Source: Gammaproteobacteria bacterium
Lineage (GTDB): Bacteria; Pseudomonadota; Gammaproteobacteria; JAJPIJ01
NCBI GenBank assembly: GCA_046347035.1
Contig: JAXMGY010000001.1
Coordinates: forward strand, 18,485 to 82,484
Direction of reading: 5' to 3'
DNA: 64,000 nucleotides
Made by a program: the position numbers and the translations under genes. Shown piece by piece: positions 1-64,000 of this stretch. The notes under the pieces are model-generated. The model had not been told where the DNA came from. It searched no databases and saw only the letters and a program-made list of their open reading frames with translations. Positions within the stretch are counted from its first letter, which is position 1, and every line of letters starts with the position of its first letter.

Positions 1-3
1 CGG

Positions 4-2706
4 TTGATCCAACAAAACCCGGTTACACCGGAACGCGGGTTGAGTTTTAACAACTTACTTACCCTGCAGGAAGACAATGAAGGTCATATTTGGATCGCTA
101 CCGACGGCGGCGGACTTAATCGATTCGATCCAAAAAGCGGAATGTTCAAACATTATCGTCACAGCGATGTGGACGAGAATTCAATCAGCAGTGATTCGGT
201 ACTCAGTATCGCGTTCGATAGCGATGGGATTCTCTGGGCCGGAACCTGGGGCGGGGGACTAAATCGATTTGATCCGCGTACCGAGCAGTTCGCGCACTAC
301 AGCAGCAACATCGAAGGTGCCGCGGGAGAACATCGAACTGGCCTGCTCGGTAATAACGTATTTCACGTTCGACCGGATGCGAAAGGCGGGATCTGGCTCA
401 GTGTTTGGGACACAGGCCTGCAGTATTTCGATCCGAAGACGAAAACGTTTACAAGCTTTCGCAAGGATGATCATGCAGCGCCCTTCACAATTGCCAATGC
501 GCACATCCACTTCATTCGCGAAGATCGCAAAGGCAACTTATGGGTCGGAGGTCACGATGGTCTGGAGCGCGTTGACGCGGACCGGCGCCATGTTGAGGCC
601 GTGCGGTTGAACGCGCAGAACAATATTTACGATAGCTTTGAAGCTGCAGATGGCATGCTTTGGTTCGCTACTGCCGACGGACTGGTGCGTTACGACCCGC
701 AGACAGGAGTCACTCGCAGTTGGAGCAAGAACGAAGGCCTGGCGAGTAATTTCATTGTGGGCATCGAAGGTGACAATTCCGGCAAGCTTTGGCTTGCCAC
801 GCGTCGTGGACTCACACGTTTCGATCCGGCAAATGGCGAGCTGCAAAATTATGGCGTTGAAGACGGCTTGCAGGGCTGGGAGTTTAGCCGCTACAGCCAC
901 ATCAAGAGCCGCGACGGCTTGATGTATTTTGGTGGTACCAATGGGTTGAATCAATTCAATCCTGAGGACATGCCTGTCAACAAGAATGTGCCGCCGGTTT
1001 TCATAGACGATTTGCAATTATTCAGTAAGCCAGTATCTGTTGGTCGTGACTCATTCTTACCGCAGAACGTTCGATACCTGGATCATTTGACGCTGCCCTA
1101 TTCGCAGAACGACATCACTTTTGCCTTTACCGCACTAGATTTCACTGCGCCGCAGAGCAATCGTTATCGATTTCGCTTGCACGGGTTTGACAACGAATGG
1201 ACCACGGTTGATAGCAGTCAACGCCGCGCGCGGTACACTAATCTCGCTCCTGGCAACTATCGATTTCAGGTTACGGCATCAAACAATGATGGAATCTGGA
1301 ACAATAACGGTGCTTCGATTGCGTTGACAGTGCGGCCGCCGTGGTGGATGACGTGGCAGTCAAAACTTGCAGTCATTGTAGCTCTTGTACTGGGTATTTA
1401 CTCATTGTTTGCGGCGCGTTTGCGCGCAAGCGAGCGTCGTCAGAAGCTATTGGCCGAATCTGTACGCCAGAAAGCGCATGAAAACGAATTACTGGAATCG
1501 CGCGTGGCGGAACGCACCGTTGATCTCGCGCAGGCCAATGCAAGCCTGCGCGAAGAAATCGCCCAGCGCGAGAAATCGGAAGCCGCACTGCGCGAAAGCG
1601 AGGCGCGTTTTCGCGAATTGGTCGAGACGACTCAAGTTGGTTATCAATCGTTGGATCTCGGCGGCCGTTACCTCGATGTAAATCCTGGCTTATGCACGAT
1701 GTTAGGCTATACGGCAGATGAATTACGCGGCCGCCGATTCGATGAAATATGGGCGTCAGTACCTGCCGAAAGCTTTGAAACCGAATTCGCGGCTTTTGGT
1801 CATGAACCACAGGCCACCAAGGAACTTGCACTGTTGAAGAAGGACGGTTCAAAGATAGATGTGATTTTGGAAGGTCGCGTACAGCGCGATCCACGAACCG
1901 GCGCCAAACAACTACATTGCTTTCTGGTCGATATTAGTCAGCACAAACAGGTTGAAGCCGCCCTGTTGCGAGCCAAGGAAGCCGCCGAATCGGCCGATCG
2001 CACCAAGTCCATGTTCATCGCGTCAATGTCGCACGAACTGCGTACGCCATTGAACTCCGTCATCGGATTTTCGGGCGTCATGCTAAGAGGCCTCAGCGGC
2101 GAATTAAGTGAGGCGCAGCGCAAGCAGCTTGAGCTTGTTTCCGGCGCAGGCAAGCATCTGCTGGCGTTGATCTCCGAGATCATTGACATTTCAAAAATCG
2201 AGGCTGGCTACTACGACTTAGTCAAAGAACCAGTCGATCTGAGTTCCGTCATCAACGAAGCAATGGAGACTGTGCGCGCTCAGGCGCAAGCGAAATCGTT
2301 GGAACTGACCGCGTACGTGCCAACTGGCGTGACATTGCAGTCAGACCGCAAGCGCCTGCTGCAATGCGTGCTGAATTTACTGAGCAACGCCGTGAAGTAC
2401 ACCGAAAAAGGCGGGGTAAAAATTGAAGTGCAGCAGTTGTCGCAGGAAGTTTGGATATCGGTAACCGATACTGGTCTGGGCATTGACACTGAAGCACTGC
2501 GGCAACTCTTCCAACCCTTCGAACGAGTTCGCTCGCCCCAGCACTTGAAAGAATCGGGAACCGGTTTGGGGCTTTACCTTACTCGCAAAATTGCGCGCGA
2601 ATTGCTTGGTGGAGACGTCGTCGTGCAAAGTACCCCAGGCCAGGGCAGCACCTTTTCACTGCGACTGCCGCATGGCACCACGACTGGCAAACTGAATTTG
2701 CAATAG
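4..2706 (+). CDS. Sensor histidine kinase (5'-truncated by window edge) with periplasmic two-component-regulator beta-propeller/Y_Y_Y repeats, one TM helix, coiled coil, PAS domain, HisKA and HATPase_c
   Basis: 900-aa ORF running from window start. Repeated WIAT/WVGT...GL.RFD propeller motifs. TM segment 'LAVIVALVLGIYSLF'. H-box 'SHELRTPLN'. G-box 'GTGLGLYL' at the C-terminus. Confidence 0.85.
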   Translation: MIQQNPVTPERGLSFNNLLTLQEDNEGHIWIATDGGGLNRFDPKSGMFKHYRHSDVDENSISSDSVLSIAFDSDGILWAGTWGGGLNRFDPRTEQFAHYSSNIEGAAGEHRTGLLGNNVFHVRPDAKGGIWLSVWDTGLQYFDPKTKTFTSFRKDDHAAPFTIANAHIHFIREDRKGNLWVGGHDGLERVDADRRHVEAVRLNAQNNIYDSFEAADGMLWFATADGLVRYDPQTGVTRSWSKNEGLASNFIVGIEGDNSGKLWLATRRGLTRFDPANGELQNYGVEDGLQGWEFSRYSHIKSRDGLMYFGGTNGLNQFNPEDMPVNKNVPPVFIDDLQLFSKPVSVGRDSFLPQNVRYLDHLTLPYSQNDITFAFTALDFTAPQSNRYRFRLHGFDNEWTTVDSSQRRARYTNLAPGNYRFQVTASNNDGIWNNNGASIALTVRPPWWMTWQSKLAVIVALVLGIYSLFAARLRASERRQKLLAESVRQKAHENELLESRVAERTVDLAQANASLREEIAQREKSEAALRESEARFRELVETTQVGYQSLDLGGRYLDVNPGLCTMLGYTADELRGRRFDEIWASVPAESFETEFAAFGHEPQATKELALLKKDGSKIDVILEGRVQRDPRTGAKQLHCFLVDISQHKQVEAALLRAKEAAESADRTKSMFIASMSHELRTPLNSVIGFSGVMLRGLSGELSEAQRKQLELVSGAGKHLLALISEIIDISKIEAGYYDLVKEPVDLSSVINEAMETVRAQAQAKSLELTAYVPTGVTLQSDRKRLLQCVLNLLSNAVKYTEKGGVKIEVQQLSQEVWISVTDTGLGIDTEALRQLFQPFERVRSPQHLKESGTGLGLYLTRKIARELLGGDVVVQSTPGQGSTFSLRLPHGTTTGKLNLQ

Positions 2707-2816
2707 ATGGAATTCAAAGCCGAGCGACTGGTAATGATTAGCACCAAGCTGCAATTGAGCATGTTTGTATGGATACGCCTAGCTTCAATAAGAAGCAAGT
2801 AGCTGCTTGACAGTTA

Positions 2817-4333
2817 TCACTTCATCGTCGGCATGGAGAATTCCGCGCGCGCACTCTTACCCGTGGGCCAACGCCCGGTGACGGTTTTCAGTCGCGTGTA
2901 AAAGCGCACACCGTCCGGACCGTGAACATGCAGTGGACCGAACAGGGAATTTTTCCAACCGCCGAAGCTGTGGAACGCCATCGGTACGGGAATTGGAATA
3001 TTGACACCCACCATTCCTGCTTCGATGCGTTGCGTGTAGCGCCGTGCGTTGTCACCGTCGCGCGTGAAAATTGCCGTGCCGTTGCCGTACTCATGTTTAT
3101 TGACTAGTTCGATGGCGGAGTCGAGATCGGGTACGCGCACGACGCACAACACCGGACCGAAGATTTCTTCACGATAGATCTTCATATTCGCGGTGACATG
3201 ATCGAACAGACAGCCGCCAAGGTAAAAGCCTTTTTCATGTCCCGGCACGCGCAGGCCGCGTCCGTCGACGACCAACTTTGCGCCTTCAGCAACACCGGCA
3301 TCCACGTACGCGGAAACCTTGTCACGATGCTCACCCGTCACCAGCGGCCCCATCTCTGCGTCGCGATCAGTGCCGATGTTGATGCGCAGTGCTTTCACGC
3401 GCGGTGCTAACGCGTTGACCAGCGCGTCGGCGACATCACCCACCGCCACTGCCACCGAAATCGCCATGCAGCGCTCGCCCGGGATCCATAGGCCGCGCCC
3501 ATCAAGCGTTCGCCGGCCATGTCGAGATCGGCATCCGGCATCACAACCATGTGATTTTTCGCGCCACCCAGCGCCTGCACGCGCTTGCCGTGGCGCGATC
3601 CTTCACTGTAGATGTATTGCGCAATCGGTGTGGAGCCGACAAAACTCACCGCACCCACGCGCGGATCCGACAGCAGTGTATCTACGGCTTCCTTGTCGCC
3701 ATTGACGACGTTGAGCACACCGTCCGGTAAGCCCGCTTCCTTCAATAGTTCCGCCAACCGCAGTGGCGGCGATGGATCGCGCTCGGACGGCTTCAATACG
3801 AAGGTATTGCCGCAGGCGATCGCCACCGGAAACATCCACATTGGCACCATGCAAGGGAAGTTAAAGGGCGTGATGCCGGCGCAAACACCTACCGGTTGGC
3901 GCAGCGACCAACTATCCACATCCGAGCCGACGTTTTCGGAAAACTCGCCTTTCAGCAAATGTGGAATGCCGCAGACAAATTCCACCACTTCCAGGCCGCG
4001 CGTCAGTTCACCGCGCGCATCGCTCAGTACCTTGCCATGTTCGGAGGTGATCAGCGCGGCGAGTTCGTCGGCGTTGCGCTCGATCAATTCTTTGAAGCGA
4101 AACATCACCCGCGCACGATTCAACGGTGTTGTGGCAGCCCATGCCGGCAAGGCTTTGGTGGCGGCGCTGATGGCCGCTGCCGTTTCAGACTGATTGGCCA
4201 GCGCTAACTTGGCAGTGACTTCGCCCGTGGCGGGATTGAAAACATTGCCAAGCCGCCCACTGTTGCCAGCGACGTGCGCGCCATTGATGAAATGACCTAG
4301 TTGTTTCACTCCAGTCTCCAGTAAATCATTCAT
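2817..4333 (-). pseudogene. mmsA: CoA-acylating methylmalonate/malonate-semialdehyde dehydrogenase (MmsA/BauC family), split by a frameshift near 3407-3470
   Basis: The 308-aa ORF 3407..4333 is an ALDH N-terminus. The 216-aa ORF 2817..3467 is the matching C-terminus ('EIFGPVL', 'PFGG'). Together they span about 505 aa, the expected MmsA length. Confidence 0.8.
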
Positions 4334-4364
4334 GAAGGAACTGCAACCGCGAATCGTAATTCAT

Positions 4365-4443
4365 CCGTCGTTCCCGCGAAGGCAGGACCCAGTCTAAGAA
4401 GCGTTGTTCTTCAACTGGATTACCGCTTGCGCGGGAATGACGA
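4365..4443 (-). repeat. MITE-like palindromic intergenic repeat, family copy A (reverse orientation)
   Basis: Reverse complement reads GTCATTCCCGCGCAAGCGGtAATCCAGTT..ACTGGGTCCtGCCTTCGCGGGaACGACG. Same architecture as seven other copies in the window. Confidence 0.75.
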
Positions 4444-4481
4444 TACATCTAATCGGATGTCAGAAGGCGTCACCTAGCAAT

Positions 4482-5599
4482 TTAGTGCCGCAGTGCTTCG
4501 GCCGCTGGCGTGTAATGACGTTTCAGTGCCTTCGCCACCGCTTGATGCGTAATCAAGCCATTGTGCACATTCAAACCATTGCAAAGATGCGGATCCTCGG
4601 CACAGGCGCGGCGATAACCTTTGTTCGCCAGCGCAATCGCAAATGGTAGTGTCGCGTTGTTGAGTGCAAAGGTTGAAGTGCGCGCCACGGCGCCGGGCAT
4701 ATTCGCCACACAGTAGTGCACAATGCCATCCACCACGTAAGTCGGATCAGCGTGCGTGGTCGCCTTGCTGGTTTCGAAGCAGCCGCCCTGGTCGATCGAT
4801 ATATCCACCAACACCGAGCCCGGTCGCATCTTCTTCAGCATCGGTCGCGTCACCAGTTTGGTGCCGCGGCGCCGGGGACCAACACTGCGCCAATGACCAA
4901 ATCCGCACTGACAACCTGTCGCTCAATGGTGTCGACGGTCGCATAAGCGGTATACAGCTTCGAGCCGAATTGCTCATCAAGTTGCTTTAAGCGATCAAGC
5001 GAAAGATCCACCACCGTCACATGCGCTTCCAGGCCCATGGCCATGCGTGCAGCATTGGTGCCGGCAACACCACCACCGAGCACGACCACTTTCGCGGGCG
5101 GTACGCCAGGAACGCCGCCGAGCAAAATGCCGGATCCACCGCGTTCTTTTTCCAAACAATGCGCACCGACTTGGATTGACATGCGACCCGCCACTTCGCT
5201 CATCGGCGACAACAACGGCAGCGTGCCACGTGGGCTAGTCACCGTCTCATAGGCAATGGCGGTGCAGCCGGATTTCATTAACGCCGACGCCTGTTTTGGA
5301 TCTGGCGCCAGATGCAGATAAGTGAAAAGCAGTTGCCCCTTGCGCAGCATGCGGCATTCGCCTGGCTGCGGCTCTTTTACCTTGACGATCATCTCCGCCT
5401 TGCGGAAGACTTCGGCGGCATTGGCGGCGATGCGTGCCCCGGCGGCGCGGTAGTCGCGATCAACGAAGCCGATGCCAAGTCCTGCGCCGGTCTGAATCAG
5501 AACGCGATGGCCATGATGAATCAACTCCCGCACGCTGGCGGGCACTAGGCCAACGCGGTATTCGTGGGTTTTTATCTCTTTTGGTACGCCGATGAGCAT
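4482..5599 (-). pseudogene. ald: Alanine dehydrogenase, split by a frameshift near 4850
   Basis: ORF 4850..5599 has the N-terminal Rossmann motif '[14 protein letters not shown]'. ORF 4482..4853 has the C-terminal Ald region. Combined length about 372 aa. Confidence 0.8.
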
Positions 5600-5681
5600 C
5601 GCAACCTCCTCGCGCCAAGGCGCGTTGGTGAAACGAAGTGATATTCGCTAACTATCTGCACGCCAATGTGCAAATGATGTC

Positions 5682-5756
5682 GTCATTCCCGCGCAGGCGG
5701 GATTCCAGTTCAATATGAACTCATTTTGAATCGGTAGCCGCTTACGCCGCGACGAC
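5682..5756 (+). repeat. MITE-like palindromic repeat, copy B (degenerate 3' hairpin)
   Basis: GTCATTCCCGCGCAGGCGGGATTCCAGTT followed by an AT-rich spacer and a degenerate second arm ending GCGACGAC. Confidence 0.65.
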
Positions 5757-5839
5757 AGGTTTATGTCTGATTGCGGCGAGCAGCTCCATTAAATTTGCTA
5801 CCCATCTATCCTTCTGACGCTTGTGGCGAATCGGAATTA

Positions 5840-7165
5840 CTACCCAACAGCGCGAATCGCCTCGGCCAAGGTCCCCAGCATCTGATCAATGTGTGGCTTC
5901 TCAACGATGAGTGGTGGCGATAGCGCAATGGTCTCGCCGGTCTGCCGCACCAGCACGCCCTTCTCAAAGCAGCGTATGAATACTTCGTAGGCGCGTGTGC
6001 CCGGCCGATCCGGCCGCGGCGCCATCTCCACCGCGCCGACTAGGCCGATATTGCGAATATCGATGACATTGGGCAGCCCTTTCATCGCGTGTAGGCCATC
6101 CTCCCAATACGAGGCCAGGGACGCCGCGCGCGTGAACAAACCCTCGTGTTCATATATATCCAGCGACGCCAGGGCTGCCGCGCAGGCCACCGGATGTCCC
6201 GAGTAGGTATAGCCATGGAAGAGCTCAATGGCATTCTCGGGCAAGCCCGCATTCATGAACGCGTCGTGGATGGCCTTGCGCACGAATACCGCGCCCATGG
6301 GAATGGCGCCGTTGGTGATGCCCTTGGCGGTGGTAATCATGTCCGGCACCACATCGAAATACTGCGCACCAAATGGCGCACCCAGTCGCCCGAAGCCAGT
6401 AATCACTTCGTCGAAGATCAAGAGAATTCCATGCTTGGTGCAAATCTCGCGCAGCTTCTGCAGGTAGCCGTGCGCGGGCAGAATCACACCCGCCGAGCCC
6501 TGCACCGGCTCGACAATGACCGCGGCAATGGTCGAGGCATCGTGCAGTGCAACGATGCGCTCTAAGGCGTCCGCCAGATGCGCGCCCCACTTTGGCACGC
6601 CGCGGCTGAAAGCATTGTGCTCCAGGTCGAAGGTATGCGGCAGATGGTCTACGCCGGGCAGCAAGGGCCCGAAACTCTTGCGATTATTGCCCAGGCCACC
6701 GACCGAAATGCCGCCAAAGCCAACGCCGTGGTAACCCTTCTCGCGGCCGATAAAGCGCGTGCGTGCGCCCTCGCCGCGATTGCGGTGGTAGGCAAGCGCG
6801 ATTTTCAGCGCCGTGTCCACCGACTCAGAGCCGGAGTTGGTAAAGAAAACGTGCTGGATGTCGCCCGGCATGTGCTTGACCAGCCGCGCGGCCAGCTCGA
6901 AAGGCAGCGGATGCGCCATCTGGAAAGTTGGCGCAAACTCCAGCTCGCGGATCTGCTTTGCCACCGCTTCGTTGATGCGCTCACGGCTGTGGCCGAGATT
7001 CACACACCACAGGCCCGCCGTACCATCAAGAATTGACCGGCCGTCGGCGGCGGTGAAATGCATGTCCTTGGCCGCGACAAGCAGTCGCGGTGCGCCCTTG
7101 AACTGGCGGTTGGCAGTGAAGGGCATCCAAAATGCGTCGAGATTGGTAGAGGCTTTACTGGTCAT
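5840..7165 (-). CDS. bauA: Class-III (omega) aminotransferase, beta-alanine:pyruvate transaminase-like
   Basis: Intact ORF. N-terminus 'MTSKASTNLDAFWMPFTANRQF' and the body strongly recall omega-amino acid:pyruvate aminotransferases. PLP-lysine region 'DMITTAKGITNGAIPMGAV'. Start taken at the internal Met (7165); the ORF track begins at 7234. Confidence 0.8.
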   Translation of the reverse strand: MTSKASTNLDAFWMPFTANRQFKGAPRLLVAAKDMHFTAADGRSILDGTAGLWCVNLGHSRERINEAVAKQIRELEFAPTFQMAHPLPFELAARLVKHMPGDIQHVFFTNSGSESVDTALKIALAYHRNRGEGARTRFIGREKGYHGVGFGGISVGGLGNNRKSFGPLLPGVDHLPHTFDLEHNAFSRGVPKWGAHLADALERIVALHDASTIAAVIVEPVQGSAGVILPAHGYLQKLREICTKHGILLIFDEVITGFGRLGAPFGAQYFDVVPDMITTAKGITNGAIPMGAVFVRKAIHDAFMNAGLPENAIELFHGYTYSGHPVACAAALASLDIYEHEGLFTRAASLASYWEDGLHAMKGLPNVIDIRNIGLVGAVEMAPRPDRPGTRAYEVFIRCFEKGVLVRQTGETIALSPPLIVEKPHIDQMLGTLAEAIRAVG

Positions 7166-7402
7166 GGCTCGTCGGTAAGCTTGGGTTGAACAGATGAAAG
7201 TCGCGGCCTCGGGATGAAAAAATTTTCCGCGCACTGCATTAGTAAATTGCTGCGCCGCTCAATCGCTATGCGCTGACCCGTAGATGGTCAAATCATAGCA
7301 CGCAATGATAAAAATAATAGACACCTCGGCATTCGATTCGCCGAAATGCTCAGTTATACTATGGGCGGTGTTTAGTATTTTGTGACCCCCGGAGAGCAGG
7401 CG

Positions 7403-8011
7403 ATGGCCAAAAAGAAAACCGCCGGCCGCTCAAAACGCGAACGGCCTGCTGAGAAAACTCGCGCCACCGAGGACATCGGTGCACGCCTGCAAGCCATTCG
7501 CACAATGGTGGGGCTGTCGCAGCGCGAGCTTGCCAAACGCGCCGGCGTCACCAACGGCATGATTTCGCTCATCGAGCAGAATCGCGTCAGCCCATCGATC
7601 AGCTCGCTGAAAAAAGTGCTGGACGGCATTCCGATGTCGTTGGCGGATTTTTTCACCATGGATCTCGGCGCCAACGGCCAGATTTTCTTTCATGATGAAG
7701 ACCTGCCCGATTTGGGCAGCGGTAAGATTTCGTTTCGTCTGGTGGGTTTCAATCGCCACAATCGCGCCATGTCCATTTTGCACGAACGCTATCATCCGGG
7801 CGCCGATACCGGTGAGGAAATGCTTTCGCACGCCGGCGAAGAAGGCGGTGTGATCGTACAGGGCAGCATTGAGCTGACCGTTGGCGGGCAGAAACGCATG
7901 CTCGGCCCCGGCGATGCCTATTATTTTGAAAGCCGGCTGCCGCACCGGTTTCGCAATCTTGGTGACGACATCTGCGAAGTGATTAGCGCTAACTCTCCGC
8001 CGACATTCTGA
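7403..8011 (+). CDS. XRE-family HTH plus C-terminal cupin transcriptional regulator (PuuR-like)
   Basis: HTH 'LSQRELAKRAGVTNGMISLIEQN'. Cupin 'GEEGGVIVQG...GDAYYFES..PHRF'. GGAGAG RBS sits 6 nt before the ATG at 7403. Confidence 0.75.
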   Translation: MAKKKTAGRSKRERPAEKTRATEDIGARLQAIRTMVGLSQRELAKRAGVTNGMISLIEQNRVSPSISSLKKVLDGIPMSLADFFTMDLGANGQIFFHDEDLPDLGSGKISFRLVGFNRHNRAMSILHERYHPGADTGEEMLSHAGEEGGVIVQGSIELTVGGQKRMLGPGDAYYFESRLPHRFRNLGDDICEVISANSPPTF

Positions 8012-8017
8012 TCAGCC

Positions 8018-9524
8018 ATGAACGCACCCACTTCCATAAATTGGTCGCAGCGCGCCCAGACTGTTCGGCCGCGCTCGCAGTGCTACATCGACGGCGGGTT
8101 TGTCGATGCGGCCAGTGGCGAGCGATTCGATTGCATCAGCCCCATCGATGGGCGTGTGCTGGCGCAGGTCGCGCGCGGCAGCAGTGTTGACATTGATCGT
8201 GCTGTTGCCAGTGCGCGCGCCGCATTCGAAGACGGTCGCTGGTCGCGGCAGGGTACCCGCTACGCGCAAGAAAATCTTTAGCCGCTTGCTGCGCGCATCC
8301 TTGCCGCATGGGCGAGGAACTGGCGCCGTTTGAGACGTTGGATGTCGGCAAACCGATCCGCAGCTTGAGTGTTGATGCGCCGCCACCGCGCGATGCATAA
8401 ATTGGTACGCCGAAGCCATCGATGGCATGATGACGAACAGCCCAGATGGCGCACTCGGCGCTGGCGCTCATCACACGCGAGGTCATGGGCGTCATCGGCG
8501 CCGTGGGTGCCGTGGAATTACCCCATGATTATGGCGGCATGGAAGTTGGGCCCCGCGCTCGCGACCGGCAATTCGCGGTGTTGAAGCCCAGCGGAAATCT
8601 CCGGCTCATGCGCTACGCTTGGCGGAGTTGGCTGTGGAATCAGGTTTGCCGCCAGGTGTATTCAATGTTGTGCCGGGTTACGGGCATGAAGCCGGTGAAG
8701 CATTGGCGCTGCACATGGATGTTGATGCCAGGGCTTTACGGGGTCGACGCGCGTTGGGCGGCGCATGCTCGACTATTCCAGCCGCAGCAATTTGAAACGC
8801 GTGTACAACGAAGCTGGGCGGCAAATCAGGCGCTGATTGTTTTCCCGGGATTTCAAGGATCCGGATCGCGCCGCCAGCGTCTGCTGCCGCTGGTGCGATG
8901 TTTTTCAACTGAAGAATCCTGCAACGCGCCGTCGCGCTTGCTGGTGCACGAAAGCATTGCCGAAGACTTCGTCAAGCGCATCACGGCCGAGGTTCCGCAC
9001 TACACGCCAGCTGATCCATTGCATTCAGATACGGTGATGGGCGCGATGGTGGATAAGCGCAGATGCGCACGGTGAAGAGCCATATTGATAGTGGGCGTAA
9101 GGGCGGCGCGCGTTGCGCTGTCGGCGAGCGCGCGCGACTCGACAGTGGTGGTTACTATGTGCAGCCGACGGTTTTCGATGGCGTGCGCAATGACATGGCC
9201 ATCGCACGCGATGAAATTTTCGGACCAGTGCTCAGTGTCATCCGGTTTCGCGATGAAGCCGAAGCGTTGCGCATCGCAAACGATTCAACATATGGTTTGC
9301 AGGCTAGCGTATGGAGTTCCGACATCGATCGCGCTCATCGCGTGGCGCGTTCGCTGCGCGCCGGCACCGTACACGTCAATCAATACGACGAGGATGACAT
9401 GACGGTTCCGTTTGGCGGATTCAAGCAATCTGGCAACGGCCGCGACAAATCACTACATGCTTTTGACAAGTACACCGAGTTAAAGACGACATGGATAAGA
9501 ATACAAATGGATGAGAGTCAGTAA
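8018..9524 (+). pseudogene. NAD-dependent aldehyde dehydrogenase (PuuC-like), disrupted by at least four frameshifts
   Basis: ALDH N-terminus in ORF 8018..8281. '[21 protein letters not shown]' in a second frame. C-terminus 'EIFGPVLSVIRF...PFGGFKQSGNGR' in ORF 9063..9524. Confidence 0.7.
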
Positions 9525-9593
9525 ATCGGAATAAACGTGGTTTTGAAGTCCTACCAACCCGAGATTGTGGTGACGACAGCGAGGACAATAGTC

Positions 9594-10760
9594 ATGACAA
9601 CATTTACTATGAAAAATAAGCGCGTTGCTTGGAAATTAAGTGTAGTAACGGTCGGCGCCTTCATCGGCGTTGCCACATCGGCCATCGCCGTGGCTGAAGA
9701 GGACAAATTCGTCGACATCGTCGCTTGGCCTGGTTACATCGAGCGAGGCGAAACCGACAAAGCTTACGATTGGGTGACGGAATTCGAAAAGGCCAGTGGC
9801 TGCCAGGTGCGGGTGAAAACCGCTAACACCTCTGATGAGATGGTGGCACTGATGAATGAAGGCGGTTTTGATTTGGTGACCGCGTCGGGGGATGCGAGTT
9901 TGCGCCTGGTTGCCGGCGGCCGCGTGCAGGAAATCGACACCAGTAAAATCCCGAGCTGGAAGAACGTTGATGAGCGCCTGCAAAACGCGCCCTGGCACAC
10001 CGTGGATGGCAAGCATTACGGAGTTCCTTATCAATGGGGTCCAAATGTGCTGATGTACAACACCAATGTTTTCAAGGAAGCACCGAAAAGCTGGAAAGTG
10101 GTGTTCGAGCCCATGGATTTGCCGGACGGCAAGCCCAATCAAGGTCGTGTGCAAGCCTACGACGGTCCTATCTACATTGCCGATGCCGCGCTCTACCTCA
10201 TGCACAATAAGCCAGAGCTGGGCATTAAGGATCCATACGAACTGAATGAGGATCAGTACAAGGCCGCGCTTGATCTGATGCGCGGACAACGCAAGCTGGT
10301 GTCGCGCTACTGGCATGACGCGATGATCCAGGTCGATGATTTCACCAACGAAGGCGTGGTGGCTTCGTCAAGCTGGCCGTTCCAGGTGAATCTCTTGCAG
10401 TCGAAGAAAGCACCCATCGCCAGCACCGTGCCAGAGGAAGGCGCCACTGGTTGGGCTGATACCACGATGATGCACGTTAATGCGCCGCATCCTGGTTGCG
10501 CCTACAAGTGGCTGGAGCATTCGCTTGATCCGAAACTGCAAGGCGATCTGGCGGCATGGTTTGGTTCGGTACCTGTTGTCACTGCGGCCTGCAAGGGCAA
10601 TGCGCTACTGACGGATGAGGGCTGCAAAACCAACGGTCTGGAGTTATTCGATCGTATTCATTTCTGGAAGACGCCGGTCAGCAAGTGCGCCACACAGAGC
10701 GAATGCGTACCTTACTATCGGTGGGTAACCGATTCGATTGCTGTCATCGGCGGCCGTTGA
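9594..10760 (+). CDS. Polyamine ABC transporter periplasmic substrate-binding protein (PotD/PotF/YdcS family)
   Basis: Signal peptide 'MKNKRVAWKLSVVTVGAFIGVATSAIAVA'. GAGGA RBS 8 nt upstream of the 9594 ATG. SBP fold. Confidence 0.8.
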   Translation: MTTFTMKNKRVAWKLSVVTVGAFIGVATSAIAVAEEDKFVDIVAWPGYIERGETDKAYDWVTEFEKASGCQVRVKTANTSDEMVALMNEGGFDLVTASGDASLRLVAGGRVQEIDTSKIPSWKNVDERLQNAPWHTVDGKHYGVPYQWGPNVLMYNTNVFKEAPKSWKVVFEPMDLPDGKPNQGRVQAYDGPIYIADAALYLMHNKPELGIKDPYELNEDQYKAALDLMRGQRKLVSRYWHDAMIQVDDFTNEGVVASSSWPFQVNLLQSKKAPIASTVPEEGATGWADTTMMHVNAPHPGCAYKWLEHSLDPKLQGDLAAWFGSVPVVTAACKGNALLTDEGCKTNGLELFDRIHFWKTPVSKCATQSECVPYYRWVTDSIAVIGGR

Positions 10761-10853
10761 TAGATCAATGCTACATGTAAGGCATAGAGGTTAACTTGCT
10801 CCTCTCGCCGAGTCTGAATGACGGAGCAGAAATCGGTACTAGCGCGCAATGCC

Positions 10854-10930
10854 GTCATTCCCGCGCAAGCGGGAATCCAGTTAAAGATGAATTTATTTTT
10901 AACTGGGTCCCCGCCTGCGCGGGGACGACG
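10854..10930 (+). repeat. MITE-like palindromic repeat, copy C
   Basis: GTCATTCCCGCGCAAGCGGGAATCCAGTTaaagatgaatttatttttAACTGGGTCCCCGCCTGCGCGGGGACGAC. Confidence 0.8.
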
Positions 10931-11099
10931 GCTTGTCTTTGTTTGCATTAAATGACTCGCTGGGAGTGATAGCTATCTTCATGGCCGTTCCCTCTCCCCT
11001 CGCGGCAGAGGGTCAGGGTGAGAGGGAATGTTGGCACCAACGCCGACTATTCCCTTGCGTCTCCTGCCGTGTGCGAGAAATAGAGAATAAGGAGGATGC

Positions 11100-12122
11100 T
11101 TGTCAGTAGCTGTTCAATTCATGGGTGCTTCGCGTCGATATGGTGAAGTGCGCGCCGTGGACAAAGTTGATCTTTCGATCAATGACGGTGAATTCTTTGC
11201 CATGCTCGGGCCTTCGGGGTCAGGCAAAACCACTTGCCTGCGCCTTATTGCCGGCTTCGAGCAACCTGACGATGGCACGGTATTGATACACGGCCGCGAT
11301 ATGCGCGGCGTGCCGCCATTCGAACGCGACGTCAACACCGTGTTTCAGGACTACGCGCTATTTCCGCATATGAATGTGCTGGAGAACGTCGCCTACGGGT
11401 TGATGATCAAGAAAGTTCCACTTGCCGAGCGTCAGAAACGTGCCGAAGAGGCCTTGGAAATGGTGCAACTGGGCGGATTCGGCAGCCGCAAACCCTTTCA
11501 GCTTTCCGGCGGCCAACGTCAACGTGTGGCGTTGGCGCGGGCGCTGGTCAACCATCCCAAGGTGTTATTGCTTGACGAGCCGCTGGGTGCGCTCGATTTG
11601 AAACTGCGCGAGCAAATGCGCACTGAACTCAAGGCGCTGCAGCGCCGTGTTGGCATTACCTTCATTTTCGTTACGCACGATCAGGAAGAGGCGCTGGGCA
11701 TGAGTGATCGCGTGGCGGTGTTCAATCGTGGCCGCATCGAACAGCTCGGTACGCCCATGGAGATTTACGAACGGCCGAATACTGAATTCGTCGCCGGCTT
11801 TGTCGGGCTGTCGAATATTCTGCGCGCAGACGTTGCGCAGCGGTTGGTGGGATCGCCCGCGACGGTTGCCATCCGTCCCGAGAAAGTTTCACTGCAACCC
11901 GAAGGCTCTCATGTCGACGCCGCGAATTGCCAGGCACCGGGCATCATTGAGGATATGGAATTTCTTGGCGCGATAACTCGTGTCACCGTGAATCTGGCAG
12001 ATGGCACACCCATGGTGGTGCTGACGCAGAACAATGCCGCGCAGGAAGCAATCAAAATGAAAGCCGGCGATCGGGTCGTTTTGAGTTGGCGGCGCGGTGA
12101 CGTGCATACGCTTTCGCAATGA
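11100..12122 (+). CDS. ABC transporter ATP-binding protein, polyamine importer type (PotA/YdcT-like)
   Basis: Walker A 'GPSGSGKT'. Signature 'LSGGQRQRVALARA'. Walker B 'LLLDEP'. C-terminal TOBE-like extension. TTG start at 11100 after an AAGGAGG RBS. Confidence 0.85.
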   Translation: MSVAVQFMGASRRYGEVRAVDKVDLSINDGEFFAMLGPSGSGKTTCLRLIAGFEQPDDGTVLIHGRDMRGVPPFERDVNTVFQDYALFPHMNVLENVAYGLMIKKVPLAERQKRAEEALEMVQLGGFGSRKPFQLSGGQRQRVALARALVNHPKVLLLDEPLGALDLKLREQMRTELKALQRRVGITFIFVTHDQEEALGMSDRVAVFNRGRIEQLGTPMEIYERPNTEFVAGFVGLSNILRADVAQRLVGSPATVAIRPEKVSLQPEGSHVDAANCQAPGIIEDMEFLGAITRVTVNLADGTPMVVLTQNNAAQEAIKMKAGDRVVLSWRRGDVHTLSQ

Positions 12123-13063
12123 ACGTTGAGATGAGCTCCGTCAGCGCTGCAACGGCTACACCGGGTTGGCGTGCGCTTTCCATCGCCTTCTATCGTCGGC
12201 CAAAGTTGTTGTTGCTTTTGTTGTTAGCGCCACCTGTGCTATGGCTCGGGGTCGTATATCTCGGTTCGCTGCTCGCGCTATTGGCGCAAAGCTTCTTTTA
12301 CATAGACGAGTTTTCTGGACGTATTGTTCGCGAGTTCTCCTTGCGCACCTATCAACAGCTTTTTTCCGCCGCCAATGTCGACATCATCCTGCGCACGGTG
12401 TTGATGGCCACCATGGTTATCTGACCGACGCAATTATTGCGTTTCCGATTGCGCTTATGTTGCACGCTATGCGACGGACGTGCGCGCCATCTTTTTATAT
12501 CGGTGTGATGCTGCCACTGTGGTCGAGTTATTTGGTGAAGGTATACGCGTGGAAACTTCTGCTTGCGAAGGAAGGCGCGATCAGCTGGCTGTTCGCGAAG
12601 CTGAACTGGGCTGGTTACTCGATGCGCTGTTGGCGTTGCCGGTGATTGGCGGTAATTCCTTGTCGACGTCGTACATCGGACGTACCTGGTGTTTTGTTAT
12701 ATCTGGCTGCCCTTCATGATTTTGCCAATCCAGGCCGCGCTTGAGCGCGTGCCTAAAACATTTATTGAAGCATCCTCGGATCTGGGTGCGCGACCAGCGG
12801 AAACGTTTCGCAATGTCGTCCTGCCGCTGGCCCTACCCGGGGTTATCGCCGGATCAATTTTCACTTTCTCACTGACGCTCGGCGACTACATCATTCCGCA
12901 AATCGTCGGCTCGTCGCGCTATTTCATCGGTCAGGCGGTGTACCAGCATCAGGGTACAGCGGGCAACATTCCGCTGGCGGCAGCCTTGTCGGTCGTGCCC
13001 ATCGTGATCATGATGATCTACCTCAGCATCGCCAAGAAGAAAGGCGCCTTCGATGCGCTCTGA
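12119..13063 (+). pseudogene. ABC transporter permease (PotH/YdcU-like), with at least two frameshifts
   Basis: Three consecutive ORFs in different frames (12119..12424, 12166..12645, 12689..13063) tile one permease. The EAA-loop '[21 protein letters not shown]' is present. Confidence 0.65.
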
Positions 13064-13859
13064 AGCTGGCAGCCTTGGATTGCGCGCTGCAGCTTTTGGC
13101 GGACTGCTGTTTCTGCATCTGCCGTTGCTATTCATTCTGCTCTACGCGTTTACCACCGAAGACAAGTCATACATGTTCCCGCCACCTGGCCTGACGCTGA
13201 AGTGGTTTGCCGTCGCCTGGGATCGCCCCGATGTGTGGCAGGCATTGAAGCTTTCGCTCAAAGTCGCCAGCGTGGCGACCTTACTGGCCATGGTATTGGG
13301 AACCCTGGCGGCGGCAGCGGTGTGGCGTGGCAAATTCTTTGGGCGGGAAACCATCTCGCTGTTGCTGATTCTTCCGATCGCCCTGCCCGGCATCATCACC
13401 GGCATTTCGCTGCGTTCCGCATTCAACCTGCTCGACATTCCCTTCAGTTTCTGGACTATTGTCCTTGGCCACGCGACATTTTGCATCGTAGTGGTCTATA
13501 ACAATGTCATTGCGCGATTCCGCCGCACGTCAACATCGCTGATCGAGGCCTCCTCGGATCTGGGCGCCGACGGTTTTCAGACCTTTCGTTACGTGATCCT
13601 GCCCAATATCGCCACCGCCCTGCTTGCAGGCGGCATGCTGGCCTTTGCGCTTTCATTCGATGAGGTTATCGTGACAACATTTACTGCCGGGCAGAGCGCA
13701 ACCCTGCCAATCTGGATGCTGGAGGAACTGGTGCGCCCGCGACAGCGGCCGGTGACCAACGTGGTGGCGGTGGCAGTGATCACACTGACTTTCATTCCAA
13801 TTTTGTTAGCCTTCTATTTGACTCGCGGGACTGAGACCACTGCGGGTTCGGGCAAATAA
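13053..13859 (+). CDS. ABC transporter permease (PotI/YdcV-like)
   Basis: Intact 268-aa ORF with six TM segments and EAA-loop '[21 protein letters not shown]'. Confidence 0.8.
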
Positions 13860-13886
13860 ACCATTGAATAGTGCGGGAGACTCAAG

Positions 13887-15299
13887 ATGATTACCAAAGA
13901 CATGCTGATCAACGGTCGGATGCAGGCCGGCACGGGAGGTGACTACGATGTGCTCAATCCCGCCACGGGCAAGTCACTGATCAAGGTCCCACAGGCAGGT
14001 GCCGAGCAGATCGACGCGGCGGTCGCCGGCGCGCAGGGCGCGTTTGACGCCTGGTCGCGCACTACGCCGCAGGAGCGCTCGTTGATTCTGTTGAAGTTGG
14101 CCGATCGCATCGAAAGTAACGCTGAGGTTTTTGCCAAGCTCGAATCGCAAAACTGCGGCAAGCCCTACGCACGCGTGCTGGTCGATGAAATGCCGGCCAT
14201 CGTCGATGTGTTTCGTTACTTTGCCGGCGCCGTGCGTTGCATGACCGGCAGTGCCGCTGATGAATATATCTCCGGCTTCACCAGCATGATCCGCCGCGAT
14301 CCCGTGGGCGTGGTGGCTTCGATCGCGCCATGGAATTATCCATTGATGATGGCGGCATGGAAAATTGCGCCCGCCATCGCCGCCGGTAACACCATTGTGC
14401 TGAAGCCGTCCGAGCAAACACCGCTGACAACTTTGAAGCTTGCCGAGATCGCCGCGGAGTTTCTGCCGCCTGGAGTGCTCAACATCGTCACCGGCGTGGG
14501 CGATCCGGTGGGCACCACGCTCATCAATCATCCCGGCGTGAAGATGATTTCACTGACTGGCAGCATCGCCACTGGCCATAAGGTGCTCGAAGCCGCCTCA
14601 CGCAGCATCAAGCGCACGCATCTGGAATTGGGTGGCAAGGCACCGGTGATTGTCTTTGACGATGCTGACATCAACGAGGTGGTGCAGGGGATTAAAGTGT
14701 TTGGCTACTACAATGCCGGCCAGGATTGCACAGCCGCCTGCCGCATCTACGCCGAAGCGCGCATCTATGAAAAATTGGTGGCCGATCTGGGTGCCGCCGT
14801 CAGCGACATTAAATATGGACAGCCGGAAGACGATGCGTCGGAAATCGGGCCGTTGATCAGCGCGCGGCAACGCGATCGCGTTGCCGGCTTTGTCGATCGC
14901 GCGCGCACCAAGAAGCACATCGAAGTAGTCGCCGGTGGCAATCCTGGGGAAGGCGCGGTTTTTTCTATCAACCCACACTCGTCGCCGGTGCGCATCAGGA
15001 TGATGAAATCGTGCGCCAGGAAGTGTTCGGCCCGGTGGTATCGGTAACGCGTTTTGCCGATGTGGATCAGGCGGTCGCTCTGGGCGAATGACTCGAATAC
15101 GGCTTGGCTTCCTCGGTGTGGAGTCAGGAATATCAGTCGCGCCATGCAGGTGGCTTCACGGCTGCAATATGGATGCACGTGGATCAATACGCACTTCATG
15201 CTGTGTTCGAAAATGCCGCATGGTGGCTTCAAACAATCCGGCTATGGCAAGGATCTTTCCATGTACGCGCTGGAAGACTACACCACGTGCGCCATGTGA
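13887..15299 (+). pseudogene. patD: Gamma-aminobutyraldehyde dehydrogenase (PatD/YdcW family); the 3' third is disrupted by about three frameshifts
   Basis: ORF 13887..15047 carries the ALDH core ('PWNYPLMMAAWK', 'ELGGKAP'). Shifted frames downstream still read 'GFFYQPTLVAG...EVFGPVVSVTRF' and 'PHGGFKQSGYGKDLSMYALEDYT'. Confidence 0.75.
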
Positions 15300-15309
15300 T
15301 GGTCAAGCT

Positions 15310-15882
15310 TTGACTACGGTAACGGCGCCGAACCTCAATACGCTGCCGGCGGATCTGCCGGTACCGAAGGATGATGGTGCCGCGGATCACTTGGTTGGTT
15401 TGTCATTGCCTGCTGTATCGCTGCCGGCAACCACCGGTCCGGCTATCAATCCGGCCACACTGCGTGGCATCGCTGTCATCTACTGCTATCCGATGACGGG
15501 CCGGCCCAACGTGCCCTTGCCGGAGGGTTGGGATGCCATACCCGGCGCGCGCGGCTGCACGCCGCAGTCCTGCGCCTTTCGCGATCACTATTCGGAACTG
15601 CAGCAGTTGGGCGCGAAGGTGTTTGGCGTCAGCACACAGAGCACCGACTACCAACGCGAGGCCGCCGAGAGACTGCACCTGCCGTTCGCGTTGCTCAGCG
15701 ATGTGGATTTGAATTTTGCGAATGCATTGCGATTGCCAGCATTTCAAGTCGATGGTATGCAGTTGATCAAGCGGCTGACTTTGATTGCCCGCGACGCGTC
15801 AATCGTCAAAGTGTTCTATCCGGTATTTCCATCGGATCGGAATGCCGGAGATGTCGTCCAGTGGTTGAAGTCACATGCATGA
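15310..15882 (+). CDS. Peroxiredoxin (AhpC/TSA-Bcp-like)
   Basis: 'GCTPQSCAFRD' peroxidatic-Cys context and 'KVFGVSTQS'. The upstream part of track ORF 15088..15882 is read-through of the patD tail. Start proposed at TTG 15310, just after the patD stop. Confidence 0.6.
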   Translation: MTTVTAPNLNTLPADLPVPKDDGAADHLVGLSLPAVSLPATTGPAINPATLRGIAVIYCYPMTGRPNVPLPEGWDAIPGARGCTPQSCAFRDHYSELQQLGAKVFGVSTQSTDYQREAAERLHLPFALLSDVDLNFANALRLPAFQVDGMQLIKRLTLIARDASIVKVFYPVFPSDRNAGDVVQWLKSHA

Positions 15883-16505
15883 TCGGCTCAACGCCAAACA
15901 GATTCCGCGCGGCAGGCATCAGGATCGCTACCTAAGTTTCGAGGAACTTGCTGCGGTCGAACGCGAGGATATCGACTACCGCATCGTGGTGCGCGAAGTG
16001 CCAGGTGCGTCGCATGCTGTTATCACACCGCATGGCGGCGGCATCGAGCGCGGCACCACGCAAATCGCGCGCGCCATCGCTGGCGACACGCATCATCTCT
16101 ATCTGTTTGAAGGGTTGAAACCGCGCGGCAATCTCAATGCACTCCACATCACCAGCCGCCGCTTCGATGAGCCCCGTTGCCTTGAATTAGTTGCGCGCAG
16201 CGAGACTGTCATCAGTGTGCATGGTTGCGGGTCTGGATGAGCGGGTGTACATTGGTGGTTTGCACGAAGAGCTGAAGTTGGCTGTCGCGAGTGCATTGGA
16301 AGGAATTGGTGTTGAAGCGTGTCTTGACGATCACGCATTCCCAGCTATCAACTCTGACAACATATGCAATCGCGGCGTAAGCGGACGCGGCGTGCAACTG
16401 GAATTCACAACGGGTATTCGGCGGCTGATGAAATCGCCGCTCATCGGTACGGCGATCAGAGATGTTCTAGCCAACACAATAAATCCAAGTATTCAAATAG
16501 GTTAG
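15875..16505 (+). pseudogene. Poly-gamma-glutamate hydrolase family protein (YjqB/UPF0714-like), frameshift near 16235
   Basis: ORFs 15875..16240 and 16191..16505 tile one protein ('VITPHGGGIERGT', 'SVHGC'). Confidence 0.5.
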
Positions 16506-16777
16506 TCAAAATATTTAACAAGCGCTGTAAGGCTGTAGAACTACAGCGCAAGCTATTGATCGCAACGTTAAAGGATAGATATGCGCTTGGGATGAGAATC
16601 AACAGCGCTCGTTGTAGTAAAAAATTCACTTGACGAATTCGTGACGAAGTGAACTAAACTAAATGCCATGGAACGATGGCGGCTATAGCTGAGATCGTTA
16701 CTGGAAACGCTTGTCGCTAAACAGCGATTGAGCGTTCCCTTAAAGGTGCAACGGAATTTGTCCTAAGGGGAATGGAC

Positions 16778-17461
16778 ATGGGAGAGGTGTTGCGCATATG
16801 GATTTCAGAGGGACGACGGCTTCGCGTTACACTCGCGCTGCTGTTCTGCTTGCATTTTCTCCTCTACTCCCCGCTTCTCTTTGCAGGCTCCGGCTCGTTG
16901 CTGGATTGCACGCAACATCGCTGTGATCTTCTGAAAGATGGTGCGTATCAAGAATTTATTATCGGTACCGTTGCAGCTGTTGGCACCGATGATGACACGC
17001 GCGGCCTCGTCAAATGGGCCAAATTAAATGGCTTTTGGTCGTCCGCACTTGACGATACCGAAGCTTATGTTCGCACCGCTACTGTCGTTCTAATCAACGT
17101 CGCTGGCATCACGCCCACCGCTCCCATTCCGGTTCTCGTCACCAAGACGGAGTTGGGTGCCGCCACCCTCAAGCCGGGCGATTTGCTTAGGTATGGACCA
17201 CATATTGAAAGGTACAAGCATTGGCGTGGCGATCCGGCCGAAACGGGAATCTACAACGAGCTTACCGGCTACTACATCATTCTGTGTGGCCACCAAAATA
17301 TGGACTGTTTTAAAGACTACGTGCAGGGAGCCTTTAATCGCCAAAGTGGCCGACAAATTGAAATCTTTGGCAAGCAAGAAATCGCAAATGGCGTGGTGAT
17401 TGACACTAAACGGCTACAGCCCGTGTCAAATCCAAGTGTCGAGGAAAGTGAATCAAAGTAA
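16778..17461 (+). CDS. Hypothetical secreted/membrane-anchored protein immediately upstream of the RHS toxin gene
   Basis: N-terminal hydrophobic segment 'LRVTLALLFCLHFLLYSPLLFAG'. AAGGGGA RBS 6 nt before the ATG at 16778. A Cys-Gly-His triad-like stretch 'YYIILCGHQNMDC'. No family recognised. Confidence 0.5.
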   Translation: MGEVLRIWISEGRRLRVTLALLFCLHFLLYSPLLFAGSGSLLDCTQHRCDLLKDGAYQEFIIGTVAAVGTDDDTRGLVKWAKLNGFWSSALDDTEAYVRTATVVLINVAGITPTAPIPVLVTKTELGAATLKPGDLLRYGPHIERYKHWRGDPAETGIYNELTGYYIILCGHQNMDCFKDYVQGAFNRQSGRQIEIFGKQEIANGVVIDTKRLQPVSNPSVEESESK

Positions 17462-17569
17462 CAGCTATCGCTGGGAACAAAGTATTGCGACCGCAAGTAA
17501 TTTGAGGGCATTTCGAGAACTACAAAGCACCGTCACTAGAGCTGTAGGAGAAGGGAAAGGAGATCGGCA

Positions 17570-20500
17570 ATGAAAAAGGTGTCTTGGACGATATGGGCTG
17601 TCGTTGTAGTTGTGGTGACACTGGCATTTGAAAAAGCAGGGGCGACCCCAGTACCGGAAAATGGACTGTCAGATCTCATTACAGCCTTGCAGCTAACAGA
17701 ACCGGTCGTCGCGACGACTAAATCAACCGACCAAGACCGAGCCGAAATCGAACGTCTCATCGAGCGCACCGCTTCGATGTCTCGTGCGGAGAAAGCTGAA
17801 GCGATTGCCGAGTTTATCGATCATCACCCCCACTCGCCTTTTCGAGTTGCACTCGAAGCTAATCTGGGCTTTCAGTACCTGCATGACGGATATGTTTCCA
17901 GGGCGATCACGTCGCTCAGCGCTGCCTGGGAGCACGGGCGAGAGGCGCGCGGATTAGCCATTGAAGCGCTTGTAGACAAAGCTGTTGGTGACCTGCTTGT
18001 CACCCACGCACGTCTGGGGCACAGCAATGAGACCGAACGTTTACTGACTGAGATTTCCGGGCGACCCATCATGGGTAGCGCAGATGTCGCAGTCAGCACC
18101 GCTCGGGACGGCCTGTGGCAAATCCAACATGAACCGGAACAGGCACTGCGCTGTGGGGCTATGGCATTGAACGCACTGCTGCAGTCGCGGCACAGCGACG
18201 CGGCTCTGCGATCCGAATTGATGAACATCGCGGTCGATAAACAAGGCATGAGCCTCGCGCAGATTGCTAAACTGGCTGAGCACCACGGCGTTACCTTGAA
18301 AGCGGTCAGGTCCCTGCAACGCGATGCTGTTGTACCGGTGCCCGCGATTGTGCATTGGAATGTGGGCCACTACGCGGCGGTGCTTGCGAAAAACGGCAAG
18401 GAATATCTAGTCGATGACCCGGTATTCGGCGGACGTAAATGGATTTCGTCGGATGCACTGCAAGCAGAGACAAGCGGACACTTCCTTGTTCTTGCCGATG
18501 CGCCGGCTACAGATTGGGCCGAGCTTGCGACAAAAGAGGCTGCAAACATTCGTGGTGCGGGATACACAAACACCGACGATCCTCTCTACACCCGCCCGCA
18601 GGATCACAAGGAGTGCGACCAACCTTGCGGCAGCAGCAACCCTCCTGGGGGAATGCCGGTCCCTGCTGTGCACTCGATGCTGGTGAGCCTGAACATTGTC
18701 GACCGACCCGTGAGTTACACCCCGCCCAAGGGGACCGACGTCGACGTGGTGCTGACCTACAACCAGAAAGAATCAGACCTTCAACCAGCCGTATTCACGT
18801 ACTCAAACTTTGGTCCCAAATGGAACTTCAACTGGCTAAGTTTCATACAGGATGACCCAAACTCGCCCGGCAACAGTGTTATGCGTTACGTCGCTGGTGG
18901 TGGTGGGCAACGTTATTCCGGCTTCAATTCGTCGACGGGTGCCTTTACACCCGAGAAGCGCAGCGGCGCCCAGTTGGTGAAGACGGCTGCGAATACCTAC
19001 GAATTGAGGGATGCCGACGGTTCTAAGGAAGTGTTCGGATTTTCCGACGGAAGCACGGGTTATCCTCGCAAGATATTCATGACACAACGTGTTGACGCAG
19101 CCGGTAATGCCGTGACGCTGCAGTACGATGCACAACGTCGCCTCACCGGAATCGTCGATGCCATCGGGCAGACCACGACACTGCAATACACCCACACCAA
19201 TCCGTTACTGATAACAGCGATAACCGATCCTTTTGGTCGAAAAGCGACTGTTACGTACGATACGTCGGGAAGGCTGTCTTCGATCAAGGACGCGATCAAT
19301 CTAACGTCCTCGTTTACCTACGATACAGGTACATTCATCACCGCGATGACTACCCCGTACGGAACCACCCAATTCGCTTACGGGGAGGGAGATAACCGCC
19401 AGCGATGGCTTGAGATCACCGATGCGCTCGGTAAGAAGTCGCGCGTCGAGTTCCGGCACAACGCACCATATCCCGCTTTTGATCAGACGCCACCGACAAA
19501 CGACTTTCGAACCACGTGGTTTCACTCACGGAATACCTACTATTGGGATCAAACCGCGATGGCATTAGCGCCAGGTGACTATACCAAGGCCCGCATCAAG
19601 CACTGGGTGCATCGAGGAGACAAAGACAGCGAAACCGACGGTGTTCTTGAGTCGGTAAAATATCCACTCGAAAACCAGATTTGGTACAAGTACCCTGGTC
19701 AAGGTGACACAGCCTTCAGTGGCAGCTTTGACAAACCAATTCTGATTGCGCAGACGCAACCTGACGGCACGGCAAAACTGGAGAGATATGAATACAACCA
19801 GTTCGGCAAAGTGACCCGCTACATCAACCCACTCGGCCACGAGTACGTCTACGAATATGACACTAACCAAATCGATTTGCTGCGGATCAAGCGACGCAGG
19901 GTAAGCACTGACACGCTCGATACCTTTGCGCAATACACTTACAACACGCAGCACCGCGTTCTCACATATACCGATGCTGCAGGCGGTATCACGAGATATA
20001 CGTACAACACCGCTGGGCAGCTTCTCTCTCAGATCACGCCGGCAAACGAGACGACCAGTTACGCTTATGACGCCAAGGGCTATCTCACCAGCATCACCAA
20101 TCCCCGCGCGCAGACAGCGGTAACCTATACATACGATGCCGTCGGCCGCGTCAACAAGCGCACTGATTCGCAAGGATCTATCCAATATGCCTATGACAAT
20201 TTGGATCGGCTGACGACAACGACATACAGCGACACGACGACGGAAACGAACACATACGACAAGCTGGACGTGAGCGTTGCAAAAGATCGCAACGGAAAGC
20301 TTACCCGCTATGCATACGATGCGGTTCGCAATCTCGTCTCAGTCACCGATCCGCTTAATCAGGTGGTGCAATACACCTACTTCGAGAACCGTTTACCCAA
20401 GACAGTTAAGGATGCACGCAATAATGTGACAAGCTGGACGCGTGATATTCAGGGGCGAGTACTCAGCGAAAGCAGTCCTGATCGCGGCGCTACCACATAT

Positions 20501-22378
20501 ACATACGATGTGGTCGGCAATCTCGCAACGACGACGGACGCAAGAGGAAACACCACAACCTATACTAGGGACAAACTCAGACGTCTCACCAAAGAGCTGT
20601 ACAGCAATGGCGAAACGTCAGATTTTGCTTACGACGGCACAGTCAACGGCGAGCTAGGGACTCTTACGAACGCAACCAAGGTCGGTCCGTTCAAGTATGA
20701 TAGCCGCGGTTGGTTGGTTGAGCAGGGCGGTGGTAGTACGCAAACCGAAACCGTCTCCGTCGTTGGAGTAATCTTAATTGCTGGGCGACCTTTCCTGACT
20801 CGAGTCCCGCAGGTGGTTGTAGCGACACCTCCACGCACATTGTACAGCTACACATCCGCTGGACGGTTAGCATCAATCACGTATCCGTCTGGCAAAGTTG
20901 TTACTTACAACTACAGCGGTGGAATGGTATCCGACGTGTCAGTCAATGGAACCACAATTCTAAGTAATGTTACCCATACTCCCATGGAGCCCATCACGGG
21001 TTGGACGTGGGGTAACGGTACGGTGCACCCGAGAACGCTTGATGCGGACTATCATGTGAGAAGTTACAAGATTGGATCAGCCACACGAGACCTCACCTAT
21101 GATTCCGAAGGGAATCTACTCATCGTTGTCGATAGCGCGACGTCCAGTCTTGGTCCCACCTATACAAACGCAGATGATTTGGGCAGGGTGATCAGTGAAA
21201 CGAATCTTGCCAAGAACCTGGCTTGGACGTACGACTCAAATGGCAATCGAATTTCAACACGAATTGGACTTGGAAATACGCCCTACAGCCTTACGTACAG
21301 CGGTTCGAGCAACCGCTTGCTCTCGCTCTCTGGTCCCACAGCACGTACCTTTACGTATGATGCGGCGGGCAATATTACTTCAAACGGAAGCTTGATATAT
21401 CAGTATAGCGCACGTGGCAGATTAGCCGCGGTGAATCCACAGGCGCTTACCAGTTGGTCTAACTATCGGTACAACGCACTGGGCCAGCTGCGTGCCCGCG
21501 ATATGGACGCGGATACGAATCGTCGATTTGCCTACGACCCGGCCGGTCACCTGCTTGGTGAGTATTCGTCTTTGAGTGGTGGCTTCAGCCAGGAGACGGT
21601 ATGGCTAGGCGACATCCCGGTGGCGGTGCTGTCGGGCACCAACACCATTCAGTACATCCACGCCGACCATCTGAACACGCCGCGGGCGCTCACGGACACG
21701 ACGGGCAAGGTGCTGTGGCGCTGGGACTCCAACGCTTTTGGCGAGGGATTGCCGAATGAGGATGTGGACGGCGACGGGGTGAAGGTGACCTACAACCTGC
21801 GCTTCCCTGGTCAGTACTACGACAAGGTCACGGGCAAGCACTACAATTACTTCCGCGACTACGATCCGGAAACCGGGCGCTACCTGGAGTCCGATCCGAT
21901 TGGACTCGCGGGGGGCTTGAATACTTACGCCTATGTCGGTGCGAATCCGCTGACTAGATTTGATCCGTTTGGGTTGGCTTGGAACTGTACTTATGTTCAA
22001 TCAACCGGCCGGTTGTATTGCGTCGACGATGAAACCGGGAAATCTGTTTATGAGCGCTGCTATTCCGGCTCAGAGAGTCGAGGTGGGAAAAACGATCCCG
22101 ATAAGGAATCAGAGAGAAGAACCGGACCGATACCCCGTGGAGGTTGGGACATAGGCGGCTATGATAACTCCAAAGGCCCCCGAACCATCGACCTCTCTCC
22201 CAGATCGGGTACGGAAACATACGGTCGTGATCTGTTCCGAATACACGGTGACAGTCGCAGGCACCCTGGCAACGCGTCGGAAGGGTGTATTATCTGCGAC
22301 CTTTTAACACGTGAAAAGCTAACCAATGGATCAGGCGGTACTGTAACTGTCATCCGCGCAGAACCATTTGCAAACTAG
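17570..22378 (+). CDS. RHS-repeat polymorphic toxin with Sec signal peptide, C39-like peptidase domain, YD/RHS repeats, RHS core (ending ...DPIGLAGGLNTYAYVGANPLTRFDPFGL) and a C-terminal L,D-transpeptidase-like toxin tip
   Basis: Intact 1602-aa ORF. Signal peptide 'MKKVSWTIWAVVVVVVTLAFEKAGA'. C39-like motifs 'ALRCGAMALNALL' (Cys195) and 'VHWNVGHYAAVL' (His267). Many YD-type repeats ('YTYD', 'YAYD', 'TYTYD'). Core 'RFPGQYYDKVTGKHYNYFRDYDPETGRYLESDPIGL'. Tip motif 'RIHGDSRRHPGNASEGCII'. Confidence 0.9.
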   Translation: MKKVSWTIWAVVVVVVTLAFEKAGATPVPENGLSDLITALQLTEPVVATTKSTDQDRAEIERLIERTASMSRAEKAEAIAEFIDHHPHSPFRVALEANLGFQYLHDGYVSRAITSLSAAWEHGREARGLAIEALVDKAVGDLLVTHARLGHSNETERLLTEISGRPIMGSADVAVSTARDGLWQIQHEPEQALRCGAMALNALLQSRHSDAALRSELMNIAVDKQGMSLAQIAKLAEHHGVTLKAVRSLQRDAVVPVPAIVHWNVGHYAAVLAKNGKEYLVDDPVFGGRKWISSDALQAETSGHFLVLADAPATDWAELATKEAANIRGAGYTNTDDPLYTRPQDHKECDQPCGSSNPPGGMPVPAVHSMLVSLNIVDRPVSYTPPKGTDVDVVLTYNQKESDLQPAVFTYSNFGPKWNFNWLSFIQDDPNSPGNSVMRYVAGGGGQRYSGFNSSTGAFTPEKRSGAQLVKTAANTYELRDADGSKEVFGFSDGSTGYPRKIFMTQRVDAAGNAVTLQYDAQRRLTGIVDAIGQTTTLQYTHTNPLLITAITDPFGRKATVTYDTSGRLSSIKDAINLTSSFTYDTGTFITAMTTPYGTTQFAYGEGDNRQRWLEITDALGKKSRVEFRHNAPYPAFDQTPPTNDFRTTWFHSRNTYYWDQTAMALAPGDYTKARIKHWVHRGDKDSETDGVLESVKYPLENQIWYKYPGQGDTAFSGSFDKPILIAQTQPDGTAKLERYEYNQFGKVTRYINPLGHEYVYEYDTNQIDLLRIKRRRVSTDTLDTFAQYTYNTQHRVLTYTDAAGGITRYTYNTAGQLLSQITPANETTSYAYDAKGYLTSITNPRAQTAVTYTYDAVGRVNKRTDSQGSIQYAYDNLDRLTTTTYSDTTTETNTYDKLDVSVAKDRNGKLTRYAYDAVRNLVSVTDPLNQVVQYTYFENRLPKTVKDARNNVTSWTRDIQGRVLSESSPDRGATTYTYDVVGNLATTTDARGNTTTYTRDKLRRLTKELYSNGETSDFAYDGTVNGELGTLTNATKVGPFKYDSRGWLVEQGGGSTQTETVSVVGVILIAGRPFLTRVPQVVVATPPRTLYSYTSAGRLASITYPSGKVVTYNYSGGMVSDVSVNGTTILSNVTHTPMEPITGWTWGNGTVHPRTLDADYHVRSYKIGSATRDLTYDSEGNLLIVVDSATSSLGPTYTNADDLGRVISETNLAKNLAWTYDSNGNRISTRIGLGNTPYSLTYSGSSNRLLSLSGPTARTFTYDAAGNITSNGSLIYQYSARGRLAAVNPQALTSWSNYRYNALGQLRARDMDADTNRRFAYDPAGHLLGEYSSLSGGFSQETVWLGDIPVAVLSGTNTIQYIHADHLNTPRALTDTTGKVLWRWDSNAFGEGLPNEDVDGDGVKVTYNLRFPGQYYDKVTGKHYNYFRDYDPETGRYLESDPIGLAGGLNTYAYVGANPLTRFDPFGLAWNCTYVQSTGRLYCVDDETGKSVYERCYSGSESRGGKNDPDKESERRTGPIPRGGWDIGGYDNSKGPRTIDLSPRSGTETYGRDLFRIHGDSRRHPGNASEGCIICDLLTREKLTNGSGGTVTVIRAEPFAN

Positions 22379-23060
22379 AGAGCATGCAGCTATGCGTTCC
22401 GAGATAAGACAAGCCAAAATCTTTCGTTTGTTTTTGGTGATATGTTGTTTCTGTTGTTGGCCGTTGACTCGCTGCTTGGCGAGCAGCAGCCAGATTGCGT
22501 TACCTGAATATGTCGATGACATATTTGGGTGGCACGCTGGTACGACAACATTAACTAATGTGCAAGGACTGATGGGGCAGTCACCATTTCATGTTCGCGG
22601 AGATGCTGCGTCGTCAGAAACATTCATTTGTTATGTCATCAGAGACACCAACCAGTCTTGGATAGTCACGTTTACGTCTGACAATGAACTTGCAGACGTG
22701 TCGTCTCACGAATTAACCGGAATTGAGCTGACTCGTCTCGATGCAGGGTTGCATGCTAGCAACGATTGCACGGTCGCACTGGATAATCGTGACGTAATGA
22801 CCCTTGTAAGGATGAGTGAGACTGATTTTATGGCGAAGTTTTCTCCACCGGTTGTTCATAAAGGCGAATACGGCGGCTCTATCTGCGTCGAAAATCCAAT
22901 TGATCGGAAAGATCCTGCATACCAGTACTGGCGGGGGAAGAAGAACTGTTTCCCGGAGGGGAAGGAACCATATGTCAATGTGTGCACGACATGGGGCGCG
23001 CAGTTTCGAGATAAAGTTCTCACGAAGTTGACGGTGAAAAGGGTTTCTAGTGTGTGTTAA
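22368..23060 (+). CDS. Putative periplasmic immunity protein cognate to the RHS toxin tip
   Basis: Overlaps the RHS stop, suggesting translational coupling. Signal peptide 'IFRLFLVICCFCCWPLTRCLASS'. Alternative start Met at 22392. No known family. Its position directly after the toxin tip follows the usual RHS toxin/immunity arrangement. Confidence 0.55.
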   Translation: MQTREHAAMRSEIRQAKIFRLFLVICCFCCWPLTRCLASSSQIALPEYVDDIFGWHAGTTTLTNVQGLMGQSPFHVRGDAASSETFICYVIRDTNQSWIVTFTSDNELADVSSHELTGIELTRLDAGLHASNDCTVALDNRDVMTLVRMSETDFMAKFSPPVVHKGEYGGSICVENPIDRKDPAYQYWRGKKNCFPEGKEPYVNVCTTWGAQFRDKVLTKLTVKRVSSVC

Positions 23061-23099
23061 TGTTCTTGGAGCAATTTGGAGAGGCAGCACAAAAACAAT

Positions 23100-23320
23100 C
23101 GAGGACGTAGGGCGGACGGCATCAATACATATACGTACAATGGCCGTGGCCGGCTCTACACGGCACAAGATATTTCGATCACGCCCCGTGGGTTAGACGG
23201 TTGGTCGTACTATCGCTACGACGGATTAGGTCTGATGTCGGGGCGCGATATTAACGGAGAGAGCCGACGCTTTACTTACGACCCGGCCGGACATTTGCTT
23301 GCTGAGGCAGGAAATAGGGG
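23100..23320 (+). pseudogene. Degenerate RHS fragment (displaced cassette remnant), truncated at the junction element
   Basis: Reads 'NTYTYNGRGRLYTAQDISITPRGLDGWSYYRYDGLG...RRFTYDPAGHLLAEAGN'. Parallel to the start of the next cassette but stops at 23311. Confidence 0.5.
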
Positions 23321-23378
23321 TCGGAGTGAATTAATTTGGTGCATGGAAACGGTCGCGCCAATTCAAACACTTCGATCC
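23311..23378 (+). repeat. Conserved ~70-bp junction element, copy 1, at an RHS cassette boundary
   Basis: GAAATAGGGGTCGGAGTGAATTAATTTGGTGCA..GCGCCAATTCAAACACTTCGATCCC. About 80% identical to 24966..25036. Contains an imperfect hairpin (GAATTaatTTGG / CCAATTC). Confidence 0.6.
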
Positions 23379-24235
23379 CGTTACTCTTCGCTGTACAGGG
23401 CAACGCATTCAATCCGCGTGGTTTGGATGGGTGGGTGTACTATCGTTACGACGGATTGGGGCGCATGCGTGGACGAGATGTTAATGGAGAGGTAAACCGA
23501 CGCTTTGCCTACGATCCGGCCGGACATCTGCTCGCTGATGCAGGCCAGGAGACGGTGTGGCTGGGCGACATTCCGGTGGCGGTGCTGTCGGGCACCAACA
23601 CCATCCAGTACGTCCACGCCGACTATCTGAATACGCCGCGTGTGATCACGGACATGACGGGCAAGGTGCTGTGGCGGTGGGACTCCAACGCTTTTGGAGA
23701 GGGATTGCCGAACGAGGATGTGGACGGCGATGGCGTGAAGGTGACCTACAACCTGCGCTTTCCTGGGCAGTACTACGACAAGGTTACCGGCAAGCACTAC
23801 AATTACTTCCGCGACTACGATCCGGAAACCGGGCGCTACCTGGAGTCCGATCCGATTGGGTTGGCGGGCGGCATTAACACATATGCGTATGTGGGCGGCA
23901 ATCCACTGGCATTCATAGATCCAACCGGTGAAATAAGGATCCCCAGGAAATGGCTAGAGTGTTTAGTATTGCTGGGCTGCTTGCATGGGAAGCCAGAAGA
24001 ACCTGGTTCTACCCGTCCGGTTCGGCCTGAAGTTCCGACACAAGTTAAGCCGCCTGTGCCCGTATCCGGCTCAAAAGATCCCGATAAGGACGACTGCGAA
24101 TCGCCGGATAGTGAGCCGGCACCTAAAACGACTCCGACACCGATGACCCCCATATCTGAGCCGTCCGTTCCTTGGTGGTTGCCGCTGATACCACTAATAC
24201 CGTTCCCTGGGAATCCGATTTATGGTGGACTCTGA
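23336..24235 (+). CDS. Orphan RHS C-terminal cassette: RHS core with an alternative, Pro-rich C-terminal tip; no RHS body
   Basis: A 315-bp segment (23545..23859) is about 93% identical to RHS 21589..21903. Core 'DPIGLAGGINTYAYVGGNPLAFIDPTGE', then the novel tip '...KDPDKDDCESPDSEPAPKTTPTPMTPISEPSVPWWLPLIPLIPFPGNPIYGGL'. The apparent TTG start lies inside the junction element. Confidence 0.6.
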   Translation: MVHGNGRANSNTSIPLLFAVQGNAFNPRGLDGWVYYRYDGLGRMRGRDVNGEVNRRFAYDPAGHLLADAGQETVWLGDIPVAVLSGTNTIQYVHADYLNTPRVITDMTGKVLWRWDSNAFGEGLPNEDVDGDGVKVTYNLRFPGQYYDKVTGKHYNYFRDYDPETGRYLESDPIGLAGGINTYAYVGGNPLAFIDPTGEIRIPRKWLECLVLLGCLHGKPEEPGSTRPVRPEVPTQVKPPVPVSGSKDPDKDDCESPDSEPAPKTTPTPMTPISEPSVPWWLPLIPLIPFPGNPIYGGL

Positions 24236-24292
24236 CCGTTCAGCGACACGTGGAGGATGCCTTGGGTACGAAAGAGATTCTGGGAGGTAGCT

Positions 24293-24886
24293 ATGAATAT
24301 CCGTTTACGAGCCGAAAGTGACGACAAGTATTTGGGGGATATTTCCGATGCGCTAAAACTGCAGGATCGTGATCCTGTGCGAGTATTTCAGGAACTCCTG
24401 CGCCTTGCTCAGAATGGCTCGATAAACAGCATGCTTGAGCTGGGCTGGGCTTATAAGAAAGGATTGGGAACAAAAACGGACACTGATGAGGCAGCCAGGT
24501 GGTTTCGACGAGCATATGACGGTGGGGCTACACAGGCAGCTCTGTATCTTGGAGGCATTTATTGGCGCATGGAGAAGTATGCGGATGCCCGTGATATATT
24601 TGCTAAAGGCGGCGAAGACGGAGATCCAGTGTGTCTCTATTGGCTTGGGCGAATGTATCAGGACGGCATTGCTGTCGAGAAAGCTCCCGACAAAGCCTAC
24701 GACCTATACGTGCAGGCCTCAGCAGGCGGTAGTTTGATCGCAAGAGCTGCTGCTGCGCGACTTCTAATGTCCGGGAGGTGTGGTGCCTCGCGTATTCTCG
24801 TTGGAGTGTACCAGTACGTCATAACGATGTTTTCTGCACTAGTATCATGCTTCCGAAAGGAGACCAATCACAGCCTTAGGCATTAA
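24293..24886 (+). CDS. Sel1/TPR-like repeat protein, putative immunity protein for the orphan cassette
   Basis: Sel1-like repeats ('LGWAYKKGLGTKTDTDEAARWFRRAYDGG', 'LGRMYQDGIAVEKAPDKAYDLY'). GGGAGG RBS 6 nt before the ATG at 24293. Sits directly 3' of the toxin tip. Confidence 0.55.
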   Translation: MNIRLRAESDDKYLGDISDALKLQDRDPVRVFQELLRLAQNGSINSMLELGWAYKKGLGTKTDTDEAARWFRRAYDGGATQAALYLGGIYWRMEKYADARDIFAKGGEDGDPVCLYWLGRMYQDGIAVEKAPDKAYDLYVQASAGGSLIARAAAARLLMSGRCGASRILVGVYQYVITMFSALVSCFRKETNHSLRH

Positions 24887-24929
24887 CGCAAATTGAAAAT
24901 GGGTCGTTGTTGTTTATCTTTCCGCCGCC

Positions 24930-25036
24930 CGCACGTACACATACGATGCGGCCGGCAACATCACAGGAATAAGGTGTCGGAGTGAATTACTTTGGTGCAC
25001 GCGAAGCGGTAGCGCCAATTCGATTTACTTCGACCC
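24930..25036 (+). repeat. Third RHS remnant ('RTYTYDAAGNITGIR') fused to junction element copy 2 (24966..25036)
   Basis: GGAATAAGGTGTCGGAGTGAATTACTTTGGTGCA..GCGCCAATTCGATTTACTTCGACCCC. The YD-repeat remnant compares with 'TFTYDAAGNITSNGS' at RHS ~21340. Confidence 0.55.
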
Positions 25037-25331
25037 CATCTCCTCGGTGTCACGTGCTATCGTTGCCATCATGACCGCGGTCAAGCAAGCCGAACTGGCT
25101 GGGTTCGATATAGGTCTGATTGATGAGAGCAAGCGTTGTTCCTACGAGCAACGCGCGCTTCAACATCAAGAAGCGCTGAGTCTGGCGTTAGAACTTGAGA
25201 GAGTGGGGCAGCAGCTGCGTAATGGATCTCAACCGACTGCTGTTACGCCTGAGCGAAGCTGAGGTGAGTTAACGGGTTGGATGAATTTGCTTTGTCGAAT
25301 GTCACTTTTCGCCTTGCTGCTTCAACATCCG

Positions 25332-25625
25332 CTACGTTCGTGTGGAGCCATAAGTTGGGCGTCGGCGATCATGTTTGACCACCAGAACGAGGATGCCTTC
25401 AGTCACTACCCTGTATACGACGGTATAGGGAAAGCCAGAGGTCGGGAAGCCACGGCGACCGCGAGATCGGGGTGTACCAATGCTTGGGTTTTGAAGTAGA
25501 AGTTTTGCAACGCGCTCAAACTCCGCGATGAATTTGTCAGCGAGTGCTGTTGAAGCTTGGGATTCCTAGAACGCGGCTGCCTCGGCAACGTCTCGCGCTG
25601 CGCCTGGATGTAGAACGACTCTCAT
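25332..25625 (-). pseudogene. parE: ParE/RelE-family toxin inactivated by an in-frame amber stop at codon 20
   Basis: My own translation of the reverse complement gives MRVVLHPGAARDVAEAAAF*ESQASTALADKFIAEFERVAKLLLQNPSIGTPRSRGRRGFPTSGFPYTVVYRVVTEGILVLVVKHDRRRPTYGSTRT*. ATG at 25625-25623. Its start overlaps the stop of the antitoxin (ATGA). The TAG at 25568-25566 is where Tyr is expected (FYE). Confidence 0.6.
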
Positions 25626-25849
25626 CCAGGGAATCGCGCCCGGAGTCGTGCCATGGCCCCCTCAAGTGGTACGGCTACAACTTGTCCAGATTGAAGCTCT
25701 GCCTCACGCGATTCGGCGAGTTGCTCCCACTCTTCTTCCGCCGCAACATCCACATCCAGACTCGCGACGAGATGTTCAAGCAGGCGTGTGCGATCGGCTT
25801 TCGAAAGACTGAGAATTTGAGCTTGCAGGATTTCAAGGTTGGTACTCAT
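25622..25849 (-). CDS. Addiction-module antitoxin component (TIGR02574-like), partner of the ParE pseudogene
   Basis: 'MSTNLEILQAQILSLSKADRTRLLEHLVASLD...EEEWEQLAESREAELQSGQV' is the typical small acidic antidote. Start at the internal Met (25849) of track ORF 25622..25897. Confidence 0.6.
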   Translation of the reverse strand: MSTNLEILQAQILSLSKADRTRLLEHLVASLDVDVAAEEEWEQLAESREAELQSGQVVAVPLEGAMARLRARFPG

Positions 25850-26508
25850 AGGTTCTCTGGTCTCCAAGCTGCACAGTGCATGGCAAGCTTGCCACATCTG
25901 GAAGAACGGAGTCAGAGTTATTTACCTTGCCAAACGCAGAAAAAGCAAAGGGGCCGCGAGGGCCTTTGCGTTACAACCTAGCGAACCGATTAACGGTTGC
26001 TGATGTACATCGTGACTTCGAAGCCAAAACGGACGTCAGCGAAAGCAGGAGTTTCCAAGCCATGTTCGTATCCTCTAATAAGTATGTGAATTCGGGGTAA
26101 TGAACGACTACTAATCTATATAGAGCAGGGCCCGTGCCACGATCTGCCCGCACCAGCAAGATCGGCTTTTATGTTAATAATAACAATAGGTTATGTGCAC
26201 GTGTCCAAGATTGTGTGGTAGCAGCAGTCACCCGATCCAGGGCTCAAAATTGATGTAGAAAACCAACCAGTTGGTTGCCAGTAACCAATTGCACCAGCCG
26301 GTTCTTCGTTCCAATTCATCCCGAAGTCAGCCTGCCAGCCGCGAAACGAGGGCACTCTGAAAGCCCGCAATCACTATTAACGGCGTGACTCGCGCCGTTT
26401 CCCGCCGTGTTTTCGACGCCGAAAAGTGTGTCGTCATCCGCAGGTTGCGCGCCATCCAGCAAATAGTATGAGACTACAAAAGTGTCACCAAGCGGTGGAG
26501 GCAGGAGC

Positions 26509-27859
26509 ATGAAAACAACACTTCGATGTGTATCGATATTGGCTGGGCTGGTCATCACAAGTGGCGCTCACGCCGCCGTGCAACTGGAACGCCTTACTAT
26601 GGGCGCCAACAGCCTGGTTATTCCACCGCCATCGGCAACCAACTTTTCATGCTGGAGCAGGGTGGCAATATCAAGCTTTACGACATGCAGACCAAGACCA
26701 CCACGAATTTTCTGAATGCCAACCAGCTCGGCAGTACTTTCGTGACCGGCGGTGAAACTGGTTTACTTGGCATCGCCTTCGATCCCGACTACGCGAAGAA
26801 CGGTTACTTTTACGTCAACACCACGCATCGGGATGCGAATTACAATGGTAATCGAATTTATGGCGAGGTCACTCGCTACACTCGATCTGCCACTGATCCC
26901 GCAAAGCCGACGCGAGTTCGGCGATGTCAATGATCAAGATTCCGAAGAATGAGATTAAAGTGAACGGTGTTCCCACTGACTTCACCAATCACAACGCCGG
27001 CTGGATTGGATTTGGCAACGACAAGATGCTGTACATCTCCACCGGTGATGGCGGCAGTGGCGGCGATCCCACTGGCAATGCGCAAAATGGCCAGAGCCTG
27101 CTCGGCAAAATCCTCCGTCTTGATGTAAGCAATCCAACGATCAGCTACGCCATTCCCAAGGACAATCCCTTTGCCAATGGGAATGGCGGTGCCAACGCCA
27201 ATTTCCTGGATGAAATTTGGGCCTACGGACTTCGCAACCCTTTCCGTGCTGGCTTCGATAGTAAGACTGGCAATTTATTCATTGGCGATGTCGGGCAAGG
27301 TGCCTGGGAGGAAGTCGATCGCGCGATGGCTGGCGTGGGCGGCATAAATTTTGGTTGGAACCTGAGAGAGGGAGCGCACAACTATGGCGGCTTTAATGGC
27401 AGTACGGCCGGCCTGACTGATCCAATTTTCAACTACGACCATTCCCAAGGTCAGTCTGTCATTGGCGGTACCGTATTCCACGGTGGCGGTGAACTCGATG
27501 GCAAGTACCTGTTCAGCGATTTTTACAACGGCGGCAAAATTTGGGCACTGGATCCAAACTGCACCGCGAACTGTCAGATGACGAACGTGATTTTCACCAC
27601 CACAGCTGGAACGATAGGTGCCATATCGAGTTTCACCACCGATGCCGCTGGCAACATGTACATCACGGACTACAACGGTGCGGTTTATCGGCTCTCGGCG
27701 GTATCGCCGGCGCCAGTTCCCGCACCGGCTGCCGCGTGGCTGTTGGGATCCGGATTGCTGGGACTGACGCGCGCGCGCCGCAGGCAGTGGCAGATCAAAT
27801 TGATTCAAGCCAGCGCTGAGCGCCGTCATTCCCGCGCAGCCTGCCCCGGCAGGTTGTAA
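26509..27859 (+). pseudogene. Soluble glucose/sorbosone dehydrogenase-like beta-propeller protein with C-terminal PEP-CTERM sorting signal; two frameshifts
   Basis: Signal peptide 'MKTTLRCVSILAGLVITSGAHAA'. Propeller motifs 'GLLGIAFDPDYAKNGYFYV' and 'WAYGLRNPFRAGFD' spread over three frames (26482.., 26526.., 26924..). C-terminus 'VSPAPVPAPAAAWLLGSGLLGLTRARRR' is the PEP-CTERM pattern. Confidence 0.6.
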
Positions 27860-27965
27860 GCCGGGAGCGGGAATCCAGTTGAAAAATTACTTTGACTGGG
27901 TCCCCGCCTTCGCGGGGACGACGGAAGTAGCGCTGCGGGGATCGTCGCGAAGTGGTGTCCATTGC
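27835..27965 (+). repeat. MITE-like palindromic repeat, copy D (expanded first hairpin) plus partial 3' extension module
   Basis: GTCATTCCCGCGCAGCCTGCCCCGGCAGGTTGTAAGCCGGGAGCGGGAATCCAGTTgaaaaattactttgACTGGGTCCCCGCCTTCGCGGGGACGACGG, followed by ..GTCGCGAAGTGG.. related to the extensions of copies G and H. Confidence 0.7.
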
Positions 27966-27999
27966 GGAGGCTTATGACCGCAATACGCACGCGGGCTAT

Positions 28000-28329
28000 T
28001 TATTTGCACAAGGTGCTTGGGCAGTTAACGCCCGCGCACCGCCAGCAACTGGTGAACGCTGGTTCCATCCATTCTCCGCATTGCTGACACTGCCACGCGG
28101 TATTCTTCATCGCTACTTGCGGCGTAATACTTTGTAGCAATTTCAGCGCCGGCACCTCATCCCGCTCGTCCAGTACCCAGATCTCCTGCCAGCACTCCTG
28201 CGCGGGAATGTCGCCGATGCCACCGGCGATAAACTCGTTTTTCAGCCAGGTCTGGATGTGATTGTCCTCAAGCAGGGCTTGCAGCATGCCCGCCATGGTG
28301 CGATCCGGTGTCGAGAGGATTCTTTTCAT
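28000..28329 (-). CDS. DUF2007-like small protein with C-terminal zinc ribbon
   Basis: 'MKRILSTPDRTMAGMLQALLEDNHIQTWLKNE' is the DUF2007-like fold. C-terminus 'CQQCGEWMEPAFTSCWRCAG'. Confidence 0.45.
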   Translation of the reverse strand: MKRILSTPDRTMAGMLQALLEDNHIQTWLKNEFIAGGIGDIPAQECWQEIWVLDERDEVPALKLLQSITPQVAMKNTAWQCQQCGEWMEPAFTSCWRCAGVNCPSTLCK

Positions 28330-28342
28330 GATTCCGATCATA

Positions 28343-29308
28343 ATGCAGCAAGTACGCTGTTGCTTGCCGTCGAACTTAAATCAATTGAACACCTCGAGGA
28401 ATCTACGCGCAGTCATTGCCTTGCTCGCCGGTGCATCGGCCATCGCACTGGCGCCCATCTGCGTGCGGCTGTCGGAAACCGGACCGGTGGCTTCGGCATT
28501 CTGGCGGGTGGCGCTTTCTACTCCGCTGCTCATGCTGCTTGCTGCACTGACCACTCGCAGTCACCGTGGAGCCATAGTCGGAATGCCACCGCTGCGGAAC
28601 GCAGCCATGGTTGGATTCTTCTTCGCCGCCGATTTGGCCTTCTGGCATTGGTCGATACGCATGACCTCCGTGGCCAACGCGACGTTGCTGGCGAACTTCG
28701 CGGTGTTATTCGTCACCCTATTCACCTGGGTGACCGGCCGTGAACGGATTACTGGCACCTTTCTTTTTGGTCTGATGTTGGCGATGGGCGGCGCGACCGC
28801 GATGATGGGAACCAGCCTACGCATTGATCTTCAGCATATTCATGGTGACATGCTGGCCATCGTCACCGCCATCTTTTACGCTGCCTACATTCTTGGCACC
28901 AAGAGTCTGCGTGAGGCACGCTACCCGGCCGTGATGGTGATGGCATGGGTGACGCTGTTCGCGGCGATTTTCTTGCTGCCGGTTGCACTGCTATCCGGCG
29001 AAGTGATGCTGCCTTCGACGCCACGCGGTTGGGCTGTGCTGCTGGCTCTGGCGGTTTTCTCACACACAGCCGGACAGACGTTAATTGCCTACGCGCTGGC
29101 GCATTTGCCGGCAACGTTCTCGTCGGTCGCACTATTATTGCAGCCCGTGCTCGCGACCTTAATTGCCTGGCAACTTTTCAATGAACACCTTAGCGTGCTG
29201 GCGTTAGTTGGTGCGGTGTCGGTGTTGATTGGCATTACCATCGCCGGACGCGGATCGCATTCGTATCAGAAAGAATCGAAGGTACTCATAAACCCCAAGC
29301 AGAATTAG
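28343..29308 (+). CDS. DMT-superfamily (EamA-like) transporter
   Basis: Ten predicted TM helices and two EamA halves. Start uncertain; the first plausible Met after the divergent gene is used. Confidence 0.7.
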   Translation: MQQVRCCLPSNLNQLNTSRNLRAVIALLAGASAIALAPICVRLSETGPVASAFWRVALSTPLLMLLAALTTRSHRGAIVGMPPLRNAAMVGFFFAADLAFWHWSIRMTSVANATLLANFAVLFVTLFTWVTGRERITGTFLFGLMLAMGGATAMMGTSLRIDLQHIHGDMLAIVTAIFYAAYILGTKSLREARYPAVMVMAWVTLFAAIFLLPVALLSGEVMLPSTPRGWAVLLALAVFSHTAGQTLIAYALAHLPATFSSVALLLQPVLATLIAWQLFNEHLSVLALVGAVSVLIGITIAGRGSHSYQKESKVLINPKQN

Positions 29309-29319
29309 ATAAGTCCTTA

Positions 29320-29455
29320 GAACCCGTCTCAAAATTGCTGCGCTCGCCATCTTGCGCCCTGGCGGTGCTCGAAATCCTCATTTACTACTATGTAAACTCC
29401 GGTTTCTGCGCTCCGACAGGGCGCAACCTGACTTCGCTCGCTAATTTTGAGACGG
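29320..29455 (+). mobile_element. Candidate non-autonomous MITE: 20-bp perfect terminal inverted repeats flanked by TA
   Basis: TA|GAACCCGTCTCAAAATT...~95 bp...AATTTTGAGACGGGTTC|TA. The perfect IR TTAGAACCCGTCTCAAAATT / AATTTTGAGACGGGTTCTAA is seen directly. Confidence 0.35.
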
Positions 29456-29470
29456 GTTCTAAATAGTGCA

Positions 29471-29546
29471 GTCATTCCCACGTACGCGGGAATCCAGTGA
29501 AAAGCGAATTATCTATTGCTGGGTCGCCGCTTTCGCGGGGACGACG
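29471..29546 (+). repeat. MITE-like palindromic repeat, copy E
   Basis: GTCATTCCCACGTACGCGGGAATCCAGTGaaaagcgaattatctattgCTGGGTCGCCGCTTTCGCGGGGACGACG. Confidence 0.75.
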
Positions 29547-29609
29547 CAGATTGCTTTGTCTGCGCGGACGAAGTCGCGCTCTCGTGGAATCTTTAGTAAA
29601 GCGTTCTAG

Positions 29610-32508
29610 CTAGAGTGCGTGTGCCTCGAGGCCCAGGTCGCGATGCTTATCAAACGTCTCGCGATTGACGATGACTGCCGTGCTCGCCGTCTCAGGGCGT
29701 AGGTATTCGCGGCCAATACGTTGCAGATCAGCGATGGTGGTTGATAACACGCGACTGCGGAATTGCCGCCGGAATTCCGGTGTACGTCCATGCAGGGTCT
29801 GGAAGTAAGCCTGGATCGCCTCACCCGATGGTGAGCTCGGCTGATCGATGCTTTGAATGATGCCAAGCACCGCTTCCTCAAGTTCGCGATCCACGTGCGC
29901 GCCTTGTAACCATTCAAGCGCGGCGTCGAAATCCTTCAACGTGCCTTCCAGGCGCGGATCGCGATAAGAGAAGAAACGGAAGCTTCCCGAATCGGAGTCG
30001 TAACGCGCGCCGCTGCCGTAGGCGCCGCCTTGCTCGCGGATGGCGCGATGTAGGTAACCATTGTGCAGGAACTTGCCAAGCACGCTGAATACGGGCGCGT
30101 CAGGATGACTGGCGGGAACCGCGGCATAGGCCTTGGCGCAGAAATTGACCTGCGTGTTGGTGATCCAGGCGTCATGCACACGTTGTGTCGCAGACGTCCA
30201 GCCAAACGTGGATTCGGAACGGTTCGCGCTGTTTCGCGCCAGTGTGGCAGACAGACTTTGCTCCAGCGCGGCATGCTCGCTTTCCTGACTGACGACCAAC
30301 AGCCGTGACGGTTGTTGTGCCATCTTCTCGCGCATGGTCCGCAGTTGTTCTGCAAAATGCTTGCAGCTTGACCTGATCGTTTAATGCAGCGTCGAGCCGC
30401 TTGAGATTGGCGATGGACAGCGGCCCGTCCCAAAGGTTGTCGAGCTGACCGACAGTGCCCATGCCCGCGGCGGCGGCCAGCATGGCCAAGGAATGGCCAC
30501 GATCAGTAATGGACGATTCCTGTGCCGCGCGCAATTGCGCGATCACCTCGCGCAACCGCTGTGGCTCGTCGAAATGAACTGTCTGGATGGTATCAACCAT
30601 CAACTGCGCCAATGCGCGTTGATCACGCGCCAGCGACTTGCCTGCCAAGGCGAGATAGCCGCTTACCGTGCCAGTATCGGCAATGCTGGCGCGCAGCGTG
30701 GCATTGGCAGCGAGACTGCCGAGGCGCGCCTGCAACGCCTGGGTATCAAGGTAGCTGCGCCCGCCACTACCCACTTCAGTGAGCAACGTGTAAAACAACA
30801 CCAGATGTTCAGTTTCTTCGCGCGTCAGCGCCGGCAAGTCGGCTACCCATTGCGCATAGATCAAACCGTTAGTGCCTGCGCTATACCAACTGACGGGATG
30901 CTCGTTGATGCGGCTATTGCGCGCGAGTGGAATGCGCAGATCCTTGGGCACATCGGCGATACCGACCTTCGGCAGCAGATCAGGATTGTTACCATGCCGT
31001 TGCCTGTCATCGAGGGTGCGTGCCTGCTCGAGAACCTTCGCTCGCCGTGCTTTGTCCATTTCCTTGGCGATGGCATCTAACTGCTTACGTTCTTCAATCT
31101 CACGGCGCTTGGCAAGTTCGGTATCCGGACTCATCACCAGCCGCACGCGATGTGGATTGTCCAGCAGGCGGCGCACTTGGCGTTTGATGAATTCGGGATC
31201 TTGAATTTCAAGGCGCAATTCGGCGATGGCGGCGTCAATGTCGAGGAATGCAAACGGATCGCCGCCGTGCGTCGTGGCGCCCAACACGCGGGTGAGCAAT
31301 TGCAAGCCGTGCGGGAAGTGTCCACCGCCGAGTTCGCGTTGCGCGATTTCCAATTGCGTGAGCACGGCCTCCAGTGTTTCAACCGGAACACCGTCGCGCG
31401 CAATTGTTTCCAGGACGTCGAAAACGAGACGCTCCACCGCATCGGCATGTTCGCTTCTGCTGCCCTCAAGACCGCAAATGAACATGGCTTCGCGCGCCGA
31501 GTCATCCAGCCCACAGAGTTCCAGCGGTGCGGTGCCGAGATCGGTGGTCTCCAAGGCTTGCCGCAGTGGCGAGCCGCTGTGCTGCAGCAATACATTTGTC
31601 AGCAATAGATCATGGAGGTGATGACGCGCATCGCCGGTATGACCCAGCAACCAACCGATCGCAATGTAAGTCGCGTTGGTATCTTCACCGCCTTCATGAG
31701 TGTATGAACTCTCGACGCGCAGAGGCGTACCGTAGCGGCGCTCGTCATGCAGATGCAGATCCAGAGTTCGCCGATCAAAATGCCTTAACGCCCAATCCTC
31801 AAACCTCGCCTGGTGGTCGCGTACGGGAAAATCACCATAGGTCATGAACGTGGCGTTCGATGGATGGTAATGGCTGCGATGAAACGACTGCAATTGCTCG
31901 TAGCTCAACGCTGGAATCCTGGCCGGATCGCCGCCGCTGTTGAAGTGGTATGTGGTGGTCGGAAACAGCAGGGCCTGCAATTGCATTTGCACCTGTGCAA
32001 TCGGTGAACTCATCGCTCCCTTCATCTCGTTGTAGACGACGCCGCGATAGACCAGCGGTGTCGATACATCCTGCGGATTGGCAAATTCGATGCGATGTCC
32101 TTCCTGCGCAAAATCCAGTTGATCGAGTTTGGGAAAGAAGACCGCGTCCAGATAAACACCTAACAGATTTTCGAAGTCCTTGCGATTCTGAGTCGCGAAC
32201 GGATATGCCGTGGCATCGCTGCTGGTGAAAGCGTTCATGAAAGTATTGAGTGAACGCCGCAACATCATGAAGAACGGATCGCGCACCGGATATTTCCTAC
32301 TGCCGCATAGCACGGTGTGTTCGAGAATATGTGCAACGCCGGTGTCGTCCATAGGCACGGTGGGGAAGGCCACCATGAAGCAATTGTTGCTGTCCTCCGC
32401 GACCAGATGATAATGCGTGGCGCCGGTTTTGAAGTGCCGATACTGTTGCATCTCCACGTTCAAGGTGTCGATACGCTGGGTTCTGACCAATTCGAAAGTC
32501 GAAGCCAT
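29610..32508 (-). pseudogene. M16-family zinc metallopeptidase (pitrilysin/PreP-like, ~965 aa); frameshift near 30330-30400
   Basis: The 778-aa ORF 30172..32508 has the inverted zinc motif 'HILEHTVLCGS'. ORF 29610..30335 supplies the C-terminal M16C region. The tail of the 778-aa ORF is out-of-frame garbage. Confidence 0.8.
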
Positions 32509-32529
32509 GTTCGCCTCAGTTGATTGTTT

Positions 32530-33024
32530 CTACTGTTCCAGCAGACTACGCAACATCCAAGCGGTTTTTTCGTGGATGTCCAAGCGTTGCGTGAGCAAAT
32601 CAGCGGTGGGCTGATCATTTGCCGTTTCAGCCAACGGAAATACCGCGCGTGCAGTGCGCGCAACCGCTTCATGTCCTTCGACCAGTATTTGCACCATTTC
32701 CAGCGCCTTGGGCGGCGTCGCCGGCGCATCGGCAATGCTGCTCAACTTGCCGAATTGCGCATAGGAACCCGGCGCCGCATGTCCAAGCGCCCGAATACGT
32801 TCTGCAATGGGGTCGACCGCGTTCCACAGTTCCGTATATTGCTCCATGAACATCACATGCAGGGTATTGAACATGGGGCCGGTGACATTCCAGTGGAAGT
32901 TATGCGTTTTCAAGTACAACGTGTAAGTGTCAGCGAGAAGTTTCGACAAGCCTTGCGCGATCTTCTTCCGATCCGAATCGCCAATGCCGATGTCAATTTT
33001 TGCGTTTCTGGTTGCCTTTGCCAT
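32530..33024 (-). CDS. dps: Dps (DNA protection during starvation) ferritin-like protein
   Basis: '[35 protein letters not shown]' is the Dps ferroxidase-site region. 164 aa. Confidence 0.9.
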
Positions 33025-33166
33025 GATGAGTCCTCCGTCTTGCTTGCCGAAGTTTACCTATCGGATTGATTGCAAGTGTAGAAGTTCCGAGCAGTTCATT
33101 CCAATCAATAATACTTGGATTATCGATAGCTATAAGCTATCGAACGTCAAAGGCTGCCATCTCCAA

Positions 33167-34090
33167 TTAAATTGATTTGGCTCCCGGCAGATCGCAGGCG
33201 TGCACCGCTTTGCTCAATGCGTCGACAGCCGCTGCGCGCGCAAAACTGCTGCGCCAGGCAAGCACGATGCGGCGATCCGGAACCGGCTTTGCGAAAGGCA
33301 GGTACTTGACCAGCGAATTCTTGCTGGTGTGCGCAGCCGCCGCGGTCGACGGCATCACAGTGACGCCAGCGCCAGATGCCACCATCATGCGCAGGGTTTC
33401 CAGCGAACTGCCTTCCATGGTTCGCGTCATGCTGCCCGCCGCGTCAGTGGTGCGATTGAGCGCCGGGAAGCTCTGCAAGACTTGATCGCGAAAGCAATGA
33501 CCGGCGCCGAGCATCAATAAGGATTCATCGCCTAGTTCCTCGCCGCGAATGAATTTTCGTGCCTCCCAGGCGTGGCCTTTGGGTACGGCTACCATGAAAG
33601 GTTCGTCGTACAACGCCCGCACTTCAATGCCGGCTTCGCCAAATGGCTGCGCAACAATCACTGCATCAAGCTCACCTTGCTTCAACAATTCCGCAAGCCG
33701 TGCCGTGTAGTTTTCTTGAATCACCAGCGGCATTTGCGGTGCGATCTTGCGCAGGCGCGGGATTAATTGCGGCAGAAGATAAGGACCGACAGTGAATATC
33801 ACGCCCAGCCGCAGTGTTCCGGAAAGCGGATCCTTGCCCTGCCTGGCGATTTCCTTGATCGCCGCGGCTTCATCCAGCACGCGCTGCGATTGCGCGACAA
33901 CCTGCTCACCGACCGAAGTCAGGTGAACTTCACCCGCCGTGCGCTCAAACAATGTGACGCCCAGTTCATCTTCCAGCTTGCGTATAGCGATGCTGAGCGT
34001 GGGTTGACTGACAAAACACTTCTCTGCCGCTCGACCAAAATGTCGCTCGCGCGCCAAAGTCACCACGTAGCGCAACTCGGTAAGCGTCAT
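33167..34090 (-). CDS. oxyR: LysR-family regulator, OxyR-like
   Basis: HTH 'MTLTELRYVVTLARERHFGRAAEKCFVSQPTLSIAIRKLE'. Redox-Cys context 'GAGHCFRDQ'. Adjacent to dps and trxB. The second OxyR cysteine (C208 equivalent) is not evident. Confidence 0.7.
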   Translation of the reverse strand: MTLTELRYVVTLARERHFGRAAEKCFVSQPTLSIAIRKLEDELGVTLFERTAGEVHLTSVGEQVVAQSQRVLDEAAAIKEIARQGKDPLSGTLRLGVIFTVGPYLLPQLIPRLRKIAPQMPLVIQENYTARLAELLKQGELDAVIVAQPFGEAGIEVRALYDEPFMVAVPKGHAWEARKFIRGEELGDESLLMLGAGHCFRDQVLQSFPALNRTTDAAGSMTRTMEGSSLETLRMMVASGAGVTVMPSTAAAAHTSKNSLVKYLPFAKPVPDRRIVLAWRSSFARAAAVDALSKAVHACDLPGAKSI

Positions 34091-34108
34091 TTTCGCCTGT
34101 GCACAACA

Positions 34109-35071
<963 letters not shown>

Positions 35072-35240
35072 CTATCCTCCCAGGGTTGGACTGCAATTCT
35101 ACCCGGAGGAGGCACTCCGCTGCGACGGATAACCACACGGCTGCCGTAGGATCAGGTTTGTGCATCCGTGGAACGCCGCGGCCCGATCCGCCTGGGAGCG
35201 GGCCGCGGCAGAAGTAAGAACGTCGTCGGACCATTGATAA

Positions 35241-35734
35241 TTATTGGACGGTATCGCCCGATTTTTCCGGCATGACGGAGGAATGGTGTGAGCTGATCAG
35301 CCACTTGTTCTCATGCAGCTCGTAGGTGAAGGTGTAGCGCGCCTGCACGGTGGTAGGTTTTCCGTCCTTTTGCAAGGTAAATGTATAGATGCCCGCGTCC
35401 GTAGCGCTGTTGCAGCCCAGTTTAATGACGCGTTCGTCGATTTGTCCTTGTGGTTTCATGGCAGGTGTCGTTTGAAATAGTCGGTGATCTCAGTGCGATT
35501 GCGCATGTCGTTGGAGACGGTCGGTAGGAGCACACCGTCTTCGGCGTAGTTAGCCGCCACCGCAGCCGGATCAAGTGTGGCAAGCGAGCTGTTCCAGCGA
35601 TCGAACAAACCGGCGATTTGCGAGGCGGTAACGTTTGCACATTGCATGTTTGCGGAACTTCCGCCAGTGCGGGCATGAAGCTGCCAGCAGCTAGCAGCCC
35701 AGTGACAAATAACAGATTTGCGACGATATTTCAT
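35241..35734 (-). pseudogene. SnoaL-like/DUF4440 (NTF2-fold) periplasmic protein, frameshifted near 35456
   Basis: ORFs 35456..35776 and 35241..35459 tile one NTF2-like protein. AAGGAGG RBS 6 nt before the ATG at 35734. Confidence 0.4.
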
Positions 35735-36199
35735 GACGACCTCCTTTTGTTTGGGGAAATTGCGAGTGATTTGCATGGTTCTGTTTCTATGCAGTGAGTC
35801 AGCGGTGACGTAGCCGTAAGTTGACGATATTTTGGAAAAAGTTATCCGACGGCATCAGGCACGATTCTGGTTTTGTCGTTTCGTCTCACTCGCTGCGGTT
35901 TAGCCGCAAGCACATTGCATTGGTCATAGACACAAGTATCAGCAAGGGCGTGCGCCCGAAAAAGCAGATTCGCCGGCATCGATCATTCGGAAAAACCGAT
36001 GACTGCTTTTTGGCGCGTGGTCGGGATATGGCTTCGGTGACCTCCACGGCATGCGTATGGCGAGCGTTGTGCTCCTCGCAATAGCTACGTTATGACGCCC
36101 GGGCGCCTCTGGTATTCAAGAGAAGAGCCTGAAGTTCTCACTGACCGTAGCGCAGCTTCGCCTACACTCCGAAACTATCATCCAAGAGAAACGTCGCCG

Positions 36200-36676
36200 A
36201 CGCCGTCTTTTGATGTCGTCTCCGAGATTAATCGACACGAACTGACCAACGCGTTGGATCAGACCAATCGCGAGGTCGCGACGCGATTTGATTTCAAGGG
36301 CAGCAATGCACGCGTGGAGAACAAGGAACTTCTGCTGACATTGATCGCGCCTTCGGAATTCCAGGTTCAGCAATTGCTGGATGTTTTGAAAGGAAAAATT
36401 GACCAAGCGCGGCATCGATCTGGCCACGCTGAAAATCGATGATGTTGTTGTCAGCGGCAGCGAAGTGCGCAGGTGACCGTACGCGAAGGCTTGACCTCGG
36501 ATCTCGCCCAAAAGGTGGTGAACTGGTCAAGGAGAGCGGATTGAAAGTGCAAGCGCAGATCCAGGACAAGCAGGTGCGCGTCATAGGCAAGAAACGCGAT
36601 GACCTACAAGCGGTTATCGCTCTTCTGCGCGGCGAAGCTGGAGCTGCCGCTGCAATACACCAACTTCCGCGACTGA
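36200..36676 (+). pseudogene. yajQ: YajQ family nucleotide-binding protein (UPF0234), with 2-3 frameshifts
   Basis: '[34 protein letters not shown]' and '[30 protein letters not shown]'. True C-terminus '[11 protein letters not shown]' is read in a third frame, ending at 36676. The initiator codon is not evident. Confidence 0.6.
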
Positions 36677-36678
36677 AA

Positions 36679-36873
36679 ATGATTGCCGAACCACTGGAAC
36701 AGGAATGCGAGTGCCCTTACTGTGGTGAGGAAATCTCCGTGATTGTCGATTTGTCCAATGATGGTTACCAGGACTACGTCGAAGACTGCGAAGTGTGCTG
36801 CCGACCTATGCAGATCCGAATCAATATCGAAGATGGTTTCCTTTCCTTCTTTGCCTGCGAGCGATCTGACTGA
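36679..36873 (+). CDS. CPXCG-motif cysteine-rich small protein (zinc ribbon)
   Basis: '[40 protein letters not shown]'. The ATG lies 3 nt after the yajQ stop. Confidence 0.45.
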
Positions 36874-36882
36874 GTTATTCGT

Positions 36883-37230
36883 GTGTTTGGTGCACTGGTA
36901 TTTCTTTTGATACTAATTGGTGCGGTGTGGTTCTGGGCCGATAGCACCAAGGCGCGCGAATTCGCCATTCAGCGCTGTGTGCAAGCCTGCCGCGAGGCTA
37001 ATGTGCAATTCCTCGATCAAACCGTTGCCCTTGCCGCTTTGGGCGCCGCGCGAAATTCACGCGGACATTTGGTTCCACGGCGGCGCTACGGATTCGATTT
37101 CAGCACCAACGGCCAGGATCGACATCGCGGACAAGTCGTTATGATTGGGCGGCATGTTGAGTTTGTCAGGCTCGAACATCCCGGCGGGCCATTTCTTCTC
37201 ACAGGTAGCAACGTGCATGTCATTCACTAA
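36883..37230 (+). CDS. DUF3301-like small membrane protein
   Basis: N-terminal TM 'MFGALVFLLILIGAVWFWAD', then 'AREFAIQRCVQACREANVQFLDQTVAL...YGFDFSTNGQDRHRGQVVMIG..VEFVRLE'. Confidence 0.45.
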   Translation: MFGALVFLLILIGAVWFWADSTKAREFAIQRCVQACREANVQFLDQTVALAALGAARNSRGHLVPRRRYGFDFSTNGQDRHRGQVVMIGRHVEFVRLEHPGGPFLLTGSNVHVIH

Positions 37231-38098
37231 GAACTCGTGGATCGATCTGCACGCGCATTCCACGGCCTCCGATGGTGGACTGTCGCCAACCGAGGTGATC
37301 GAACGTGCCGCCAATCGTGGCGTGAGAGTCATGGCGCTCACTGATCACGACACCATCAGTGGCCTGGAAGAAGCGCAAGCGGCTGCGAAAAAAATCGGCG
37401 TTCTATTGATCAACGGCATTGAGATCTCGACGGCTATCGACAATCGTCCATTGCATGTGGTCGGTTTGAATGTCGATCCGTCGTCAGCCTCGCTGCACAG
37501 CGCGCTGTCGCAGTTGGCGGATCTGCGCCTTGAGCGCGCAATGGCCATCGGCAGGCGCTTGGAGAAGCTGGGTTTTGCCGATGCGTATGCTGGTGCAAGT
37601 CAGGAAGCACATTCACCGCGGCCCGGTCGCGCGCATTTCGCGCGCTGGTTAATCGGCAAGAGTCATTTTAAAGACATGAGTGAGGTCTTTGAACGCCTGC
37701 TTGGCCGTGGCAAACCAGCCTATGTGGCCACCAAGTGGCCGCAGCTGGAAGAAGTGGTGACCTGCATCCGAAACGCCGGCGGTATGGCCGTGTTGGCGCA
37801 CCCACTGCGGTACAAGTTGACAGCGAGTTGGCTGCGGCGGATCGCGCAACAGTTTAAGGAGATGGGTGGTACTGGCTTGGAAGTCAGCGTGGCCAGACAA
37901 AGTCACCAGGAGACTGACATGGCCGCAAATGTTGCGCGTCGTAGTGGGCTACACGGCTCGGTTGCATCGGATTTTCACAGCATTGGTCAATATGCCGCCG
38001 ACCTGGGTGGTTTCTGTTCGTTACCGAGCGACATTGACCCGGTGTGGACGCAGCTTCCGGGTGAAATTGATGGATGCAAGATCGCTGAATTGAAATAG
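37217..38098 (+). CDS. PHP-domain phosphoesterase (TrpH/YciV-like)
   Basis: 'IDLHAHSTASDGGLSPTEVIERAANRGVRVMALTDHDT' is PHP motif I/II. Start taken at the internal Met; the ORF track begins at 37145. Confidence 0.7.
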   Translation: MSFTKNSWIDLHAHSTASDGGLSPTEVIERAANRGVRVMALTDHDTISGLEEAQAAAKKIGVLLINGIEISTAIDNRPLHVVGLNVDPSSASLHSALSQLADLRLERAMAIGRRLEKLGFADAYAGASQEAHSPRPGRAHFARWLIGKSHFKDMSEVFERLLGRGKPAYVATKWPQLEEVVTCIRNAGGMAVLAHPLRYKLTASWLRRIAQQFKEMGGTGLEVSVARQSHQETDMAANVARRSGLHGSVASDFHSIGQYAADLGGFCSLPSDIDPVWTQLPGEIDGCKIAELK

Positions 38099-38119
38099 CT
38101 GCAGTTGGCCGACAAATGC

Positions 38120-38200
38120 GTCATTCCCGCGTACGTGGGAATCTGGGTCAAATTGAAATCTCATTCATAACTGGATCGCCGCTTTCACGGGGACAACGGG
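38120..38200 (+). repeat. MITE-like palindromic repeat, copy F
   Basis: GTCATTCCCGCGTACGTGGGAATCTGGGTcaaattgaaatctcattcatAACTGGATCGCCGCTTTCACGGGGACAACGG. Confidence 0.7.
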
Positions 38201-38260
38201 ATGGAGTCTATTTGAAACTGAGAGACGCCATAAGGGCGATAGTTGTTTTTAGACTCCTAC

Positions 38261-38686
38261 CTAATCCTCGTGTATTGGCGCGCGGCGGGTGGATTTCACG
38301 GCCGATCGACGTTGTTTGTTTTCCAGGCGTGCGCGCTTCACGCTGCGTGGAACTTTGGTTTTAAGTCGTGGTTTGGGCGCTACCAATGCCGAGCGAATCA
38401 GGGTTGCCAGCCGTTCAAGTGCATCGTCGCGATTGCGCTCTTGGGTGCGAAAGCGAAACGCTTTGATGCTAATTACCCCCTGGCTGGAAGCGCGCTGTCC
38501 AGCCAGTTTCAGCAAACGTTCTTTGACAACATCACTTAGAGCACTTGATTGACGAACGTCAAAACGCAACTGCGCGGCGGTGGCAAGTTTGTTGACATTT
38601 TGTCCGCCCGGCCCGGCAGCGCGAACAAAGCTGAGATCGATTTCCGCGTCCGGGATGGAGAGCGATGCGCTGATATGCAATGCCAT
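38261..38686 (-). CDS. arfB: Alternative ribosome-rescue factor ArfB (peptidyl-tRNA hydrolase, YaeJ family)
   Basis: 'GPGGQNVNK' GGQ motif and a basic C-terminal tail. 141 aa. Confidence 0.8.
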   Translation of the reverse strand: MALHISASLSIPDAEIDLSFVRAAGPGGQNVNKLATAAQLRFDVRQSSALSDVVKERLLKLAGQRASSQGVISIKAFRFRTQERNRDDALERLATLIRSALVAPKPRLKTKVPRSVKRARLENKQRRSAVKSTRRAPIHED

Positions 38687-38738
38687 GCGCCATTGTCGCT
38701 TGAAACGTTGCCGGTCGTCAGCTAACTTCCGCGTTCAG

Positions 38739-39520
38739 ATGATCGATCCAACCGACAACCTGCACGGCGCGGCAATTCTCATTACCCGACCAGCGGGCCA
38801 ATCTTCTCATCTGGCGGAAATGGTTGAAGCGCGCGGCGGTATCGCCCTGCTCCTGCCATTGATTACGATCCGGCCGCTCGTGCTTGCTCCGGATGCTATA
38901 CCCACCGTGCCGCCTGACATGGCTTATCTTCATCAGTGTGAATGCCGTCCGACATGGCCTGTCACAGATCCGTGTTCAGCAATAACGCCAAGAACTATCA
39001 TTGCGTGTGTGGGCATGGCGACGATGTCAGCATTGAAGTCGGCGGGTCTGGAACCCATCACGTCGGAAAATCAAGCGGGTGGTTCGGAAGGATTGCTGGG
39101 TCTTGCAGCGTTGTCCGCCGAGGCAGTGCGCGGAAAGCGTGTGTTGATCGTGCGCGGGGAAGGTGGGCGAGAGCTTCTGGGCGATACGCTGCGGCAACGC
39201 GGCGCCATTGTGCAATACGTTGAGATCTATCAGCGTGTGCGCGTTGAAGGTTCCATCCAGGCGACACTCGACGCCGCTGGTGTTATGCGGCAGATGGATC
39301 GTACTCACCAGCAACGAAGCAGCCGATCAATTGTTACATCTTATGCAAGAGCAGCAGGTCATGCACCTGTGCCACTGCGGCATCGCCACAATGAGCGTGC
39401 GAATCGCTGACCATTTGCGTAAGAAAGGTTTTGATGGTCGTATCGAGATTGCACCGGATACCAGCGATGCGGGCATCATGGTGGCAATTCGGAAGCTGAC
39501 ATCGCTGGTTCTTGACCCCC
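38739..39520 (+). pseudogene. Uroporphyrinogen-III synthase-like (HemD family); multiple frameshifts, 3' end uncertain
   Basis: 'AAILITRPAGQSSHLAEMVEARGGIALLLPLITI' at the N-terminus and 'WIVLTSNEAADQL' later, spread over three frames (38580.., 38942.., 39163..). Confidence 0.4.
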
Positions 39521-39582
39521 GCCCTAGCCCACTGCCGCAAAGACGAGCAACTTTGTCGTGCTGCGCGCCGGCAAGGCGACTC

Positions 39583-41664
39583 TTACTCGCAATACAATTG
39601 CAGCAGAGTTTGCTGCGCCCCGCGCTGTTTGTGCGATCCATGCGTGACACGTTTGTAGCTACCATCACTTTGTAGAATCCACGCATTGACGTTATCAGCC
39701 AGATAGTTGGTGAGTGATTCCTCGATGGTGCGCGCCAGCAGGCGTTTGTCTTCGATGGGGAAGCACACTTCCACGCGCTTGTATAAATTCCGCTCCATCC
39801 AGTCGGCGCTGGACAGAAACACTTGCGGGTCGCCGTCGTTGTGAAAGCAGAAGACACGCGAGTGCTCGAGAAATCGTCCCACAATGGATCGCACCTGAAC
39901 GTTCTCCGAGATGCCCTTAACCCCAGGGCGCAATACGCACACGCCACGCACGATCAAGTCGATTCGCACGCCGGCCTGCGAAGCTTCGTACAAGGCACGA
40001 ATGATGGTCGGATCGGTGAGCTGGTTCATTTTCGCGATGATGCGCGCCGTCTTTCCCTGGCGTGCAAACTCCATCTCACGCGTGATCAAACTCAACACAC
40101 CTTTCTGCATAGTGAAAGGTGACTGCAGCAGCTTGCGCAATTTCCCCGGTTTGCCCAGCGCAGTCAGTTGTTGAAACACTTTGTGCACATCCTCGCAGAT
40201 AGCCGCATCGGATGTGAGCAAACTGAAATCGGTATATAGCCGCGCCGTGCGTACGTGATAGTTGCCGGTTCCCAAATGAACGTAGCGCTTTAGCTGTCGT
40301 TCCTCGCGGCGCACGATCAGCGCCATCTTGGCGTGCGTCTTGTACCCCACCACACCGTACACAACGTGTGCGCCGGCCTCCTGCAGTCGGTCGGCTAGTT
40401 CGATATTCGCTTCCTCATCGAAACGCGCCCGCAGCTCAATGACCACCGTCACTTCCTTGCCCTTCTTGGCGGCGTCAATCAACGCCTGCGCAATAATGGA
40501 ATCAGCACCGGTACGATACAAAGTTTGCTTGATCGCCAGTACCTTTGGATCGTTGGCGGCCTGGCGCAAAAAATCGACCACCGGCGTGAACGACTGAAAT
40601 GGATGCATCAACAGCAGATCGTCCTTGCGGATGACCTCGAATATGTCGCTATCGGCGGTTACTCGCTTTGGCACATCGGGAACAAACGGTGGAAACTTCA
40701 AATCGGGGCGATTTACCAAATCGGTAATGGTCATCAAGCGTGACAAATTCACCGGTCCATTGACTTGGTAAATGTCGTCTTCGGAAAGATTGAACTGCGC
40801 CATCAGGAAGTGAATCATTTCAGTGGGACAGTTATCGGCGATTTCGATTCGCACCGCGTCGCCGAAACGCCGAGATGGCAATTCGCCCTTCAATGCGCGC
40901 AACAAGTCCTCGACTTCTTCGTCATCCACAAACAGATCGCTGTCACGCGTGACGCGAAATTGATAACAACCGGTTGCGCTCATGCCGGGAAACAGATCGC
41001 CGACATGGGCGTGAATGATCGAAGACAGAAACACGAAATCGTGCGGTCCATCGGCGTAGCTCTCCGGCACGTTGATTAGCCGTGGCAGCGAGCGAGGCGC
41101 CTGCACGATGGCAATGCCGCTGTTGCGACCAAAAGCGTCCTTGCCTTCAAGAGAAACCATGAAGTTGAGGCTCTTGTTGAGGATTTTTGGAAAAGGATGC
41201 GCGGGATCCAGTCCGATGGGACTGAGAACCGGCAGTAGTTCACGATTGAAGTAACGCTTGACCCAGTCCGCCAGCTTGGTGTCCCAGTGCCCTCGGCGCT
41301 GGAAGCGTATGCTTTGCTCCGCCAATTTCGGAATCAGTACATCGTTTAACACGCGATATTGTTCATGCACCAACGCGTGCGTGACCTCGCTGATGCGCTT
41401 GAGCTGGTCCGTCGGACTCATTCGGTCCGGGCCGCGATTGTCTGACCGATACTCGACCTGTTGTTTCAGGCCGGAAACCCGGATCTCGAAGAACTCATCA
41501 AGATTGGTGCTGACGATGCAAAGGAATTTCAAACGTTCCAGCAGTGGCAGCGATTCATCTCGCGCCAGATCAAGCACCCGCCGGTTGAACTCTAACTGCG
41601 ACAACTCACGGTTGATGTACAGTTCCGGGCGTTGAAGATCGCTGAGGTCGCTGTGCATGGTCAC
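39583..41664 (-). CDS. ppk: Polyphosphate kinase 1
   Basis: Intact 693-aa ORF. N-terminus 'ELYINRELSQLEFNRRVL' and PLD-like HKD regions as in PPK1. Confidence 0.9.
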   Translation of the reverse strand: MTMHSDLSDLQRPELYINRELSQLEFNRRVLDLARDESLPLLERLKFLCIVSTNLDEFFEIRVSGLKQQVEYRSDNRGPDRMSPTDQLKRISEVTHALVHEQYRVLNDVLIPKLAEQSIRFQRRGHWDTKLADWVKRYFNRELLPVLSPIGLDPAHPFPKILNKSLNFMVSLEGKDAFGRNSGIAIVQAPRSLPRLINVPESYADGPHDFVFLSSIIHAHVGDLFPGMSATGCYQFRVTRDSDLFVDDEEVEDLLRALKGELPSRRFGDAVRIEIADNCPTEMIHFLMAQFNLSEDDIYQVNGPVNLSRLMTITDLVNRPDLKFPPFVPDVPKRVTADSDIFEVIRKDDLLLMHPFQSFTPVVDFLRQAANDPKVLAIKQTLYRTGADSIIAQALIDAAKKGKEVTVVIELRARFDEEANIELADRLQEAGAHVVYGVVGYKTHAKMALIVRREERQLKRYVHLGTGNYHVRTARLYTDFSLLTSDAAICEDVHKVFQQLTALGKPGKLRKLLQSPFTMQKGVLSLITREMEFARQGKTARIIAKMNQLTDPTIIRALYEASQAGVRIDLIVRGVCVLRPGVKGISENVQVRSIVGRFLEHSRVFCFHNDGDPQVFLSSADWMERNLYKRVEVCFPIEDKRLLARTIEESLTNYLADNVNAWILQSDGSYKRVTHGSHKQRGAQQTLLQLYCE

Positions 41665-41815
41665 AATTTTTATTGGACTGATGTTGGCGCTGTCCGGGCT
41701 GAAGGCGCATGAATTTCGTATTGAAATGCTATCATGACGGCCTTGTTACAATTATGACAAAGCCGCCCGCGACGGTGGTTCTCCCGCAACTTCCAAACGA
41801 AATCGGAGCCAATTG

Positions 41816-42640
41816 ATGGCAAAGACAGCCAAGCCCCGCCGTGCCCGCAGCATGGCACAGAAAGCCGATCGACAGGTCTACTATCAGCGTTCAGTGCAGT
41901 GCGCCGAGTCCGAAATTGATTTCGTGGACGACGTCTATCGCAAACTGCGGCGGCGGCGTGCGGTCACGCTGCGCGAGGATTTTTGTGGCACGGCGTTAGT
42001 GTGCTGTGAGTGGGTCAACCGTCGGCCGGGTAACATCGCCTTTGGTGTCGATCTCGATCCCGAGGTGCAGGACTGGGGCCGCAAACATAATGTGTCGGCA
42101 TTGAAACCTTCGGCGCAGGCGCGCCTGAGCCTTATCAACGACAATGTGCTGACCGTTCGCACCCGGCCGGTGGACATGATCCTGGCGATGAATTTCAGCT
42201 ACTGGATTTTCAAGACCCGTAAGCTGATGTTGGAATACTTCCGCAGGGTGCGCGCTGGTCTGGCGGCCGACGGAATTTTCTTCCTTGATGCCATGGGAGG
42301 CTATGATGCCTTTCGCGTCTTAAAAGAGCGCACCAAGCATCGCGGGTTCACCTATATATGGAATCAGGCCGAATATAACCCGATCACGGGCGACTATCTC
42401 TGCCATATCGAGTTCACCTTCCCAGACGGTTCGCGCCTGCCCAAGGCTTTTACCTATGACTGGCGTTTGTGGACGCTGCCGGAGCTGCGCGAAATCCTGC
42501 TCGAAGCGGGCTTCCGTAAGGTGACGGTTTATTGGGACGAATGGGACGAGAAAAAACAGAAATCCACCGGCGAATACGTCCCGATGGAAAAGGGTGAAGC
42601 GGACGCCGGTTGGATCGCCTATATCGCCGCGGAGAAGTAG
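41816..42640 (+). CDS. Putative class I SAM-dependent methyltransferase-like protein
   Basis: 'LREDFCGTALVCCEW' resembles MTase motif I. No closer assignment possible. Confidence 0.4.
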   Translation: MAKTAKPRRARSMAQKADRQVYYQRSVQCAESEIDFVDDVYRKLRRRRAVTLREDFCGTALVCCEWVNRRPGNIAFGVDLDPEVQDWGRKHNVSALKPSAQARLSLINDNVLTVRTRPVDMILAMNFSYWIFKTRKLMLEYFRRVRAGLAADGIFFLDAMGGYDAFRVLKERTKHRGFTYIWNQAEYNPITGDYLCHIEFTFPDGSRLPKAFTYDWRLWTLPELREILLEAGFRKVTVYWDEWDEKKQKSTGEYVPMEKGEADAGWIAYIAAEK

Positions 42641-42759
42641 TGCATTTACTCTGTAGACAAGAGTAATCCTCTGGTTTTTCAATAGGATCCAGGACTACTG
42701 CGGCGGATGGGACGTTCGGTGTACTGATGCCATCGCCGGTGCCGAAACCCATCACCGCT

Positions 42760-42777
42760 CTGTCACATTCTCGTAAC
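42760..42777 (+). promoter_or_regulatory. Candidate Pho box upstream of pstS
   Basis: CTGTCACattcTCGTAAC about 75 bp upstream of the pstS ATG. The first half-site is good; the second is weak. Confidence 0.35.
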
Positions 42778-42850
42778 AAACACTCCGTCTAATGTCGCGG
42801 CATGGGCATCGACTTGTCCGCGCCCAACCCTTTCTACTGACGGAGGATTT

Positions 42851-43840
42851 ATGAATTTGAACAAGAAGACACTGTTGGCGTCGGCCATTGGCGCGCTATG
42901 CCTGATCCAGGCCTCGGCGACGCTGGCCGAAGGGGCGGCGCAGCTCGATCCAGCTCTCAAGGACTATGAAAAGGCCAGTGGTGTTTCTGGCAGCCTTACC
43001 AGCATCGGTTCGGACACGCTGGCAAACCTAATTGCATTATGGTCCGAGGATTTCAAGAAGTTTTATCCGAACGTCACTACGTCTGCGCAGGCGCAGGGCT
43101 CCGGCACCGCACCACCGGCGTTGACCGAAGGCACGTCCAACCTCGGTCCGATGAGCCGCAAGATGAAGGATGAAGAAGAGCAGGCCTTCGAAGGCAAGTA
43201 CGGCTACAAACCGACGGCGGTGCCGGTCGCCATCGACGCCTTGGCGGTGTACGTCAATAAGGACAATCCCATTCAAGGCATGAGCCTGGCGCAGGTTGAC
43301 GCGGTGTTTTCCGCCACGCGCAAATGCGGCTATGAAAAGGACGTCCTCACTTGGGGTGATCTCGGCTTGACCGGTGATTGGGCGTCAAAGCCCATGCAGC
43401 TATTCGGCCGCAACTCCGCCTCTGGCACGTATTCGTTCTTCAAGGAACATGCGCTGTGCAAGGGCGACTACAAGGACACGGTCAATGAGCAACCGGGATC
43501 GGCGTCCGTGGTGCAGGGCGTTACCAAATCGATCAATGGTATCGGTTACTCGGGTATAGGTTACAAGACCTCCGGCGTGCGCGCGGTACCGCTGGCTAAG
43601 GAAGGTACGGATTTCATCGAAGCGTCGCCTGAGAACGCTTTGTCCGGCAAGTATCCGCTGGCGCGCTTTCTCTATATTTATGTCAACAAGGCGCCGGACA
43701 AGCCGCTTGAGCCAACCGTGCTTGAGTTCCTGAAGATGGTGCTGTCGAAGACCGGGCAGGAAGATACGGTCAAGGATGGTTACATTCCATTGCCCGCGTC
43801 GGTGGTGGACAGTGCCATGGCGAGCATTGGTGCGAAGTAA
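42851..43840 (+). CDS. pstS: Phosphate ABC transporter substrate-binding protein
   Basis: Signal peptide '[26 protein letters not shown]'. PstS fold ('[23 protein letters not shown]'). Confidence 0.9.
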
Positions 43841-43901
43841 AGCGCAAATACTTGTCGCAATCGAAACTGTAGTTTGAACAGCGGGCATTGCCATCGCGGC
43901 A

Positions 43902-46217
43902 ATGCCCGCTTACTGGTTAAGGAATGCAATGGCCACCGCCGTCGATGACATCGAAATTGCGGAGTACCTAAAACCCGCTGCGGTGGGTAGGCGAAGGATG
44001 TGGCGCGAGATCAAGGACCGCGCCTTCAAGTACACGATGTGGGTGGGTGGCGTGGCGGTAATTGCCGCCATCGCTTTGATCTTTTTCTATCTTCTCTACG
44101 TCGTCTTTCCACTTTTCCGATCCGCGGAAATTACGCCGCTGCGGCAATACCCGGTACCTGGCGGCGTTGAGAGCCGAACGGCGTATCTCAACACCGAGGA
44201 TTATGGAGAAGTAGGCTTCCGCCTGACCGCGGCGGGCCAGGCAATCTTATTCGATGTGGTCGGTGGCAATATTCTTAGCACGGTTGCCGCTTCCGGCATT
44301 GGCAATGCCAAGGTAACAAGCGTTGCGCACGGTCGGGTCAACGATTCTTCTGTGGCGCTGGGTCTTGATAACGGCCAAGCGATTATTGCCAAACCCGTCT
44401 ATGCGATCAGCTATCCTGATGGCAAGCGCAAGCTCGACGCTAAAGTGGGCTATCCGCTTGGTGAAGCTGCAATAGGCGTCGATCCCAAGGGACAGCCGTT
44501 GGAACTTCTGGCTTTGCAGGCTGGCGAAGAGAAGTCGACGTTGGTGGCGTTAACGTCAGATCATCGCCTGCAGATGGCACGTGTCAGCAAGGAAGCACCG
44601 ACGCTGGACCTTGGCGATGCGAAAGAAACCTTCAATACAGAAAGATTTACGCTGCCCATGGAAGGTGCGCATGTGACCGGGTTGTTGCTTGACTATTCGC
44701 AATCGCATCTGATTCTAGCCAAGGATGACGGCAGCATCGATTACTACAGCTTAGCCAAGCCAGAAGATCCAATCTTGGTGGATCACAAATCTGTGGTTCC
44801 CAGCGGTGCGCGGATTACCGATATGCAGTGGCTGTCTGGCGGCATATCTCTGCTCATTGGCGATTCGCGCGGAATGGTCACGCAGTGGTTTCCAGTTCGT
44901 GATGCAAACAATAAGATTTCGCTGGCGCATGTGCGCGAATTTCACGTTGGTGATGCGGCGGTAACGTCGATCGTGCCGGAGTTCTCGCGCAAGGGCATCG
45001 CCGTGCTTGATGCCGCCGGCCGCTGCGTGCTGCTGCATACCACCGCGGAGCGCATATTGCTAACTGAAAAAGTCGCCGGTGAGCCGCTGGTCGCCGGTGT
45101 GATTAGTCCGCGTGCCGATCGGATGATTGTCGAAGATGGCAACGGATCCATGCACGTGTATTCGGTTCGCAACAAACATCCGGAAATTTCCTGGCACGCG
45201 CTGTGGGGCAAGGTTTGGTACGAGAGCCGGCCGGGGCCGGAATACGTGTGGCAGTCCTCGGCTGCGAACAGTGATTTCGAACCCAAGTTCAGCCTGATGC
45301 CGCTGAGTTTTGGAACCTTGAAAGCAGCTTTCTACGCCATGTTGTTTGCGGTGCCGTTTGCGATCATGGCGGCGATTTACACTGCTTACTTCATGAATCC
45401 GCGCATGCGTGAATGGGTGAAGCCCATCATCGAATTAATGGGCGCCCTGCCGACGGTGATCCTTGGCTTTCTTGCTGGCCTTTGGTTGGCGCCATTGGTC
45501 GAAGCCAATCTACTGGGCGTGCTGTTGTTTTTCGTGTTGGTACCTACAGCCATTCTCACTTGTGCCTGGTTATGGTCACGCTTGCCGGAAAGCATCCGTC
45601 ACCGTGTGCCTGATGGAAATGAGTCGGTCTTGCTTGTTCCTGTGGTTGTCGCGGCGTGCATCCTGGCGATGTGGTTGGGGCCCTACGTTGAAAATGCATT
45701 CTTCGATGGCAATACCACGCACTGGATCACCCAGCACTTAGGGTTGCGCTATGACCAGCGCAATTCGTTGGTGGTTGGCATTGCCATGGGTGTGGCGGTG
45801 GTGCCGATTATTTTCTCCATCAGCGAGGATGCCATCATCGGCGTGCCGCGACATCTGACCATTGGGTCGCTGGCGTTGGGCGCAACGCCGTGGCAGACAT
45901 TAATCCGGATCGTATTGCTGACTGCAAGTCCAGGCATTTTTTCGGCGATCATGATTGGCCTCGGCCGCGCAGTCGGTGAGACGATGATTGTGCTGATGGC
46001 CACCGGCAATACACCAGTGATGGATTTCAACATCTTTGAGGGATTCCGCGCTTTATCGGCGAACACGGCGGTGGAAATGCCTGAGTCAGAGGTCAACAGC
46101 ACACACTATCGCTTGCTATTCCTCGCCAGCTTGCTGCTATTTCTGTTTACTTTCATTTTCAATACCGTGGCGGAAGTCGTGCGGCACCGGCTGCGCGCCA
46201 AGTATAGTCACCTATGA
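43902..46217 (+). CDS. pstC: Phosphate ABC transporter permease PstC (long Pseudomonas-type form)
   Basis: 771 aa. Large periplasmic N-terminal domain, then permease with EAA-like loop. Confidence 0.85.
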   Translation: MPAYWLRNAMATAVDDIEIAEYLKPAAVGRRRMWREIKDRAFKYTMWVGGVAVIAAIALIFFYLLYVVFPLFRSAEITPLRQYPVPGGVESRTAYLNTEDYGEVGFRLTAAGQAILFDVVGGNILSTVAASGIGNAKVTSVAHGRVNDSSVALGLDNGQAIIAKPVYAISYPDGKRKLDAKVGYPLGEAAIGVDPKGQPLELLALQAGEEKSTLVALTSDHRLQMARVSKEAPTLDLGDAKETFNTERFTLPMEGAHVTGLLLDYSQSHLILAKDDGSIDYYSLAKPEDPILVDHKSVVPSGARITDMQWLSGGISLLIGDSRGMVTQWFPVRDANNKISLAHVREFHVGDAAVTSIVPEFSRKGIAVLDAAGRCVLLHTTAERILLTEKVAGEPLVAGVISPRADRMIVEDGNGSMHVYSVRNKHPEISWHALWGKVWYESRPGPEYVWQSSAANSDFEPKFSLMPLSFGTLKAAFYAMLFAVPFAIMAAIYTAYFMNPRMREWVKPIIELMGALPTVILGFLAGLWLAPLVEANLLGVLLFFVLVPTAILTCAWLWSRLPESIRHRVPDGNESVLLVPVVVAACILAMWLGPYVENAFFDGNTTHWITQHLGLRYDQRNSLVVGIAMGVAVVPIIFSISEDAIIGVPRHLTIGSLALGATPWQTLIRIVLLTASPGIFSAIMIGLGRAVGETMIVLMATGNTPVMDFNIFEGFRALSANTAVEMPESEVNSTHYRLLFLASLLLFLFTFIFNTVAEVVRHRLRAKYSHL

Positions 46218-47878
46218 CGGGCAAATTTAAGACCTGGCTGGACAGTGGCGCGCCATGGATTTGGTTGAATGCCGGCATGGTGAGCGTCGCACTGATCATG
46301 ATCGTCAGCTTGCTACTGTTTCTGGCGGTGCGCGGCATGGGACACTTTTGGCCTTCTCAGATTGTTGCCTTTGAATCTCAGAACAACGATGGCTCGGTTG
46401 AGAAAGTGCTGGGCGAGATTGTTGACCATGAGACGCTGAGCGCGACACGGCTCAAGGAGTTGGGCATGAAACCGCCGCCGGGCGAAAGCCGCGTTGATCG
46501 CGTACTGCTGAAGACTGGCAATCGCGACATCAGCGGCATCGATTTTCGTTGGTTCGCGCGTAATGACATTAGCAATCAGACCGTACCGCACGAAGCCATG
46601 GAGCTGGAGCGCACCGAGTGGGGCAACTTTATCGGTTTCCCCGTTACGCTCAAGGAAAACGGCAAGGAAGTGTCAGCAGGGGGCGATCTGCTTCCGGCGT
46701 TGCAGGAACGACTGGCGCGACGTAACAAGCTGGAAGATCAAATCGACGACATCCAGCGCAATCGCATTGGTCACGTCAACTATCAGCTGGAAAGCATTCG
46801 CCTGCAAGAACGCGCTGACACCAATGCCGGTAATTTGGATGCGCAAGCCAAGCAAAACTACGCCGATGCACGTCAGTTGCTGCAGGTTGAGTACGAATCA
46901 CTGACCAAAGAGCTTTCTGACCTCAATCAGCAAATCATGCGCGACACGCTCGTCATGCGCACGGTGGATGACAAGAGTTTGGAAATTCCGCTGGCGAAGA
47001 TCGTTCGCGCGTATCAACCCAATGCCATGAGCGTTGCGCAGAAAATAGGCCACTACTTGAGCAAGATCGTGGAATTCGTCACCGCCGATCCACGTGAAGC
47101 CAACACCGAAGGGGGGATCTTCCCGGCGATTTTTGGCACCGTGCTGATGGTCATCATCATGGCGATGTTGGTGACACCGTTCGGTGTCATTGCCGCAGTC
47201 TACCTCAGCGAATACGCCAAGCAGGGGCCATTCACACGCATGGTCCGCATCGCGGTCAACAATCTTGCCGGCGTGCCGTCGGTGGTTTACGGCGTATTCG
47301 GCCTTGGCTTCTTTGTTTACTTTGTCGGCGGCAGCATTGATCGGGCGTTCTTTTCGACGGCCCTGCCGACGCCGACATTTGGAACGCCAGGATTGTTGTG
47401 GTCGGCACTCACGTTGGCATTGCTTACCGTGCCCGTTGTTATCGTCGCTACCGAAGAAGGGCTTTCGCGCATTCCCAAGTCAATCCGCGAAGGCAGCCTG
47501 GCACTGGGTGCCACCAAAGCCGAAACGTTGTGGCGCACGGTGCTGCCCATGGCCACACCCGGCATGATGACCGGCGTCATCTTGGCGATTGCGCGCGCTG
47601 CGGGCGAAGTTGCGCCGCTGATGTTGGTGGGCGTGGTCAAGCTGGCGCCATCGCTGCCCATCGACGCCAACTCTCCTTACTTGCACCTTGACCGCAAGTT
47701 TATGCACTTAGGTTTTCATATTTATGACGTCGGCTTTCAGAGTCCGAATGTCGAAGCGGCGCGACCGCTGGTTTACGCCACCGCATTTTTGCTGGTTTTG
47801 GTGATTGTGGCCTTGAATCTGACGGCAATTCGAATTCGCAACCGACTCCGGGAGAAGTACAATGCAGCTGAAAGCTGA
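46214..47878 (+). CDS. pstA: Phosphate ABC transporter permease PstA (long form)
   Basis: 554 aa. Overlaps the pstC stop by 4 nt. EAA motif '[22 protein letters not shown]'. Confidence 0.85.
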
Positions 47879-48746
47879 GGGTTACGGCGTGAACGATAGC
47901 AGCGAATCATCTGGCCGAAGCGGCAACGTGCCTACGCACGCGGTGGAACTTGGCGCCCCGGAAGCGGGTGCGCGCGATGTGGCTGGCGAAAGCCGAACCT
48001 GTCTCAACGTCGAAGATCTCAATCTGTACTACGGATCGAAACAGGCGCTCAAGGGGATCAATATGGGGATCACCGAGAAACAGGTGACTGCCTACATCGG
48101 TCCCAGCGGCTGTGGCAAGTCAACGCTGTTGCGTTGCTTCAACCGTATGAACGATCTATATGACAACGTGCGGGTAACTGGATCAATTTCCCTTCACGGC
48201 CAGAACATTTACGACAAGTCGGTTAACGTTGCAGATCTGCGTCGGCGTGTCGGCATGGTGTTCCAGAAGCCCAATCCGTTCCCGAAATCGATTTATGAGA
48301 ACGTTGCTTACGGGCTGCGGTTGCAGGGCATCAACAAACGCCGCGTGCTTGATCGCGTGGTCGAACGTTCACTGCGTGGTGCGGCGCTTTGGGATGAAGT
48401 GAAAGATCGGCTGCACGATAATGCGCTTGGCTTGTCTGGTGGACAGCAACAACGATTGGTCATTGCGCGCGCCATCGCCATCGAGCCTGAGGTGCTACTG
48501 CTTGATGAACCCTGCTCGGCGCTGGATCCGATTTCGACGCTCAAGATTGAAGAGCTCATCTACGAGTTGAAGTCGAACTACACCATCATTATTGTGACGC
48601 ACAACATGCAGCAGGCAGCGCGCGTCTCGGATTACACCGCCTTCATGTACCTCGGTAGTCTTGTTGAATTCGGCCCGACCAAGCGGATATTCACCAATCC
48701 GAAGGAGAAGCAAACCGAGGACTACATCACCGGCCGCTACGGTTGA
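47862..48746 (+). CDS. pstB: Phosphate ABC transporter ATP-binding protein
   Basis: 'GPSGCGKST', '[14 protein letters not shown]', '[12 protein letters not shown]'. Confidence 0.9.
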
Positions 48747-48778
48747 TCGCTCGACCAGGCTTCAACGGAGAAACGCTC

Positions 48779-49486
48779 ATGCAAATGCCTGCTCACATAT
48801 CCCAGGAGTTCGAGCTCGAACTGGAGAACATTCGCGCCAAGGTGTTGACCATGGGTGGCTTGGTGGAACAGCATCTGGCGAAAGCGACGGATGCCTTGCA
48901 GCAGCGGCGCGCGGAGTTTGCCGACGAGGTCAGTACTAACGATTTCAAGGTCAACACCATGGAGGTGTCGATCGATGAGGAGTGCACGCAGATCCTGGCG
49001 CGCCGTCAACCGGCCGCGAGCGACCTACGCCTGGTGCTGGCAGTCATCAAAATCATTCGCGATCTTGAACGTGTCGGCGATGAGGCTGCCAAGATCAGTC
49101 GCATGGTACTGAGGTTGATCGAAAACGAAAGCCCGAAGAGCTACTACATCAACGTGCTGGCCATGGCCAATCACGTGCGGCACATTCTGCGCGATGCATT
49201 GGACGCCTTCGCGCGCTCGGATGCGGCAGCGGCGCTGCGCATCGCACGCGAGGATCCTTCCGTCGATCGAGAGTATGACGCCATTATGCGCCAATTGGTG
49301 ACCTACATGATGGAAGACCCGCGTAGCATCGGCACGGTGCTGAATGTGGTGTGGGTGGTGCGCGCGCTGGAGCGTATCGGAGATCATGTCAATAATATCT
49401 GCGAGAGCATCATTTATCAGGTCAAGGGCATGGATATCCGCCATGTCGATCTGGATGAAGTAGCGTCCAATATCCACGACGAATAG
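48779..49486 (+). CDS. phoU: Phosphate signalling complex protein PhoU
   Basis: Two PhoU repeats ('LERVGDEAAKI', 'LERIGDHVNNI'). GGAGAAA RBS before the 48779 ATG. Confidence 0.85.
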   Translation: MQMPAHISQEFELELENIRAKVLTMGGLVEQHLAKATDALQQRRAEFADEVSTNDFKVNTMEVSIDEECTQILARRQPAASDLRLVLAVIKIIRDLERVGDEAAKISRMVLRLIENESPKSYYINVLAMANHVRHILRDALDAFARSDAAAALRIAREDPSVDREYDAIMRQLVTYMMEDPRSIGTVLNVVWVVRALERIGDHVNNICESIIYQVKGMDIRHVDLDEVASNIHDE

Positions 49487-49551
49487 CTCGTCCCCTCAGC
49501 GTTGACGCTGTCATTGCGTCAAAGGCCAACGCTGCGACACAATGTCGGCCT

Positions 49552-50157
49552 ATGCTGACTGAACACATCGCTGCCGTAGCCATTAAGGTTCTCGATAGCA
49601 CGCATTATCTCGGTGCTGCCGTTCTCATGGCGCTGGAAAGCATGATCGTGCCGCTGCCCAGCGAGGCGGTCATGCCCTTTGTGGGGTTTCAGGTCGCGGA
49701 TGGCAAGTGGGCCCTGGTTCCTGCCTTGGTTGCAACCACCTTGGGGTCGATCACAGGGTCACTGCTTTCTTACGCCATGGGTTACTTTGGCGGCCGGCCG
49801 TTTGTATTCAAAGCCGGAAAGTATTTGCTGCTCAATGTCCGAGACTTGGAGCGCGCCGAAACCTTCTTTCACAAACGGCAAGGCGCCTGGACAGTATTCA
49901 TCGCGCGCTTCGTTCCAGTGGTTCGCCATTTTATTTCCATCCCCGCCGGTGTCGGCCGCATGCCGCTGTTGCCTTTTTGCGCGATGACCGCGATGGGCGC
50001 AGCCATGTGGAATGGATTCTTGCTGTGGTTGGGAATGCAGCTGCGCGAGCGCTGGAACATTGTCCAGTCATACTCGCATCAAATCGACATCGTCGTCGTC
50101 GCGCTGCTGTTGCTAGCCAGCGTGTGGTATGTGCGCAGCCGTCGAGTGGCGAATTGA
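49552..50157 (+). CDS. DedA/SNARE-associated family membrane protein
   Basis: 'ARFVPVVRHFISIPAGVGRMP' is the DedA signature. Confidence 0.7.
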   Translation: MLTEHIAAVAIKVLDSTHYLGAAVLMALESMIVPLPSEAVMPFVGFQVADGKWALVPALVATTLGSITGSLLSYAMGYFGGRPFVFKAGKYLLLNVRDLERAETFFHKRQGAWTVFIARFVPVVRHFISIPAGVGRMPLLPFCAMTAMGAAMWNGFLLWLGMQLRERWNIVQSYSHQIDIVVVALLLLASVWYVRSRRVAN

Positions 50158-50248
50158 AGATGTAGGGGACAGACCACGGTTTTTCAACATGCTCGCTGCC
50201 TGCACTGTTGTTTGCAGCTAGAAAAAACCGTGGTCGGTCCCCCACGCC

Positions 50249-51553
50249 CTAAGCAGTGTCGGCGTTGGGAACTCTAATGACGCGCTCGGGTGCAAAATCG
50301 CAGCGGAACAAGCTGCCTTTGCCGGGCGTGCTTTCGATGTGTAGCTTTGCATCGTGCCGGTTGAGGACGTGCTTGACGATGGACAAGCCCAAGCCGGTTC
50401 CGCCGCTGTTGCGCGAACGGCCGGCATCGACGCGATAGAATCGCTCAGTCACGCGCGCGAGATGTTGTTCGGGGATGCCGATGCCGTTGTCTTCGACGGC
50501 AAAGTGAGCGCCATCCTCGTCACCATACCAGCGGATGCGGATGAGCCCGCGCGCGGGCGTGTATTGCACGGCATTTACCACCAGATTCGAAAAGGCGCTG
50601 TACAGCTCGCTCTCGACGCCAAGCAAATGCAAGTTCGGGTCGGCTTCGATCGCAAACATATGTCGCCGCTCGCCGCTCAGGGTCTGTGCTTCACCATGAA
50701 TGCGGCGGAGCATTTCCGGAACATAAACCTGTTCGTTGGGCGCGGTGGATTGGCCGCTTTCCAGGCGCGATATCAGTAGCAAGTCCTGAATCACTGATGT
50801 CATACGGTCGGTCTGCGCCTGCATTTCCGCCAGCACCGGCTTCCACGGTTCCGGGCAAATTTTCTCCTGAGCGCGCAATGTTTGTAGATATCCGCTGACG
50901 ACGGTCAGCGGTGTGCGCAACTCATGCGAGACATTGGCGACGAAGTCGCTACGGATCTGACTCAGCTGATGCAGCCGCGTGACATCGCGCGCGACAAACA
51001 GCCGCAGGTCCTCGGCATAAGGCACGATGCGCAAACTCAGCTGCATGTTTGGATCCACGGGCGAGGCGATGTCGAGTGTGACCTCCTGGGGCGCCGGCGA
51101 TTCAAGCAGCGCCGCCACGTCCGGGTGTCGTACGAGATTGGTCAAGCGTTGACGACCGTCCTGCGGCCACTGCACACCCAGTTGATCATTGGCGGCGGCG
51201 TTCGCCCAGCGGATATCGCCTTCAGGACCGAGGATGACGGTGGCATCGGGTAACGCGGAGGTGGCGTCCTCGAATTGCTTGAGCATCTCCGTCAGCCGGC
51301 GCTTGCGGCGACGATGTTTTTTGCGCAGGAACTCGATTTCGCTGCAAATGGCTTCCATCGTGCCCGGCACATCGGGTGCGGGCCTGTTATGTCGATCGCG
51401 CAGCCACATCAACAGTTGATGCATGCGCCAATGCGACCACAGCGCCAATCCCGCAGTGGCGATCAGCAGACATGGCAGCACTTGGTGAAAGGTAAGGCCG
51501 ACAATCAGCCCCAGAATCAACACCCAGAACGCGCGCCAGAGGTCCGTTTGCAT
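50249..51553 (-). CDS. phoR: Phosphate regulon sensor histidine kinase PhoR
   Basis: N-terminal TM pair. H-box 'SHELRTPLT'. HATPase 'GTGLGLSIVKH'. Lies directly downstream of phoB. Confidence 0.85.
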   Translation of the reverse strand: MQTDLWRAFWVLILGLIVGLTFHQVLPCLLIATAGLALWSHWRMHQLLMWLRDRHNRPAPDVPGTMEAICSEIEFLRKKHRRRKRRLTEMLKQFEDATSALPDATVILGPEGDIRWANAAANDQLGVQWPQDGRQRLTNLVRHPDVAALLESPAPQEVTLDIASPVDPNMQLSLRIVPYAEDLRLFVARDVTRLHQLSQIRSDFVANVSHELRTPLTVVSGYLQTLRAQEKICPEPWKPVLAEMQAQTDRMTSVIQDLLLISRLESGQSTAPNEQVYVPEMLRRIHGEAQTLSGERRHMFAIEADPNLHLLGVESELYSAFSNLVVNAVQYTPARGLIRIRWYGDEDGAHFAVEDNGIGIPEQHLARVTERFYRVDAGRSRNSGGTGLGLSIVKHVLNRHDAKLHIESTPGKGSLFRCDFAPERVIRVPNADTA

Positions 51554-51643
51554 CTAGGCAAGTCTAGACGACGTTATGTTCTGCCGCGAGAGCATCAGAA
51601 GAGCGAACAGAGAAGGCCGAATGCATCGGCGGAGGGTTAATGC

Positions 51644-52330
51644 TTACTGCGCCGAAAAACGGTAACCGACGCTGCGTACAGTCTGAATGTAATGATCGGC
51701 GCCATGATTGGCTAGCACCTTGCGCAAGCGGCGGATGTGCACGTCCACGGTGCGCTCTTCAATGTAAACATGATCGCCCCACACCTGGTCAAGCAATTGA
51801 TTGCGGCTGAACACGCGTTCCGGGTGGCTGATGAAGAAGTGCAGCAGCTTGAATTCCGTTGGACTGAGATCCAGCGTTGCACCATTGGCCGTCACGCGGT
51901 GTGTCTGCGCATCGATGCGCAAGCCACCTGCTTCAACCGTGTCGGTCACGTTATGTGGCGAAGAGCGTCGCAGTACCGCCCGCACCCGCGCCAGCAACTC
52001 CTGGGTGGAAAATGGCTTGGTGACATAGTCATCGGCGCCACCGTCCAGGCCGCGGATCTTGTCGGCCTCTTCGTCGCGGGCGGTCAGCATGATGACCGGG
52101 ATATCCTGAGTTTTCGGGTCGCGCTTTAGCCGCCGCGCGAAGTCCAGACCGCTTACGCCGGGCAGCATCCAATCCAGCAGAATCAAGTCCGGCGTCTTGC
52201 TGCTCAGGCATTCGCTGGCCTCATCGACATTGCCCGCTTCACTGCAGCTGAATCCCTCGCCGGCCAGGGTGAATTGCAGCATCTGCCGAATCGCCGGCTC
52301 ATCGTCAACAATCAATATCTGGTGACTCAT
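51644..52330 (-). CDS. phoB: Phosphate regulon response regulator PhoB
   Basis: 'ILIVDDEPAIRQML' receiver plus OmpR-type winged helix. Start taken at the internal Met (52330); the ORF track begins at 52459. Confidence 0.9.
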   Translation of the reverse strand: MSHQILIVDDEPAIRQMLQFTLAGEGFSCSEAGNVDEASECLSSKTPDLILLDWMLPGVSGLDFARRLKRDPKTQDIPVIMLTARDEEADKIRGLDGGADDYVTKPFSTQELLARVRAVLRRSSPHNVTDTVEAGGLRIDAQTHRVTANGATLDLSPTEFKLLHFFISHPERVFSRNQLLDQVWGDHVYIEERTVDVHIRRLRKVLANHGADHYIQTVRSVGYRFSAQ

Positions 52331-52429
52331 TGTCTTAGGGGACTCCAGCGACCACAAGGATTTAGACGAATTAGATGTCAGCCATGTTACAAGTTTATGA
52401 CGGCATGAGCCCCCTGCAATCGGGTTGAC

Positions 52430-52460
52430 GTCGTCATCATATTGACATGGTTTTGTCATA
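52430..52460 (+). promoter_or_regulatory. Pho box with three 11-bp-phased TGTCA half-sites in the phoB/oprP divergent region
   Basis: cGTCATcatatTGACATggtttTGTCATaaac; consensus is CTGTCAT-N4-CTGTCAT. About 95 bp upstream of the porin ATG. Confidence 0.5.
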
Positions 52461-52554
52461 AACCACCCGTACCATCCTTTCGCCCATATTGCGCAGGCCG
52501 ACCTACGGGGATTCGGCTTCGTGATGTCAAAACCATAATTACGAGGATTTCACC

Positions 52555-53952
52555 ATGTCTCAAACCCACAAATTGCTGGTACCGGCGGTACTGGCGGTGT
52601 CGGCCGCGCTGGCCGCCCCCCCCGCCTTTGCGGCCAACGATGCAATGATGCAACTGCTAAAGGTGCTGAAAGACAAGGGCACCATCGACCAGGAAACCTA
52701 TGATGGCCTGGTCAACGCCGCCAAGGCCGATGACGAGCATGTGCAATTTGCCGAGGACGAGGTCAAGAAGGCGCAAAAGGAACAGCCCAAGATCGACACC
52801 AAGGGTAAGCTTGAAGTCACTTCCGCTGACAAGGATTTCAAGTTCCGCATTGGCGGCCGACTGCACATCGACGCCACGATTCCGGATAACGATCGCGGCA
52901 CCACCCGCAACACCAACTTCGAAGATCGCGCCACCGCGCGCCGCATGCGCCTGTACGTCGAAGCGCAGTTGTGGAAAAAGTGGGCGTTCAAGACCGAATA
53001 TGACTTCGCCGACGCCACCACCGGCGGTTCGCCGCAGACCGGCCTGCGCGATGCGTGGGTGCGTTACCTGATTGGCGAGAAGGGCGACAACATCACCGGC
53101 AATGTCACGCTGGGCCAGTTCGTCGAGTACATCGCGCTCGAAGAGATCAACAGCTCCAATGAAATGACGTTTGCGGAACGTTCGGTGGCTGCACAGGCCT
53201 TCGATGCCGCCAATGGCCGCCGCCTTGGTCTCGGCACACAGTTGGCGCTGTACGACAAGTTCAATGTTTCATTGGGTTTGTTCGGACGTGAACTGGGCGT
53301 GACGAGTGCGGACGACAGCAAACGTGTCACTGGCCGGTTGGTCTACTCACCCGTGCACTACCCCGGTCGCGTGTTGCACCTTGGTGTGGCTGGCTCGTAC
53401 ATCAGCGATTTCGATGGCAACACCTTTACTTCCAATCCGCGTTCGGAGTTTGACAATCCGGGTGGCAATCGCCTGCTCAATACGTCGATTGCGAATGCGG
53501 ACGACGGCTATCGACTTGCCGCCGAAGCCGCGGCCGTATACGGACGCTTCTCGCTGCAGGGCGAGTATCAGAACTTCAACGTTAACCGTCGCGGCGTTTT
53601 GTCCGATCCGAGCTTCGACGCCTGGTACGTGCAGGGCACGGTCAGCCTGACCGGCGAGCCACGCAACTACTCCTTCGAAGAAGCGCGCTTCAAGGCGCCC
53701 AAGCCCAATGGCATCGTTGGCAAGGGTGGCTGGGGTGCATGGGCGTTGGCACTGCGTTACTCCAGCATCGATATGCTGGACAAAGGTCTGGGCGGCGGCG
53801 AAGAGGATACACTTACTGCGGGCTTGAACTGGTATGCGACGCCGAACCTGCGCCTGCTTGCCAACTACGTGAAGGTGCTGGACCTCACCGGCGGCAACTT
53901 CAATGGCGCCGAGCCCAGCGCATTCATCCTCGGATCGCGTCTGTACTTCTAA
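52555..53952 (+). CDS. Phosphate-selective porin (OprO/OprP family)
   Basis: Signal peptide 'MSQTHKLLVPAVLAVSAALAAPPAFA'. Porin_O_P-like barrel with C-terminal 'RLYF'. Pho box upstream. Confidence 0.8.
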   Translation: MSQTHKLLVPAVLAVSAALAAPPAFAANDAMMQLLKVLKDKGTIDQETYDGLVNAAKADDEHVQFAEDEVKKAQKEQPKIDTKGKLEVTSADKDFKFRIGGRLHIDATIPDNDRGTTRNTNFEDRATARRMRLYVEAQLWKKWAFKTEYDFADATTGGSPQTGLRDAWVRYLIGEKGDNITGNVTLGQFVEYIALEEINSSNEMTFAERSVAAQAFDAANGRRLGLGTQLALYDKFNVSLGLFGRELGVTSADDSKRVTGRLVYSPVHYPGRVLHLGVAGSYISDFDGNTFTSNPRSEFDNPGGNRLLNTSIANADDGYRLAAEAAAVYGRFSLQGEYQNFNVNRRGVLSDPSFDAWYVQGTVSLTGEPRNYSFEEARFKAPKPNGIVGKGGWGAWALALRYSSIDMLDKGLGGGEEDTLTAGLNWYATPNLRLLANYVKVLDLTGGNFNGAEPSAFILGSRLYF

Positions 53953-53990
53953 ATGGCGGTCGAAATAGGTTCCGGTTGGCGCGACTTGCC

Positions 53991-54130
53991 GTCATTCCCG
54001 CGGAAGCGGGAATCCAGTCAAAAACTTATTTTTACTGGTCCCCGCTTTCGCGGGGACGACGGAAATAGCTCTATTTGAGCCAATGCGGTCGTTGCGAAGT
54101 GGCACCTATTTGCAGTCTTCTATTTAGTCA
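53991..54130 (+). repeat. MITE-like palindromic repeat, copy G, plus ~70-bp 3' extension module
   Basis: GTCATTCCCGCGGAAGCGGGAATCCAGTcaaaaacttatttttACTGGTCCCCGCTTTCGCGGGGACGACGG, then AAATAGCTCTATTTGAGCCAATGCGGTCGTTGCGAAGTGGCACCTATTTGCAGT, which is shared with copy H. Confidence 0.8.
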
Positions 54131-54566
54131 TTACTTCGCTTCCACGTTCCTTCCCCTGCATCGCGGGGGAAGGTTAGGATGGAGGTAATTCAATTCTTGC
54201 TCGAGCCAATGAGCTCGGTGCATGGATTCATGCACTGAGCAATTCATTTCACTTCTTCTCCTAGACCGTCCGGCATCAGTCCCATCGATAGGCTGTTACC
54301 AAGGTCGGAATCGGCCACGAGCCGCCAGTCGCACCTTCCCGAAAGCAGACATTGCAACGCGGCAAAGCGGACATTGATGCTTGTCCGAATTGTGGTTTAA
54401 TTTAGTACTGTATAAAACCTGAACCAAGGAGCGGGTTCTTATGCGATTTCAGCCCCTTATCCTCGATTCGTTGTCCGATGTTATCGGATAACGCGCCATG
54501 TTATACGACATTTTCGTTTCTTCTATATCGAGTTAGGCATTTGCCATAACAGGGGAACTACAAGTA

Positions 54567-55097
54567 ATGAACTCGATTTTCTTGCTATTGATTGTCGTCG
54601 TCGCAGTGGTTGTGATATTAGCTGCTGTTAAAGCCAATTCAAAAGGTGGCGTCGGAGATCAAATTTGGCCGTTCTACGCCAAGAAACCCCTTTCACAGCC
54701 AGAACAGGTGCTGTATTTCCGTCTTATCCAAGCATTACCTGACCATATCGTTCTCGCTCAAGTGCAGCTCTCAAGATTGCTTGGTGTCAAGAAAGGCAAT
54801 AACTATCAGGCTTGGTTTAACCGCATCAATCGCATGAGCGCTGACTTTGTAGTGTGCAAAAAAGATTCAAGCGTTGTTGCTGTCATCGAACTTGATGACG
54901 CCACTCATCAAAAAGAAGACCGGCAGGCCGCAGACGCAAAGAAAGACAAAGCTCTGTCCTCTGCTGATATTCGTGTCGTGCGCTGGCAAGCCAAGTCAAT
55001 TCCTGATATTGCTGCAATTCAGGCTGCGTTTATGCCTAACACTGCGGTCAACAGGGGCGCCCCAAAAGCTGCGCTTTCGGGGCGCCCGTTACCTTGA
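54567..55097 (+). CDS. DUF2726-domain protein with N-terminal TM anchor (restriction-endonuclease-like fold family)
   Basis: N-terminal TM 'IFLLLIVVVAVVVILAAV'. Core 'QPEQVLYFRLIQALPDHIVLAQVQL...MSADFVVCKKDSSVVAVIELDDATH' matches the DUF2726 pattern. Lies in a low-GC islet. Confidence 0.55.
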   Translation: MNSIFLLLIVVVAVVVILAAVKANSKGGVGDQIWPFYAKKPLSQPEQVLYFRLIQALPDHIVLAQVQLSRLLGVKKGNNYQAWFNRINRMSADFVVCKKDSSVVAVIELDDATHQKEDRQAADAKKDKALSSADIRVVRWQAKSIPDIAAIQAAFMPNTAVNRGAPKAALSGRPLP

Positions 55098-55116
55098 ACG
55101 TTAGACGCATGCAACA

Positions 55117-55554
55117 ATGCCTCAGTACTTCTGCCAAGAATGTGCGCGAATCAAATGCCTGTTACCCGAAATTGTCGGCTCTCGCTTCACGGATAACCAA
55201 TATCAGCTCGATAAGTATATTAAGCACACCGCGCCGACAAGCTTGTGTGGATACAAAACTGTATTTAAAGATCCGTCCACGGCCACGTACTCAAACTATA
55301 TTATTTCTACGCTGGCGGACGGTTATGTTGAAGTCGACGACAGAAATCGAATAAACGTAAATTATTTTGCGTCAGCGACCGCTGGATACGCGATATCCAT
55401 GGGTCACGTGGAAGGTCCAGTCTTTGGAGTCAAAGTCGTACTTGGAAATGAGCCAGATAGGATTCACGCTTATCCAATAGATGTGAGCAATATCGAAGTG
55501 ATTCGATGCCAACAGTGTGACAAGGAAATTATCCATGACAAACCATCCGCGTAA
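55117..55554 (+). CDS. Hypothetical protein with terminal CxxC pairs (split zinc ribbon)
   Basis: 'FCQEC' at the N-terminus and 'RCQQCDKE' at the C-terminus. AT-rich codon usage unlike its neighbours. No family recognised. Confidence 0.35.
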   Translation: MPQYFCQECARIKCLLPEIVGSRFTDNQYQLDKYIKHTAPTSLCGYKTVFKDPSTATYSNYIISTLADGYVEVDDRNRINVNYFASATAGYAISMGHVEGPVFGVKVVLGNEPDRIHAYPIDVSNIEVIRCQQCDKEIIHDKPSA

Positions 55555-55816
55555 CAAGCAGCTTATGCGGAACTGCGGGATTAGGTGCCTTTTTGCGCGT
55601 GTTGCTTCGTGCAACAGCTGCTCCACCCAAGGGCTGCTTAGCTAGTAGTTGAACGACCGCTTTGGAGAAATCTAGGCAACGCCCCGGTGCGTCTACTTCG
55701 GGTCGCACTCAATCATTGAACATGGTACGGTGGCAGCAGAAGCTATAGGAGAGCAAAAGGGAAAGGACGACAAGCGTAGCCGTAAGCAGTTTCTTACGTA
55801 ACTGAAGAAGTCCACT

Positions 55817-56197
55817 ATGACCGAAGACAAGGTTATTGAACTCGGGAAGCAATATTACGAGAGTCTCTTTCCAAGAAACTGTCCAAAATGTCAACGGCAG
55901 TTCCGAACGCTTCGGGAGTACTTGTTAGCTACCACCCCGATTGGACATGCCCATTCCTATGATGCAGAGATTGGCGATTGGGAACCTCTGATTCCTGTTG
56001 GTACAGCAATGTGTTCCAATTGCCGGTGCGGCACGACTATCGTGTTGCTCACCGACCAAATGGAACATTCACAAAGGTTGGCGTTGTTGGATTGGATTCG
56101 GAGCGAAACTAGAAGGCAAAGTATAAGCCCGACAGTGTTACTTGACAGCTTGCGAAATAAAGTTCGCCAACTGGTGTTGGACGAACAGGACAATTGA
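55817..56197 (+). CDS. Hypothetical protein with two CxxC motifs (zinc ribbon)
   Basis: 'NCPKCQRQF' and 'MCSNCRCG'. AT-rich. No family recognised. Confidence 0.35.
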   Translation: MTEDKVIELGKQYYESLFPRNCPKCQRQFRTLREYLLATTPIGHAHSYDAEIGDWEPLIPVGTAMCSNCRCGTTIVLLTDQMEHSQRLALLDWIRSETRRQSISPTVLLDSLRNKVRQLVLDEQDN

Positions 56198-56546
56198 AAC
56201 TTGTTCACGGTTTGCAAGCGCATTAACACAAAATGCAAATCGGGGTCAGACCACGATTATCGCAAAGAAGGTTAGCAATAGGTCGGCGACGCTTTTTGAT
56301 CGCGTGGCTGTCGCAATTGTGTCTGGGTTTTGCGCACTGGCCCTCGGCAGCATTGTCTGGTATTGATTGTCGTGGAAGTTCGCAAGTGAGAGTCTTCTGC
56401 CGATTGCACCGATAGTCTACTTGGCTATCGGCGTAGCAATGCTTGGATTTTTCTTCGTCGACAATGTCATCGTGATGCTTTTTGTATGGGTAGTCGAATT
56501 GCTGCTCCTTGTTGGAAAGTTTTAGGCCAAGCGCGGTAGAGCAAGA

Positions 56547-57266
56547 TCAATATGTACTCCGCCGCGGCCGTCCATACGCTTCGCCGGGTAGTTCAAATGG
56601 CGTAGTGCGTCCAACCAGCGATTCGATCAGAGCCAGTTCCGCATCAGTGTGGTTCTTGAAAGGCGCTGGGCGAATGCGCTCATCGCCTTTTGCAAGAATA
56701 TAGCGCGGCGCGTCGTGGTGCTGCGAAGTGATGGTCTCGGTGGCATCGGGCTTGTCGTTGGCGGAGAGTTCGGTGGTGCCGTAGCAGGTGCAGATGTAGG
56801 TTTCATCCGGATCGGCTTCGACGTAGACGCCAGTGCCGCGTATGCCGATGGTGGCGGTGGCGGTTTGCACGCTGTGCGTGGATTTGCCAAACACGGATAG
56901 CAGTTTGCCGGTGACCAGTCGCAGAGTGCCGACGACAAATTCCTCCGCGCCCGCGGCGGCGAGCTGCAGCTTGGTATTGCTGCGCGTAATAAATGCATCG
57001 CGGCCGACAACAAAGATCACGCTTGAGTTGGCGCCGGTTTCGACCAGATCGCTGGCGCGAATGGGCGTGGATGTCTGCACAGGCTTGCCGTTGACGCGCA
57101 CGTCACCCTCTACGCTGTAAACAGACTGTCCTGCTGGCAATGGATTGGGCACGGCGCCCAGCAATCGTGCCGACACGGCGCCGGAGCCCAGTGCGAAAGC
57201 CCCCATCGACAGCAATTTCACCAGAACCTGGCGTCGATGTTCATCGAAATCCGCTGGCGTTTTCAT
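56547..57266 (-). CDS. FecR-domain periplasmic protein with Tat-like signal
   Basis: 'MKTPADFDEHRRQVLVKLLSMGAFALGSGAVSA' (RRxVL twin-arginine-like). 'ATATIGIRGTGVYVE' FecR-type beta-sandwich motif. Confidence 0.5.
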   Translation of the reverse strand: MKTPADFDEHRRQVLVKLLSMGAFALGSGAVSARLLGAVPNPLPAGQSVYSVEGDVRVNGKPVQTSTPIRASDLVETGANSSVIFVVGRDAFITRSNTKLQLAAAGAEEFVVGTLRLVTGKLLSVFGKSTHSVQTATATIGIRGTGVYVEADPDETYICTCYGTTELSANDKPDATETITSQHHDAPRYILAKGDERIRPAPFKNHTDAELALIESLVGRTTPFELPGEAYGRPRRSTY

Positions 57267-57378
57267 TGCGAACTCCTCCAATGGCTAAGCTCTATAGCTC
57301 TCGACCATAACATAGCACTGCGACGCGTCCGTAGTCCCGGCTTGAGATATATCGAGCCCCGTAACAGAATAGCGATTC

Positions 57379-58275
57379 ATGAACCCGCTCCACCGCCGGC
57401 TGTGCGTTTTTCCCTTGCTTTGTTGCGTACTGCCAGCCGTGTTGGCGCAGCCGGGCTACCTGGATGTGGGCGCCGACTATTTATATGAGAGCAACATTGG
57501 GCGCGCCGAGCATAGCCATGACGTTCTCAGTGACAACATCGCAGCGTTTTCCGCTGCCTACAATTTGCCCTACCCGCTTGGCGAACGCAGCGGCCTGCTG
57601 AATACCGCGCGCTTGGACTATGCGCGCCACGCCGATCAAGAGGACTTAAGCGAATTCGACGCCAGCCTGGGTTCGCAGTGGCGCTACAAGCCCGGTGCGG
57701 CTTTCACCGCACCATGGCTGGAAGCGTCCGCGCGCGCTGCCGTGATGCAATTTCAGGACAGCGATATTCGTGATGGCGCCTCGTTGCGTGTGGGTGCCGA
57801 TATTGGCCGCAACTTCACCGATCGGCTGATCGCGCGTATCGGTTATCGCTACGAATGGCGGCATGCGTGGGACGCGGATGTTTTCAATCTGTCCAATCAT
57901 CGTCTGGCGGGTAGTTTCGATTTGACGCTAAGCGATCGCCTGGCGCTTTACGGCAGCGTCGGTTGGCAGATTGGCGATCTGGTTTCGACGGCTACACCAT
58001 CGCCGGCAATTCTAAACATATCCGAGGCACGCGCACTCGATACCGCACTCAGTGATCGCGCGCCTGGAGCACTCAGAGTCGGCAACTACTATCAGGGCGA
58101 TCGCGTGGCGTATCGACTGGAAGGTCAGACACTGACTGGCGAGATCGGCATCAACTATGCGCTGTCGCGTACGTTAGCGCTGGATCTTTCGGTGTTGCGC
58201 TTTGATGCCGCCGGCGATGGCGACAATGATTATCACGGTTATCAGGCTCGCGCTGGATTGCTGTATCGGTTCTAG
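57379..58275 (+). CDS. Putative outer-membrane beta-barrel protein
   Basis: Signal peptide 'MNPLHRRLCVFPLLCCVLPAVLAQ'. Alternating amphipathic strands. C-terminal 'GLLYRF' OMP signature. Divergent from the FecR-domain gene. Confidence 0.5.
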   Translation: MNPLHRRLCVFPLLCCVLPAVLAQPGYLDVGADYLYESNIGRAEHSHDVLSDNIAAFSAAYNLPYPLGERSGLLNTARLDYARHADQEDLSEFDASLGSQWRYKPGAAFTAPWLEASARAAVMQFQDSDIRDGASLRVGADIGRNFTDRLIARIGYRYEWRHAWDADVFNLSNHRLAGSFDLTLSDRLALYGSVGWQIGDLVSTATPSPAILNISEARALDTALSDRAPGALRVGNYYQGDRVAYRLEGQTLTGEIGINYALSRTLALDLSVLRFDAAGDGDNDYHGYQARAGLLYRF

Positions 58276-58317
58276 CGCGGAGAAAGAAAGGTTTCAATTA
58301 AGTTGGTACCAAATGTC

Positions 58318-58470
58318 GTCATTCCCGCGCAAGCGGGAATCCAGTTATAGATGAATTCATTTTTAACTGGATCCCAGCCTACCCGGGAACGACGGGATTA
58401 GCTCCGTTTGAACCGATGCGGTTGTTGCGAAGTAGCACCTATTCGCAGTTGTCTATCTTGGTGGAATAAG
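58318..58470 (+). repeat. MITE-like palindromic repeat, copy H (degenerate second hairpin), plus 3' extension module
   Basis: GTCATTCCCGCGCAAGCGGGAATCCAGTTatagatgaattcatttttAACTGGATCCCAGCCTACCCGGGAACGACGG, then GATTAGCTCCGTTTGAACCGATGCGGTTGTTGCGAAGTAGCACCTATTCGCAGT. Confidence 0.75.
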
Positions 58471-58716
58471 TTCCATGTGGCCGAAACTGATTTTGGACTT
58501 TGCCGCTAGACTGCGATTCCCGCAGTTATTTCTCCTTGCGCTGGGATTGTTTGTCGTCGATCTTGTCGTTCCCGATACAATCCCTTTCATCGATGAAATC
58601 TTGCTTGGCTTGGCGACGTTGCTGCTGGCGAATATTCGCAAGCGTCCGCCGCCGCCCACGACAAGTGGTCGCGTTTTCGACAACGAGGACTCCACGCGTT
58701 AGCAACTGATTGCCTG

Positions 58717-59027
58717 TTCGTGAGAGATAACCCCCCCCGCGCTGCGCGCGGCCCCCTTTTCCAAAGGGTGCATTATTTGCGTTGGTGCTTCCCATTTGCG
58801 ATGGCGTCACTCACAGATCACGCTCACAGCGAAATCGCCAAAAGAGGCTTTTTCGTTCTTCAACCCGAGCTTTGTTCTATTTCTGCATTTTAGAGGATCA
58901 CGACGCTCGTCCCCCCTTTGCAAAGGGGGGTGAGGGGGGATTTCGAAGAGCGAAACAAGTGAGTGTGGTTCGTGAGAGATAAATCCCCCCGCGCTGCGCG
59001 CGGCCCCATTTTTCAAAGGGGGCGATT
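58717..59027 (+). repeat. Pair of ~58-bp direct repeats (58717-58775 and 58969-59027) flanking a perfect 20-bp G/C palindrome
   Basis: GTTCGTGAGAGATAAcCCCCCCCGCGCTGCGCGCGGCCCCcTTTTCCAAAGGG versus GTTCGTGAGAGATAAatCCCCCCGCGCTGCGCGCGGCCCCaTTTTTCAAAGGG. The central palindrome CCCCCCTTTGCAAAGGGGGG is at 58908-58927. Confidence 0.6.
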
Positions 59028-59029
59028 AA

Positions 59030-60301
59030 CTAGTCGTGGACGGTGCGGCCGCCGAGGATGGTGCGCCGTACTCGCCCACGCATCTCCTGGCCAAGGAAGG
59101 GCGAGTTCTTGCCGTGACTGAGCATGGTCGATTCGCTCAATGTCCATTTCTCGTCGGGATCGAAGATGCAGATATCGGCTAACGCGCCTTCGCTCAATGT
59201 GCCGGCTTCGACGCCAAGAATTGTCGCTGGGCCAATGGTCATCGCCGCAATTGCGGCGGAGAGATCGAGCACGCCTTGTTCGACAAGACGCAGCATCAAA
59301 GGCAACCACGTTTCGAGCGATGAAACGCCGGGTTCAGTGGCGTCGAACGGCACACGTTTGGCGTCGCTGTCCTGCGGCTGATGATCCGCGCACACGGCGG
59401 TGACAACGCCCTTCTTCACCGCCTTGCGCAAACCGTCGCGATCGCTCTTCGCACGCAATGGCGGGCGCACGTGGCAAAGACTGTTGTACGAATCGATATC
59501 TTCATCGGTGAGCATCAGGTGTTGAACGCTGACATCGGCGGTCACCGGCAAGCCGCGACGCCGTGCCTCGGCAATCATCGCCGCGGATCGCGCCGATGAC
59601 AGGCGACAGAAATGGGCGCGCACGCCAGTTTGCTCGATCAACAACAAGTCACGCGCAACGGAAATCGTTTCAGCTGTTTCAGGTATTCCGGGCAGACCCA
59701 GGCGTGTGCTGACTGCACCTTCGTGGACATGCCCGCTGCCAGCAAGCCACGGATCTTCCGGATGCAGAAACACGGTGATGCCCACGGTTGCAGCATACTC
59801 CATCGCACGCCGCATCACTTCGGTATTCGGCAAGGGCACGCGCGCATTCGATACACCGACACAACCCATTTGTTTCAAACCGCTCATGCCCGCCAGCAAT
59901 TCGCACTTCAATTCGCGCGTAAGTGCGCCAAGACAAACCACGCGCGCCTTGCCGCTGCTGGTGGCGCGTTGATGAATCAGCTCCACCACCGCCGGCGTGT
60001 CGATGACCGGAAGCGTATCCGGCGGACAACAAAGTGTGGTCACACCACCTGCGGCAGCAGCGCGCGTTTCGCTGGCGATGGTGCCCTTCTGCGTGTATCC
60101 CGGTTCGCCCATGCGTGCACTGAGTTCAACGAAACCCGGCGCGACAATGAGACCAGCCGCATCGATCGTGCGGTCGGCATTGAAACCGCGTGGCGCGCGG
60201 CCCACGGTCGCGATGCGTTGGCCGTCGATGTGCACATCGCAGACCTTGTCGATGTCGTTAGCGGGATCGATGAGGTGGCCGTCAGTGATGCTTATGCGCA
60301 T
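59030..60301 (-). CDS. Dihydroorotase-like protein PyrC' (probably non-catalytic ATCase partner)
   Basis: Amidohydrolase fold. The canonical N-terminal HxH zinc motif is replaced by 'CDVHIDG' (single His), as in Pseudomonas PyrC'. Located directly 3' of pyrB. Confidence 0.75.
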   Translation of the reverse strand: MRISITDGHLIDPANDIDKVCDVHIDGQRIATVGRAPRGFNADRTIDAAGLIVAPGFVELSARMGEPGYTQKGTIASETRAAAAGGVTTLCCPPDTLPVIDTPAVVELIHQRATSSGKARVVCLGALTRELKCELLAGMSGLKQMGCVGVSNARVPLPNTEVMRRAMEYAATVGITVFLHPEDPWLAGSGHVHEGAVSTRLGLPGIPETAETISVARDLLLIEQTGVRAHFCRLSSARSAAMIAEARRRGLPVTADVSVQHLMLTDEDIDSYNSLCHVRPPLRAKSDRDGLRKAVKKGVVTAVCADHQPQDSDAKRVPFDATEPGVSSLETWLPLMLRLVEQGVLDLSAAIAAMTIGPATILGVEAGTLSEGALADICIFDPDEKWTLSESTMLSHGKNSPFLGQEMRGRVRRTILGGRTVHD

Positions 60302-60308
60302 GGCGACC

Positions 60309-61274
60309 TCATTCGGAATGACTGCCGGCGCAGATGGCCATCACCGCCATGCGAATGGCGATACCATGACTGACCTGCTGCAGAATGACGGAGCGTTTGC
60401 CATCGGCCACGGCGGAATCGATTTCAACACCGCGATTGATGGGGCCTGGATGCATGACGATGACATCGCGCTTGGCCACTTTCAATCGCTCTTCAGTCAA
60501 TCCATAAAGGCGGAAATACTCCGACGTGCTGGGCAACAGTGCACCGCGCATGCGCTCCTGCTGCAGTCGCAACATGATCACCACGTCGATATCACGCAGC
60601 CCCTCGTTCATGTCGTGAAACACGCGTACCCCCATAGCTTCGATTCCCGTGGGGATCAGCGTGCGCGGTCCGACCACGCGCACATCGGGCACGCCGAGAA
60701 TACGCAGCGCATGAATGTTCGAGCGTGCCACACGCGAGTGCAGAATATCGCCAACGATCGCAACCGATAGTTTGCTGAAGTCACCCTTGTGCTGGCGAAT
60801 GGTGAAGGCATCCAGCATGGCCTGCGTGGGATGCGCGTGACGGCCGGCGCCGCCGTTGACCACGCTGATATGTGGCGCCACGTGCGATGCGATGAAGTGT
60901 GCCGCGCCGCTTAGGTTATGGCGCACAACGAACATGTCGCAGTGCATGGCTTCGAGATTGCGCAAGGTGTCGAGCAGCGACTCGCCCTTCTTCGCCGAAG
61001 ACGCTTCGATATTTAAACTGAGAACATCCGCCGAAAGACGATTGGCGGCGATTTCAAAGGTGGTGAGCGTGCGCGTGCTCGGCTCGAAGAACAGGTTGAT
61101 GACGGTCTTGCCACGCAGCAGCGGCACTTTTTTCACCGCGCGCGCCTTGCCCAAGCCGACAAAGCCTTCGGCGCGGTCGAGAATATCGATTAACTGCTGA
61201 CGGGGGAGTCCTTCGACGGTAATGAAATGCTGCAGGCGGCCTTGTTCGTTGATCTGTAGGTCCGTTGCAGTCAT
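60309..61274 (-). CDS. pyrB: Aspartate carbamoyltransferase catalytic subunit
   Basis: 'STRTL', 'HPTQ' and 'HPGP' motifs ('[19 protein letters not shown]', '[11 protein letters not shown]', '[10 protein letters not shown]'). Confidence 0.9.
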
Positions 61275-61795
61275 GCCGACTTCTGCAGTGAGAGTGCCAG
61301 TGGTTCCGGTCCGGTCAGTTTAACATGTTCGCCGGCCGCCAGAGTCATTTGCATGCCCGCGACATCGGCTTCGATGGGCAATTCACGGCCGCCTCGATCC
61401 ACCAGCACGACCAAGGTCACGCTCGCCGGTCGGCCAAAATCAAAGATTTCGTTCAGCGCCGCGCGCACCGTGCGTCCGGTGTAAAGAATGTCATCGACAA
61501 GCACCACATGGCGGCCCTCGATGCCGAATGGCAAGTCGGAAGCTTCCACCGTCGGATGTAATCCTTTACGCGCAAAATCATCACGATGGTAAGCGATGTT
61601 GAGCCCGCCCACCGGCTCGCTGAATTTCAGTCGCTTATGCAATGCATCGGCCACCCATACACCGCCGGTGCGAATGCCAATTAGTACGGCATGGTCGCGG
61701 CCACTGCTTCGCAGAAGCTCGGCCAATTTGTTCGCCATCTCATCGAGGGCGGTATTGATATCTGCGGTCGATTTTTTATGTGCCGCGATTTTCAT
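61271..61795 (-). CDS. pyrR: Bifunctional pyr operon regulator / uracil phosphoribosyltransferase PyrR
   Basis: PRTase motif '[19 protein letters not shown]'. 174 aa. Overlaps pyrB by 4 nt. Confidence 0.85.
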
Positions 61796-62190
61796 TGAAC
61801 CAGGTCTCCAGTATCACCTGCGCGGCCAGTGCATCGACTTGCGCCGTGATTGCATCCGCCCGCCGCTCGGCTTCAACCGATGTGGAAATTCGTTAATTGC
61901 TCCACGGGCAGTTGGTAGCGTTCATGTAATTGGCGGCAGACGCGCTCAACGCGATCAGCCACGCGTGCCGGCTGCCGTTGTCATGGGTGGGCATGCCGAC
62001 CGCATTACGCGGTCGTAATCGCGCACCATCTGCGTCAGCGCTGCCCAGTCCGGCTGGCCGTCACGCACGCCGATAATACCGGCGGCGTGGCCGAACGGGT
62101 GATGGTCTGGCCGACGGCCACGCCATCAGGCGTTCGCCGAAATCAAAACCGAAAAGCGAGGTTGTTTCTGCGCGCGGCCTCGGCGCTCAT
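61776..62190 (-). pseudogene. ruvX: Holliday-junction resolvase-like YqgF/RuvX, apparently with several frameshifts
   Basis: The reverse complement reads 'MSAEAARRNNLAFGFDFGERL..' then, in a shifted frame, 'GVAVGQTITRSATP', and later '..ILETWFNEN*', matching RuvX landmarks. Conserved algH-ruvX-pyrR-pyrB-pyrC' order. Confidence 0.45.
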
Positions 62191-62747
62191 GCGTGGCCGG
62201 CGTCGTGGGCGATGGTATCGATGTTAATGCCCAGAAGAGCGGCCGCACGGTGCCAGCGCTGCTGCGGGTATTGAAGATGCACATCCCTGTCAGCGGGGCT
62301 GGAGAGCCAGGCGTTGTCCAACATTTCCTGCTCAAGCTGGCCACCAGCCCAGCCGGGCATATCCCAGCGCCACCAGGCTGTCGGCAGGGCCTTCGCCGCG
62401 GGAAATGGCTTCCAGAATGTCGCGCGAAGTGGCCATGCCGACGTCATCTGTTATCTGGATGCTGGAGCTCCACTGCCCGTTGGGACGGAAAAGCACAAAA
62501 CCGCGATCGCGCTGCACGGGGCCGCCTTGGTAGACCGGCAGTTTTCCAATGCGCACATCGGTGGGTTCCATCTGCATCTGCGCCAGGACCTCACCCAGGC
62601 CAAAATTCAGCGGCCGATTGATGACAATGCCCATCGCACCTTCGGGCGTGTGCGAACACACGTAAGTGACGGTTTGCGAAAAATTGGGATCGGCCAGGCT
62701 CGGCATGGCGATGAGAAAATGATTGGTGAGATTAATGGGAACCATGA
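62187..62747 (-). pseudogene. algH: YqgE/AlgH family protein (UPF0301), frameshift near 62340-62450
   Basis: 'LTNHFLIAMPSLADPNFSQTVTYVCSHTPEGAMGIVINRP' in ORF 62332..62865. C-terminal 'GWAGGQLEQEMLDNAWLSSPAD' is in ORF 62187..62447. Confidence 0.55.
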
Positions 62748-63013
62748 TAGAAGTATAACGAGGTATCTTCGCAGTTGGACCGGCAGAGAAAGTGTTTGGT
62801 TGCTCAGAACCGGCAGTCTGGATAATGGCGACCAGGTTGCGGTGTTGGCTGCCCGGTTTGCGCATGGCTCATCTAGCAGCAACTTATTGAAATTCTGTGT
62901 AACAATTGACTTGGTGCAAGTTGGCGCAATGCCTGCACCGGTATACAGCAAAAATGCTGCTCATGATTGGCAAGAGCGGCATGTGTATCGAAAAAACTAA
63001 AAAAGGGGGAGTC

Positions 63014-64000
63014 ATGAAGTTTCTGCATCGCACCAGCAGCCGGATTGGGCCGGTCTCTTACCTACTTGCTTCGATGATTTTGAGTTTCCGAGTTCCAAGT
63101 GTTGCGGCGGCTGGCGATGAGTCCGCACAGGTATTGCCTGACGTCACCGTTTCCGCCACGCGCGTGGAGAAATCCGCGCTGAAGGTGCCCGCATCCGTGA
63201 GCACCGTGGGACGGGACGATATCCAACTCGGACGCCAACAGCTGGGGCTCGACGAGTCGTTGAACAGCGTGCCGGGGCTTTTCTTTCAGGATCGCTACAA
63301 CTTCGCACAGGATTTGCGCGTGGCAATACGCGGTTTTGGCGCGCGTTCAAACTTTGGTATCCGTGGCATCCGCATGTATGCCGACGGCATCCCGCTGACG
63401 ATGCCGGACGGTCAAAGCAATGTAGATGAACTGGATCTCGGGGTTACCGATCACATCGAGGTTATCCGCGGCGCAACTTCTTCACTCTATGGCGCATCCT
63501 CCGGCGGCGTTATCAATCTTTACACCGAAGACGGTCCAGAAACACCCTTTGTCTCCGCCGGCGCCACCTACGGTAGCTACAACCAGCAGCATTACGAATT
63601 GAAAGGAGGCGGCCAGTACCAACAACTCAATTATCTGTTGGGGCTCTCGAGGTTGAATTTGGATGGCTTCCGCGATCACAGCAAGGTGGAAAGCAACAAC
63701 CTCAATACCAAGTTGCGCTATGACATTGACTCGTCTTCGGCGCTGACGTTTACGCTGAGCTTGGTGAATCAGCCAGTCTCCGATGACGCGGGCGCATTGA
63801 CGGCCGCGGAAGTAGCGGGTACAGCGACACAGGCCGCTTGTCGCGCCGCGGGCTTCAAGGACAGCGACGGGCGCTCCGCGGCGTCATGCCGCAATGTCGC
63901 TTACGATGCCGGTGAATCCGTCGATCAGCAGAAATTCGGATTCAACTACCACAAGAAGTTTGGCGAGAAACACGAAATTACGCTGCGCAATTACTATCTC
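63014..64000 (+). CDS. TonB-dependent outer-membrane receptor (3'-truncated by window edge)
   Basis: Not in the ORF track because no stop falls inside the window. AAGGGGGA RBS. Signal peptide 'MKFLHRTSSRIGPVSYLLASMILSFRVPSVAAA'. TonB-box-like 'VLPDVTVSATR'. Plug domain 'IEVIRGATSSLYGASSGGVINL'. Confidence 0.8.
   Translation, partial: MKFLHRTSSRIGPVSYLLASMILSFRVPSVAAAGDESAQVLPDVTVSATRVEKSALKVPASVSTVGRDDIQLGRQQLGLDESLNSVPGLFFQDRYNFAQDLRVAIRGFGARSNFGIRGIRMYADGIPLTMPDGQSNVDELDLGVTDHIEVIRGATSSLYGASSGGVINLYTEDGPETPFVSAGATYGSYNQQHYELKGGGQYQQLNYLLGLSRLNLDGFRDHSKVESNNLNTKLRYDIDSSSALTFTLSLVNQPVSDDAGALTAAEVAGTATQAACRAAGFKDSDGRSAASCRNVAYDAGESVDQQKFGFNYHKKFGEKHEITLRNYYL

Follow-up and report, generated by a model that had tools for sequence, protein, structure and literature searches.

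The window analysed here, 64,000 nucleotides (64 kb) from an uncultured gammaproteobacterium, carries eight copies (A to H) of a short double-hairpin repeat of ~78 bp. A covariance model built from the eight copies and run with filters off on both strands of the 64-kb window returned exactly eight matches (67-104 bits, E <= 6e-14); the runner-up at 63155-63210 (17.9 bits, E 0.03) resembles ordinary coding sequence and contains none of the element motifs. The model recovers the same eight repeats, and none more, that had been reported in a preliminary description of this DNA, so that all of these copies are present. The start of copy D had to be corrected, this copy beginning at 27825 and not at 27835, the latter position being the start of a 27-nt insertion in its first loop. 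No Rfam family was matched at the gathering threshold across the whole window.

The layout given previously, namely a first hairpin, an AT-rich spacer between CCAGTT and AACTGG, a second hairpin and CGTC/GACG ends, is borne out. The top strand begins with a sense hairpin of the form CGTC-ATTCCCGC-GNNN-GCGGGAAT-CCAG, followed by a spacer of about 20 nt and by an inverted variant hairpin, which on the bottom strand reads CGTC-GTCCCCGC-GNNN-GCGGGGAC-CCAG; either strand therefore begins with one sense hairpin. The repeats had been taken for a new family, but hairpin 1 (CGTCATTCCCGCGCAAGCGGGAATCCAG) is a motif already published, the hairpin recognised by the GIY-YIG single-strand nuclease Ssn (PMC11893778), which is called NTS/dRS3 in Neisseria and, more broadly, SRM (Ssn-related motif). 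Compared with the Neisseria NTS consensus CGTCATTCCCGCGMAVGCGGGAATCYRG, which contains dRS3 (PMC11893778), hairpin 1 is exact in copies C (10853-10880) and H (58317-58344), carries one mismatch in A (A-type hairpin at 4415-4441, minus strand), B (A-type hairpin at 5682-5708, plus strand) and G, two in F and three in E, and is interrupted by the loop insertion in D. Five of the eight copies pass the cut-off for NTS membership, for which we used the authors' own search criterion of at most one mismatch to the consensus (PMC11893778). dRS3 (ATTCCC-N8-GGGAAT) is present in five of the eight copies, as hairpin 1 only; hairpin 2 is an inverted NTS variant (CGTCGTCCCCGCG...GCGGGGACCCAG on the other strand) with the arms GTCCCC-N8-GGGGAC. 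The degenerate SRM string (HGTCWY N0-2 YYVSBRH N0-5 WNVSBRG N0-2 RNCYNB), in which A or T is required after GTC, was matched by hairpin 1 of C and H only. The G-type hairpin 2 (CGTCG...) fails this published string at the W position, despite which GTCCCCGC-type hairpins flank many genes for the Ssn nuclease (ssn). Judged by their sequence, the elements very probably are hairpin doublets of the NTS/SRM class.

The copies differ considerably in their state of preservation. Folded as single-stranded DNA, C, G and D perform far better than shuffled sequences. The best-preserved doublet is copy C (10854-10929, plus strand; 104.1 bits, z -9.4), which contains an exact inverted G-type hairpin at 10903-10929 and folds into a closing stem with three hairpins. 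Copy G (53991-54060, plus; 89.5 bits, z -8.1) has a short spacer, and copy D (27825-27922, plus; 80.7 bits, z -6.6) combines an exact G-type hairpin (27896-27922) with the enlarged first hairpin noted earlier, the 27-nt insertion occupying approximately 27835-27861 of the hairpin 1 loop. The remaining five are progressively decayed: H (58318-58393, plus; 88.4 bits, z -5.0) with a decayed hairpin 2, A (4367-4441, 82.7 bits, z -3.6), the sole copy in reverse orientation, with a degenerate partner hairpin at 4367-4393, B (5682-5756, plus; 79.6 bits, z -2.6) with a decayed second hairpin, the partly decayed E (29471-29545, plus; 81.3 bits, z -1.8) and F, whose core (38120-38197, plus; 67.4 bits, z -0.4) is the most decayed. 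The cores of C and H, which lie 47 kb apart, are 91% identical with the spacer included, and the central stem shows weak covariation (four of eight positions above shuffles). An extra 3' module had been ascribed to D, G and H. When the right flanks of G and H were aligned locally, the module proved to be clearly shared by these two copies (54065-54123 and 58398-58456, both on the plus strand; 58 nt, ~83% identity), D showing a weak partial match, and no additional instance of it turned up in the window or among the fetched loci. Copy F has additional inserted sequence on its left side too, its whole segment (38062-38255, plus strand) comprising 194 bp, that is, 58 nt, the 78-nt core and another 58 nt.

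As described before, all eight copies are situated between ORFs and both orientations occur, A being on the minus and the other seven on the plus strand. Their placement, previously given as mostly 3' of genes, is downstream of at least one gene in all eight cases, with four copies between convergent, four between co-directional and none between divergent genes. Copy A lies between the 3' end of an AlaDH fragment (ORF 4482-4853, minus strand) and the start of an aldehyde dehydrogenase fragment (3407-4333, minus), copy B between an aminotransferase gene (5840-7234, minus) and AlaDH (4850-5599, minus), so that AlaDH is bracketed by inverted copies. Copy C separates an SBP gene (9537-10760) from an ABC ATPase gene (11100-12122), the stop codon of ORF 26924-27859 is located inside copy D, and G and H lie 3' of a porin O/P gene (52555-53952) and of an OMP beta-barrel gene (57379-58275), respectively. 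Together with an EamA gene (28262-29308), copy E forms a segment of ~1.3 kb between PreP and DUF2007. Both ORFs previously regarded as spurious products of the repeat exist; the one at 10715-10948 (minus) encodes the peptide NWIPACAGMT as stated, but the one at 4404-4649 (plus) reads NWITACAGMT. More generally, the repeats give rise to recurrent spurious annotation peptides (VIPAQAGIQ, NWIPACAGMT, RHSRASGNPV). Short-read contigs of the same organism terminate near some of the copies.

Empty sites, which the preliminary description had proposed to look for, do occur: in ~103 kb of related genomes, mostly syntenic with the window, the covariance model found no doublet. The gene pair around copy B is 240 bp apart here versus 18 bp in the relative L122, and the intergenic gap holding copy C measures 340 bp here versus 68 and 73 bp in L121 and L122, both being intergenic expansions in which nothing else was gained. 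Copies A and D are found at synteny breaks, DUF2007 next to D adjoining a GSDH-like gene here and PGM in L209, and in L211 and L209 only 52-54 bp separate PreP from DUF2007, versus the copy E segment in the window. According to the alignment, copy F is a clean insertion of 194 bp missing from three syntenic relatives; at this site, the convergent RF-1-domain and PHP genes of L211 and L213 overlap, and the final codons of the PHP ORF in the window (stop at 38096-38098) are supplied by the inserted DNA. The insertion comprises 194 bp and not 78 bp, and the unit that moved may therefore be larger or composite. At the junctions of F, the sole cleanly resolved insertion, no direct repeat of >=3 nt was detected, and the target-site duplication by which a MITE was to be recognised is thus missing there. 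Apparently, the arrival or expansion of the doublet family in this uncultured gammaproteobacterial lineage is recent, and the copies are by now eroding, some faster than others; the decay of five of the eight argues against strong current selection on the structure.

Nor is the element confined to this genome, so that the refuting outcome proposed earlier, a lack of further copies, did not materialise: a pattern spanning both hairpins matched at least 119 stretches when species-representative genomes of other species were scanned. Among the matches listed, nearly all show the full doublet, and the hosts are, by title, mostly Betaproteobacteria with some Alpha- and Gammaproteobacteria; some matches in unrelated phyla may be due to chance or to bin contamination. 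Watson-Crick pairing in the listed stems reaches 98.8% for hairpin 1 and 94% for hairpin 2, figures which should be read with the bias of a pattern scan in mind, the right arms being fixed by the search pattern.

Five of 119 listed doublet loci, which had been picked solely for containing the doublet, have an Ssn-like GIY-YIG gene of 97 aa next to the repeats (tblastn, Ssn-like query). The two full-length genes that were scanned, those of L113 and L025, matched PF01541 with E 4e-15 and 7e-18, and the spacing of their Tyr/Tyr/Glu residues equals that of Y6/Y17/E64 in SsnA at an offset of +1; in L113, the central stem of a G-type pair encloses the gene. At the 80 metagenomic ssn loci retrieved with an Ssn alignment, hairpins are 32-fold enriched near the gene (4.5 per kb within 300 bp versus 0.14 beyond), typically sense upstream and antisense downstream, and 44 of the 80 have a plus-strand hairpin within 120 bp upstream together with a minus-strand hairpin within 120 bp downstream. 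The arms vary between ssn loci and usually match across one gene (GTCCCCGC, ATTCCCGC, ATTCCGGC, ACCCCCGC). One clear example, the cassette at 2466-2842 of L191, consists of an exact NTS, CCAG, CGACTTTC, the ssn gene from its ATG up to GACAAAGACA, CTGG and an inverted NTS. The common spacer of the doublets reads CCAG-YGWCKTT...AAMGWCR-CTGG; the junction words shared by cassette and spacer suggest that the doublet equals the cassette minus its gene. In the window itself, tblastn revealed neither ssn nor any other GIY-YIG homologue.

Overall, we consider it likely that the doublets are NTS/SRM-class repeats that stem from cassettes and are linked to Ssn. Comparison of the sequences makes it reasonably probable that the doublet is derived from, or equivalent to, an ssn cassette, in which a single-domain GIY-YIG gene of ~97 aa is preceded by a sense and followed by an antisense hairpin, each at a distance of ~20 bp; with the gene removed, a non-autonomous, REPIN-like miniature would be left. 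Ssn binds and cleaves exclusively single-stranded DNA, depends on the sequence as well as on the hairpin and cuts a few nucleotides upstream of the NTS, and its mobilisation of such repeats has been put forward as a hypothesis only (PMC11893778). Once the DNA becomes single-stranded, the hairpins would fold and be bound by a genome-encoded Ssn nuclease, whose nicks, a few nucleotides to the 5' side of every sense hairpin, would fall immediately beyond the two ends of the doublet and enable excision, copying or recombination at the sites. Such mobilisation of the doublets in trans by Ssn is conceivable, though rather doubtful. Equally tentative is the broader suggestion that the doublets are non-autonomous members of an unrecognised class of mobile elements with the 97-aa GIY-YIG Ssn as 'transposase', the autonomous form being the ~380-bp hairpin-ssn-hairpin cassette and the miniature being moved or copied via single-stranded intermediates and without target duplication. 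If true, this would be the counterpart of RAYT/REPIN with a GIY-YIG enzyme and would explain both the spread of dRS3/NTS-type repeats across proteobacterial classes and their expansion in single lineages.

Other readings of the same features have to be weighed against this Ssn-linked origin. Classical MITEs, that is, internal-deletion derivatives of DDE-transposase insertion sequences that move by cut-and-paste and leave target-site duplications, share with the doublets the small size, the imperfect terminal inverted repeats of ~28 nt and the dispersed intergenic copies in both orientations. The resolved junctions of F, however, lack such a duplication, each terminal repeat on its own constitutes a hairpin, identical to the known site of an ssDNA nuclease, and no transposase-bearing parent was found in any fetched locus. 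The only gene seen between matching hairpins, in 85 loci (5 + 80) all found with Ssn-based queries and with the GIY-YIG assignment confirmed by Pfam for two, is the 97-aa Ssn-like nuclease. The label 'MITE-like' fits the geometry, for which a hairpin-gene-hairpin counterpart exists, but not the partner, which is a GIY-YIG nuclease and not a classical transposase; a MITE origin is highly improbable. It is also unlikely that the doublets are target sites for recombination or integration rather than mobile units. Neisseria dRS3 serves as the integration site of filamentous phages with a Piv/IS110-type recombinase, and NIME arrays have been proposed as hot spots for the exchange of neighbouring genes (PMC1797815, PMC11893778); the synteny breaks at A and D, the extra EamA gene adjoining E and the AlaDH gene between the inverted A and B would agree with such roles. 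Nevertheless, the insertions at B, C and F are simple ones that brought in nothing further, a Pfam scan of the ORFs flanking the copies and of five other large ORFs revealed no recombinase, integrase or phage gene, and the multiplication of the sites themselves is left unexplained. Use as target sites is moreover compatible with the Ssn-linked origin, as a consequence rather than an alternative.

That the hairpins are RNA-level signals (terminators, attenuators or 3' mRNA-stabilising hairpins) retained for their position at gene ends appears quite improbable. Some REP sequences are 3' mRNA-stabilising hairpins, and the position of all eight copies downstream of a gene, with none between divergent genes, as well as the very stable hairpins of intact copies would be in line with such a function; placement at 3' ends is, however, equally expected from purifying selection against promoter insertions. 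A T-run after hairpin 2 is absent in all eight copies, whose tails read GGCTTGTC, GGAAGTAG, GGAAATAG and similar, and a terminator scan of the 50-60 kb region called neither G nor H, so the terminator role suggested earlier is unsupported in its canonical form. In addition, termination would be detrimental at B and C, both located within apparent operons, much of the folding energy is gone in five of the eight copies, syntenic relatives do without the elements, Rfam gave no match, and sequence conservation across phyla is stricter than a simple hairpin requires.

The element as such is of a known kind, its motif and its nuclease partner having been published in 2025. The locus contributes a clean natural example from outside Neisseria in which the hairpins occur only as inverted doublets of two variants, together with empty sites in syntenic relatives and a doublet that can be aligned with a gene-carrying cassette. 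The question of how dRS3/NTS repeats multiply thereby becomes testable, including whether Ssn is a domesticated or an active mobilising enzyme. In addition, a common partner variant (GTCCCC...GGGGAC) escapes the published SRM search string.

Among known systems, intrinsic (Rho-independent) terminators were rejected, the GC-rich stem having no adjoining T-run, as were classical MITEs, there being no direct repeat of >=3 nt at F and no transposase-bearing parent. NIME (dRS3-RS-dRS3, PMC1797815) likewise have GC-rich 20-bp dRS3-type inverted repeats around a spacer of lower GC, variable modules beside the hairpins (here the 3' module of G and H and the 58-nt arms of F) and some copies where gene content differs between relatives. 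The units described here are, however, solitary and do not form long arrays, and their spacer of ~20 nt lies at the bottom of the RS range (19-214 bp); membership was rejected, since hairpin 2 is not dRS3 and the units are solitary. With REPIN/RAYT (Bertels and Rainey 2011, PMC3116915; PMC3337134) the doublets share two inverted hairpin repeats with a short spacer, a small nuclease gene flanked by the same repeats, a nuclease acting on folded ssDNA and a doublet as the proposed non-autonomous unit. In contrast, the protein found with the hairpins belongs to the GIY-YIG nucleases and not to the Y1 (HUH) transposases, a GTAG-type REP head is lacking and the two halves are different sequence variants; despite the similar inverted-doublet geometry, membership in REP/REPIN-RAYT was rejected on account of the Ssn-like GIY-YIG gene that is flanked. 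The NTS/dRS3/SRM repeats with Ssn (Chenal et al. 2025, PMC11893778) are multi-copy and intergenic as here and share with hairpin 1 the same 28-nt consensus and the same oriented flanks (CGTC at the 5' and C(C/T)(A/G)G at the 3' side). The host here, in contrast to Neisseria, is an uncultured environmental gammaproteobacterium with no ssn in the 64-kb window, and the hairpins, in contrast to published NTS/SRM, always form an inverted pair with the distinct variant GTCCCC...GGGGAC. A further point in common is that, in other genomes, these hairpins stand on either side of single-domain GIY-YIG genes of ~97 aa and are inverted relative to each other.

Investigating the window for double-hairpin repeats, each composed of a hairpin 1, an AT-rich spacer and a hairpin 2 (doublets, core about 78 bp), we read the architecture claimed in the preliminary description directly from the sequence at all eight coordinates. 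Copy A (core 4367-4441) lies in reverse orientation, and the others run forward: B at 5682-5756, C at 10854-10929, D at 27825-27922, E at 29471-29545, F at 38120-38197, G at 53991-54060 and H at 58318-58393. The start of copy D, formerly placed at 27835, had to be moved to 27825, a 27-nt loop insertion beginning near the former position. The family was also recovered independently by a direct-repeat search of the window (families D2-D6). A covariance model (R1) built on the alignment of the eight copies (A5), and run with filters off on both strands of the window, returned exactly eight elements with 67-104 bits (E <= 6e-14), and, the element being a near-palindrome, each of them gets a score on the other strand too; the best remaining hit, at 63155-63210 (17.9 bits, E 0.03), looks like ordinary coding DNA and is devoid of the element motifs. 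A mismatch-tolerant single-hairpin scan found no solitary hairpin of either type in the window, and the motif thus occurs there only as doublets. The additional 3' module ascribed to D, G and H is clear for G and H (58 nt, about 83% identity), the match of D being weak, and both spurious ORFs said to encode NWIPACAGMT exist, the one over copy A reading NWITACAGMT. Similarity among the left flanks of the copies, as well as inverse similarity between left and right flanks, stayed below threshold.

The hairpins resemble a recently described element. The Neisseria Transformation Sequence (NTS), CGTCATTCCCGCGMAVGCGGGAATCYRG, includes the repeat dRS3, ATTCCC-N8-GGGAAT, and a broader degenerate 'Ssn-related motif' (SRM) has been defined alongside it (Chenal et al. 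2025, PMC11893778). SsnA, a single-domain GIY-YIG protein of 94 aa, binds the NTS hairpin in single-stranded DNA only, its cut falling a few nucleotides upstream of the hairpin, and ssn homologues in many phyla carry such hairpins at their flanks (PMC11893778). Applying the published criterion (PMC11893778), hairpin 1 is an exact NTS in C and H and deviates from it by one mismatch in A, B and G, by two in F and by three in E, while the NTS of D is interrupted by its loop insertion. Hairpin 2 reads CGTCGTCCCCGCG-NNN-GCGGGGACCCAG on the opposite strand, where it keeps the NTS frame with GTCCCC/GGGGAC (G-type) in place of ATTCCC/GGGAAT arms (A-type), so that the element is an inverted pair of NTS-like hairpins and each strand of a doublet starts with one sense hairpin; the hairpin 2 variant does not match the published SRM string. 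Integron attC sites and Correia elements were also considered and were dropped on sequence grounds, by their consensus ends.

All eight copies lie between genes, as judged by Pfam annotation of the flanking ORFs: D, E, F and H between convergent genes, A, B, C and G between co-directional ones, and none between divergent genes. Copy B is found inside an apparent aminotransferase-AlaDH operon, and copy C inside another one, encoding the substrate-binding protein and the ATPase of a polyamine-type ABC transporter. A role as terminators had been suggested; by its sequence the doublet is not an intrinsic terminator, as a T-run 3' of hairpin 2 is absent from all eight copies and a terminator scan of 50-60 kb calls neither G nor H. 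Rfam at gathering thresholds gave no match in the window. It should also be noted that doublets inside long ORFs are uninformative, since GC-rich genomes contain long stop-free stretches by chance.

Several genes of the window are disrupted. AlaDH is split into two ORFs (4482-5599; 123 and 249 aa versus 373 aa in the relative L122) and is bracketed by the inverted copies A (-) and B (+) within 4367-5756, which corresponds to the 'NTS-gene-NTS' arrangement discussed for Neisseria. A PreP/M16 peptidase (29610-32508) is likewise split, into 241 and 778 aa versus 966-988 aa, and an aldehyde dehydrogenase (2817-4333) is truncated; these are either frameshift errors of the MAG or pseudogenes. Other repeats are present as well. 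An unrelated hairpin repeat, CGTTCCCTCTCCCCTCGCGGCAGAGGGTCAGGGTGAGAGGGAAT, lies downstream of C (10980-11039), where it yields the peptide PSPLAAEGQGE in a spurious ORF (10933-11109), and in a diverged copy downstream of G (about 54145-54190). A 56-nt direct repeat of 91% identity (58716-58771 and 58968-59023) contains the GC hairpin CCGCGCTGCGCGCGG together with CCCCTTTTCCAAAGGG, and a related palindrome, CCCCCCTTTGCAAAGGGGGG (58910-58945), is situated between its copies; a short-read contig of the same organism (L001) begins within this region, to which locus L114 shows a partial match. In the region 17570-25000, an Rhs/YD-repeat protein of 1602 aa combines a C39 peptidase domain with a Tlde1-like C-terminal domain, and downstream of it Rhs C-terminal segments are repeated (21588-21887 and 23544-23843, 93% identical), which suggests orphan toxin and immunity cassettes.

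The doublets appear to have arrived, or expanded, in this lineage recently. The window's polyphosphate kinase shows 100% identity to that of a 'Gammaproteobacteria bacterium' MAG (NCBI MFO1434868.1); window 29.6-52.3 kb is collinear with three relatives whose kinases are 84-85% identical (L209, L211, L213), and two further relatives (L121, L122) span the 4.6-16.4 kb region. R1 found no element in about 103 kb comprising these relatives together with L207 and L208, short Logan contigs from the source organism, as compared to eight in the 64 kb of the window. Copy F is part of a clean 194-bp insertion (38062-38255; 58 + 78 + 58 nt); in L211 and L213 the RF-1-domain and PHP genes, which are convergent, overlap at this point. 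Its junctions show no target duplication of 3 nt or more, and the PHP ORF takes its final codons from the insert. The intergenic region holding B has expanded from 18 bp in L122 to 240 bp in the window, and that holding C from 68/73 bp in L121 and L122 to 340 bp, the intergenic DNA being strongly diverged at both places. Copy E is located at one edge of an inserted segment bearing an EamA-family transporter gene (28262-29308), which lies between PreP and DUF2007 and is absent at that position in L209 and L211, and copies A and D are located where synteny with the relatives stops. C and H share 91% identity including the spacer despite lying 47 kb apart, which points to multiplication of the doublets within this genome. 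The F insert and the 3' module of G and H show that the unit spread here can exceed the 78-bp core.

Outside this genome, a search pattern across both hairpins (GGGAATCYRG-N10-40-CRCGGGGACRAC) matched at least 119 stretches in a collection of species-representative genomes. Among the matches listed, most titles are betaproteobacterial (Casimicrobiaceae, Burkholderiales, Rhodocyclaceae, Gallionellaceae, long-read soil MAGs), others belong to Alpha- and Gammaproteobacteria (for example, Methylomonas subterranea, Pseudomonas paralcaligenes), and a few come from unrelated phyla, which may reflect chance or contamination. Nearly all of those listed contain a complete doublet, with R1 scores of 42-78 bits. 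The pattern occurs in only four contigs of viral collections; two contigs of the IMG/VR collection (L204, L206) carry four or five doublets each within 10-13 kb and may be misclassified or represent host DNA next to a prophage.

In five of the at least 119 loci (L025, L113, L055, L006, L013), which were selected only by the presence of a doublet, tblastn with a family-like sequence of 95 aa found, next to the repeats, a gene for a GIY-YIG protein of about 97 aa. Both full-length genes scanned match PF01541 (L113, E 4e-15; L025, E 7e-18), and the spacing of Tyr7, Tyr18 and Glu65 in their products equals that of Y6, Y17 and E64 in SsnA; an NCBIfam search of the Ssn-like proteins gave only a sub-threshold match to a group I intron endonuclease, and a PDB sequence search only weak matches to unrelated designed proteins. 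Short tandem doublet arrays occur beside or near ssn in a soil betaproteobacterial MAG (L013, 1932-2528 and 7888-7998) and in M. subterranea (L025, 1272-1700), several of their hairpins having loop insertions as in copy D. In L113, a sense G-type hairpin and a truncated antisense hairpin enclose the ssn gene, which sits inside their central stem. Scanning metagenomes with an alignment of Ssn-like proteins (A4) resulted in 80 loci; within 300 bp of ssn, a hairpin lies upstream in 64 of them, downstream in 70 and on both sides in 56, and hairpin density amounts to 4.5/kb within 300 bp of ssn versus 0.14/kb beyond. The canonical layout, in which a (+) hairpin precedes the gene and a (-) hairpin follows it, each at a distance of up to 120 bp, is found in 44/80. 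The arms vary among these loci (GTCCCCGC, ATTCCCGC, ATTCCGGC, ACCCCCGC and others) and are usually alike on both sides of one gene. An exact example of such a hairpin-ssn-hairpin cassette, L191 2466-2842, reads NTS, CCAG, CGACTTTC, ATG...ssn...GACAAAGACA, CTGG, inverted NTS, and the words beside its CCAG and CTGG are those of the commonest doublet spacer, CCAG-YGWCKTT...AAMGWCR-CTGG. The ssn frame of L191 crosses the downstream hairpin (2800-2835) and ends at a TGA within GGGAATGACG, so that the repeat encodes the C-terminal residues of the protein. We consider it rather probable that the doublet is the cassette minus its gene or, equivalently, that the cassette is a doublet carrying ssn. The window spacer, CCAG-TTAAAG-ATG-AATTTATTTT-TAA-CTGG, is loosely like the junctions of cassettes with ATG 12-16 nt after CCAG and TAA abutting CTGG, a likeness that is only suggestive.

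As single-stranded DNA, intact copies adopt either a three-hairpin structure on a short closing stem (CCGTC/GACGG) or one long hairpin. Compared to dinucleotide shuffles, the fold z-scores are -9.4 for C, -8.1 for G and -6.6 for D; the other five copies (H, A, B, E, F) score between -5.0 and -0.4, indicating decay to differing degrees. Complementarity between the two hairpin loops was counted in 96 oriented doublets: 31 cases were observed versus 13.5 expected, and 1000 shuffles gave at most 25, an excess that fits derivation of the doublet from a long palindrome. The central stem shows weak covariation, and a selected third helix is therefore not claimed. The pair counts exclude the covariance-model alignment A6, which mixes both strands of near-palindromic matches, and G:T versus A:C asymmetry as a sign of strand-specific folding is uninformative, the doublet stems being almost perfectly paired and the search pattern having fixed one arm.

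The NTS identity, the doublet geometry, the presence of hairpins of these types beside ssn in other genomes and the insertion polymorphism against relatives are established, and we infer that the doublets may be moved by Ssn. The nuclease recognises the folded hairpin on single-stranded DNA and nicks on its 5' side (PMC11893778); as the two sense hairpins of a doublet lie on opposite strands, nicks are predicted just outside both ends, which would suit excision, copying or local recombination. An Ssn encoded elsewhere in the genome would act in trans. In the 64-kb window, tblastn with the 95-aa sequence, which is also the third row of A4, found no GIY-YIG homologue. Seven of the eight doublets share the same orientation (binomial p about 0.07) and cumulative GC skew climbs across the window; their orientation may be biased relative to replication, a point that would matter for hairpins acting in single-stranded form.

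Regarding known systems, the family is less novel than the preliminary description held, its closest class being NTS/dRS3/SRM with Ssn, known since 2025. By sequence and by the association with ssn in other genomes, the doublets very probably belong to this class, an assignment made with no cognate ssn in the 64-kb window. They do not qualify as classical MITEs, no target-site duplication being present at the junctions of the F insert and no DDE parent in the loci retrieved. REPINs (PMC3337134) are similar in consisting of two inverted hairpin repeats and in their relation to a nuclease gene that carries such repeats on both sides; however, the gene linked to the doublets is of the GIY-YIG type and that of REPINs (RAYT) a Y1 transposase, and the doublets are therefore not members of the REPIN family. 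In the literature searched, no description was found of GIY-YIG combined with REPIN or RAYT, or of these doublets, and the Ssn paper (PMC11893778) makes no mention of miniature or paired forms; the doublet could possibly be such a miniature of the ssn cassette. The F insert and the G/H module, finally, resemble the NIME organisation of dRS3 combined with variable RS modules (PMC1797815).

Follow-up and report, generated by a model that had tools for sequence, protein, structure and literature searches.

Does the C-terminal tip of the Rhs protein encoded at this locus act as a cell wall-targeting toxin, and is the small gene behind it the matching immunity gene? Both questions arose from an earlier note based on the DNA alone, and they were pursued here over the whole stretch of DNA that was analyzed (64 kb, referred to as the window). 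In our judgment, the locus is probably a polymorphic Rhs toxin/immunity cassette consisting of a Sec-exported carrier, an L,D-peptidase tip, and a secreted immunity protein. Domain identities, fold prediction, conservation of the catalytic residues, and adjacency of the toxin and immunity genes form the basis of this reading; autocleavage, the specificity of the enzyme, its inhibition by the immunity protein, and its route of delivery we infer.

The Rhs carrier protein

The full-length Rhs polymorphic toxin gene (17570..22378, on the plus strand like all features within and downstream of it) encodes a protein of 1602 aa, as seen in the ORF list and by Pfam and NCBIfam. Its NCBI record, MFO1434846.1, is annotated as an “RHS repeat-associated core domain-containing protein” of the MAG Gammaproteobacteria bacterium. 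Pfam detected RHS_repeat (202 bits in 11 stretches), RHS, Peptidase_C39, and Tlde1_dom, while NCBIfam detected YD_repeat_2x and Rhs_assc_core. Sequence reading and hydropathy predict a Sec-type signal peptide, MKKVSWTIWAVVVVVVTLAFEKAGA, at 17570..17644 (12-residue hydropathy maximum of 2.96 at residues 8 to 19), which would be cleaved at its end, directly before TP. The Peptidase C39-like domain (aa 194 to 311; 18149..18502; PF03412, 49.4 bits) aligns to PDB 6mpz with an E value of 1.5e-6, and its residues C195, H267, and D283 match the conserved motifs of double-glycine proteases. This head module is also kept in an Rhs protein of Verrucomicrobiota (L006). Self-processing at a conserved double glycine after the C39 domain was considered and dropped, as no GG is common to the alignment of the window protein with L006.

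The RHS-associated core (21734..21976; TIGR03696, aa 1389 to 1469, 75.8 bits) has a DPIGL...DPFGL end, and direct reading of the DNA places DPFGL at 21962-21976. Since DPxGL is the Rhs cleavage motif (bioRxiv 10.1101/2024.02.26.582050), DPIGL...DPFGL would be the expected autoproteolytic junction, with the tip released inside the Rhs shell. Two features that define Rhs/YD-repeat polymorphic toxins were thus found: the shell repeats with a core ending in DPxGL, and a variable C-terminal toxin that is followed by its candidate cognate immunity gene, with orphan modules downstream.

The C-terminal tip as a predicted L,D-peptidase

The earlier note had placed a tip of ~133 aa with an H...SxGC motif after DPFGL, and direct DNA reading bore this out: the tip is 133 aa long and occupies 21977..22375, beginning at residue 1470 of the Rhs protein (nt 21977). 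The note had also proposed a profile comparison against YkuD (PF03734) and DUF2778. It succeeded for DUF2778, as the isolated tip matches PF10908 (Tlde1_dom) with 34.0 bits (Pfam cutoff, 30.1; E = 4.6e-8), but not for YkuD, as no PF03734 match was obtained for the tip at E ≤ 0.1. Within the full-length Rhs protein, the Tlde1_dom score is 25.6 bits, under the Pfam cutoff. PF10908 is present in 80/80 word-indexed tip homologues, and an exhaustive phmmer search with the tip returned 1561 proteins at E ≤ 1e-3 and 449 at E ≤ 1e-10. Given the PF10908 E value and these phmmer counts, the sequence resemblance of the tip to Tlde1 goes far beyond chance. A more distant tie to YkuD is seen in a weak match of the tip-family profile to the YkuD structure 4lpq (E = 0.0096), in which the HG...S-x-GC block is aligned, and in one relative of the tip (P0148) that matches both the PF10908 and PF03734 models. 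Searching 185,579 species genomes for the tip gave no match, so that a representative of this species is either absent from them or lacks the tip; in plasmid records, only stand-alone Tlde1 genes were found.

A phmmer search of PDB sequences with the tip gave only chance matches, among which Tlde1a was absent, and a fold search was therefore needed. The AlphaFold2 model of the tip (pLDDT 94.5, pTM 0.89) was matched by Foldseek to the LD-transpeptidase fold at all of ranks 1 to 12, including Tlde1a (7uo3_A, TMq 0.61, probability 1.00). The credible PDB matches are exclusively enzymes of this fold, among them the LD-carboxypeptidases Pgp2 and Bd1075, Tlde1a, and YkuD structures, with TM-scores in the moderate range of 0.5 to 0.63. 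With its Pfam score above threshold, its conserved His, Ser, Gly, and Cys positions, and its predicted LD-transpeptidase fold, the tip is best assigned to the Tlde1/DUF2778-type L,D-peptidase domains, much as the earlier note had supposed, and the corresponding activity is predicted.

The catalytic motif, RIHGDSRRHPGNASEGCIIC, comprises tip residues 88 to 107 (22238..22297), as read directly from the DNA and seen in the conservation among homologues. The tip pattern H-x10-S-E-G-C-I (H90, then S101-E102-G103-C104-I105) fits the signature H-x(10-17)-S-x-G-C-[IV], the codons of H90 and C104 being 22244-22246 and 22286-22288. H90 is conserved in 232/232 homologues, and S101, G103, and C104 are each conserved in 231/232; C104 is the likely nucleophile and H90 the likely general base. 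The canonical motif is (S/T)HGC, with His between Ser/Thr and Gly. In the tip this position is Glu, as in 130/232 homologues, while 25/232 have His, and its specificity may differ from that of Tlde1a.

The cysteines of the tip family occur in pairs. C4 and C15 are both present in 35 homologues, both absent in 7, and single in 2; for C28 and C107, the numbers are 13, 180, and 9. This pattern suggests disulfides like those of Tlde1a, in whose subfamily an inserted capping subdomain also covers the active site (PMC9638812). The co-occurring cysteine pairs favor a periplasmic site of tip action. The tip-family consensus has 120 columns compared to the 173 aa of Tlde1a, and the Foldseek TMt of 0.47 stands beside the TMq of 0.61 for 7uo3_A; the lengths and the model scores are consistent with absence of the capping insert, which the window tip may lack.

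Relation to known toxins

An L,D-transpeptidase-type tip on an Rhs scaffold had been taken by the earlier note to be new, and this claim did not hold. Zhang et al. had already catalogued Tox-LD-peptidase domains on RHS-repeat proteins in 2012, together with the immunity proteins linked to them, and gave the trafficking of this class as “T2SS” (signal peptide) and T6SS (PMC3482391). Rhs-DUF2778 fusions were reported in 2020 for 387 of 3510 (11%) genomes that carry one Tlde1 subfamily, Tae7 (bioRxiv 10.1101/2020.02.18.954545). In our own searches, eight further proteins combine RHS_repeat with Tlde1_dom, and an Rhs-core junction lies just 5' of the tip in at least 42 of the 232 collected homologues. 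The Rhs-Tlde1 design is thus known, and the window protein is one more example of it: another Rhs-borne Tlde1-type wall effector, of a class catalogued in 2012 and 2020, which leaves existing knowledge of the toxin unchanged.

Among characterized systems, Salmonella Tlde1a (Tae5, PF10908), of a family of T6SS effectors with L,D-carboxypeptidase and transpeptidase-exchange activity, resembles the window tip in Pfam family, in the His...Ser-x-Gly-Cys-hydrophobic block, and in predicted fold, as well as in the likely periplasmic target, the suggested disulfides, and the adjoining secreted immunity gene. Unlike the window tip, a ~120-aa domain that is fused to Rhs and has SEGC, Tlde1a (173 aa, with SHGC) stands alone and travels as Hcp cargo. 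Its immunity protein, Tldi1 (DUF2195), is unrelated to the window immunity protein, and the window tip has no T6SS genes nearby. The Rhs-DUF2778 fusions of the Tae7/Tlde1c subfamily (for instance, WP_052983304.1 of Shigella sonnei) and the Tox-LD-peptidase proteins share with the window protein the YD-repeat shell, DPxGL, the LD-peptidase tip, and linked immunity. The published Rhs-DUF2778 proteins are PAAR linked and the Tox-LD-peptidases are accompanied by Imm16 or Imm57, whereas the window protein has a signal peptide, a C39 domain, and another immunity family. The closest named homologues (44 to 57% identity) are stand-alone Tlde1 proteins of ~120 aa from Xenorhabdus, Pantoea, Erwinia, and Jejubacter, such as Pse10a/b of Pantoea agglomerans; they have the ASEGCII motif and the GPIPRG block in common with the window tip. 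The stand-alone proteins differ in being Hcp-linked cargo with unrelated immunity genes and in lacking the four extra cysteines that the Rhs-fused subclade typically has.

Delivery of the toxin

The head of the carrier is unusual in that a Sec signal peptide and a C39 module take the place of PAAR. Pfam and NCBIfam detected no T6SS domain in the ~40 window ORFs and the Rhs protein searched, and no PAAR, prePAAR, or VgrG-binding marker on the Rhs protein; delivery by a locally encoded T6SS is probably not the case. The same toxin and immunity protein might instead be served by a T6SS encoded elsewhere in the genome, of which the window covers just 64 kb, with a separate PAAR/VgrG adaptor loading the Rhs protein, an arrangement suggested earlier for the Rhs-DUF2778 protein of Shigella sonnei. 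Published Rhs-DUF2778 genes do lie near PAAR genes, T6SS genes are found close to 42.6% of Tae7 members (bioRxiv 10.1101/2020.02.18.954545), and the closest stand-alone homologue, in Pantoea, sits after an orphan Hcp gene. We nevertheless consider this route unlikely, given the Rhs N terminus with its signal peptide and C39 domain and the lack of T6SS domains in the ~40 window ORFs searched. Substrates of the T6SS are normally not exported by Sec. Moreover, the other full-length Rhs carriers of the tip subclade (P0084 and L003) also start with signal peptides and have no T6SS genes nearby.

In a bolder reading, which we hold to be rather unlikely as a whole, a Sec-exported, C39-headed Rhs protein would carry a periplasm-acting L,D-peptidase from one diderm bacterium to another with no T6SS involved, and the toxin would be neutralized by a new six-cysteine, BLIP/BamE-like immunity family. 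If true, it would represent an experimentally uncharacterized route of Rhs delivery. A Sec-routed Rhs protein with a periplasm-acting tip would also be a handy test case for the release and targeting of non-T6SS Rhs proteins in Gram-negative bacteria.

The probable immunity gene downstream

The candidate cognate immunity gene (22392..23060) encodes 222 aa from ATG 22392, with six cysteines in the mature protein. The earlier note had described an overlapping downstream ORF with a signal peptide; the same-strand ORF and the signal peptide were confirmed, while the overlap (11 nt with the Rhs stop) would exist only for a start at TTG 22368. ATG 22392, which lies 13 nt past the Rhs stop, is the more likely start. 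From either start, a positive N terminus is followed by the hydrophobic stretch IFRLFLVICCFC (mean Kyte-Doolittle value, 2.68) and a site between CLA and SS; the signal peptide predicted from this hydropathy, MRSEIRQAKIFRLFLVICCFCCWPLTRCLA, spans 22392..22481 and precedes SS. The NCBI version of the gene (MFO1434847.1) has 194 aa, starts at TTG 22476, and has lost the signal peptide, while the Logan gene caller yields the 222-aa form (P0233). Comparison with homologues disfavors TTG 22476, and the public annotation thus probably mis-starts the gene and hides its signal peptide.

Homologues of the immunity protein are encoded directly after the most closely related tips in four further loci (L001, L002, L003, and L011; tip identity, 54 to 62%), starting -13 to +5 nt from the toxin stop. 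They were recognized by BLASTP (2e-30 and 1e-17) and hhalign (99.7%), and their identity of 27 to 33% is far under that of the tips. In 5/5 family members with a neighboring tip, the N terminus is a signal or lipoprotein peptide and the mature part contains six cysteines; lipoboxes are recognizable in L002 (VSAC), L003 (VSAC), and L011 (ASGC). With adjacency conserved in four other loci, these export peptides, and the cysteines, the suggestion of a periplasmic immunity protein was upheld; the downstream ORF is likely the cognate immunity gene, and we infer that its product neutralizes the toxin.

The family is small and appears to be previously undescribed, the only new part of the toxin/immunity pairing. 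A single-sequence search retrieved only the protein's own record; a three-sequence profile retrieved 5 clusters and missed the L011 member, so that the family has at least 6 members. Pfam assigned no family to the window protein at E ≤ 0.1 and, at E ≤ 5, matched the five family members to nothing except CopK by chance. No sequence match was found to the known LD-peptidase immunity families Tldi1/DUF2195, Imm16/DUF2750, and Imm57; the stand-alone homologues of Pantoea and Xenorhabdus have unrelated immunity genes, and the neighbor of P0087 has no significant relation to the family. The fold search gave weak matches to BLIP/BamE (SmpA_OmlA)-like inhibitor and immunity folds (TsiN, BtiO, RhsI1, BLIP-like proteins, and DUF4309 YjgB). 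The family follows a single subclade of Tlde1 tips fused to Rhs; it could mark such cassettes and also supply a new scaffold for inhibitors of L,D-peptidases.

The lack of a match to DUF2195/Tldi1, Imm16, Imm57, or any Pfam family and the weak fold assignment might also be expected if the product were a periplasmic protein unconnected with the toxin, or an accessory or chaperone factor; the producer would then protect itself in another way, for instance by sequestration in the Rhs shell. This is very unlikely: five loci keep the gene beside tips of one subclade although their Rhs carriers differ, among them a locus with an orphan tip module and an immunity homologue (L002); the downstream protein diverges faster than the toxin; two loci (L004 and L005) hold an immunity copy without the toxin; and the compartment of the protein fits the toxin's expected target. 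The tip family itself was found on three carriers, which have a C39 N terminus (window), DUF6531 (P0084), or Ig-like domains (L003).

Proposed mechanism

In the immunity-gene reading, the Rhs protein would be exported through its Sec-type signal peptide, with the C39-type cysteine peptidase module followed by a YD-repeat shell that would enclose the 133-aa toxin. The core's own protease would cut between DPFGL and A and thereby free the toxin, a small Tlde1/DUF2778-family L,D-peptidase with a YkuD-like fold. By analogy with Salmonella Tlde1a, the periplasmic target of the toxin is expected to be the mDAP3-D-Ala4 bond in the tetrapeptide stems of peptidoglycan, with the toxin acting as an L,D-carboxypeptidase and/or swapping D-Ala4 for other D-amino acids; either activity would deplete the substrates of cross-linking and weaken the wall. 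In the producer's periplasm, the immunity protein, which is probably lipid anchored in relatives, would bind and block the toxin. Tlde1a is toxic in the periplasm only, and its toxicity is abolished by H121A and C131A (bioRxiv 10.1101/2020.02.18.954545).

That the tip is a degenerate or housekeeping wall-remodeling domain, one that helps the Rhs protein across the producer's own peptidoglycan, for instance, is hardly credible: the His of the canonical motif is replaced by Glu, classical YkuD enzymes are housekeeping enzymes, and the export route passes through the producer's periplasm, but all catalytic positions are kept, Glu is the majority state in the clade, the tip lies after the DPxGL junction in the toxin position of Rhs proteins, a fast-evolving neighbor and an array of orphan tips surround it, and the characterized members of the Tlde1 family are periplasmic toxins.

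The surrounding locus

Upstream of the Rhs gene, a 229-aa ORF (16772..17461) was considered as an accessory gene and dropped, as it has no Pfam or NCBIfam family and no counterpart in related loci. A promoter/terminator scan of 16400-25600 stayed at chance level. Downstream of the immunity gene, ORFs, Rhs_assc_core (83.7 bits), RHS_repeat, and two repeats (D1 and D2) define orphan Rhs C-terminal remnants at 23076..24235. One remnant (23076..23495) is truncated; in the other (23336..24235), the core ends in DPTGE and is followed by a Pro-rich tip whose type was not recognized. D1, a 300-nt stretch of the Rhs core identified by repeat search (21588..21887), recurs at 23544-23843 with 93% identity and is a putative recombination substrate for tip swapping. 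The Sel1-repeat protein encoded behind the remnants (24257..24886; Pfam Sel1, 47.9 bits) may, by its position, be the immunity protein of the orphan tip.

The Rhs tip is a Tlde1-type domain with a predicted L,D-transpeptidase fold

The listed Rhs ORF (17570..22378, forward strand) encodes 1602 amino acids. Direct reading of the DNA places the end of its core, DPFGL, at 21962-21976 and the 133-codon tip (AWNCTYVQ...RIHGDSRRHPGNASEGCIIC...PFAN) at 21977-22375, both on the forward strand. The catalytic-motif 20-mer RIHGDSRRHPGNASEGCIIC (tip residues 88-107; 22238-22297, forward strand) has the form H-x10-S-E-G-C-I; the earlier note had located both tip and motif correctly.

That note had proposed an L,D-transpeptidase (YkuD/Tlde1-like) tip and a check against the YkuD and DUF2778 profiles. 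The isolated tip matched Tlde1_dom (PF10908, formerly DUF2778) in Pfam at 34.0 bits (threshold 30.1, E 4.6e-8); the YkuD model (PF03734) gave no match to it at E<=0.1. The Tlde1_dom score falls to 25.6 bits when the tip is scanned within the full-length Rhs protein, which may be why the domain is unnamed in public annotation. A word-indexed search returned 80 homologues (33-65% identity), all 80 with PF10908 and most of them stand-alone proteins of ~120 amino acids from Xenorhabdus, Pantoea, Erwinia, Jejubacter, and others; exhaustive phmmer matched 1561 proteins at E<=1e-3. Tip residues H90, S101, G103, and C104 are each kept in at least 231 of 232 collected homologues, R84 in 228 and R112 in 216. 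Position 102, after the Ser, is Glu in 130/232 and His in 25/232 homologues, and SEGC is therefore the usual state of the tip clade and no defect.

The AlphaFold2 model of the tip, built from 76 sequences, reached a pLDDT of 94.5 and a pTM of 0.89. Its best 12 Foldseek matches in the PDB all have the L,D-transpeptidase fold, with scores collapsing below rank 12; they include YkuD (5bmq), the LD-carboxypeptidases Pgp2 and Bd1075, Tlde1a (7uo3_A, TMq 0.61), DpaA, and L,D-transpeptidases of Bacillus subtilis, Acinetobacter, and Klebsiella. In a tip-family profile, the FRIHG...ASEGCI block aligned with HG...ASHGCV of the YkuD structure 4lpq (E 0.0096).

Two cysteine pairs co-vary in the tip family: C4/C15 (both in 35 sequences, neither in 7, mixed in 2) and C28/C107 (both in 13, neither in 180, mixed in 9). 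All four are present in the window tip and its closest Rhs-fused relatives. Tlde1a has two structural disulfides (PMC9638812), and the co-variation fits a domain whose folding and action take place in an oxidising compartment.

The homologues vary in architecture. Two tandem Tlde1-like domains occur within single proteins of 258-325 amino acids (P0085, P0088, P0090, P0158, and P0168). In others, including P0034 and P0051, the N-terminus is extended by a segment that contains a LIG..TIGAIRK.Q motif and may be a peptidoglycan-binding domain. P0010 and P0184 have a PT-TG-like junction (…GAVTGAF..FN…) instead of the Rhs junction.

An L,D-transpeptidase-type tip on an RHS scaffold, which the earlier note regarded as a new pairing, was already known. 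Zhang et al. (2012) described 'Tox-LD-peptidase' polymorphic toxins with RHS repeats and assigned them the immunity families Imm16 and Imm57 (PMC3482391). The Tlde1 discovery preprint reported DUF2778 at the C-terminus of Rhs proteins, e.g., WP_052983304.1 of S. sonnei, and an Rhs-DUF2778 fusion in 387 of 3510 Tae7-carrying genomes (bioRxiv 10.1101/2020.02.18.954545). Eight long homologues likewise combine RHS_repeat with a C-terminal Tlde1_dom, and a DPxG[LW...] junction directly precedes the Tlde1 domain in 42/232. The proposed function and compartment hold, without the novelty; what is new at this locus is its family of immunity proteins, together with a carrier head made up of a signal peptide and a C39 module.

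A divergent family of probable exported immunity proteins

The downstream ORF overlaps the Rhs stop, as had been noted, when read from TTG 22368 (22368..23060, forward strand); its first ATG (22392..23060, forward strand) lies 13 nt past that stop. Searched alone against 5.8 billion clusters, the product matched only its own record, MFO1434847.1 ('hypothetical protein', 99% identity). Relatives were sought beside the closest tips, and then with a three-sequence profile (window, L001, and L002). At L001, a 1379-aa Rhs protein (P0084; signal peptide, DUF6531, tip 59% identical) is followed by a 196-aa ORF, and at L002 an orphan Rhs C-terminal module (P0083, tip 62%) by a 216-aa ORF; both ORFs are homologous to the window immunity protein (BLASTP 2e-30 and 1e-17). 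The profile brought the family to five clusters in total. Among them, P0231 (L003) follows a 2605-aa Rhs protein with Ig-like domains, the last 136 amino acids of which form a tip of this type. Downstream of P0086 (tip 54%), L011 encodes a sixth member (hhalign 99.7%, E 5e-26). Our analysis established the genetic linkage of toxin and immunity genes along with the domain identities.

Between loci, immunity proteins share 27-33% identity vs 54-62% for the tips, a difference to be expected where diversifying pressure acts on a toxin/antitoxin interface. None of the members has a Pfam match, and the family is therefore distinct from Tldi1/DUF2195, Imm16, and Imm57. It shows no relationship to the immunity genes that accompany the stand-alone tip homologues in Pantoea and Xenorhabdus.

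In the five toxin-linked loci, immunity genes start from 13 nt before to 13 nt after the toxin stop. All five proteins begin with a hydrophobic stretch (hydropathy 2.3-2.7), and the mature part of each contains six cysteines; lipoboxes can be recognised in those of L002, L003, and L011. The shared position, hydrophobic start, and cysteine content support a start at ATG 22392 (or TTG 22368) and the signal peptide and periplasmic location suggested before. NCBI instead places the start at TTG 22476 (MFO1434847.1, 194 aa), which removes the signal peptide (22392-22481); the five homologues argue against this, as does another gene caller, which yields the 222-aa form (P0233).

The profile-found P0232 (L004 803-1366; L005 672-1235) has no Tlde1 tip nearby and may be an orphan gene in an immunity island; on one side of it is a multi-pass membrane protein of 157 aa, on the other a 224-aa ORF. 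At L001 (5049-5522) and L002 (869-1387), Rhs is preceded by a small TPR protein of 157-172 aa, with no equivalent in the window.

The Rhs carrier and a model of delivery

The carrier is identical to MFO1434846.1 ('RHS repeat-associated core domain-containing protein') of a Gammaproteobacteria MAG. Pfam and NCBIfam identified 11 stretches of RHS/YD repeats (202 bits), an RHS-associated core at aa 1389-1469, and, at aa 194-311, a Peptidase_C39 domain (49 bits); they detected no PAAR, prePAAR, or VgrG-related domain. Residues 1-25 (hydropathy maximum 2.96) look like a Sec signal peptide. The C39 domain aligned to the double-glycine protease structure 6mpz (E 1.5e-6) and keeps the Cys (RCGAMAL), His (HWNVGHY), and Asp (DDP) motifs. 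A Verrucomicrobiota Rhs protein (L006) shares this head, i.e., signal peptide, helical region, and Peptidase_C39 in place of PAAR, at 35% identity over ~440 residues (window 17570-18600; L006 4903-6300). Its glycine-rich tip is unrelated to that of the window, and no T6SS genes were found among its neighbours. The head looks like a trafficking or processing module common to Rhs proteins across phyla.

The best-supported model, in which chemistry, cleavage, inhibition, and delivery of the Rhs toxin are inferred, runs as follows. The protein would be exported by Sec and would cleave itself at DPFGL|A, DPxGL being the cleavage motif of Rhs and Tc proteins (bioRxiv 10.1101/2024.02.26.582050), with the tip staying inside the shell. 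Once released into the target periplasm, the tip would, by analogy with Tlde1a (PMC9638812; bioRxiv 10.1101/2020.02.18.954545), use Cys104 and His90 to attack the mDAP3-D-Ala4 bond of tetrapeptide stems, and the secreted immunity protein would protect the producer. Delivery is the weakest of the five steps. T2SS, T6SS, and TcdB trafficking have been described for 'Tox-LD-peptidase' toxins (PMC3482391). A T6SS encoded elsewhere in the genome could deliver the window toxin, but we consider this improbable. No T6SS domains were found in ~40 other window ORFs, whose functions are housekeeping ones (sensor kinases, an aminotransferase, ABC transporters, aldehyde dehydrogenases, polyphosphate kinase, Pst/PhoR, a porin, and pyrimidine synthesis).

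Surroundings of the Rhs locus

A 300-nt Rhs-core stretch (21588-21887) has a 93% identical copy at 23544-23843, which falls within two orphan C-terminal remnants of Rhs genes: a truncated one (23076..23495) and another (23336..24235). This latter remnant ends in a Pro-rich tip (…EIRIPRKWLECLVLLGC…PWWLPLIPLIPFPGNPIYGGL) that differs from the window tip, and the Sel1-repeat protein that follows (24257..24886) may be its immunity protein. Repeat, remnants, and Sel1 gene form a classic Rhs orphan-module array. GC content is 52% in the tip and 47% in the immunity gene, against a window mean of 56%.

Two aldehyde dehydrogenase genes, a poly-gamma-glutamate hydrolase gene, and a glucose/sorbosone dehydrogenase (GSDH) gene are each split into two overlapping frames (2817-4333, 13887-15299, 15875-16505, and 26526-27859), which suggests assembly indel errors or pseudogenes; the reading frames of Rhs and of the immunity gene are unbroken. 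The C-terminus of the GSDH-like protein (26924-27859), …PAPAAAWLLGSGLLGLTRARRR, looks like a PEP-CTERM sorting signal. Directly upstream of Rhs, a 229-aa ORF (16772-17461) with an N-terminal hydrophobic segment matched neither Pfam nor NCBIfam and lacks a counterpart in related loci. Just downstream of the Rhs array, a small ORF (25622-25897, reverse strand) matches Unstab_antitox (PF09720, 'putative addiction module component').

What the first reader, a model, noticed from the sequence alone, without database searches (positions are those of the whole stretch)
21589..24235. Orphan-cassette array with a 315-bp recombination repeat and a novel Pro-rich toxin tip
Nucleotides 21589-21903 (RHS core) and 23545-23859 are about 93% identical direct repeats. 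The downstream copy continues into a different C-terminal tip, which is Pro-rich with the hydrophobic tail 'WWLPLIPLIPFPGNPIYGGL'. That tip is followed by a Sel1-repeat gene (24293..24886), a likely immunity. This is the classic substrate for toxin-tip switching by homologous recombination. The second tip has no recognisable family and a possible membrane-inserting C-terminus.
Basis: seen in the sequence. Interest (0 to 1): 0.6.

Follow-up and report, generated by a model that had tools for sequence, protein, structure and literature searches.

The report
Rhs orphan toxin cassette, modular tip
A bacterial Rhs toxin gene is followed by a spare, promoterless toxin-end cassette that could be swapped in by recombination; this arrangement is well known, but the spare tip ends in a rare, undescribed conserved tail and its toxicity is unproven.

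Summary
Window 21589-21903 and 23545-23859 are direct repeats, 295/315 identical (93.7%), in the same orientation and reading frame. A crossover would give an intact 1569-aa chimeric Rhs. The locus is an ordinary main-rhs plus orphan arrangement, but only one orphan is intact. It lies between two dead Rhs stubs, each abutting a REP-like hairpin.

Tip 2 (101 aa) has no Pfam family. It is not wholly familyless, because its last ~50 residues (DDCESPD, a Pro-rich linker, then PWWLPLIPLIPFPGNPIYGGL at the C-terminus) form a rare module. That module also sits behind at least five other small head types in Rhs fragments from metagenomes. In those relatives the downstream immunity-like gene tracks the head and not the tail, so the tail is an exchangeable accessory.

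Tip 2's own head has no homologue among 1.84 billion representatives. It is predicted as one short helix followed by coil. Its tail is not helix-compatible or hydrophobic enough for a classical membrane span.

The Sel1 gene is real, cytoplasmic and correctly placed. Only position and a Klebsiella precedent support it as the immunity gene.

Verdict: a known kind of locus with an unusual tip architecture. Moderate interest.

The parts
17570..22378 (+). Main rhs gene (1602 aa): Sec-type signal peptide, Peptidase_C39-like domain (aa 194-311), YD/RHS repeats, RHS core, tip 1
   Evidence: ORF. Pfam RHS_repeat 6e-61, Peptidase_C39 5e-13, RHS 3e-7. NCBIfam Rhs_assc_core 2.8e-21. Hydrophobic N-terminus.
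21589..21903 (+). Repeat copy 1, in the core-end coding region of the main rhs
   Evidence: 295/315 identical to 23545-23859, same frame.
21977..22378 (+). Tip 1: Tlde1-like (L,D-transpeptidase-fold) candidate toxin, after the DPFGL motif
   Evidence: Pfam Tlde1_dom E 1.7e-5, 25.6 bits, below the 30.1 cut-off. The motif RIHGD...SEGCIIC is visible in the sequence. No PDB sequence relative.
22392..23060 (+). Candidate immunity 1 (222 aa from ATG) with an N-terminal hydrophobic signal-like segment
   Evidence: ORF. Hydropathy. No Pfam, NCBIfam or PADLOC match. Assigned by position only.
23076..23310 (+). Stub A: dead Rhs YD-repeat fragment ending at ...YDPAGHLLAEAG, paralogous to the 5' part of orphan B
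   Evidence: Pfam RHS_repeat 6.6e-6. 73% identical to 23393-23548. The reading frame runs into the hairpin and stops.
23317..23379 (+). REP-like hairpin 1 (conserved element about 23311-23390)
   Evidence: RNA fold -35.5 kcal/mol, z -3.9. Second copy at 24973-25036. The left arm recurs after stop codons and next to an ORF whose N-terminus resembles, from memory and without a profile test, an IS200/RAYT-type transposase in unrelated metagenome contigs.
23397..24235 (+). Orphan rhs-CT (orphan B): last ~178 aa of an Rhs core plus tip 2; no delivery region and no obvious own promoter
   Evidence: NCBIfam Rhs_assc_core 9e-24. ORF 23336-24235. Promoter scan at chance level.
23545..23859 (+). Repeat copy 2
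23930..24082 (+). Tip 2 head: EIRIPRKWLECLVLLGCLHGKPEEPG... then a Pro-rich stretch. It is unique, with one predicted helix.
   Evidence: No homologue except itself (P0006) in 1.84 billion representatives. Head-family HMM -0.9 bits in frame and negative in the other frames. hhalign probability 0.4%. AF2 predicts a helix at residues 6-19 only.
24083..24235 (+). Tip 2 shared module: DDCESPD, Pro-rich linker, invariant tail PWWLPLIPLIPFPGNPIYGGL, stop codon
   Evidence: Shared with P0001, P0007-10, P0014, P0152, P0155-158, L004, L013 and L014. The last 13 aa are identical to P0001's, with third-codon-position differences in 9 of those 13 codons.
24293..24886 (+). Sel1-repeat protein (197 aa): no signal peptide, weakly hydrophobic C-terminal segment (aa 166-184). 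Candidate immunity 2.
   Evidence: Pfam Sel1 1.6e-12. RBS and start. 100% identical to a protein annotated as hypothetical in a Gammaproteobacteria MAG, with no close homologues. Hydropathy.
24925..24967 (+). Stub C: ~40-nt YD-repeat remnant (TYDAAGNITG)
   Evidence: Read from the sequence.
24973..25036 (+). REP-like hairpin 2
   Evidence: RNA fold -37.9 kcal/mol, z -3.8. Pattern match.

Best explanation
Shown by sequence. A Sec-exported Rhs protein with an N-terminal C39-like peptidase domain and a Tlde1-like tip, plus its signal-bearing candidate immunity gene, is followed by a decaying trail of Rhs remnants. The trail reads: stub A, REP-like hairpin, one intact orphan rhs-CT with tip 2, a Sel1 gene, stub C, REP-like hairpin. 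The 315-nt block is co-oriented and in frame, and it contains perfect runs of up to 71 nt. It is also a mosaic island: 93.7% identical, against about 60% immediately upstream.

Inferred. RecA-type crossover, or duplication followed by crossover as in Salmonella LT2, can fuse tip 2 to the full-length Rhs. That would delete 1956 bp carrying tip 1, immunity 1 and stub A. The sharp identity boundary suggests such exchange or gene conversion has already happened.

Shown by comparison. Tip 2 belongs to a rare modular class of small Rhs tips (about 92-125 aa). The class is built as variable head, acidic/Pro-rich linker, then an invariant C-terminal tail P-W-(W)-x-x-(I/L)-P-x-(I/L)-P-(F/I)-P-G-N-P-(I/L/V)-Y-G-G-x. 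In relatives the downstream gene tracks the head whatever the tail.

Inferred. The head is therefore the toxic, immunity-specifying part. The tail is an exchangeable accessory, most plausibly a delivery or membrane-association aid, and not itself the toxin.

Status of tip 2. Its head is reduced to one short Cys-containing helix plus a Pro-rich stretch with no homologue. I rate the tip as more likely an attenuated or relic cargo (about 55%) than an active toxin (about 40%). Sel1 would then be either its cytoplasmic immunity or a retained orphan immunity gene.
For: - Repeat geometry and the in-frame chimera.
- Mosaic boundary.
- Rhs core in the orphan.
- Precedent for main/orphan recombination: PMC3967940.
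- Stubs and hairpins.
- Tail class.
- Purifying selection on the tail peptide. The last 13 aa are identical to P0001's, with third-position differences in 9 of those 13 codons.
- Immunity follows the head. Five tips with the His-rich head carry three different tail types, and all are followed by homologous ~125-aa 'G.LHD' proteins (BLASTP E 1e-16 to 3e-3). Same-tail tips with other heads have unrelated neighbours.
- Tip 2's head is absent from that head family.
- No globular fold is predicted (pTM 0.23, one helix).
- No hydrophobic span in tip 2.
- Sequence verified by an independent assembly.
Against: - The tip 2 ORF is fully open while both other frames carry about six stops.
- All nine invariant tail positions are intact.
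- Its length (101 aa) is within the class range.
- An intact, well-placed gene with a strong RBS follows it.

All of these fit a still-functional pair. The tail class is small (about 15 sequences). Every example seen is an orphan or a contig fragment, so the accessory role of the tail is inferred from covariation alone. No expression, recombination or toxicity data exist.
Confidence: 0.55

Rival explanations
1. Tip 2 and the Sel1 protein are an active, novel toxin-immunity pair. The short Cys-containing helix and/or the Pro-rich peptide is the toxic moiety, for example a small membrane-active or target-binding peptide. It would be helped by the shared tail and neutralised in the cytoplasm by the Sel1 repeats.
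For: - Open 101-codon frame, with stops in the other frames.
- Tail and CxxPD motif fully conserved.
- Other class members also have very small heads with their own downstream genes, for example P0152 (92-aa tip) and L014 (95-aa tip).
- Sel1 is intact, has an RBS and lies 57 nt downstream.
- A Sel1-repeat protein is a proven immunity protein in Klebsiella (PMC7108748).
- Both tip 2's head and the Sel1 protein are singletons, as expected for a co-evolved pair from an under-sampled lineage.
Against: - The head is 23% proline, low in complexity, and predicted as one helix plus coil.
- It has no homologue anywhere.
- The cassette sits in a visibly decaying array.
- No class relative uses a Sel1 neighbour.
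Confidence: 0.3
2. One reading: the hydrophobic C-terminal tail WWLPLIPLIPFPGNPIYGGL inserts into the target membrane and is itself the toxic principle.
For: - The tail is rich in W, L, I and F and is under purifying selection.
- In the wider His-rich-head family, the equivalent position often carries true transmembrane-like or Gly-zipper segments.
Against: - There are five prolines within the first 12 residues of the 20-residue tail (six in all). No 19-aa window reaches KD 1.4, and AF2 predicts coil.
- The same tail follows at least six different heads, whose downstream genes differ. Tips with the same head and different tails share one immunity family.
- Those immunity candidates are soluble and have no signal peptide, which does not fit a membrane-targeting toxin.
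Confidence: 0.1
3. The repeat is passive paralogy only. The array is dead DNA and no tip switching occurs. The 93.7% identity simply reflects strong constraint on the Rhs core end.
For: - Stubs and REP-like insertions show decay.
- Only one genome and one arrangement is seen, and the independent contig L003 shows the same order.
- Many genes in the window look frameshifted.
Against: - 22 of the 29 differing codons are synonymous. Even so, overall nucleotide identity is 93.7%, next to about 60% in the equally coding upstream core. This argues for recent exchange and against protein-level constraint alone.
- Perfect runs of 71, 32 and 26 nt are adequate for RecA.
- The frame is preserved.
Confidence: 0.05

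Closest known systems
Salmonella Typhimurium LT2 rhs-main (STM0291) / rhs-CT-orphan (STM0292) locus (Koskiniemi et al. 2014, PMC3967940)
   Same: A full-length rhs with toxin tip and immunity gene is followed by a co-oriented promoterless orphan. The orphan shares a core-end homology block, then carries a different tip and its own downstream gene. Recombination there creates a chimeric Rhs that deploys the orphan tip.
   Different: - The block here is shorter and slightly more diverged (315 nt at 93.7% vs 522 bp at 95%).
- The Rhs here has a Sec signal and a C39-like domain, and no T6SS gene lies in the 64-kb window.
- The orphan is embedded between dead stubs and REP-like hairpins.
- No experimental data exist for this locus.
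Orphan cdiA-CT/cdiI and rhs-CT/rhsI modules of polymorphic toxin systems (Poole et al. 2011, PMC3150448; Zhang et al. 2012, PMC3482391)
   Same: Tandem toxin-tip and immunity cassettes lie downstream of a main gene. They carry partial core homology and serve as a reservoir for tip replacement.
   Different: In those systems the extreme C-terminus is the variable toxin. Here the extreme C-terminus (linker plus tail) is the conserved part, and the variable part lies between the core and the tail.
Unnamed His-rich Rhs tip family (...LKLPxDPSGLPxxWxxDPSHRDPNG...DFHxGRPGxPGWxGKDHWHHNGG...PGDExP) with ~125-aa 'G.LHD' immunity-like neighbours
   Same: Tip 2 shares the entry motif (I-R/K-I/L-P after DPxG), the C-x-x-P-D motif, the Pro-rich linker and, with one sub-group, the identical tail.
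   Different: Tip 2 lacks the 71-position head domain: -0.9 bits, hhalign 0.4%, no hidden frame. Its neighbour is a Sel1 protein and not a G.LHD protein. The family itself has no Pfam or PDB match.
Klebsiella pneumoniae VgrG4 / Sel1E toxin-immunity pair (Storey et al. 2020, PMC7108748)
   Same: A Sel1-repeat protein without a lipoprotein signal, encoded just downstream of the toxin, acts as immunity.
   Different: The toxin is unrelated (VgrG DUF2345 domain, T6SS). The window's Sel1 protein has no close homologue (best 42% over 30% of its length). Its function was not tested.
REP elements mobilised by RAYT (IS200/IS605-like Y1 transposases)
   Same: A ~65-nt imperfect palindrome with a GGGGTCGGAGTG... 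arm. It sits just after coding sequence. The same arm is found next to an ORF starting MPRKPRMYLPGVPAHLVQR in a metagenome contig.
   Different: - There are only two copies in this window, both inside the Rhs trail.
- No RAYT gene was seen in the window.
- The ORF's assignment as a RAYT/IS200-type transposase rests on my recollection of that family's N-terminus and was not profile-tested.

Membership tests
Rhs orphan toxin cassette (rhs-CT orphan) | Lies downstream of, and co-oriented with, a full-length rhs, and lacks the N-terminal delivery region | tested here: met
   Main gene 17570-22378. The orphan's Rhs homology starts about 23397, with only ~178 aa of core.
Rhs orphan toxin cassette (rhs-CT orphan) | Shares an in-frame block of high nucleotide identity with the core end of the main gene | tested here: met
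   295/315 nt identical, offset 1956 = 3 x 652, chimera open.
Rhs orphan toxin cassette (rhs-CT orphan) | Core-end demarcation motif (DPxGL...DPxG-x) followed by a divergent C-terminal tip | tested here: met
   The orphan reads ...SDPIGLAGGINTYAYVGGNPLAFIDPTGE, then a tip unrelated to tip 1.
Rhs orphan toxin cassette (rhs-CT orphan) | The tip is toxic and the adjacent gene gives specific immunity | not testable with these tools
   Needs expression and competition assays.
Rhs orphan toxin cassette (rhs-CT orphan) | Recombinant main::orphan junction occurs in the population | not tested
The only independent contig (L003) starts inside the repeat and shows the parental order downstream.
His-rich (DHWH) Rhs tip family | 71-position head domain with invariant H-W-H and other conserved residues | tested here: not met
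   HMM of 131 members vs tip 2: -0.9 bits, E 0.2. Three-frame test negative. hhalign probability 0.4%.
His-rich (DHWH) Rhs tip family | Downstream ~125-aa G.LHD immunity-like gene | tested here: not met
   The window has a Sel1 gene. BLASTP finds no similarity to the G.LHD proteins.
Tail-bearing small Rhs tips (provisional class defined here) | Extreme C-terminus P-W...(I/L)P(F/I)PGNP(I/L/V)YGG-x, preceded by an acidic/Pro-rich linker | tested here: met
   All nine invariant positions are present. The regex census gives 8 of 154 fetched proteins, and more came.
Sel1-repeat immunity proteins | Sel1/SLR repeats, encoded immediately downstream of the toxin, same strand | tested here: met
   Pfam Sel1 1.6e-12 with two stretches. 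57-nt gap and an RBS.
Sel1-repeat immunity proteins | Binds and neutralises the cognate toxin | not testable with these tools
   Precedent only (PMC7108748).
Membrane-inserting (TM/pore-forming) toxin tail | Hydrophobic, helix-compatible segment of about 19+ residues | tested here: not met
   No 19-aa window with KD >= 1.4. The 20-residue tail holds six prolines, five of them within its first 12 residues. AF2 predicts coil with pLDDT 42-58.
Tlde1 L,D-transpeptidase-like effector (tip 1) | Tlde1 domain with an H...S/T-x-G-C catalytic motif | tested here: inconclusive
   Pfam 25.6 bits, below the 30.1 cut-off. The motif HGD...SEGC is visible. No PDB sequence match.
Integron attC / Tn3-type inverted repeat (considered for the junction hairpin) | attC R'/R'' core sites (GTTRRRY / RYYYAAC), or a 38-bp Tn3-type IR | tested here: not met
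   No GTTRRRY at the 3' end of either copy (read). Tn3 resemblance is limited to the GGGGTC start. The element instead recurs as a REP-like arm elsewhere.

The most novel reading that the evidence does not exclude
The conserved module (C-x-x-P-D, Pro-rich linker, PWW..LIPFPGNP(I/L)YGG-x at the C-terminus) is an undescribed, exchangeable C-terminal delivery or translocation device for very small Rhs-borne toxins. This would invert the usual polymorphic-toxin layout, in which the extreme C-terminus is the variable part. Under this reading, tip 2 with Sel1 is a new mini-toxin/immunity pair whose active part is a ~20-aa helix or a Pro-rich peptide.
Probability: 0.2. Interest if true: 0.6.

Novelty: new variant of a known kind. 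Interest (0 to 1): 0.4.

Why it matters
The locus adds nothing new to the recombination logic of Rhs orphans, which is textbook. What could matter is the architecture found while tracing tip 2. In this class of small Rhs tips, the variable toxin-specifying head is followed by a conserved linker and tail, and the tail is swapped among unrelated heads. If the tail proves to be a delivery or membrane-translocation aid, it would be a new functional part of polymorphic toxins. It would also be a handle for finding very small toxins that domain databases miss. The His-rich head family with its G.LHD immunity family (191 or more representative clusters, no Pfam or PDB match) is itself an uncharacterised toxin-immunity family worth testing.

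Tried and rejected
1. Hidden frameshifted toxin head in tip 2. The other two frames carry about six stops each, and the head HMM is negative in all three frames. Rejected.
2. Assembly error in tip 2. An independent Logan contig is 100% identical. Rejected.
3. Tip 2 as a diverged His-rich head. HMM and hhalign are both negative. Rejected.
4. The tail conserved as a DNA recombination site. Its differences from L001 are third-position changes in 9 of the last 13 codons, which points to peptide-level selection. Rejected.
5. The junction element as Rhs coding sequence, an integron attC site or a Tn3 IR. It is a stable hairpin, and its arm recurs in unrelated contigs after stop codons and next to an ORF with a RAYT-like N-terminus. 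I treat it as REP-like.
6. Pro-rich region arising from tandem-repeat slippage. TRF finds nothing.
7. Known-family searches that found nothing for tip 2, immunity 1 or the upstream 229-aa ORF: Pfam, NCBIfam, PADLOC and Rfam.
8. PDB sequence searches for the head family and for tip 1 found nothing.
9. A literature search for the motif strings returned 0 papers.
10. The promoter/terminator scan was at chance level.
11. The genome-contig scan for the tail confirmed only one locus among species representatives (L004). It did not recover the source genome.
12. A look-up of the exact orphan protein found no record.
13. A T6SS context was sought in the window and none was found.

Full report
**1. Observation**

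The repeat is real. The repeat finder gives 21588-21887 vs 23544-23843 at 93% identity with a spacing of 1956 nt, and MAFFT shows the same block. The longest perfect runs are 71, 32 and 26 nt. The offset is a multiple of three and both copies are read in the same frame. Of the 29 differing codons, 22 are synonymous. A simulated crossover gives a 1569-aa ORF ending ...DPTGEIRIP...FPGNPIYGGL. It is the only repeat of this size in the window.

The block has sharp edges. Immediately upstream, orphan and main are only 59.6% identical and differ by a 21-nt indel. Identity is lost about 50 nt after 21903. That mosaic pattern is what past exchange or gene conversion would leave. An independent Logan assembly (L003) is 100% identical to 23830-25832, so the tip 2/Sel1 sequence is not an assembly artefact.

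**2. Anatomy of the locus**

- **Main gene.** The main gene (17570-22378, 1602 aa) has a hydrophobic signal-like N-terminus, a Peptidase_C39 match (aa 194-311, E 5e-13), YD/RHS repeats and the Rhs core.
- **Tip 1.** Its tip has a sub-threshold Tlde1 match (25.6 vs 30.1 bits) and a visible HG...SxGC motif.
- **Candidate immunity 1.** The next ORF (22392-23060) has a signal-like N-terminus and no family match. It is the positional candidate for immunity 1.
- **Secretion context.** No T6SS genes occur in the 64-kb window. The neighbours are polyamine and phosphate transport genes, ppk, phoR and the like. This looks like a Sec-dependent Rhs.

Downstream there is a trail of remnants and not a tidy array:

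- Stub A (23076-23310) is a YD-repeat fragment. It is 73% identical to the 5' part of the orphan and ends at YDPAGHLLAEAG.
- An ~80-nt element follows.
- The intact orphan comes next (Rhs homology from about 23397, tip 2 at 23930-24235).
- The Sel1 gene is at 24293-24886.
- A ~40-nt YD remnant (TYDAAGNITG, about 24925-24967) follows.
- A second copy of the ~80-nt element closes the trail.

Both copies of the element fold into long hairpins (-35.5 and -37.9 kcal/mol, z about -3.9). Their left arm, GGGGTCGGAGTGAATTAnTTTGGTGCA, occurs in unrelated metagenome contigs directly after stop codons. In one case it is a perfect palindrome. In another it lies just upstream of an ORF starting MPRKPRMYLPGVPAHLVQR, which I recognise from memory as the N-terminus of IS200/RAYT-type transposases. 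I therefore read the element as a REP-like insertion marking non-functional DNA, not as part of Rhs.

Further downstream are a 71-aa ORF with no match and, on the other strand, an Unstab_antitox antitoxin gene.

**3. What tip 2 is**

The tip is 101 aa and 23% proline. The word-index search found one relative, P0001, an orphan Rhs fragment whose last 13 residues are identical to those of tip 2. At the DNA level, 9 of those 13 codons differ at the third position. The peptide, and not the DNA, is therefore under selection.

An exhaustive HMMER search gave 191 representatives. These define a widespread unnamed Rhs tip family. It has a ~71-residue His-rich head (…DPSHRDPNG…DFHxGRPGxPGWxGKDHWHHNGG…PGDExP), then an acidic/Pro-rich linker, then a variable hydrophobic C-terminal tail. 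It has no Pfam or PDB sequence match. One tail type is PWW..(I/L)P(F/I)PGNP(I/L/V)YGG-x.

Tip 2 keeps the entry motif (IRIP), the C-x-x-P-D motif, the linker and that tail. It lacks the head:

- A 131-sequence HMM scores -0.9 bits against it.
- hhalign gives 0.4% probability.
- The other two frames hide nothing.

Its own ~50-aa head has no homologue other than itself (P0006) among 1.84 billion representatives. AF2 predicts a single helix (RKWLECLVLLGCLH) followed by coil, with pTM 0.23.

The same tail follows at least five other heads:

- the His-rich head;
- a GHWDxDxGQG head (L004, P0157);
- P0152's KTYGLPKAFWNWYHR head;
- a Cys-rich head (L014);
- P0155/L013.

Every example is an orphan or a contig fragment. 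The tail is rare, with one confirmed locus among 185,579 species representatives.

**4. Head or tail: which is the toxin?**

I compared the genes immediately downstream. Five His-rich-head tips carry three different tail types: the FPGNP tail in L001, L006 and L007; a SEGS..PPRN tail in L015; and a TM-like tail in L016. All five are followed by mutually homologous ~125-aa proteins with a G.LHD motif (E 1e-16 to 3e-3). Tips with the FPGNP tail but other heads (L004, L005, L014 and the window) have unrelated neighbours.

Immunity therefore follows the head, and the tail is an exchangeable accessory. The immunity-like proteins are soluble and lack signal peptides. That suggests a cytoplasmic site of action and makes a delivery or translocation role for the linker and tail plausible, though this is inference.

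The tail itself is a poor membrane span. It holds six prolines in 20 residues, five of them within the first 12. No 19-residue window reaches KD 1.4, and AF2 predicts coil.

**5. Sel1**

The gene is intact, starts at 24293 with GGGAGG 5 nt upstream, and matches Sel1 repeats. It has no signal peptide and a weakly hydrophobic C-terminal segment. It is identical to a protein annotated as hypothetical in a Gammaproteobacteria MAG and has no close homologue. A Sel1-repeat immunity protein is documented in Klebsiella (Sel1E against VgrG4, PMC7108748). Here the assignment rests on position and that precedent only.

**6. Mechanism and likelihoods**

- That this is a genuine, recombination-competent orphan cassette of the Salmonella LT2 type (PMC3967940) I hold at about 0.9.
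- That the tail is an accessory module and not the toxin I hold at about 0.7.
- Whether tip 2 is still a toxin is open. For activity: an open frame, an intact tail module, a class-typical length and an intact neighbour. Against: a unique, low-complexity, essentially unstructured head in a decaying trail. I put about 40% on an active pair and about 55% on an attenuated or relic cargo whose neighbour is a retained immunity gene.

**7. Novelty and score**

The main/orphan arrangement is known. New tips are expected in polymorphic toxins. The unusual feature is the layout, with a conserved extreme C-terminus behind variable heads. I found no description of it: a search for the motif strings returned 0 papers, and there is no Pfam entry. 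I rate the finding as a new variant of a known kind, with interest 0.4.

Noticed in passing
L001, L006, L007, L015, L016 (metagenome loci); proteins P0007-P0154: There is a widespread, unnamed Rhs tip family with a ~71-aa His-rich head (DPSHRDPNG...DHWHHNGG). It has 191 representative clusters at E<=1e-3. It is consistently followed by a homologous ~125-aa 'G.LHD' protein. Neither has a Pfam match, and the head has no PDB sequence relative; the G.LHD proteins were not searched against the PDB. This looks like an uncharacterised toxin-immunity family.
   Followed up: partly
window 23311-23390 and 24966-25045; L008-L011: Two copies of a ~65-80-nt hairpin element sit inside the Rhs trail. The left arm is GGGGTCGGAGTGAATTAnTTTGGTGCA. 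The same arm occurs in unrelated metagenome contigs after stop codons and upstream of an ORF starting MPRKPRMYLPGVPAHLVQR. I take that ORF to be an IS200/RAYT-type transposase from memory of its N-terminus only; it was not profile-tested. The element is REP-like.
   Followed up: partly
window 18149-18502 (aa 194-311 of the main Rhs): The Rhs has a Sec-type signal peptide and a Peptidase_C39-like domain near its N-terminus. Candidate catalytic motifs (RCGAMAL; HWNVGHY) are visible. C39 domains normally cleave double-glycine leaders. Its role in an Rhs protein is unclear, and the tip 2 tail ends in YGG-L.
   Followed up: no
window 4385-4443, 5676-5768, 10848-10941, 27882-27934, 29505-29557, 53985-54072, 58312-58405: A second repeat family is dispersed through the window. 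It has the units CGTCATTCCCGCGCAAGCGGGAATCCAG... and ...GGGTCCCCGCCTxCGCGGGGACGACGG, in direct and inverted copies. It is probably another REP/BIME-type family.
   Followed up: no
window 8446-9524; 12166-13063; 26526-27859; 29610-32508: Several housekeeping genes appear split by frameshifts. They are an aldehyde dehydrogenase-like gene (by eye), an ABC permease (by eye), a GSDH-family gene (Pfam match in two adjacent ORFs) and an M16-type peptidase (by eye). These are either pseudogenes or indel errors in the MAG assembly. The tip 2/Sel1 stretch itself was verified by an independent contig.
   Followed up: partly
window 25622-25897 (- strand): An Unstab_antitox (putative addiction-module) antitoxin gene lies just beyond the Rhs trail (Pfam 2.4e-10). 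No intact partner toxin ORF is evident next to it.
   Followed up: no
window 16772-17461: A 229-aa ORF with a signal-like N-terminus lies directly upstream of the Rhs gene, on the same strand. It has no match in Pfam, NCBIfam or PADLOC. It may be an accessory protein of this Sec-type Rhs.
   Followed up: no
P0011, P0013, P0017, P0118, P0125, P0129, P0131, P0133; and P0029, P0031, P0049, P0053, P0060, P0064, P0077, P0092, P0109, P0110, P0112: Two further recurrent C-terminal tail types follow the His-rich head. They are ...GLTGxALxxYLxxSEGSRxFPPRNLxPxP and ...YRCxRMIPSLxPPLWxTIPxNxAxP. Exchangeable conserved tails therefore seem to be a general feature of this tip family.
   Followed up: no
window 27700-27859: The GSDH-family protein ends in ...PAPAAAWLLGSGLLGLTRARRRQ. 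This resembles a PEP-CTERM-type sorting signal, recognised from memory and not tested.
   Followed up: no

Follow-up and report, generated by a model that had tools for sequence, protein, structure and literature searches.

Two repeats at RHS breakpoints in a gammaproteobacterial rhs array are very probably decayed REPINs of a RAYT-linked family

We analysed a 64 kb stretch of gammaproteobacterial DNA (the window), which carries an rhs array. The protein encoded by the main rhs gene has, by Pfam, a Peptidase_C39-like N-terminal region, RHS repeats (RHS_repeat, RHS) and a Tlde1-like C-terminal domain (Tlde1_dom), and the gene is followed by a presumed immunity ORF (Table 1). RHS stub A begins 51 nt past the stop codon of this ORF and shares 81% nucleotide identity with the overlapping 5′ part of the next RHS fragment, orphan B. 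The C-terminal domain of orphan B (~100 aa) has no Pfam match, and the NCBI annotation starts this protein at GTG 23435 (266 aa, MFO1434848.1). A gene for a Sel1-repeat protein and RHS stub C complete the series, in which the stubs and orphan B map to residues 1258-1468 of the main Rhs. The GC content of the rhs island is 52-55%, versus 55-59% in its flanks.

The layout is that of an Rhs orphan array, with a main rhs gene, a core ending in DPxGL, a toxin tip with immunity gene, and then orphans made of partial core, toxin and immunity gene together with core stubs; such arrays are expected to arise from paired homologous and illegitimate recombination during C-terminal displacement (PMC8125069). 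Exact-protein look-ups for strain variants, using the main Rhs, two genes near the window ends and P0122, returned no record. A look-up of the Sel1 gene returned only a 2 kb Logan contig (L015), identical to the window and with the same gene call. Setting aside the source record, the best-scoring matches to orphan B were no closer than 54-61% identity.

Two direct copies of a ~70-base repeat lie within this array, with best limits from a covariance model (below) that differ slightly from those first annotated. A 24-nt core, GTCGGAGTGAATTA[A/C]TTTGGTGCA, occurs exactly twice in the 64 kb, at 23320 and 24976, against a chance expectation of 0.00 (100 shuffles). The first-pass annotation had described two copies of about 70 bp and about 80% identity that mark where RHS fragments break off. 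We found both copies, with 84% ungapped and 77% gapped identity over ~88 nt, and RHS homology does end at the left edge of each. Stub A ends ...HLLAEAG (...GCAGG) at 23311, against the leader of copy 1, and stub C ends ...AAGNIT at 24965, followed by GG and the leader of copy 2. The trailing residues that had been read as the ends of the RHS fragments, 'N' and 'GIR', are instead encoded by the A-rich leader.

Table 1. Features of the rhs array and of the two repeat copies in the window.
Feature	Position	Strand	Remarks
Main rhs gene	17570..22378	+	1602 aa; reference for the stubs
Presumed immunity ORF after main rhs	22368..23060	+	No Pfam family
RHS stub A	23112..23311	+	Main Rhs residues 1271-1331 (tblastn); Pfam RHS_repeat
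Copy 1 (very probable REPIN)	23312..23383	+	51.3 bits, E 7e-11, model positions 1-62 of 62
Copy 1 leader	23312-23316	+	AAATA
Copy 1 left arm	23317-23342	+	1 mismatch to the 26-nt family consensus
Stop/SD/start string in copy 1 left arm	23323..23341	+	Read directly from the sequence
Parts of the string	GGAG 23323-23326; TGA 23327-23329; TTG 23336-23338; GTG 23339-23341	+	
Copy 1 loop	23343-23354	+	
Copy 1 right arm	23355-23379	+	Degenerate; short trailer after it
Copy 1 right flank	23380-23395	+	GTTACTCTTCGCTGTA
Orphan B	23384..24235	+	3′ part of the RHS core, from about main residue 1283, including DPIGLAGG; Pfam RHS
Sel1-repeat protein	24293..24886	+	Presumed immunity gene of orphan B; Pfam Sel1, 47.9 bits
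RHS stub C	24927..24965	+	ARTYTYDAAGNIT; main residues 1258-1270, 12/13 identical (tblastn)
Copy 2 (very probable REPIN)	24968..25041	+	46.3 bits, E 1e-9, full model length
Copy 2 leader	24968-24972	+	AATAA
Copy 2 left arm	24973-24998	+	2 mismatches (mismatch scan)
Copy 2 loop	24999-25011	+	
Copy 2 right arm	25012-25037	+	7 mismatches (mismatch scan)
Copy 2 right flank	25038..25054	+	CATCTCCTCGGTGTCAC; resembles the copy 1 right flank

Next, we explored the repeat in other genomes. A scan of a genome collection found its unit, a 26-nt sequence (GGGGTCGGAGTGAATTATTTTGGTGC) with ~5 A-rich bases as a leader, in 14 stretches of uncultured gammaproteobacterial MAGs, often several times per contig and on both strands, with 8 units within 8 kb in one case (L010). 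These units mostly form inverted doublets, or hairpins, with spacers of 2-60 nt at the 3′ ends of housekeeping genes. The elements adjoin complete genes, lying between them or at their ends, and come after AcrB, glucokinase, LysR, RecG and similar genes. They usually lie immediately at the 3′ end of the ORF upstream, whose stop codon they often overwrite; in other genomes, at least 9 genes end on the TGA of the unit. No RHS homology was found near the element in other genomes, and none of 80 other rhs loci (570 kb) contains it. The element is thus not specific to rhs, and the suggestion that it is a signal for rhs/cdi cassette boundaries does not hold.

These occurrences also bear on whether the repeats are diverged RHS coding sequence that merely resembles a repeat. 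The reading frame of either stub stays open across the element (GRSEL[I/L]WC), and a weak tblastn alignment reaches into the copy 1 right arm. However, the element fails to align at the place expected on the main Rhs, and the same sequence is found in many genomes in non-RHS contexts. Those occurrences and the match to a model built from foreign doublets (below) refute this explanation, to which we assign a negligible probability. The first-pass annotation would have discarded its own proposal had the element been confined to this locus and made of RHS codons, and it is neither.

Consensus doublets comprise an A-run, a GC-rich stem and a T-run, and the flanks across 40 units are the A-rich leader and its complement. 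No direct repeats that would represent a target-site duplication flank any of the 40 units, and nothing is conserved as a target motif to the left of the leader. CAGG lies to the left of both window copies, and TCACAGGAAT gives a 10-nt match to one flank in L010. We saw no convincing internal stem in the 26-nt unit, which lacks the palindromic core of a REP; TGAATTCA is present in only some unit variants and the pairing runs between two units. The consensus doublet had no match in a plasmid collection, while viral contigs gave one uninformative half-unit inside other sequence. Rfam had no match in or around the element, and none at the gathering threshold in the window as a whole, which also contains no tRNA gene. 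A tblastx comparison of the window to the REPIN-bearing loci revealed no common neighbourhood.

In six loci (L005, L006, L010, L097-099, L100-101 and L102, the last three reached via RAYT homologues), inward-facing units flank a gene of 225-235 aa for a Y1/HUH transposase of the probable REP-associated (RAYT) type. Against Pfam Y1_Tnp (cut-off 23), the genes of L005 and L010 reach 35.6 and 41.9 bits. Their best and sole NCBIfam match is REP_Tyr_transpos, at 59.9 and 56.9 bits, below the equivalog cut-off of 80. Some homologues bear the JGI name 'REP-associated tyrosine transposase' and an HVH motif is visible in the RAYT sequence, for which there was no PDB sequence match. The transposase gene is single in every locus examined, between housekeeping genes and at a different site in each lineage, and most RAYT homologue clusters lie on a single contig, all of these being MAG contig fragments. 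The family is linked to a RAYT in these other genomes.

Two inverted 26-nt termini that start with GGGG, and that flank a transposase-like gene in six loci, also resemble the terminal inverted repeats of a classical DDE transposon, of which the window copies would be a MITE or an end scar. Against this, the units were never found to enclose any gene but the IS200-like Y1/HUH one, which is not for a DDE transposase, no copy has a target-site duplication, the flanks being the leader and its complement, and the plasmid collection was without a match. We consider a DDE origin very unlikely and rejected the MITE on the missing target-site duplication. The first-pass annotation had offered an IS-end scar, which was the right direction in so far as this is mobile-element DNA, very probably a non-autonomous REPIN of a RAYT system with an IS200-like Y1 transposase.

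To place the window copies in this family, we built a covariance model (R1) from 8 foreign doublets only, leaving the window copies out. The R1 search of the window ranked the two copies first and second, and the third-best match has an E-value of 0.2. Both copies align end to end with the foreign doublets. This full-length match identifies them as REPINs with degenerate right arms and enlarged loops. Each has the REPIN plan of a left arm, a loop of 12-13 nt and a right arm in one hairpin. In both right arms, GCGCCAATTC and ACTTCGA replace the GCACCAAAAT and ACTCCGA of the consensus, and these common derived changes indicate that the copies are sisters. Their right flanks are also alike, with 14 of 18 ungapped positions identical in aligned 21-nt flanks, thus the duplicated unit is slightly longer than a canonical REPIN. 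Identity between the copies is 92% in the left arms, 75% in the loops and 84% in the right arms; the better preservation of the left arm hints at constraint, in what are small numbers.

The window holds only these two members of the family, both inside the rhs array, and no RAYT within the 64 kb. Membership in the source genome thus rests on homology and not on a resident system. The commoner REP family of the window is a different one (TCATTCCCGCGNNNGCGGGAATC, 7 units). Overall, we hold with considerable confidence that the window copies are decayed REPINs of the RAYT-linked family, an ordinary kind of element at an unusual site.

The folding of the copies raises a further reading, compatible with a REPIN origin, in which they were co-opted as a structural RNA or DNA element on rhs operon transcripts, acting as an attenuator, a 3′-end stabiliser or an insulator that silences downstream orphans. 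As + strand RNA, the sense of rhs, copy 1 folds at -30.7 kcal/mol (z -4.6) and copy 2 at -34.3 kcal/mol (z -5.1), with 0/200 shuffles as stable in either case. The C-to-T changes in the right arms keep G.U pairs on the + strand only, the + strand outscores the - strand by 8-9 bits, and the consensus doublets, with A-run, GC-rich stem and T-run, are like bidirectional terminators. Co-option of REPINs for attenuation has been proposed (PMC3337134). However, neither window copy has a T-run after its stem, and a strand asymmetry of similar size is also seen in the foreign doublets. A promoter and terminator scan found nothing at either copy, and its totals for the window are not above those of shuffles. 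We regard such co-option as unlikely.

Copy 1 contains a string of stop codon, Shine-Dalgarno sequence and start codons in its left arm, and the same string is present in copy 2 and in the family consensus. This could be seen as a portable translation signal, in which the element gives an SD and a TTG/GTG start so that displaced orphan toxins are expressed, as the first-pass annotation had proposed. GGAG lies 9 nt upstream of TTG 23336, from which an ORF (23336-24235) does start inside copy 1 and run into orphan B, and the in-frame TGA just upstream gives a layout like translational coupling. However, all units carry this string as part of their own sequence, also those that follow housekeeping genes, and it is buried in the stem of the stable hairpin. 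The same frame in copy 2 closes after six codons (TTG GTG CAC GCG AAG CGG TAG), and in the consensus doublet the TTG/GTG frame meets a stop in the right arm. The start codon said to be supplied to the orphan is real as sequence, but the NCBI start lies downstream, at GTG 23435. The idea of an expression signal finds no support here, and we give it only a slim chance.

Another proposal, of a site-specific recombination scar, would make the copies attC-like or dif-like sites that capture rhs toxin/immunity cassettes. The direct copies at 23312 and 24968 do bracket one orphan toxin with its immunity gene, and both are imperfect hairpins with unpaired bases that are superficially attC-like. The RYYYAAC/GTTRRRY core sites are absent from both copies, no integrase or recombinase was found in the neighbouring genes, and the dispersal of the element after unrelated genes elsewhere and its absence from the 80 other rhs arrays also speak against a capture site. 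The attC site was rejected on the missing core sites and linked integrase, and recombination sites in general seem extremely improbable here.

We compared the family to known systems. Its REPIN and RAYT features agree with the published definition, and are shared with the REPINs and RAYTs of P. fluorescens SBW25 (GI-GIII) and the REP/BIME and TnpA-REP of E. coli: inverted doublets form one hairpin with a variable spacer, lie outside genes near gene ends, are flanked by A and T runs, and a Y1/HUH transposase gene lies between inverted copies of the same unit (PMC3337134; PMC5581495). Unlike classical REPs, the 26-nt unit has no clear palindromic core (PMC3337134) and does not carry the GTAG/CGTC tag (PMC3733652). 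The family differs from the SBW25 and E. coli REPINs in two unusual habits, very short spacers (often 2-3 nt) and frequent overlap with the upstream gene, to which the unit gives its TGA stop; the window copies further differ in being degenerate, few and without a RAYT nearby. By sequence, this REPIN/RAYT family of uncultured Gammaproteobacteria is absent from the searchable literature.

The associated enzyme belongs to the Y1_Tnp fold family, as in the IS200/IS605 family (IS608, ISDra2), in which folded single-stranded hairpin ends are recognised and no target-site duplications are made. The left and right subterminal hairpins of IS200/IS605 elements differ from each other, and each element moves as a whole and is present in many copies, whereas here short hairpin elements recur across loci and the transposase gene is single. 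The Correia elements of Neisseria and the enterobacterial ERIC/IRU are short palindromic repeats that are cotranscribed with their neighbours and can alter mRNA ends or expression; Correia elements make a TA target-site duplication and have no associated RAYT. Neither shows sequence similarity to the window element. In the present Rhs orphan array two sister REPINs lie exactly at two stub ends, and we found no report of REP or REPIN elements at rhs orphan junctions in the searchable literature.

How might decayed REPINs have come to these junctions? In each copy, the two inverted 26-nt units form a single long hairpin. From the REPIN/RAYT systems that have been studied, we infer by analogy that REPINs would not be self-mobile, and that a single-copy RAYT would recognise the folded single strand and move them in trans. 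The window copies are old sisters from one diverged ancestor, their left arms almost intact, their right arms and also their loops sharing derived changes. Given the missing RAYT and the different, commoner REP family in the window, both copies were probably imported with the low-GC rhs island, which would have been acquired horizontally from a lineage where the family is resident. As no RAYT lies within the 64 kb, the window copies are most likely inert relics. The only effect that we would predict for them today is that of a stable hairpin, in RNA or in single-stranded DNA, between orphan modules.

The habit of the family of lying against the 3′ ends of ORFs matches the way that RHS coding sequence reaches the left edge of each copy. 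A simple insertion fails to explain the flanks, since to the left of copy 1 RHS ends at residue ~1333 and to the right it restarts at ~1283, while on the right of copy 2 RHS homology is gone within ~15 nt. Two routes to the junctions are the most likely: the element may have inserted into silent orphan DNA, with REPIN-REPIN or RHS-RHS recombination afterwards, or deletions may have stopped at its 5′ edge. A protein search with the stub A read-through ORF for other RHS-REPIN fusions returned only itself.

Two RHS breakpoints that fall exactly on the left edge of the element, both ending ...CAGG, count against this account. They could instead reflect REPINs that actively build rhs orphan arrays, with a RAYT-type HUH enzyme cutting at the REPIN 5′ edge and at look-alike sites in YD repeats. 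At the 5′ boundary of each module there would then be a REPIN, fused to the RHS core near residue 1283, and the stub-REPIN junctions would have arisen either where excised modules closed into circles or through deletions next to the element. This reading would draw on the ~15 nt of right flank common to the copies and on the shared ...CAGG ends of the stubs. We think it distinctly improbable.

Identification of the copies as probable REPINs removes an apparent rhs-specific "junction signal" and puts a known class of element in its place. It also cautions that start codons or ORF fusions made by REPINs should not be taken as biology, and documents a REPIN/RAYT family from uncultured Gammaproteobacteria. 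Should REPINs contribute to the breakage and rejoining of orphan toxin modules, dispersed repeats would have a part, not recognised before, in toxin/immunity gene turnover, and if they actively build the arrays, a REP system would be a driver of toxin-cassette turnover.

Comparison of the two junction repeats confirmed that they are related to each other. The 64-kb window has exactly two occurrences of the core GTCGGAGTGAATTA[A/C]TTTGGTGCA (23320 and 24976, both in direct reading on the + strand), against none expected in shuffled sequence. Over ~88 nt, copy 1 and copy 2 are 84% identical ungapped and 77% gapped (left arms 92%, loops 75%, right arms 84%). The first-pass annotation had placed each copy at the break of an RHS fragment. 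This proved correct with slightly revised boundaries: stub A precedes copy 1 and stub C precedes copy 2. Each copy is an imperfect palindrome in which an A-rich leader precedes a 26-nt left arm (GGGGTCGGAGTGAATTAATTTGGTGC), and this arm is separated by a loop of 12–13 nt from its degenerate reverse complement, the right arm. The + strand RNA folds have energies of -30.7 and -34.3 kcal/mol, with 0 of 200 shuffles equally stable. At the DNA level, folding favours the + strand over the - strand, since C-to-T changes in the right arms leave G·T pairs. No Rfam family matched either copy.

Table. Repeats and RHS fragments located in the window.
Feature	Position	Strand	Remark
REPIN copy 1	23312-23383	+	revised boundaries
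REPIN copy 2	24968-25041	+	revised boundaries
Stub A	23112-23311		matches main Rhs residues 1271-1331
Stub C	24927-24965		matches main Rhs residues 1258-1270, 12/13 identical
TCATTCCCGCGNNNGCGGGAATC palindromic repeat	4366-4442, 5683-5705, 10851-10932, 29472-29494, 38121-38143, 53992-54014, 58312-58399		

A one-pass scan of 185,579 species-representative genomes with a 20-base left-arm pattern identified 14 stretches containing the unit, as we term the 26-nt arm. Five MAGs labelled Gammaproteobacteria account for twelve of these, a MAG labelled Enterobacteriaceae for another, and a Bdellovibrionaceae MAG for the last, which is a partial match only (6 mismatches over the 26-nt unit). The unit recurs on several of the MAG contigs, in both orientations, with 8 units within 8 kb in locus L010, and the usual form is an inverted pair, spaced by 2–60 nt, that makes a near-perfect hairpin. 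A covariance model built from eight foreign doublets only matched the window copies at full length (51.3 and 46.3 bits, E 7e-11 and 1e-9), the best remaining match in the window having an E of 0.2.

In L005 and L010, an inward-facing unit pair brackets ~800 bp coding for a 233–235 aa protein, and a third copy of this gene is present in L006. The protein begins MPRKPRMYLPG or MPRKTRMYLAG, contains an HVH motif, scores above threshold for Pfam Y1_Tnp and has REP_Tyr_transpos as its sole NCBIfam match, under the strict cut-off of that model. There are at least 7,895 homologues at E <= 1e-20; all those with a source name are from Gammaproteobacteria, and some are named REP-associated tyrosine transposase (RAYT) by JGI. 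The contigs of three homologues (67–75% identity) all show the gene lying between inward-facing units of this family, whose sequence co-varies. Units in inverted orientation around a transposase gene are the published defining arrangement of REPINs and RAYTs (PMC3337134; PMC5581495). The window repeat is a new family member of this known class of element, the REPIN, in an unusual location. The 64-kb window contains no RAYT.

The possibility that the element always abuts rhs/cdi cassette boundaries was not borne out. RHS homology was absent near the element in all 14 loci, where the MAG elements follow AcrB, glucokinase, LysR, Orn/DAP decarboxylase, RecG and other ordinary genes, and the unit was absent from 80 metagenomic rhs loci (570 kb) retrieved with the orphan core sequence. 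Units in the MAG loci are placed hard against the upstream coding sequence, and at least nine real genes terminate at the TGA belonging to the unit (GGGGTCGGAGTGA), so that their proteins end in GSE. From our own ORF analysis and independent gene calls, these are AcrB, two glucokinases, LysR, the decarboxylase, an AI-2E transporter, two RAYTs and one further ORF (MAG loci L002, L004, L006, L008 and L014, and L097 and L100, reached via RAYT homologues). Thus, elements of this family do land in, or come to overlap, coding 3′ ends. These shared stops suggest that units insert into gene 3′ ends or overlap them, with selection for an immediately terminating frame, and the RHS codons reaching the left edge of the window copies look like another case of this habit. 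Across 40 units, no target-site duplication was seen, and nothing in the flanks was conserved outside the 5-nt A-rich leader. In L010, ~10 nt beyond a subtilase stop codon, one REPIN has a left flank (4989-4998, - strand) that is the same, base for base, as the 10 nt left of copy 2 (24962-24971, TCACAGGAAT); the match may be coincidental or may point to a subfamily whose 5′ end is longer.

Copy 1 had also been credited with the start codon of the orphan cassette. An ORF starting inside it does exist (23336-24235), but GGAG, TGA and TTG/GTG are built into every unit, all within the stem of the hairpin. The reading frame of copy 2 closes after six codons. In the NCBI annotation of this DNA, the gene (MFO1434848.1, 266 aa) begins at GTG 23435, and promoter-like sites were not in excess across 22.3–25.6 kb.

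We then considered the RHS junctions, numbered on the main Rhs protein (17570-22378). The stubs end at different residues, and therefore the breakpoints lie in different YD repeats, ~61 residues apart. Simple insertion is a misfit for both copies: the left flank of copy 1 ends at ~residue 1333 while its right flank restarts at ~1283, and the RHS similarity of the right flank of copy 2 is gone after ~15 nt. Stub A and orphan B, the displaced RHS cassette following copy 1, therefore overlap by ~150 nt at 81% identity, near the 84% between the two REPINs. The copies have in common CAGG left of the leader and ~11–15 nt on the right (CTCYTCGSTGT), which in copy 1 is the start of the orphan B RHS-derived DNA. 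Thus, the right junction, from REPIN to RHS ~1283, looks inherited by both. On the left, two different RHS breakpoints meet one and the same element edge. Plausibly, REPINs inserted in successive orphans could have recombined with each other, deletions could have had an endpoint at the 5′ edge of the element, or unequal RHS recombination could have duplicated the module within C-terminal displacement, the usual process for rhs orphans (PMC8125069). Sequence searches retrieved no close relatives of the window rhs array. The association of the repeat with rhs truncation points is real, and these three routes are candidate explanations of it. Stub C, copy 2 and a 71-aa ORF (25047-25262, no Pfam match) form a single uninterrupted 122-codon open frame (24897-25262) with no start codon ahead of 25047.

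The main Rhs contains a Peptidase_C39-like region (residues 194–311, 49.4 bits) and a Tlde1-like C-terminal domain under the cut-off (25.6 bits). The ORFs scanned at 9.5–34 kb included no VgrG, PAAR or other T6SS gene that Pfam could recognise; two neighbouring ORFs had no Pfam match. Several neighbouring genes, at 13887-15047, 15875-16240 and 29610-32508, look truncated or frameshifted. Among them, an aldehyde dehydrogenase covers profile positions 7–345 of 461 only, a poly-gamma-glutamate hydrolase 1–99 of 191 only, and two overlapping ORFs share what should be one PreP/M16 peptidase; errors in the MAG assembly may be the cause, or else decay of genes near the island. At 54001-56000 the GC falls to 48%, and this stretch contains no ORF reaching 180 aa, no tRNA gene and no Rfam match.

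The left arms of the window copies are 1–2 of 26 positions off consensus, the right arm of copy 2 has 7 mismatches and that of copy 1 gave no match at <=7 mismatches in an ungapped scan. The right arms have two derived strings in common, GCGCCAATTC and ACTTCGA, and the loops too are homologous; therefore the copies are sisters, not independent arrivals from the consensus pool. A different REP family, (CG)TCATTCCCGCGNNNGCGGGAATC, has 7 units in 64 kb versus 0.01 expected, all between ORFs, with three in inverted-repeat pairs, two of these contiguous hairpin doublets. This family, commoner in the window than the junction repeat, is probably the resident REP/REPIN family of the genome. The GC of the rhs island is lower than that of its surroundings, and we infer that the two REPINs arrived with the island and are now decaying.
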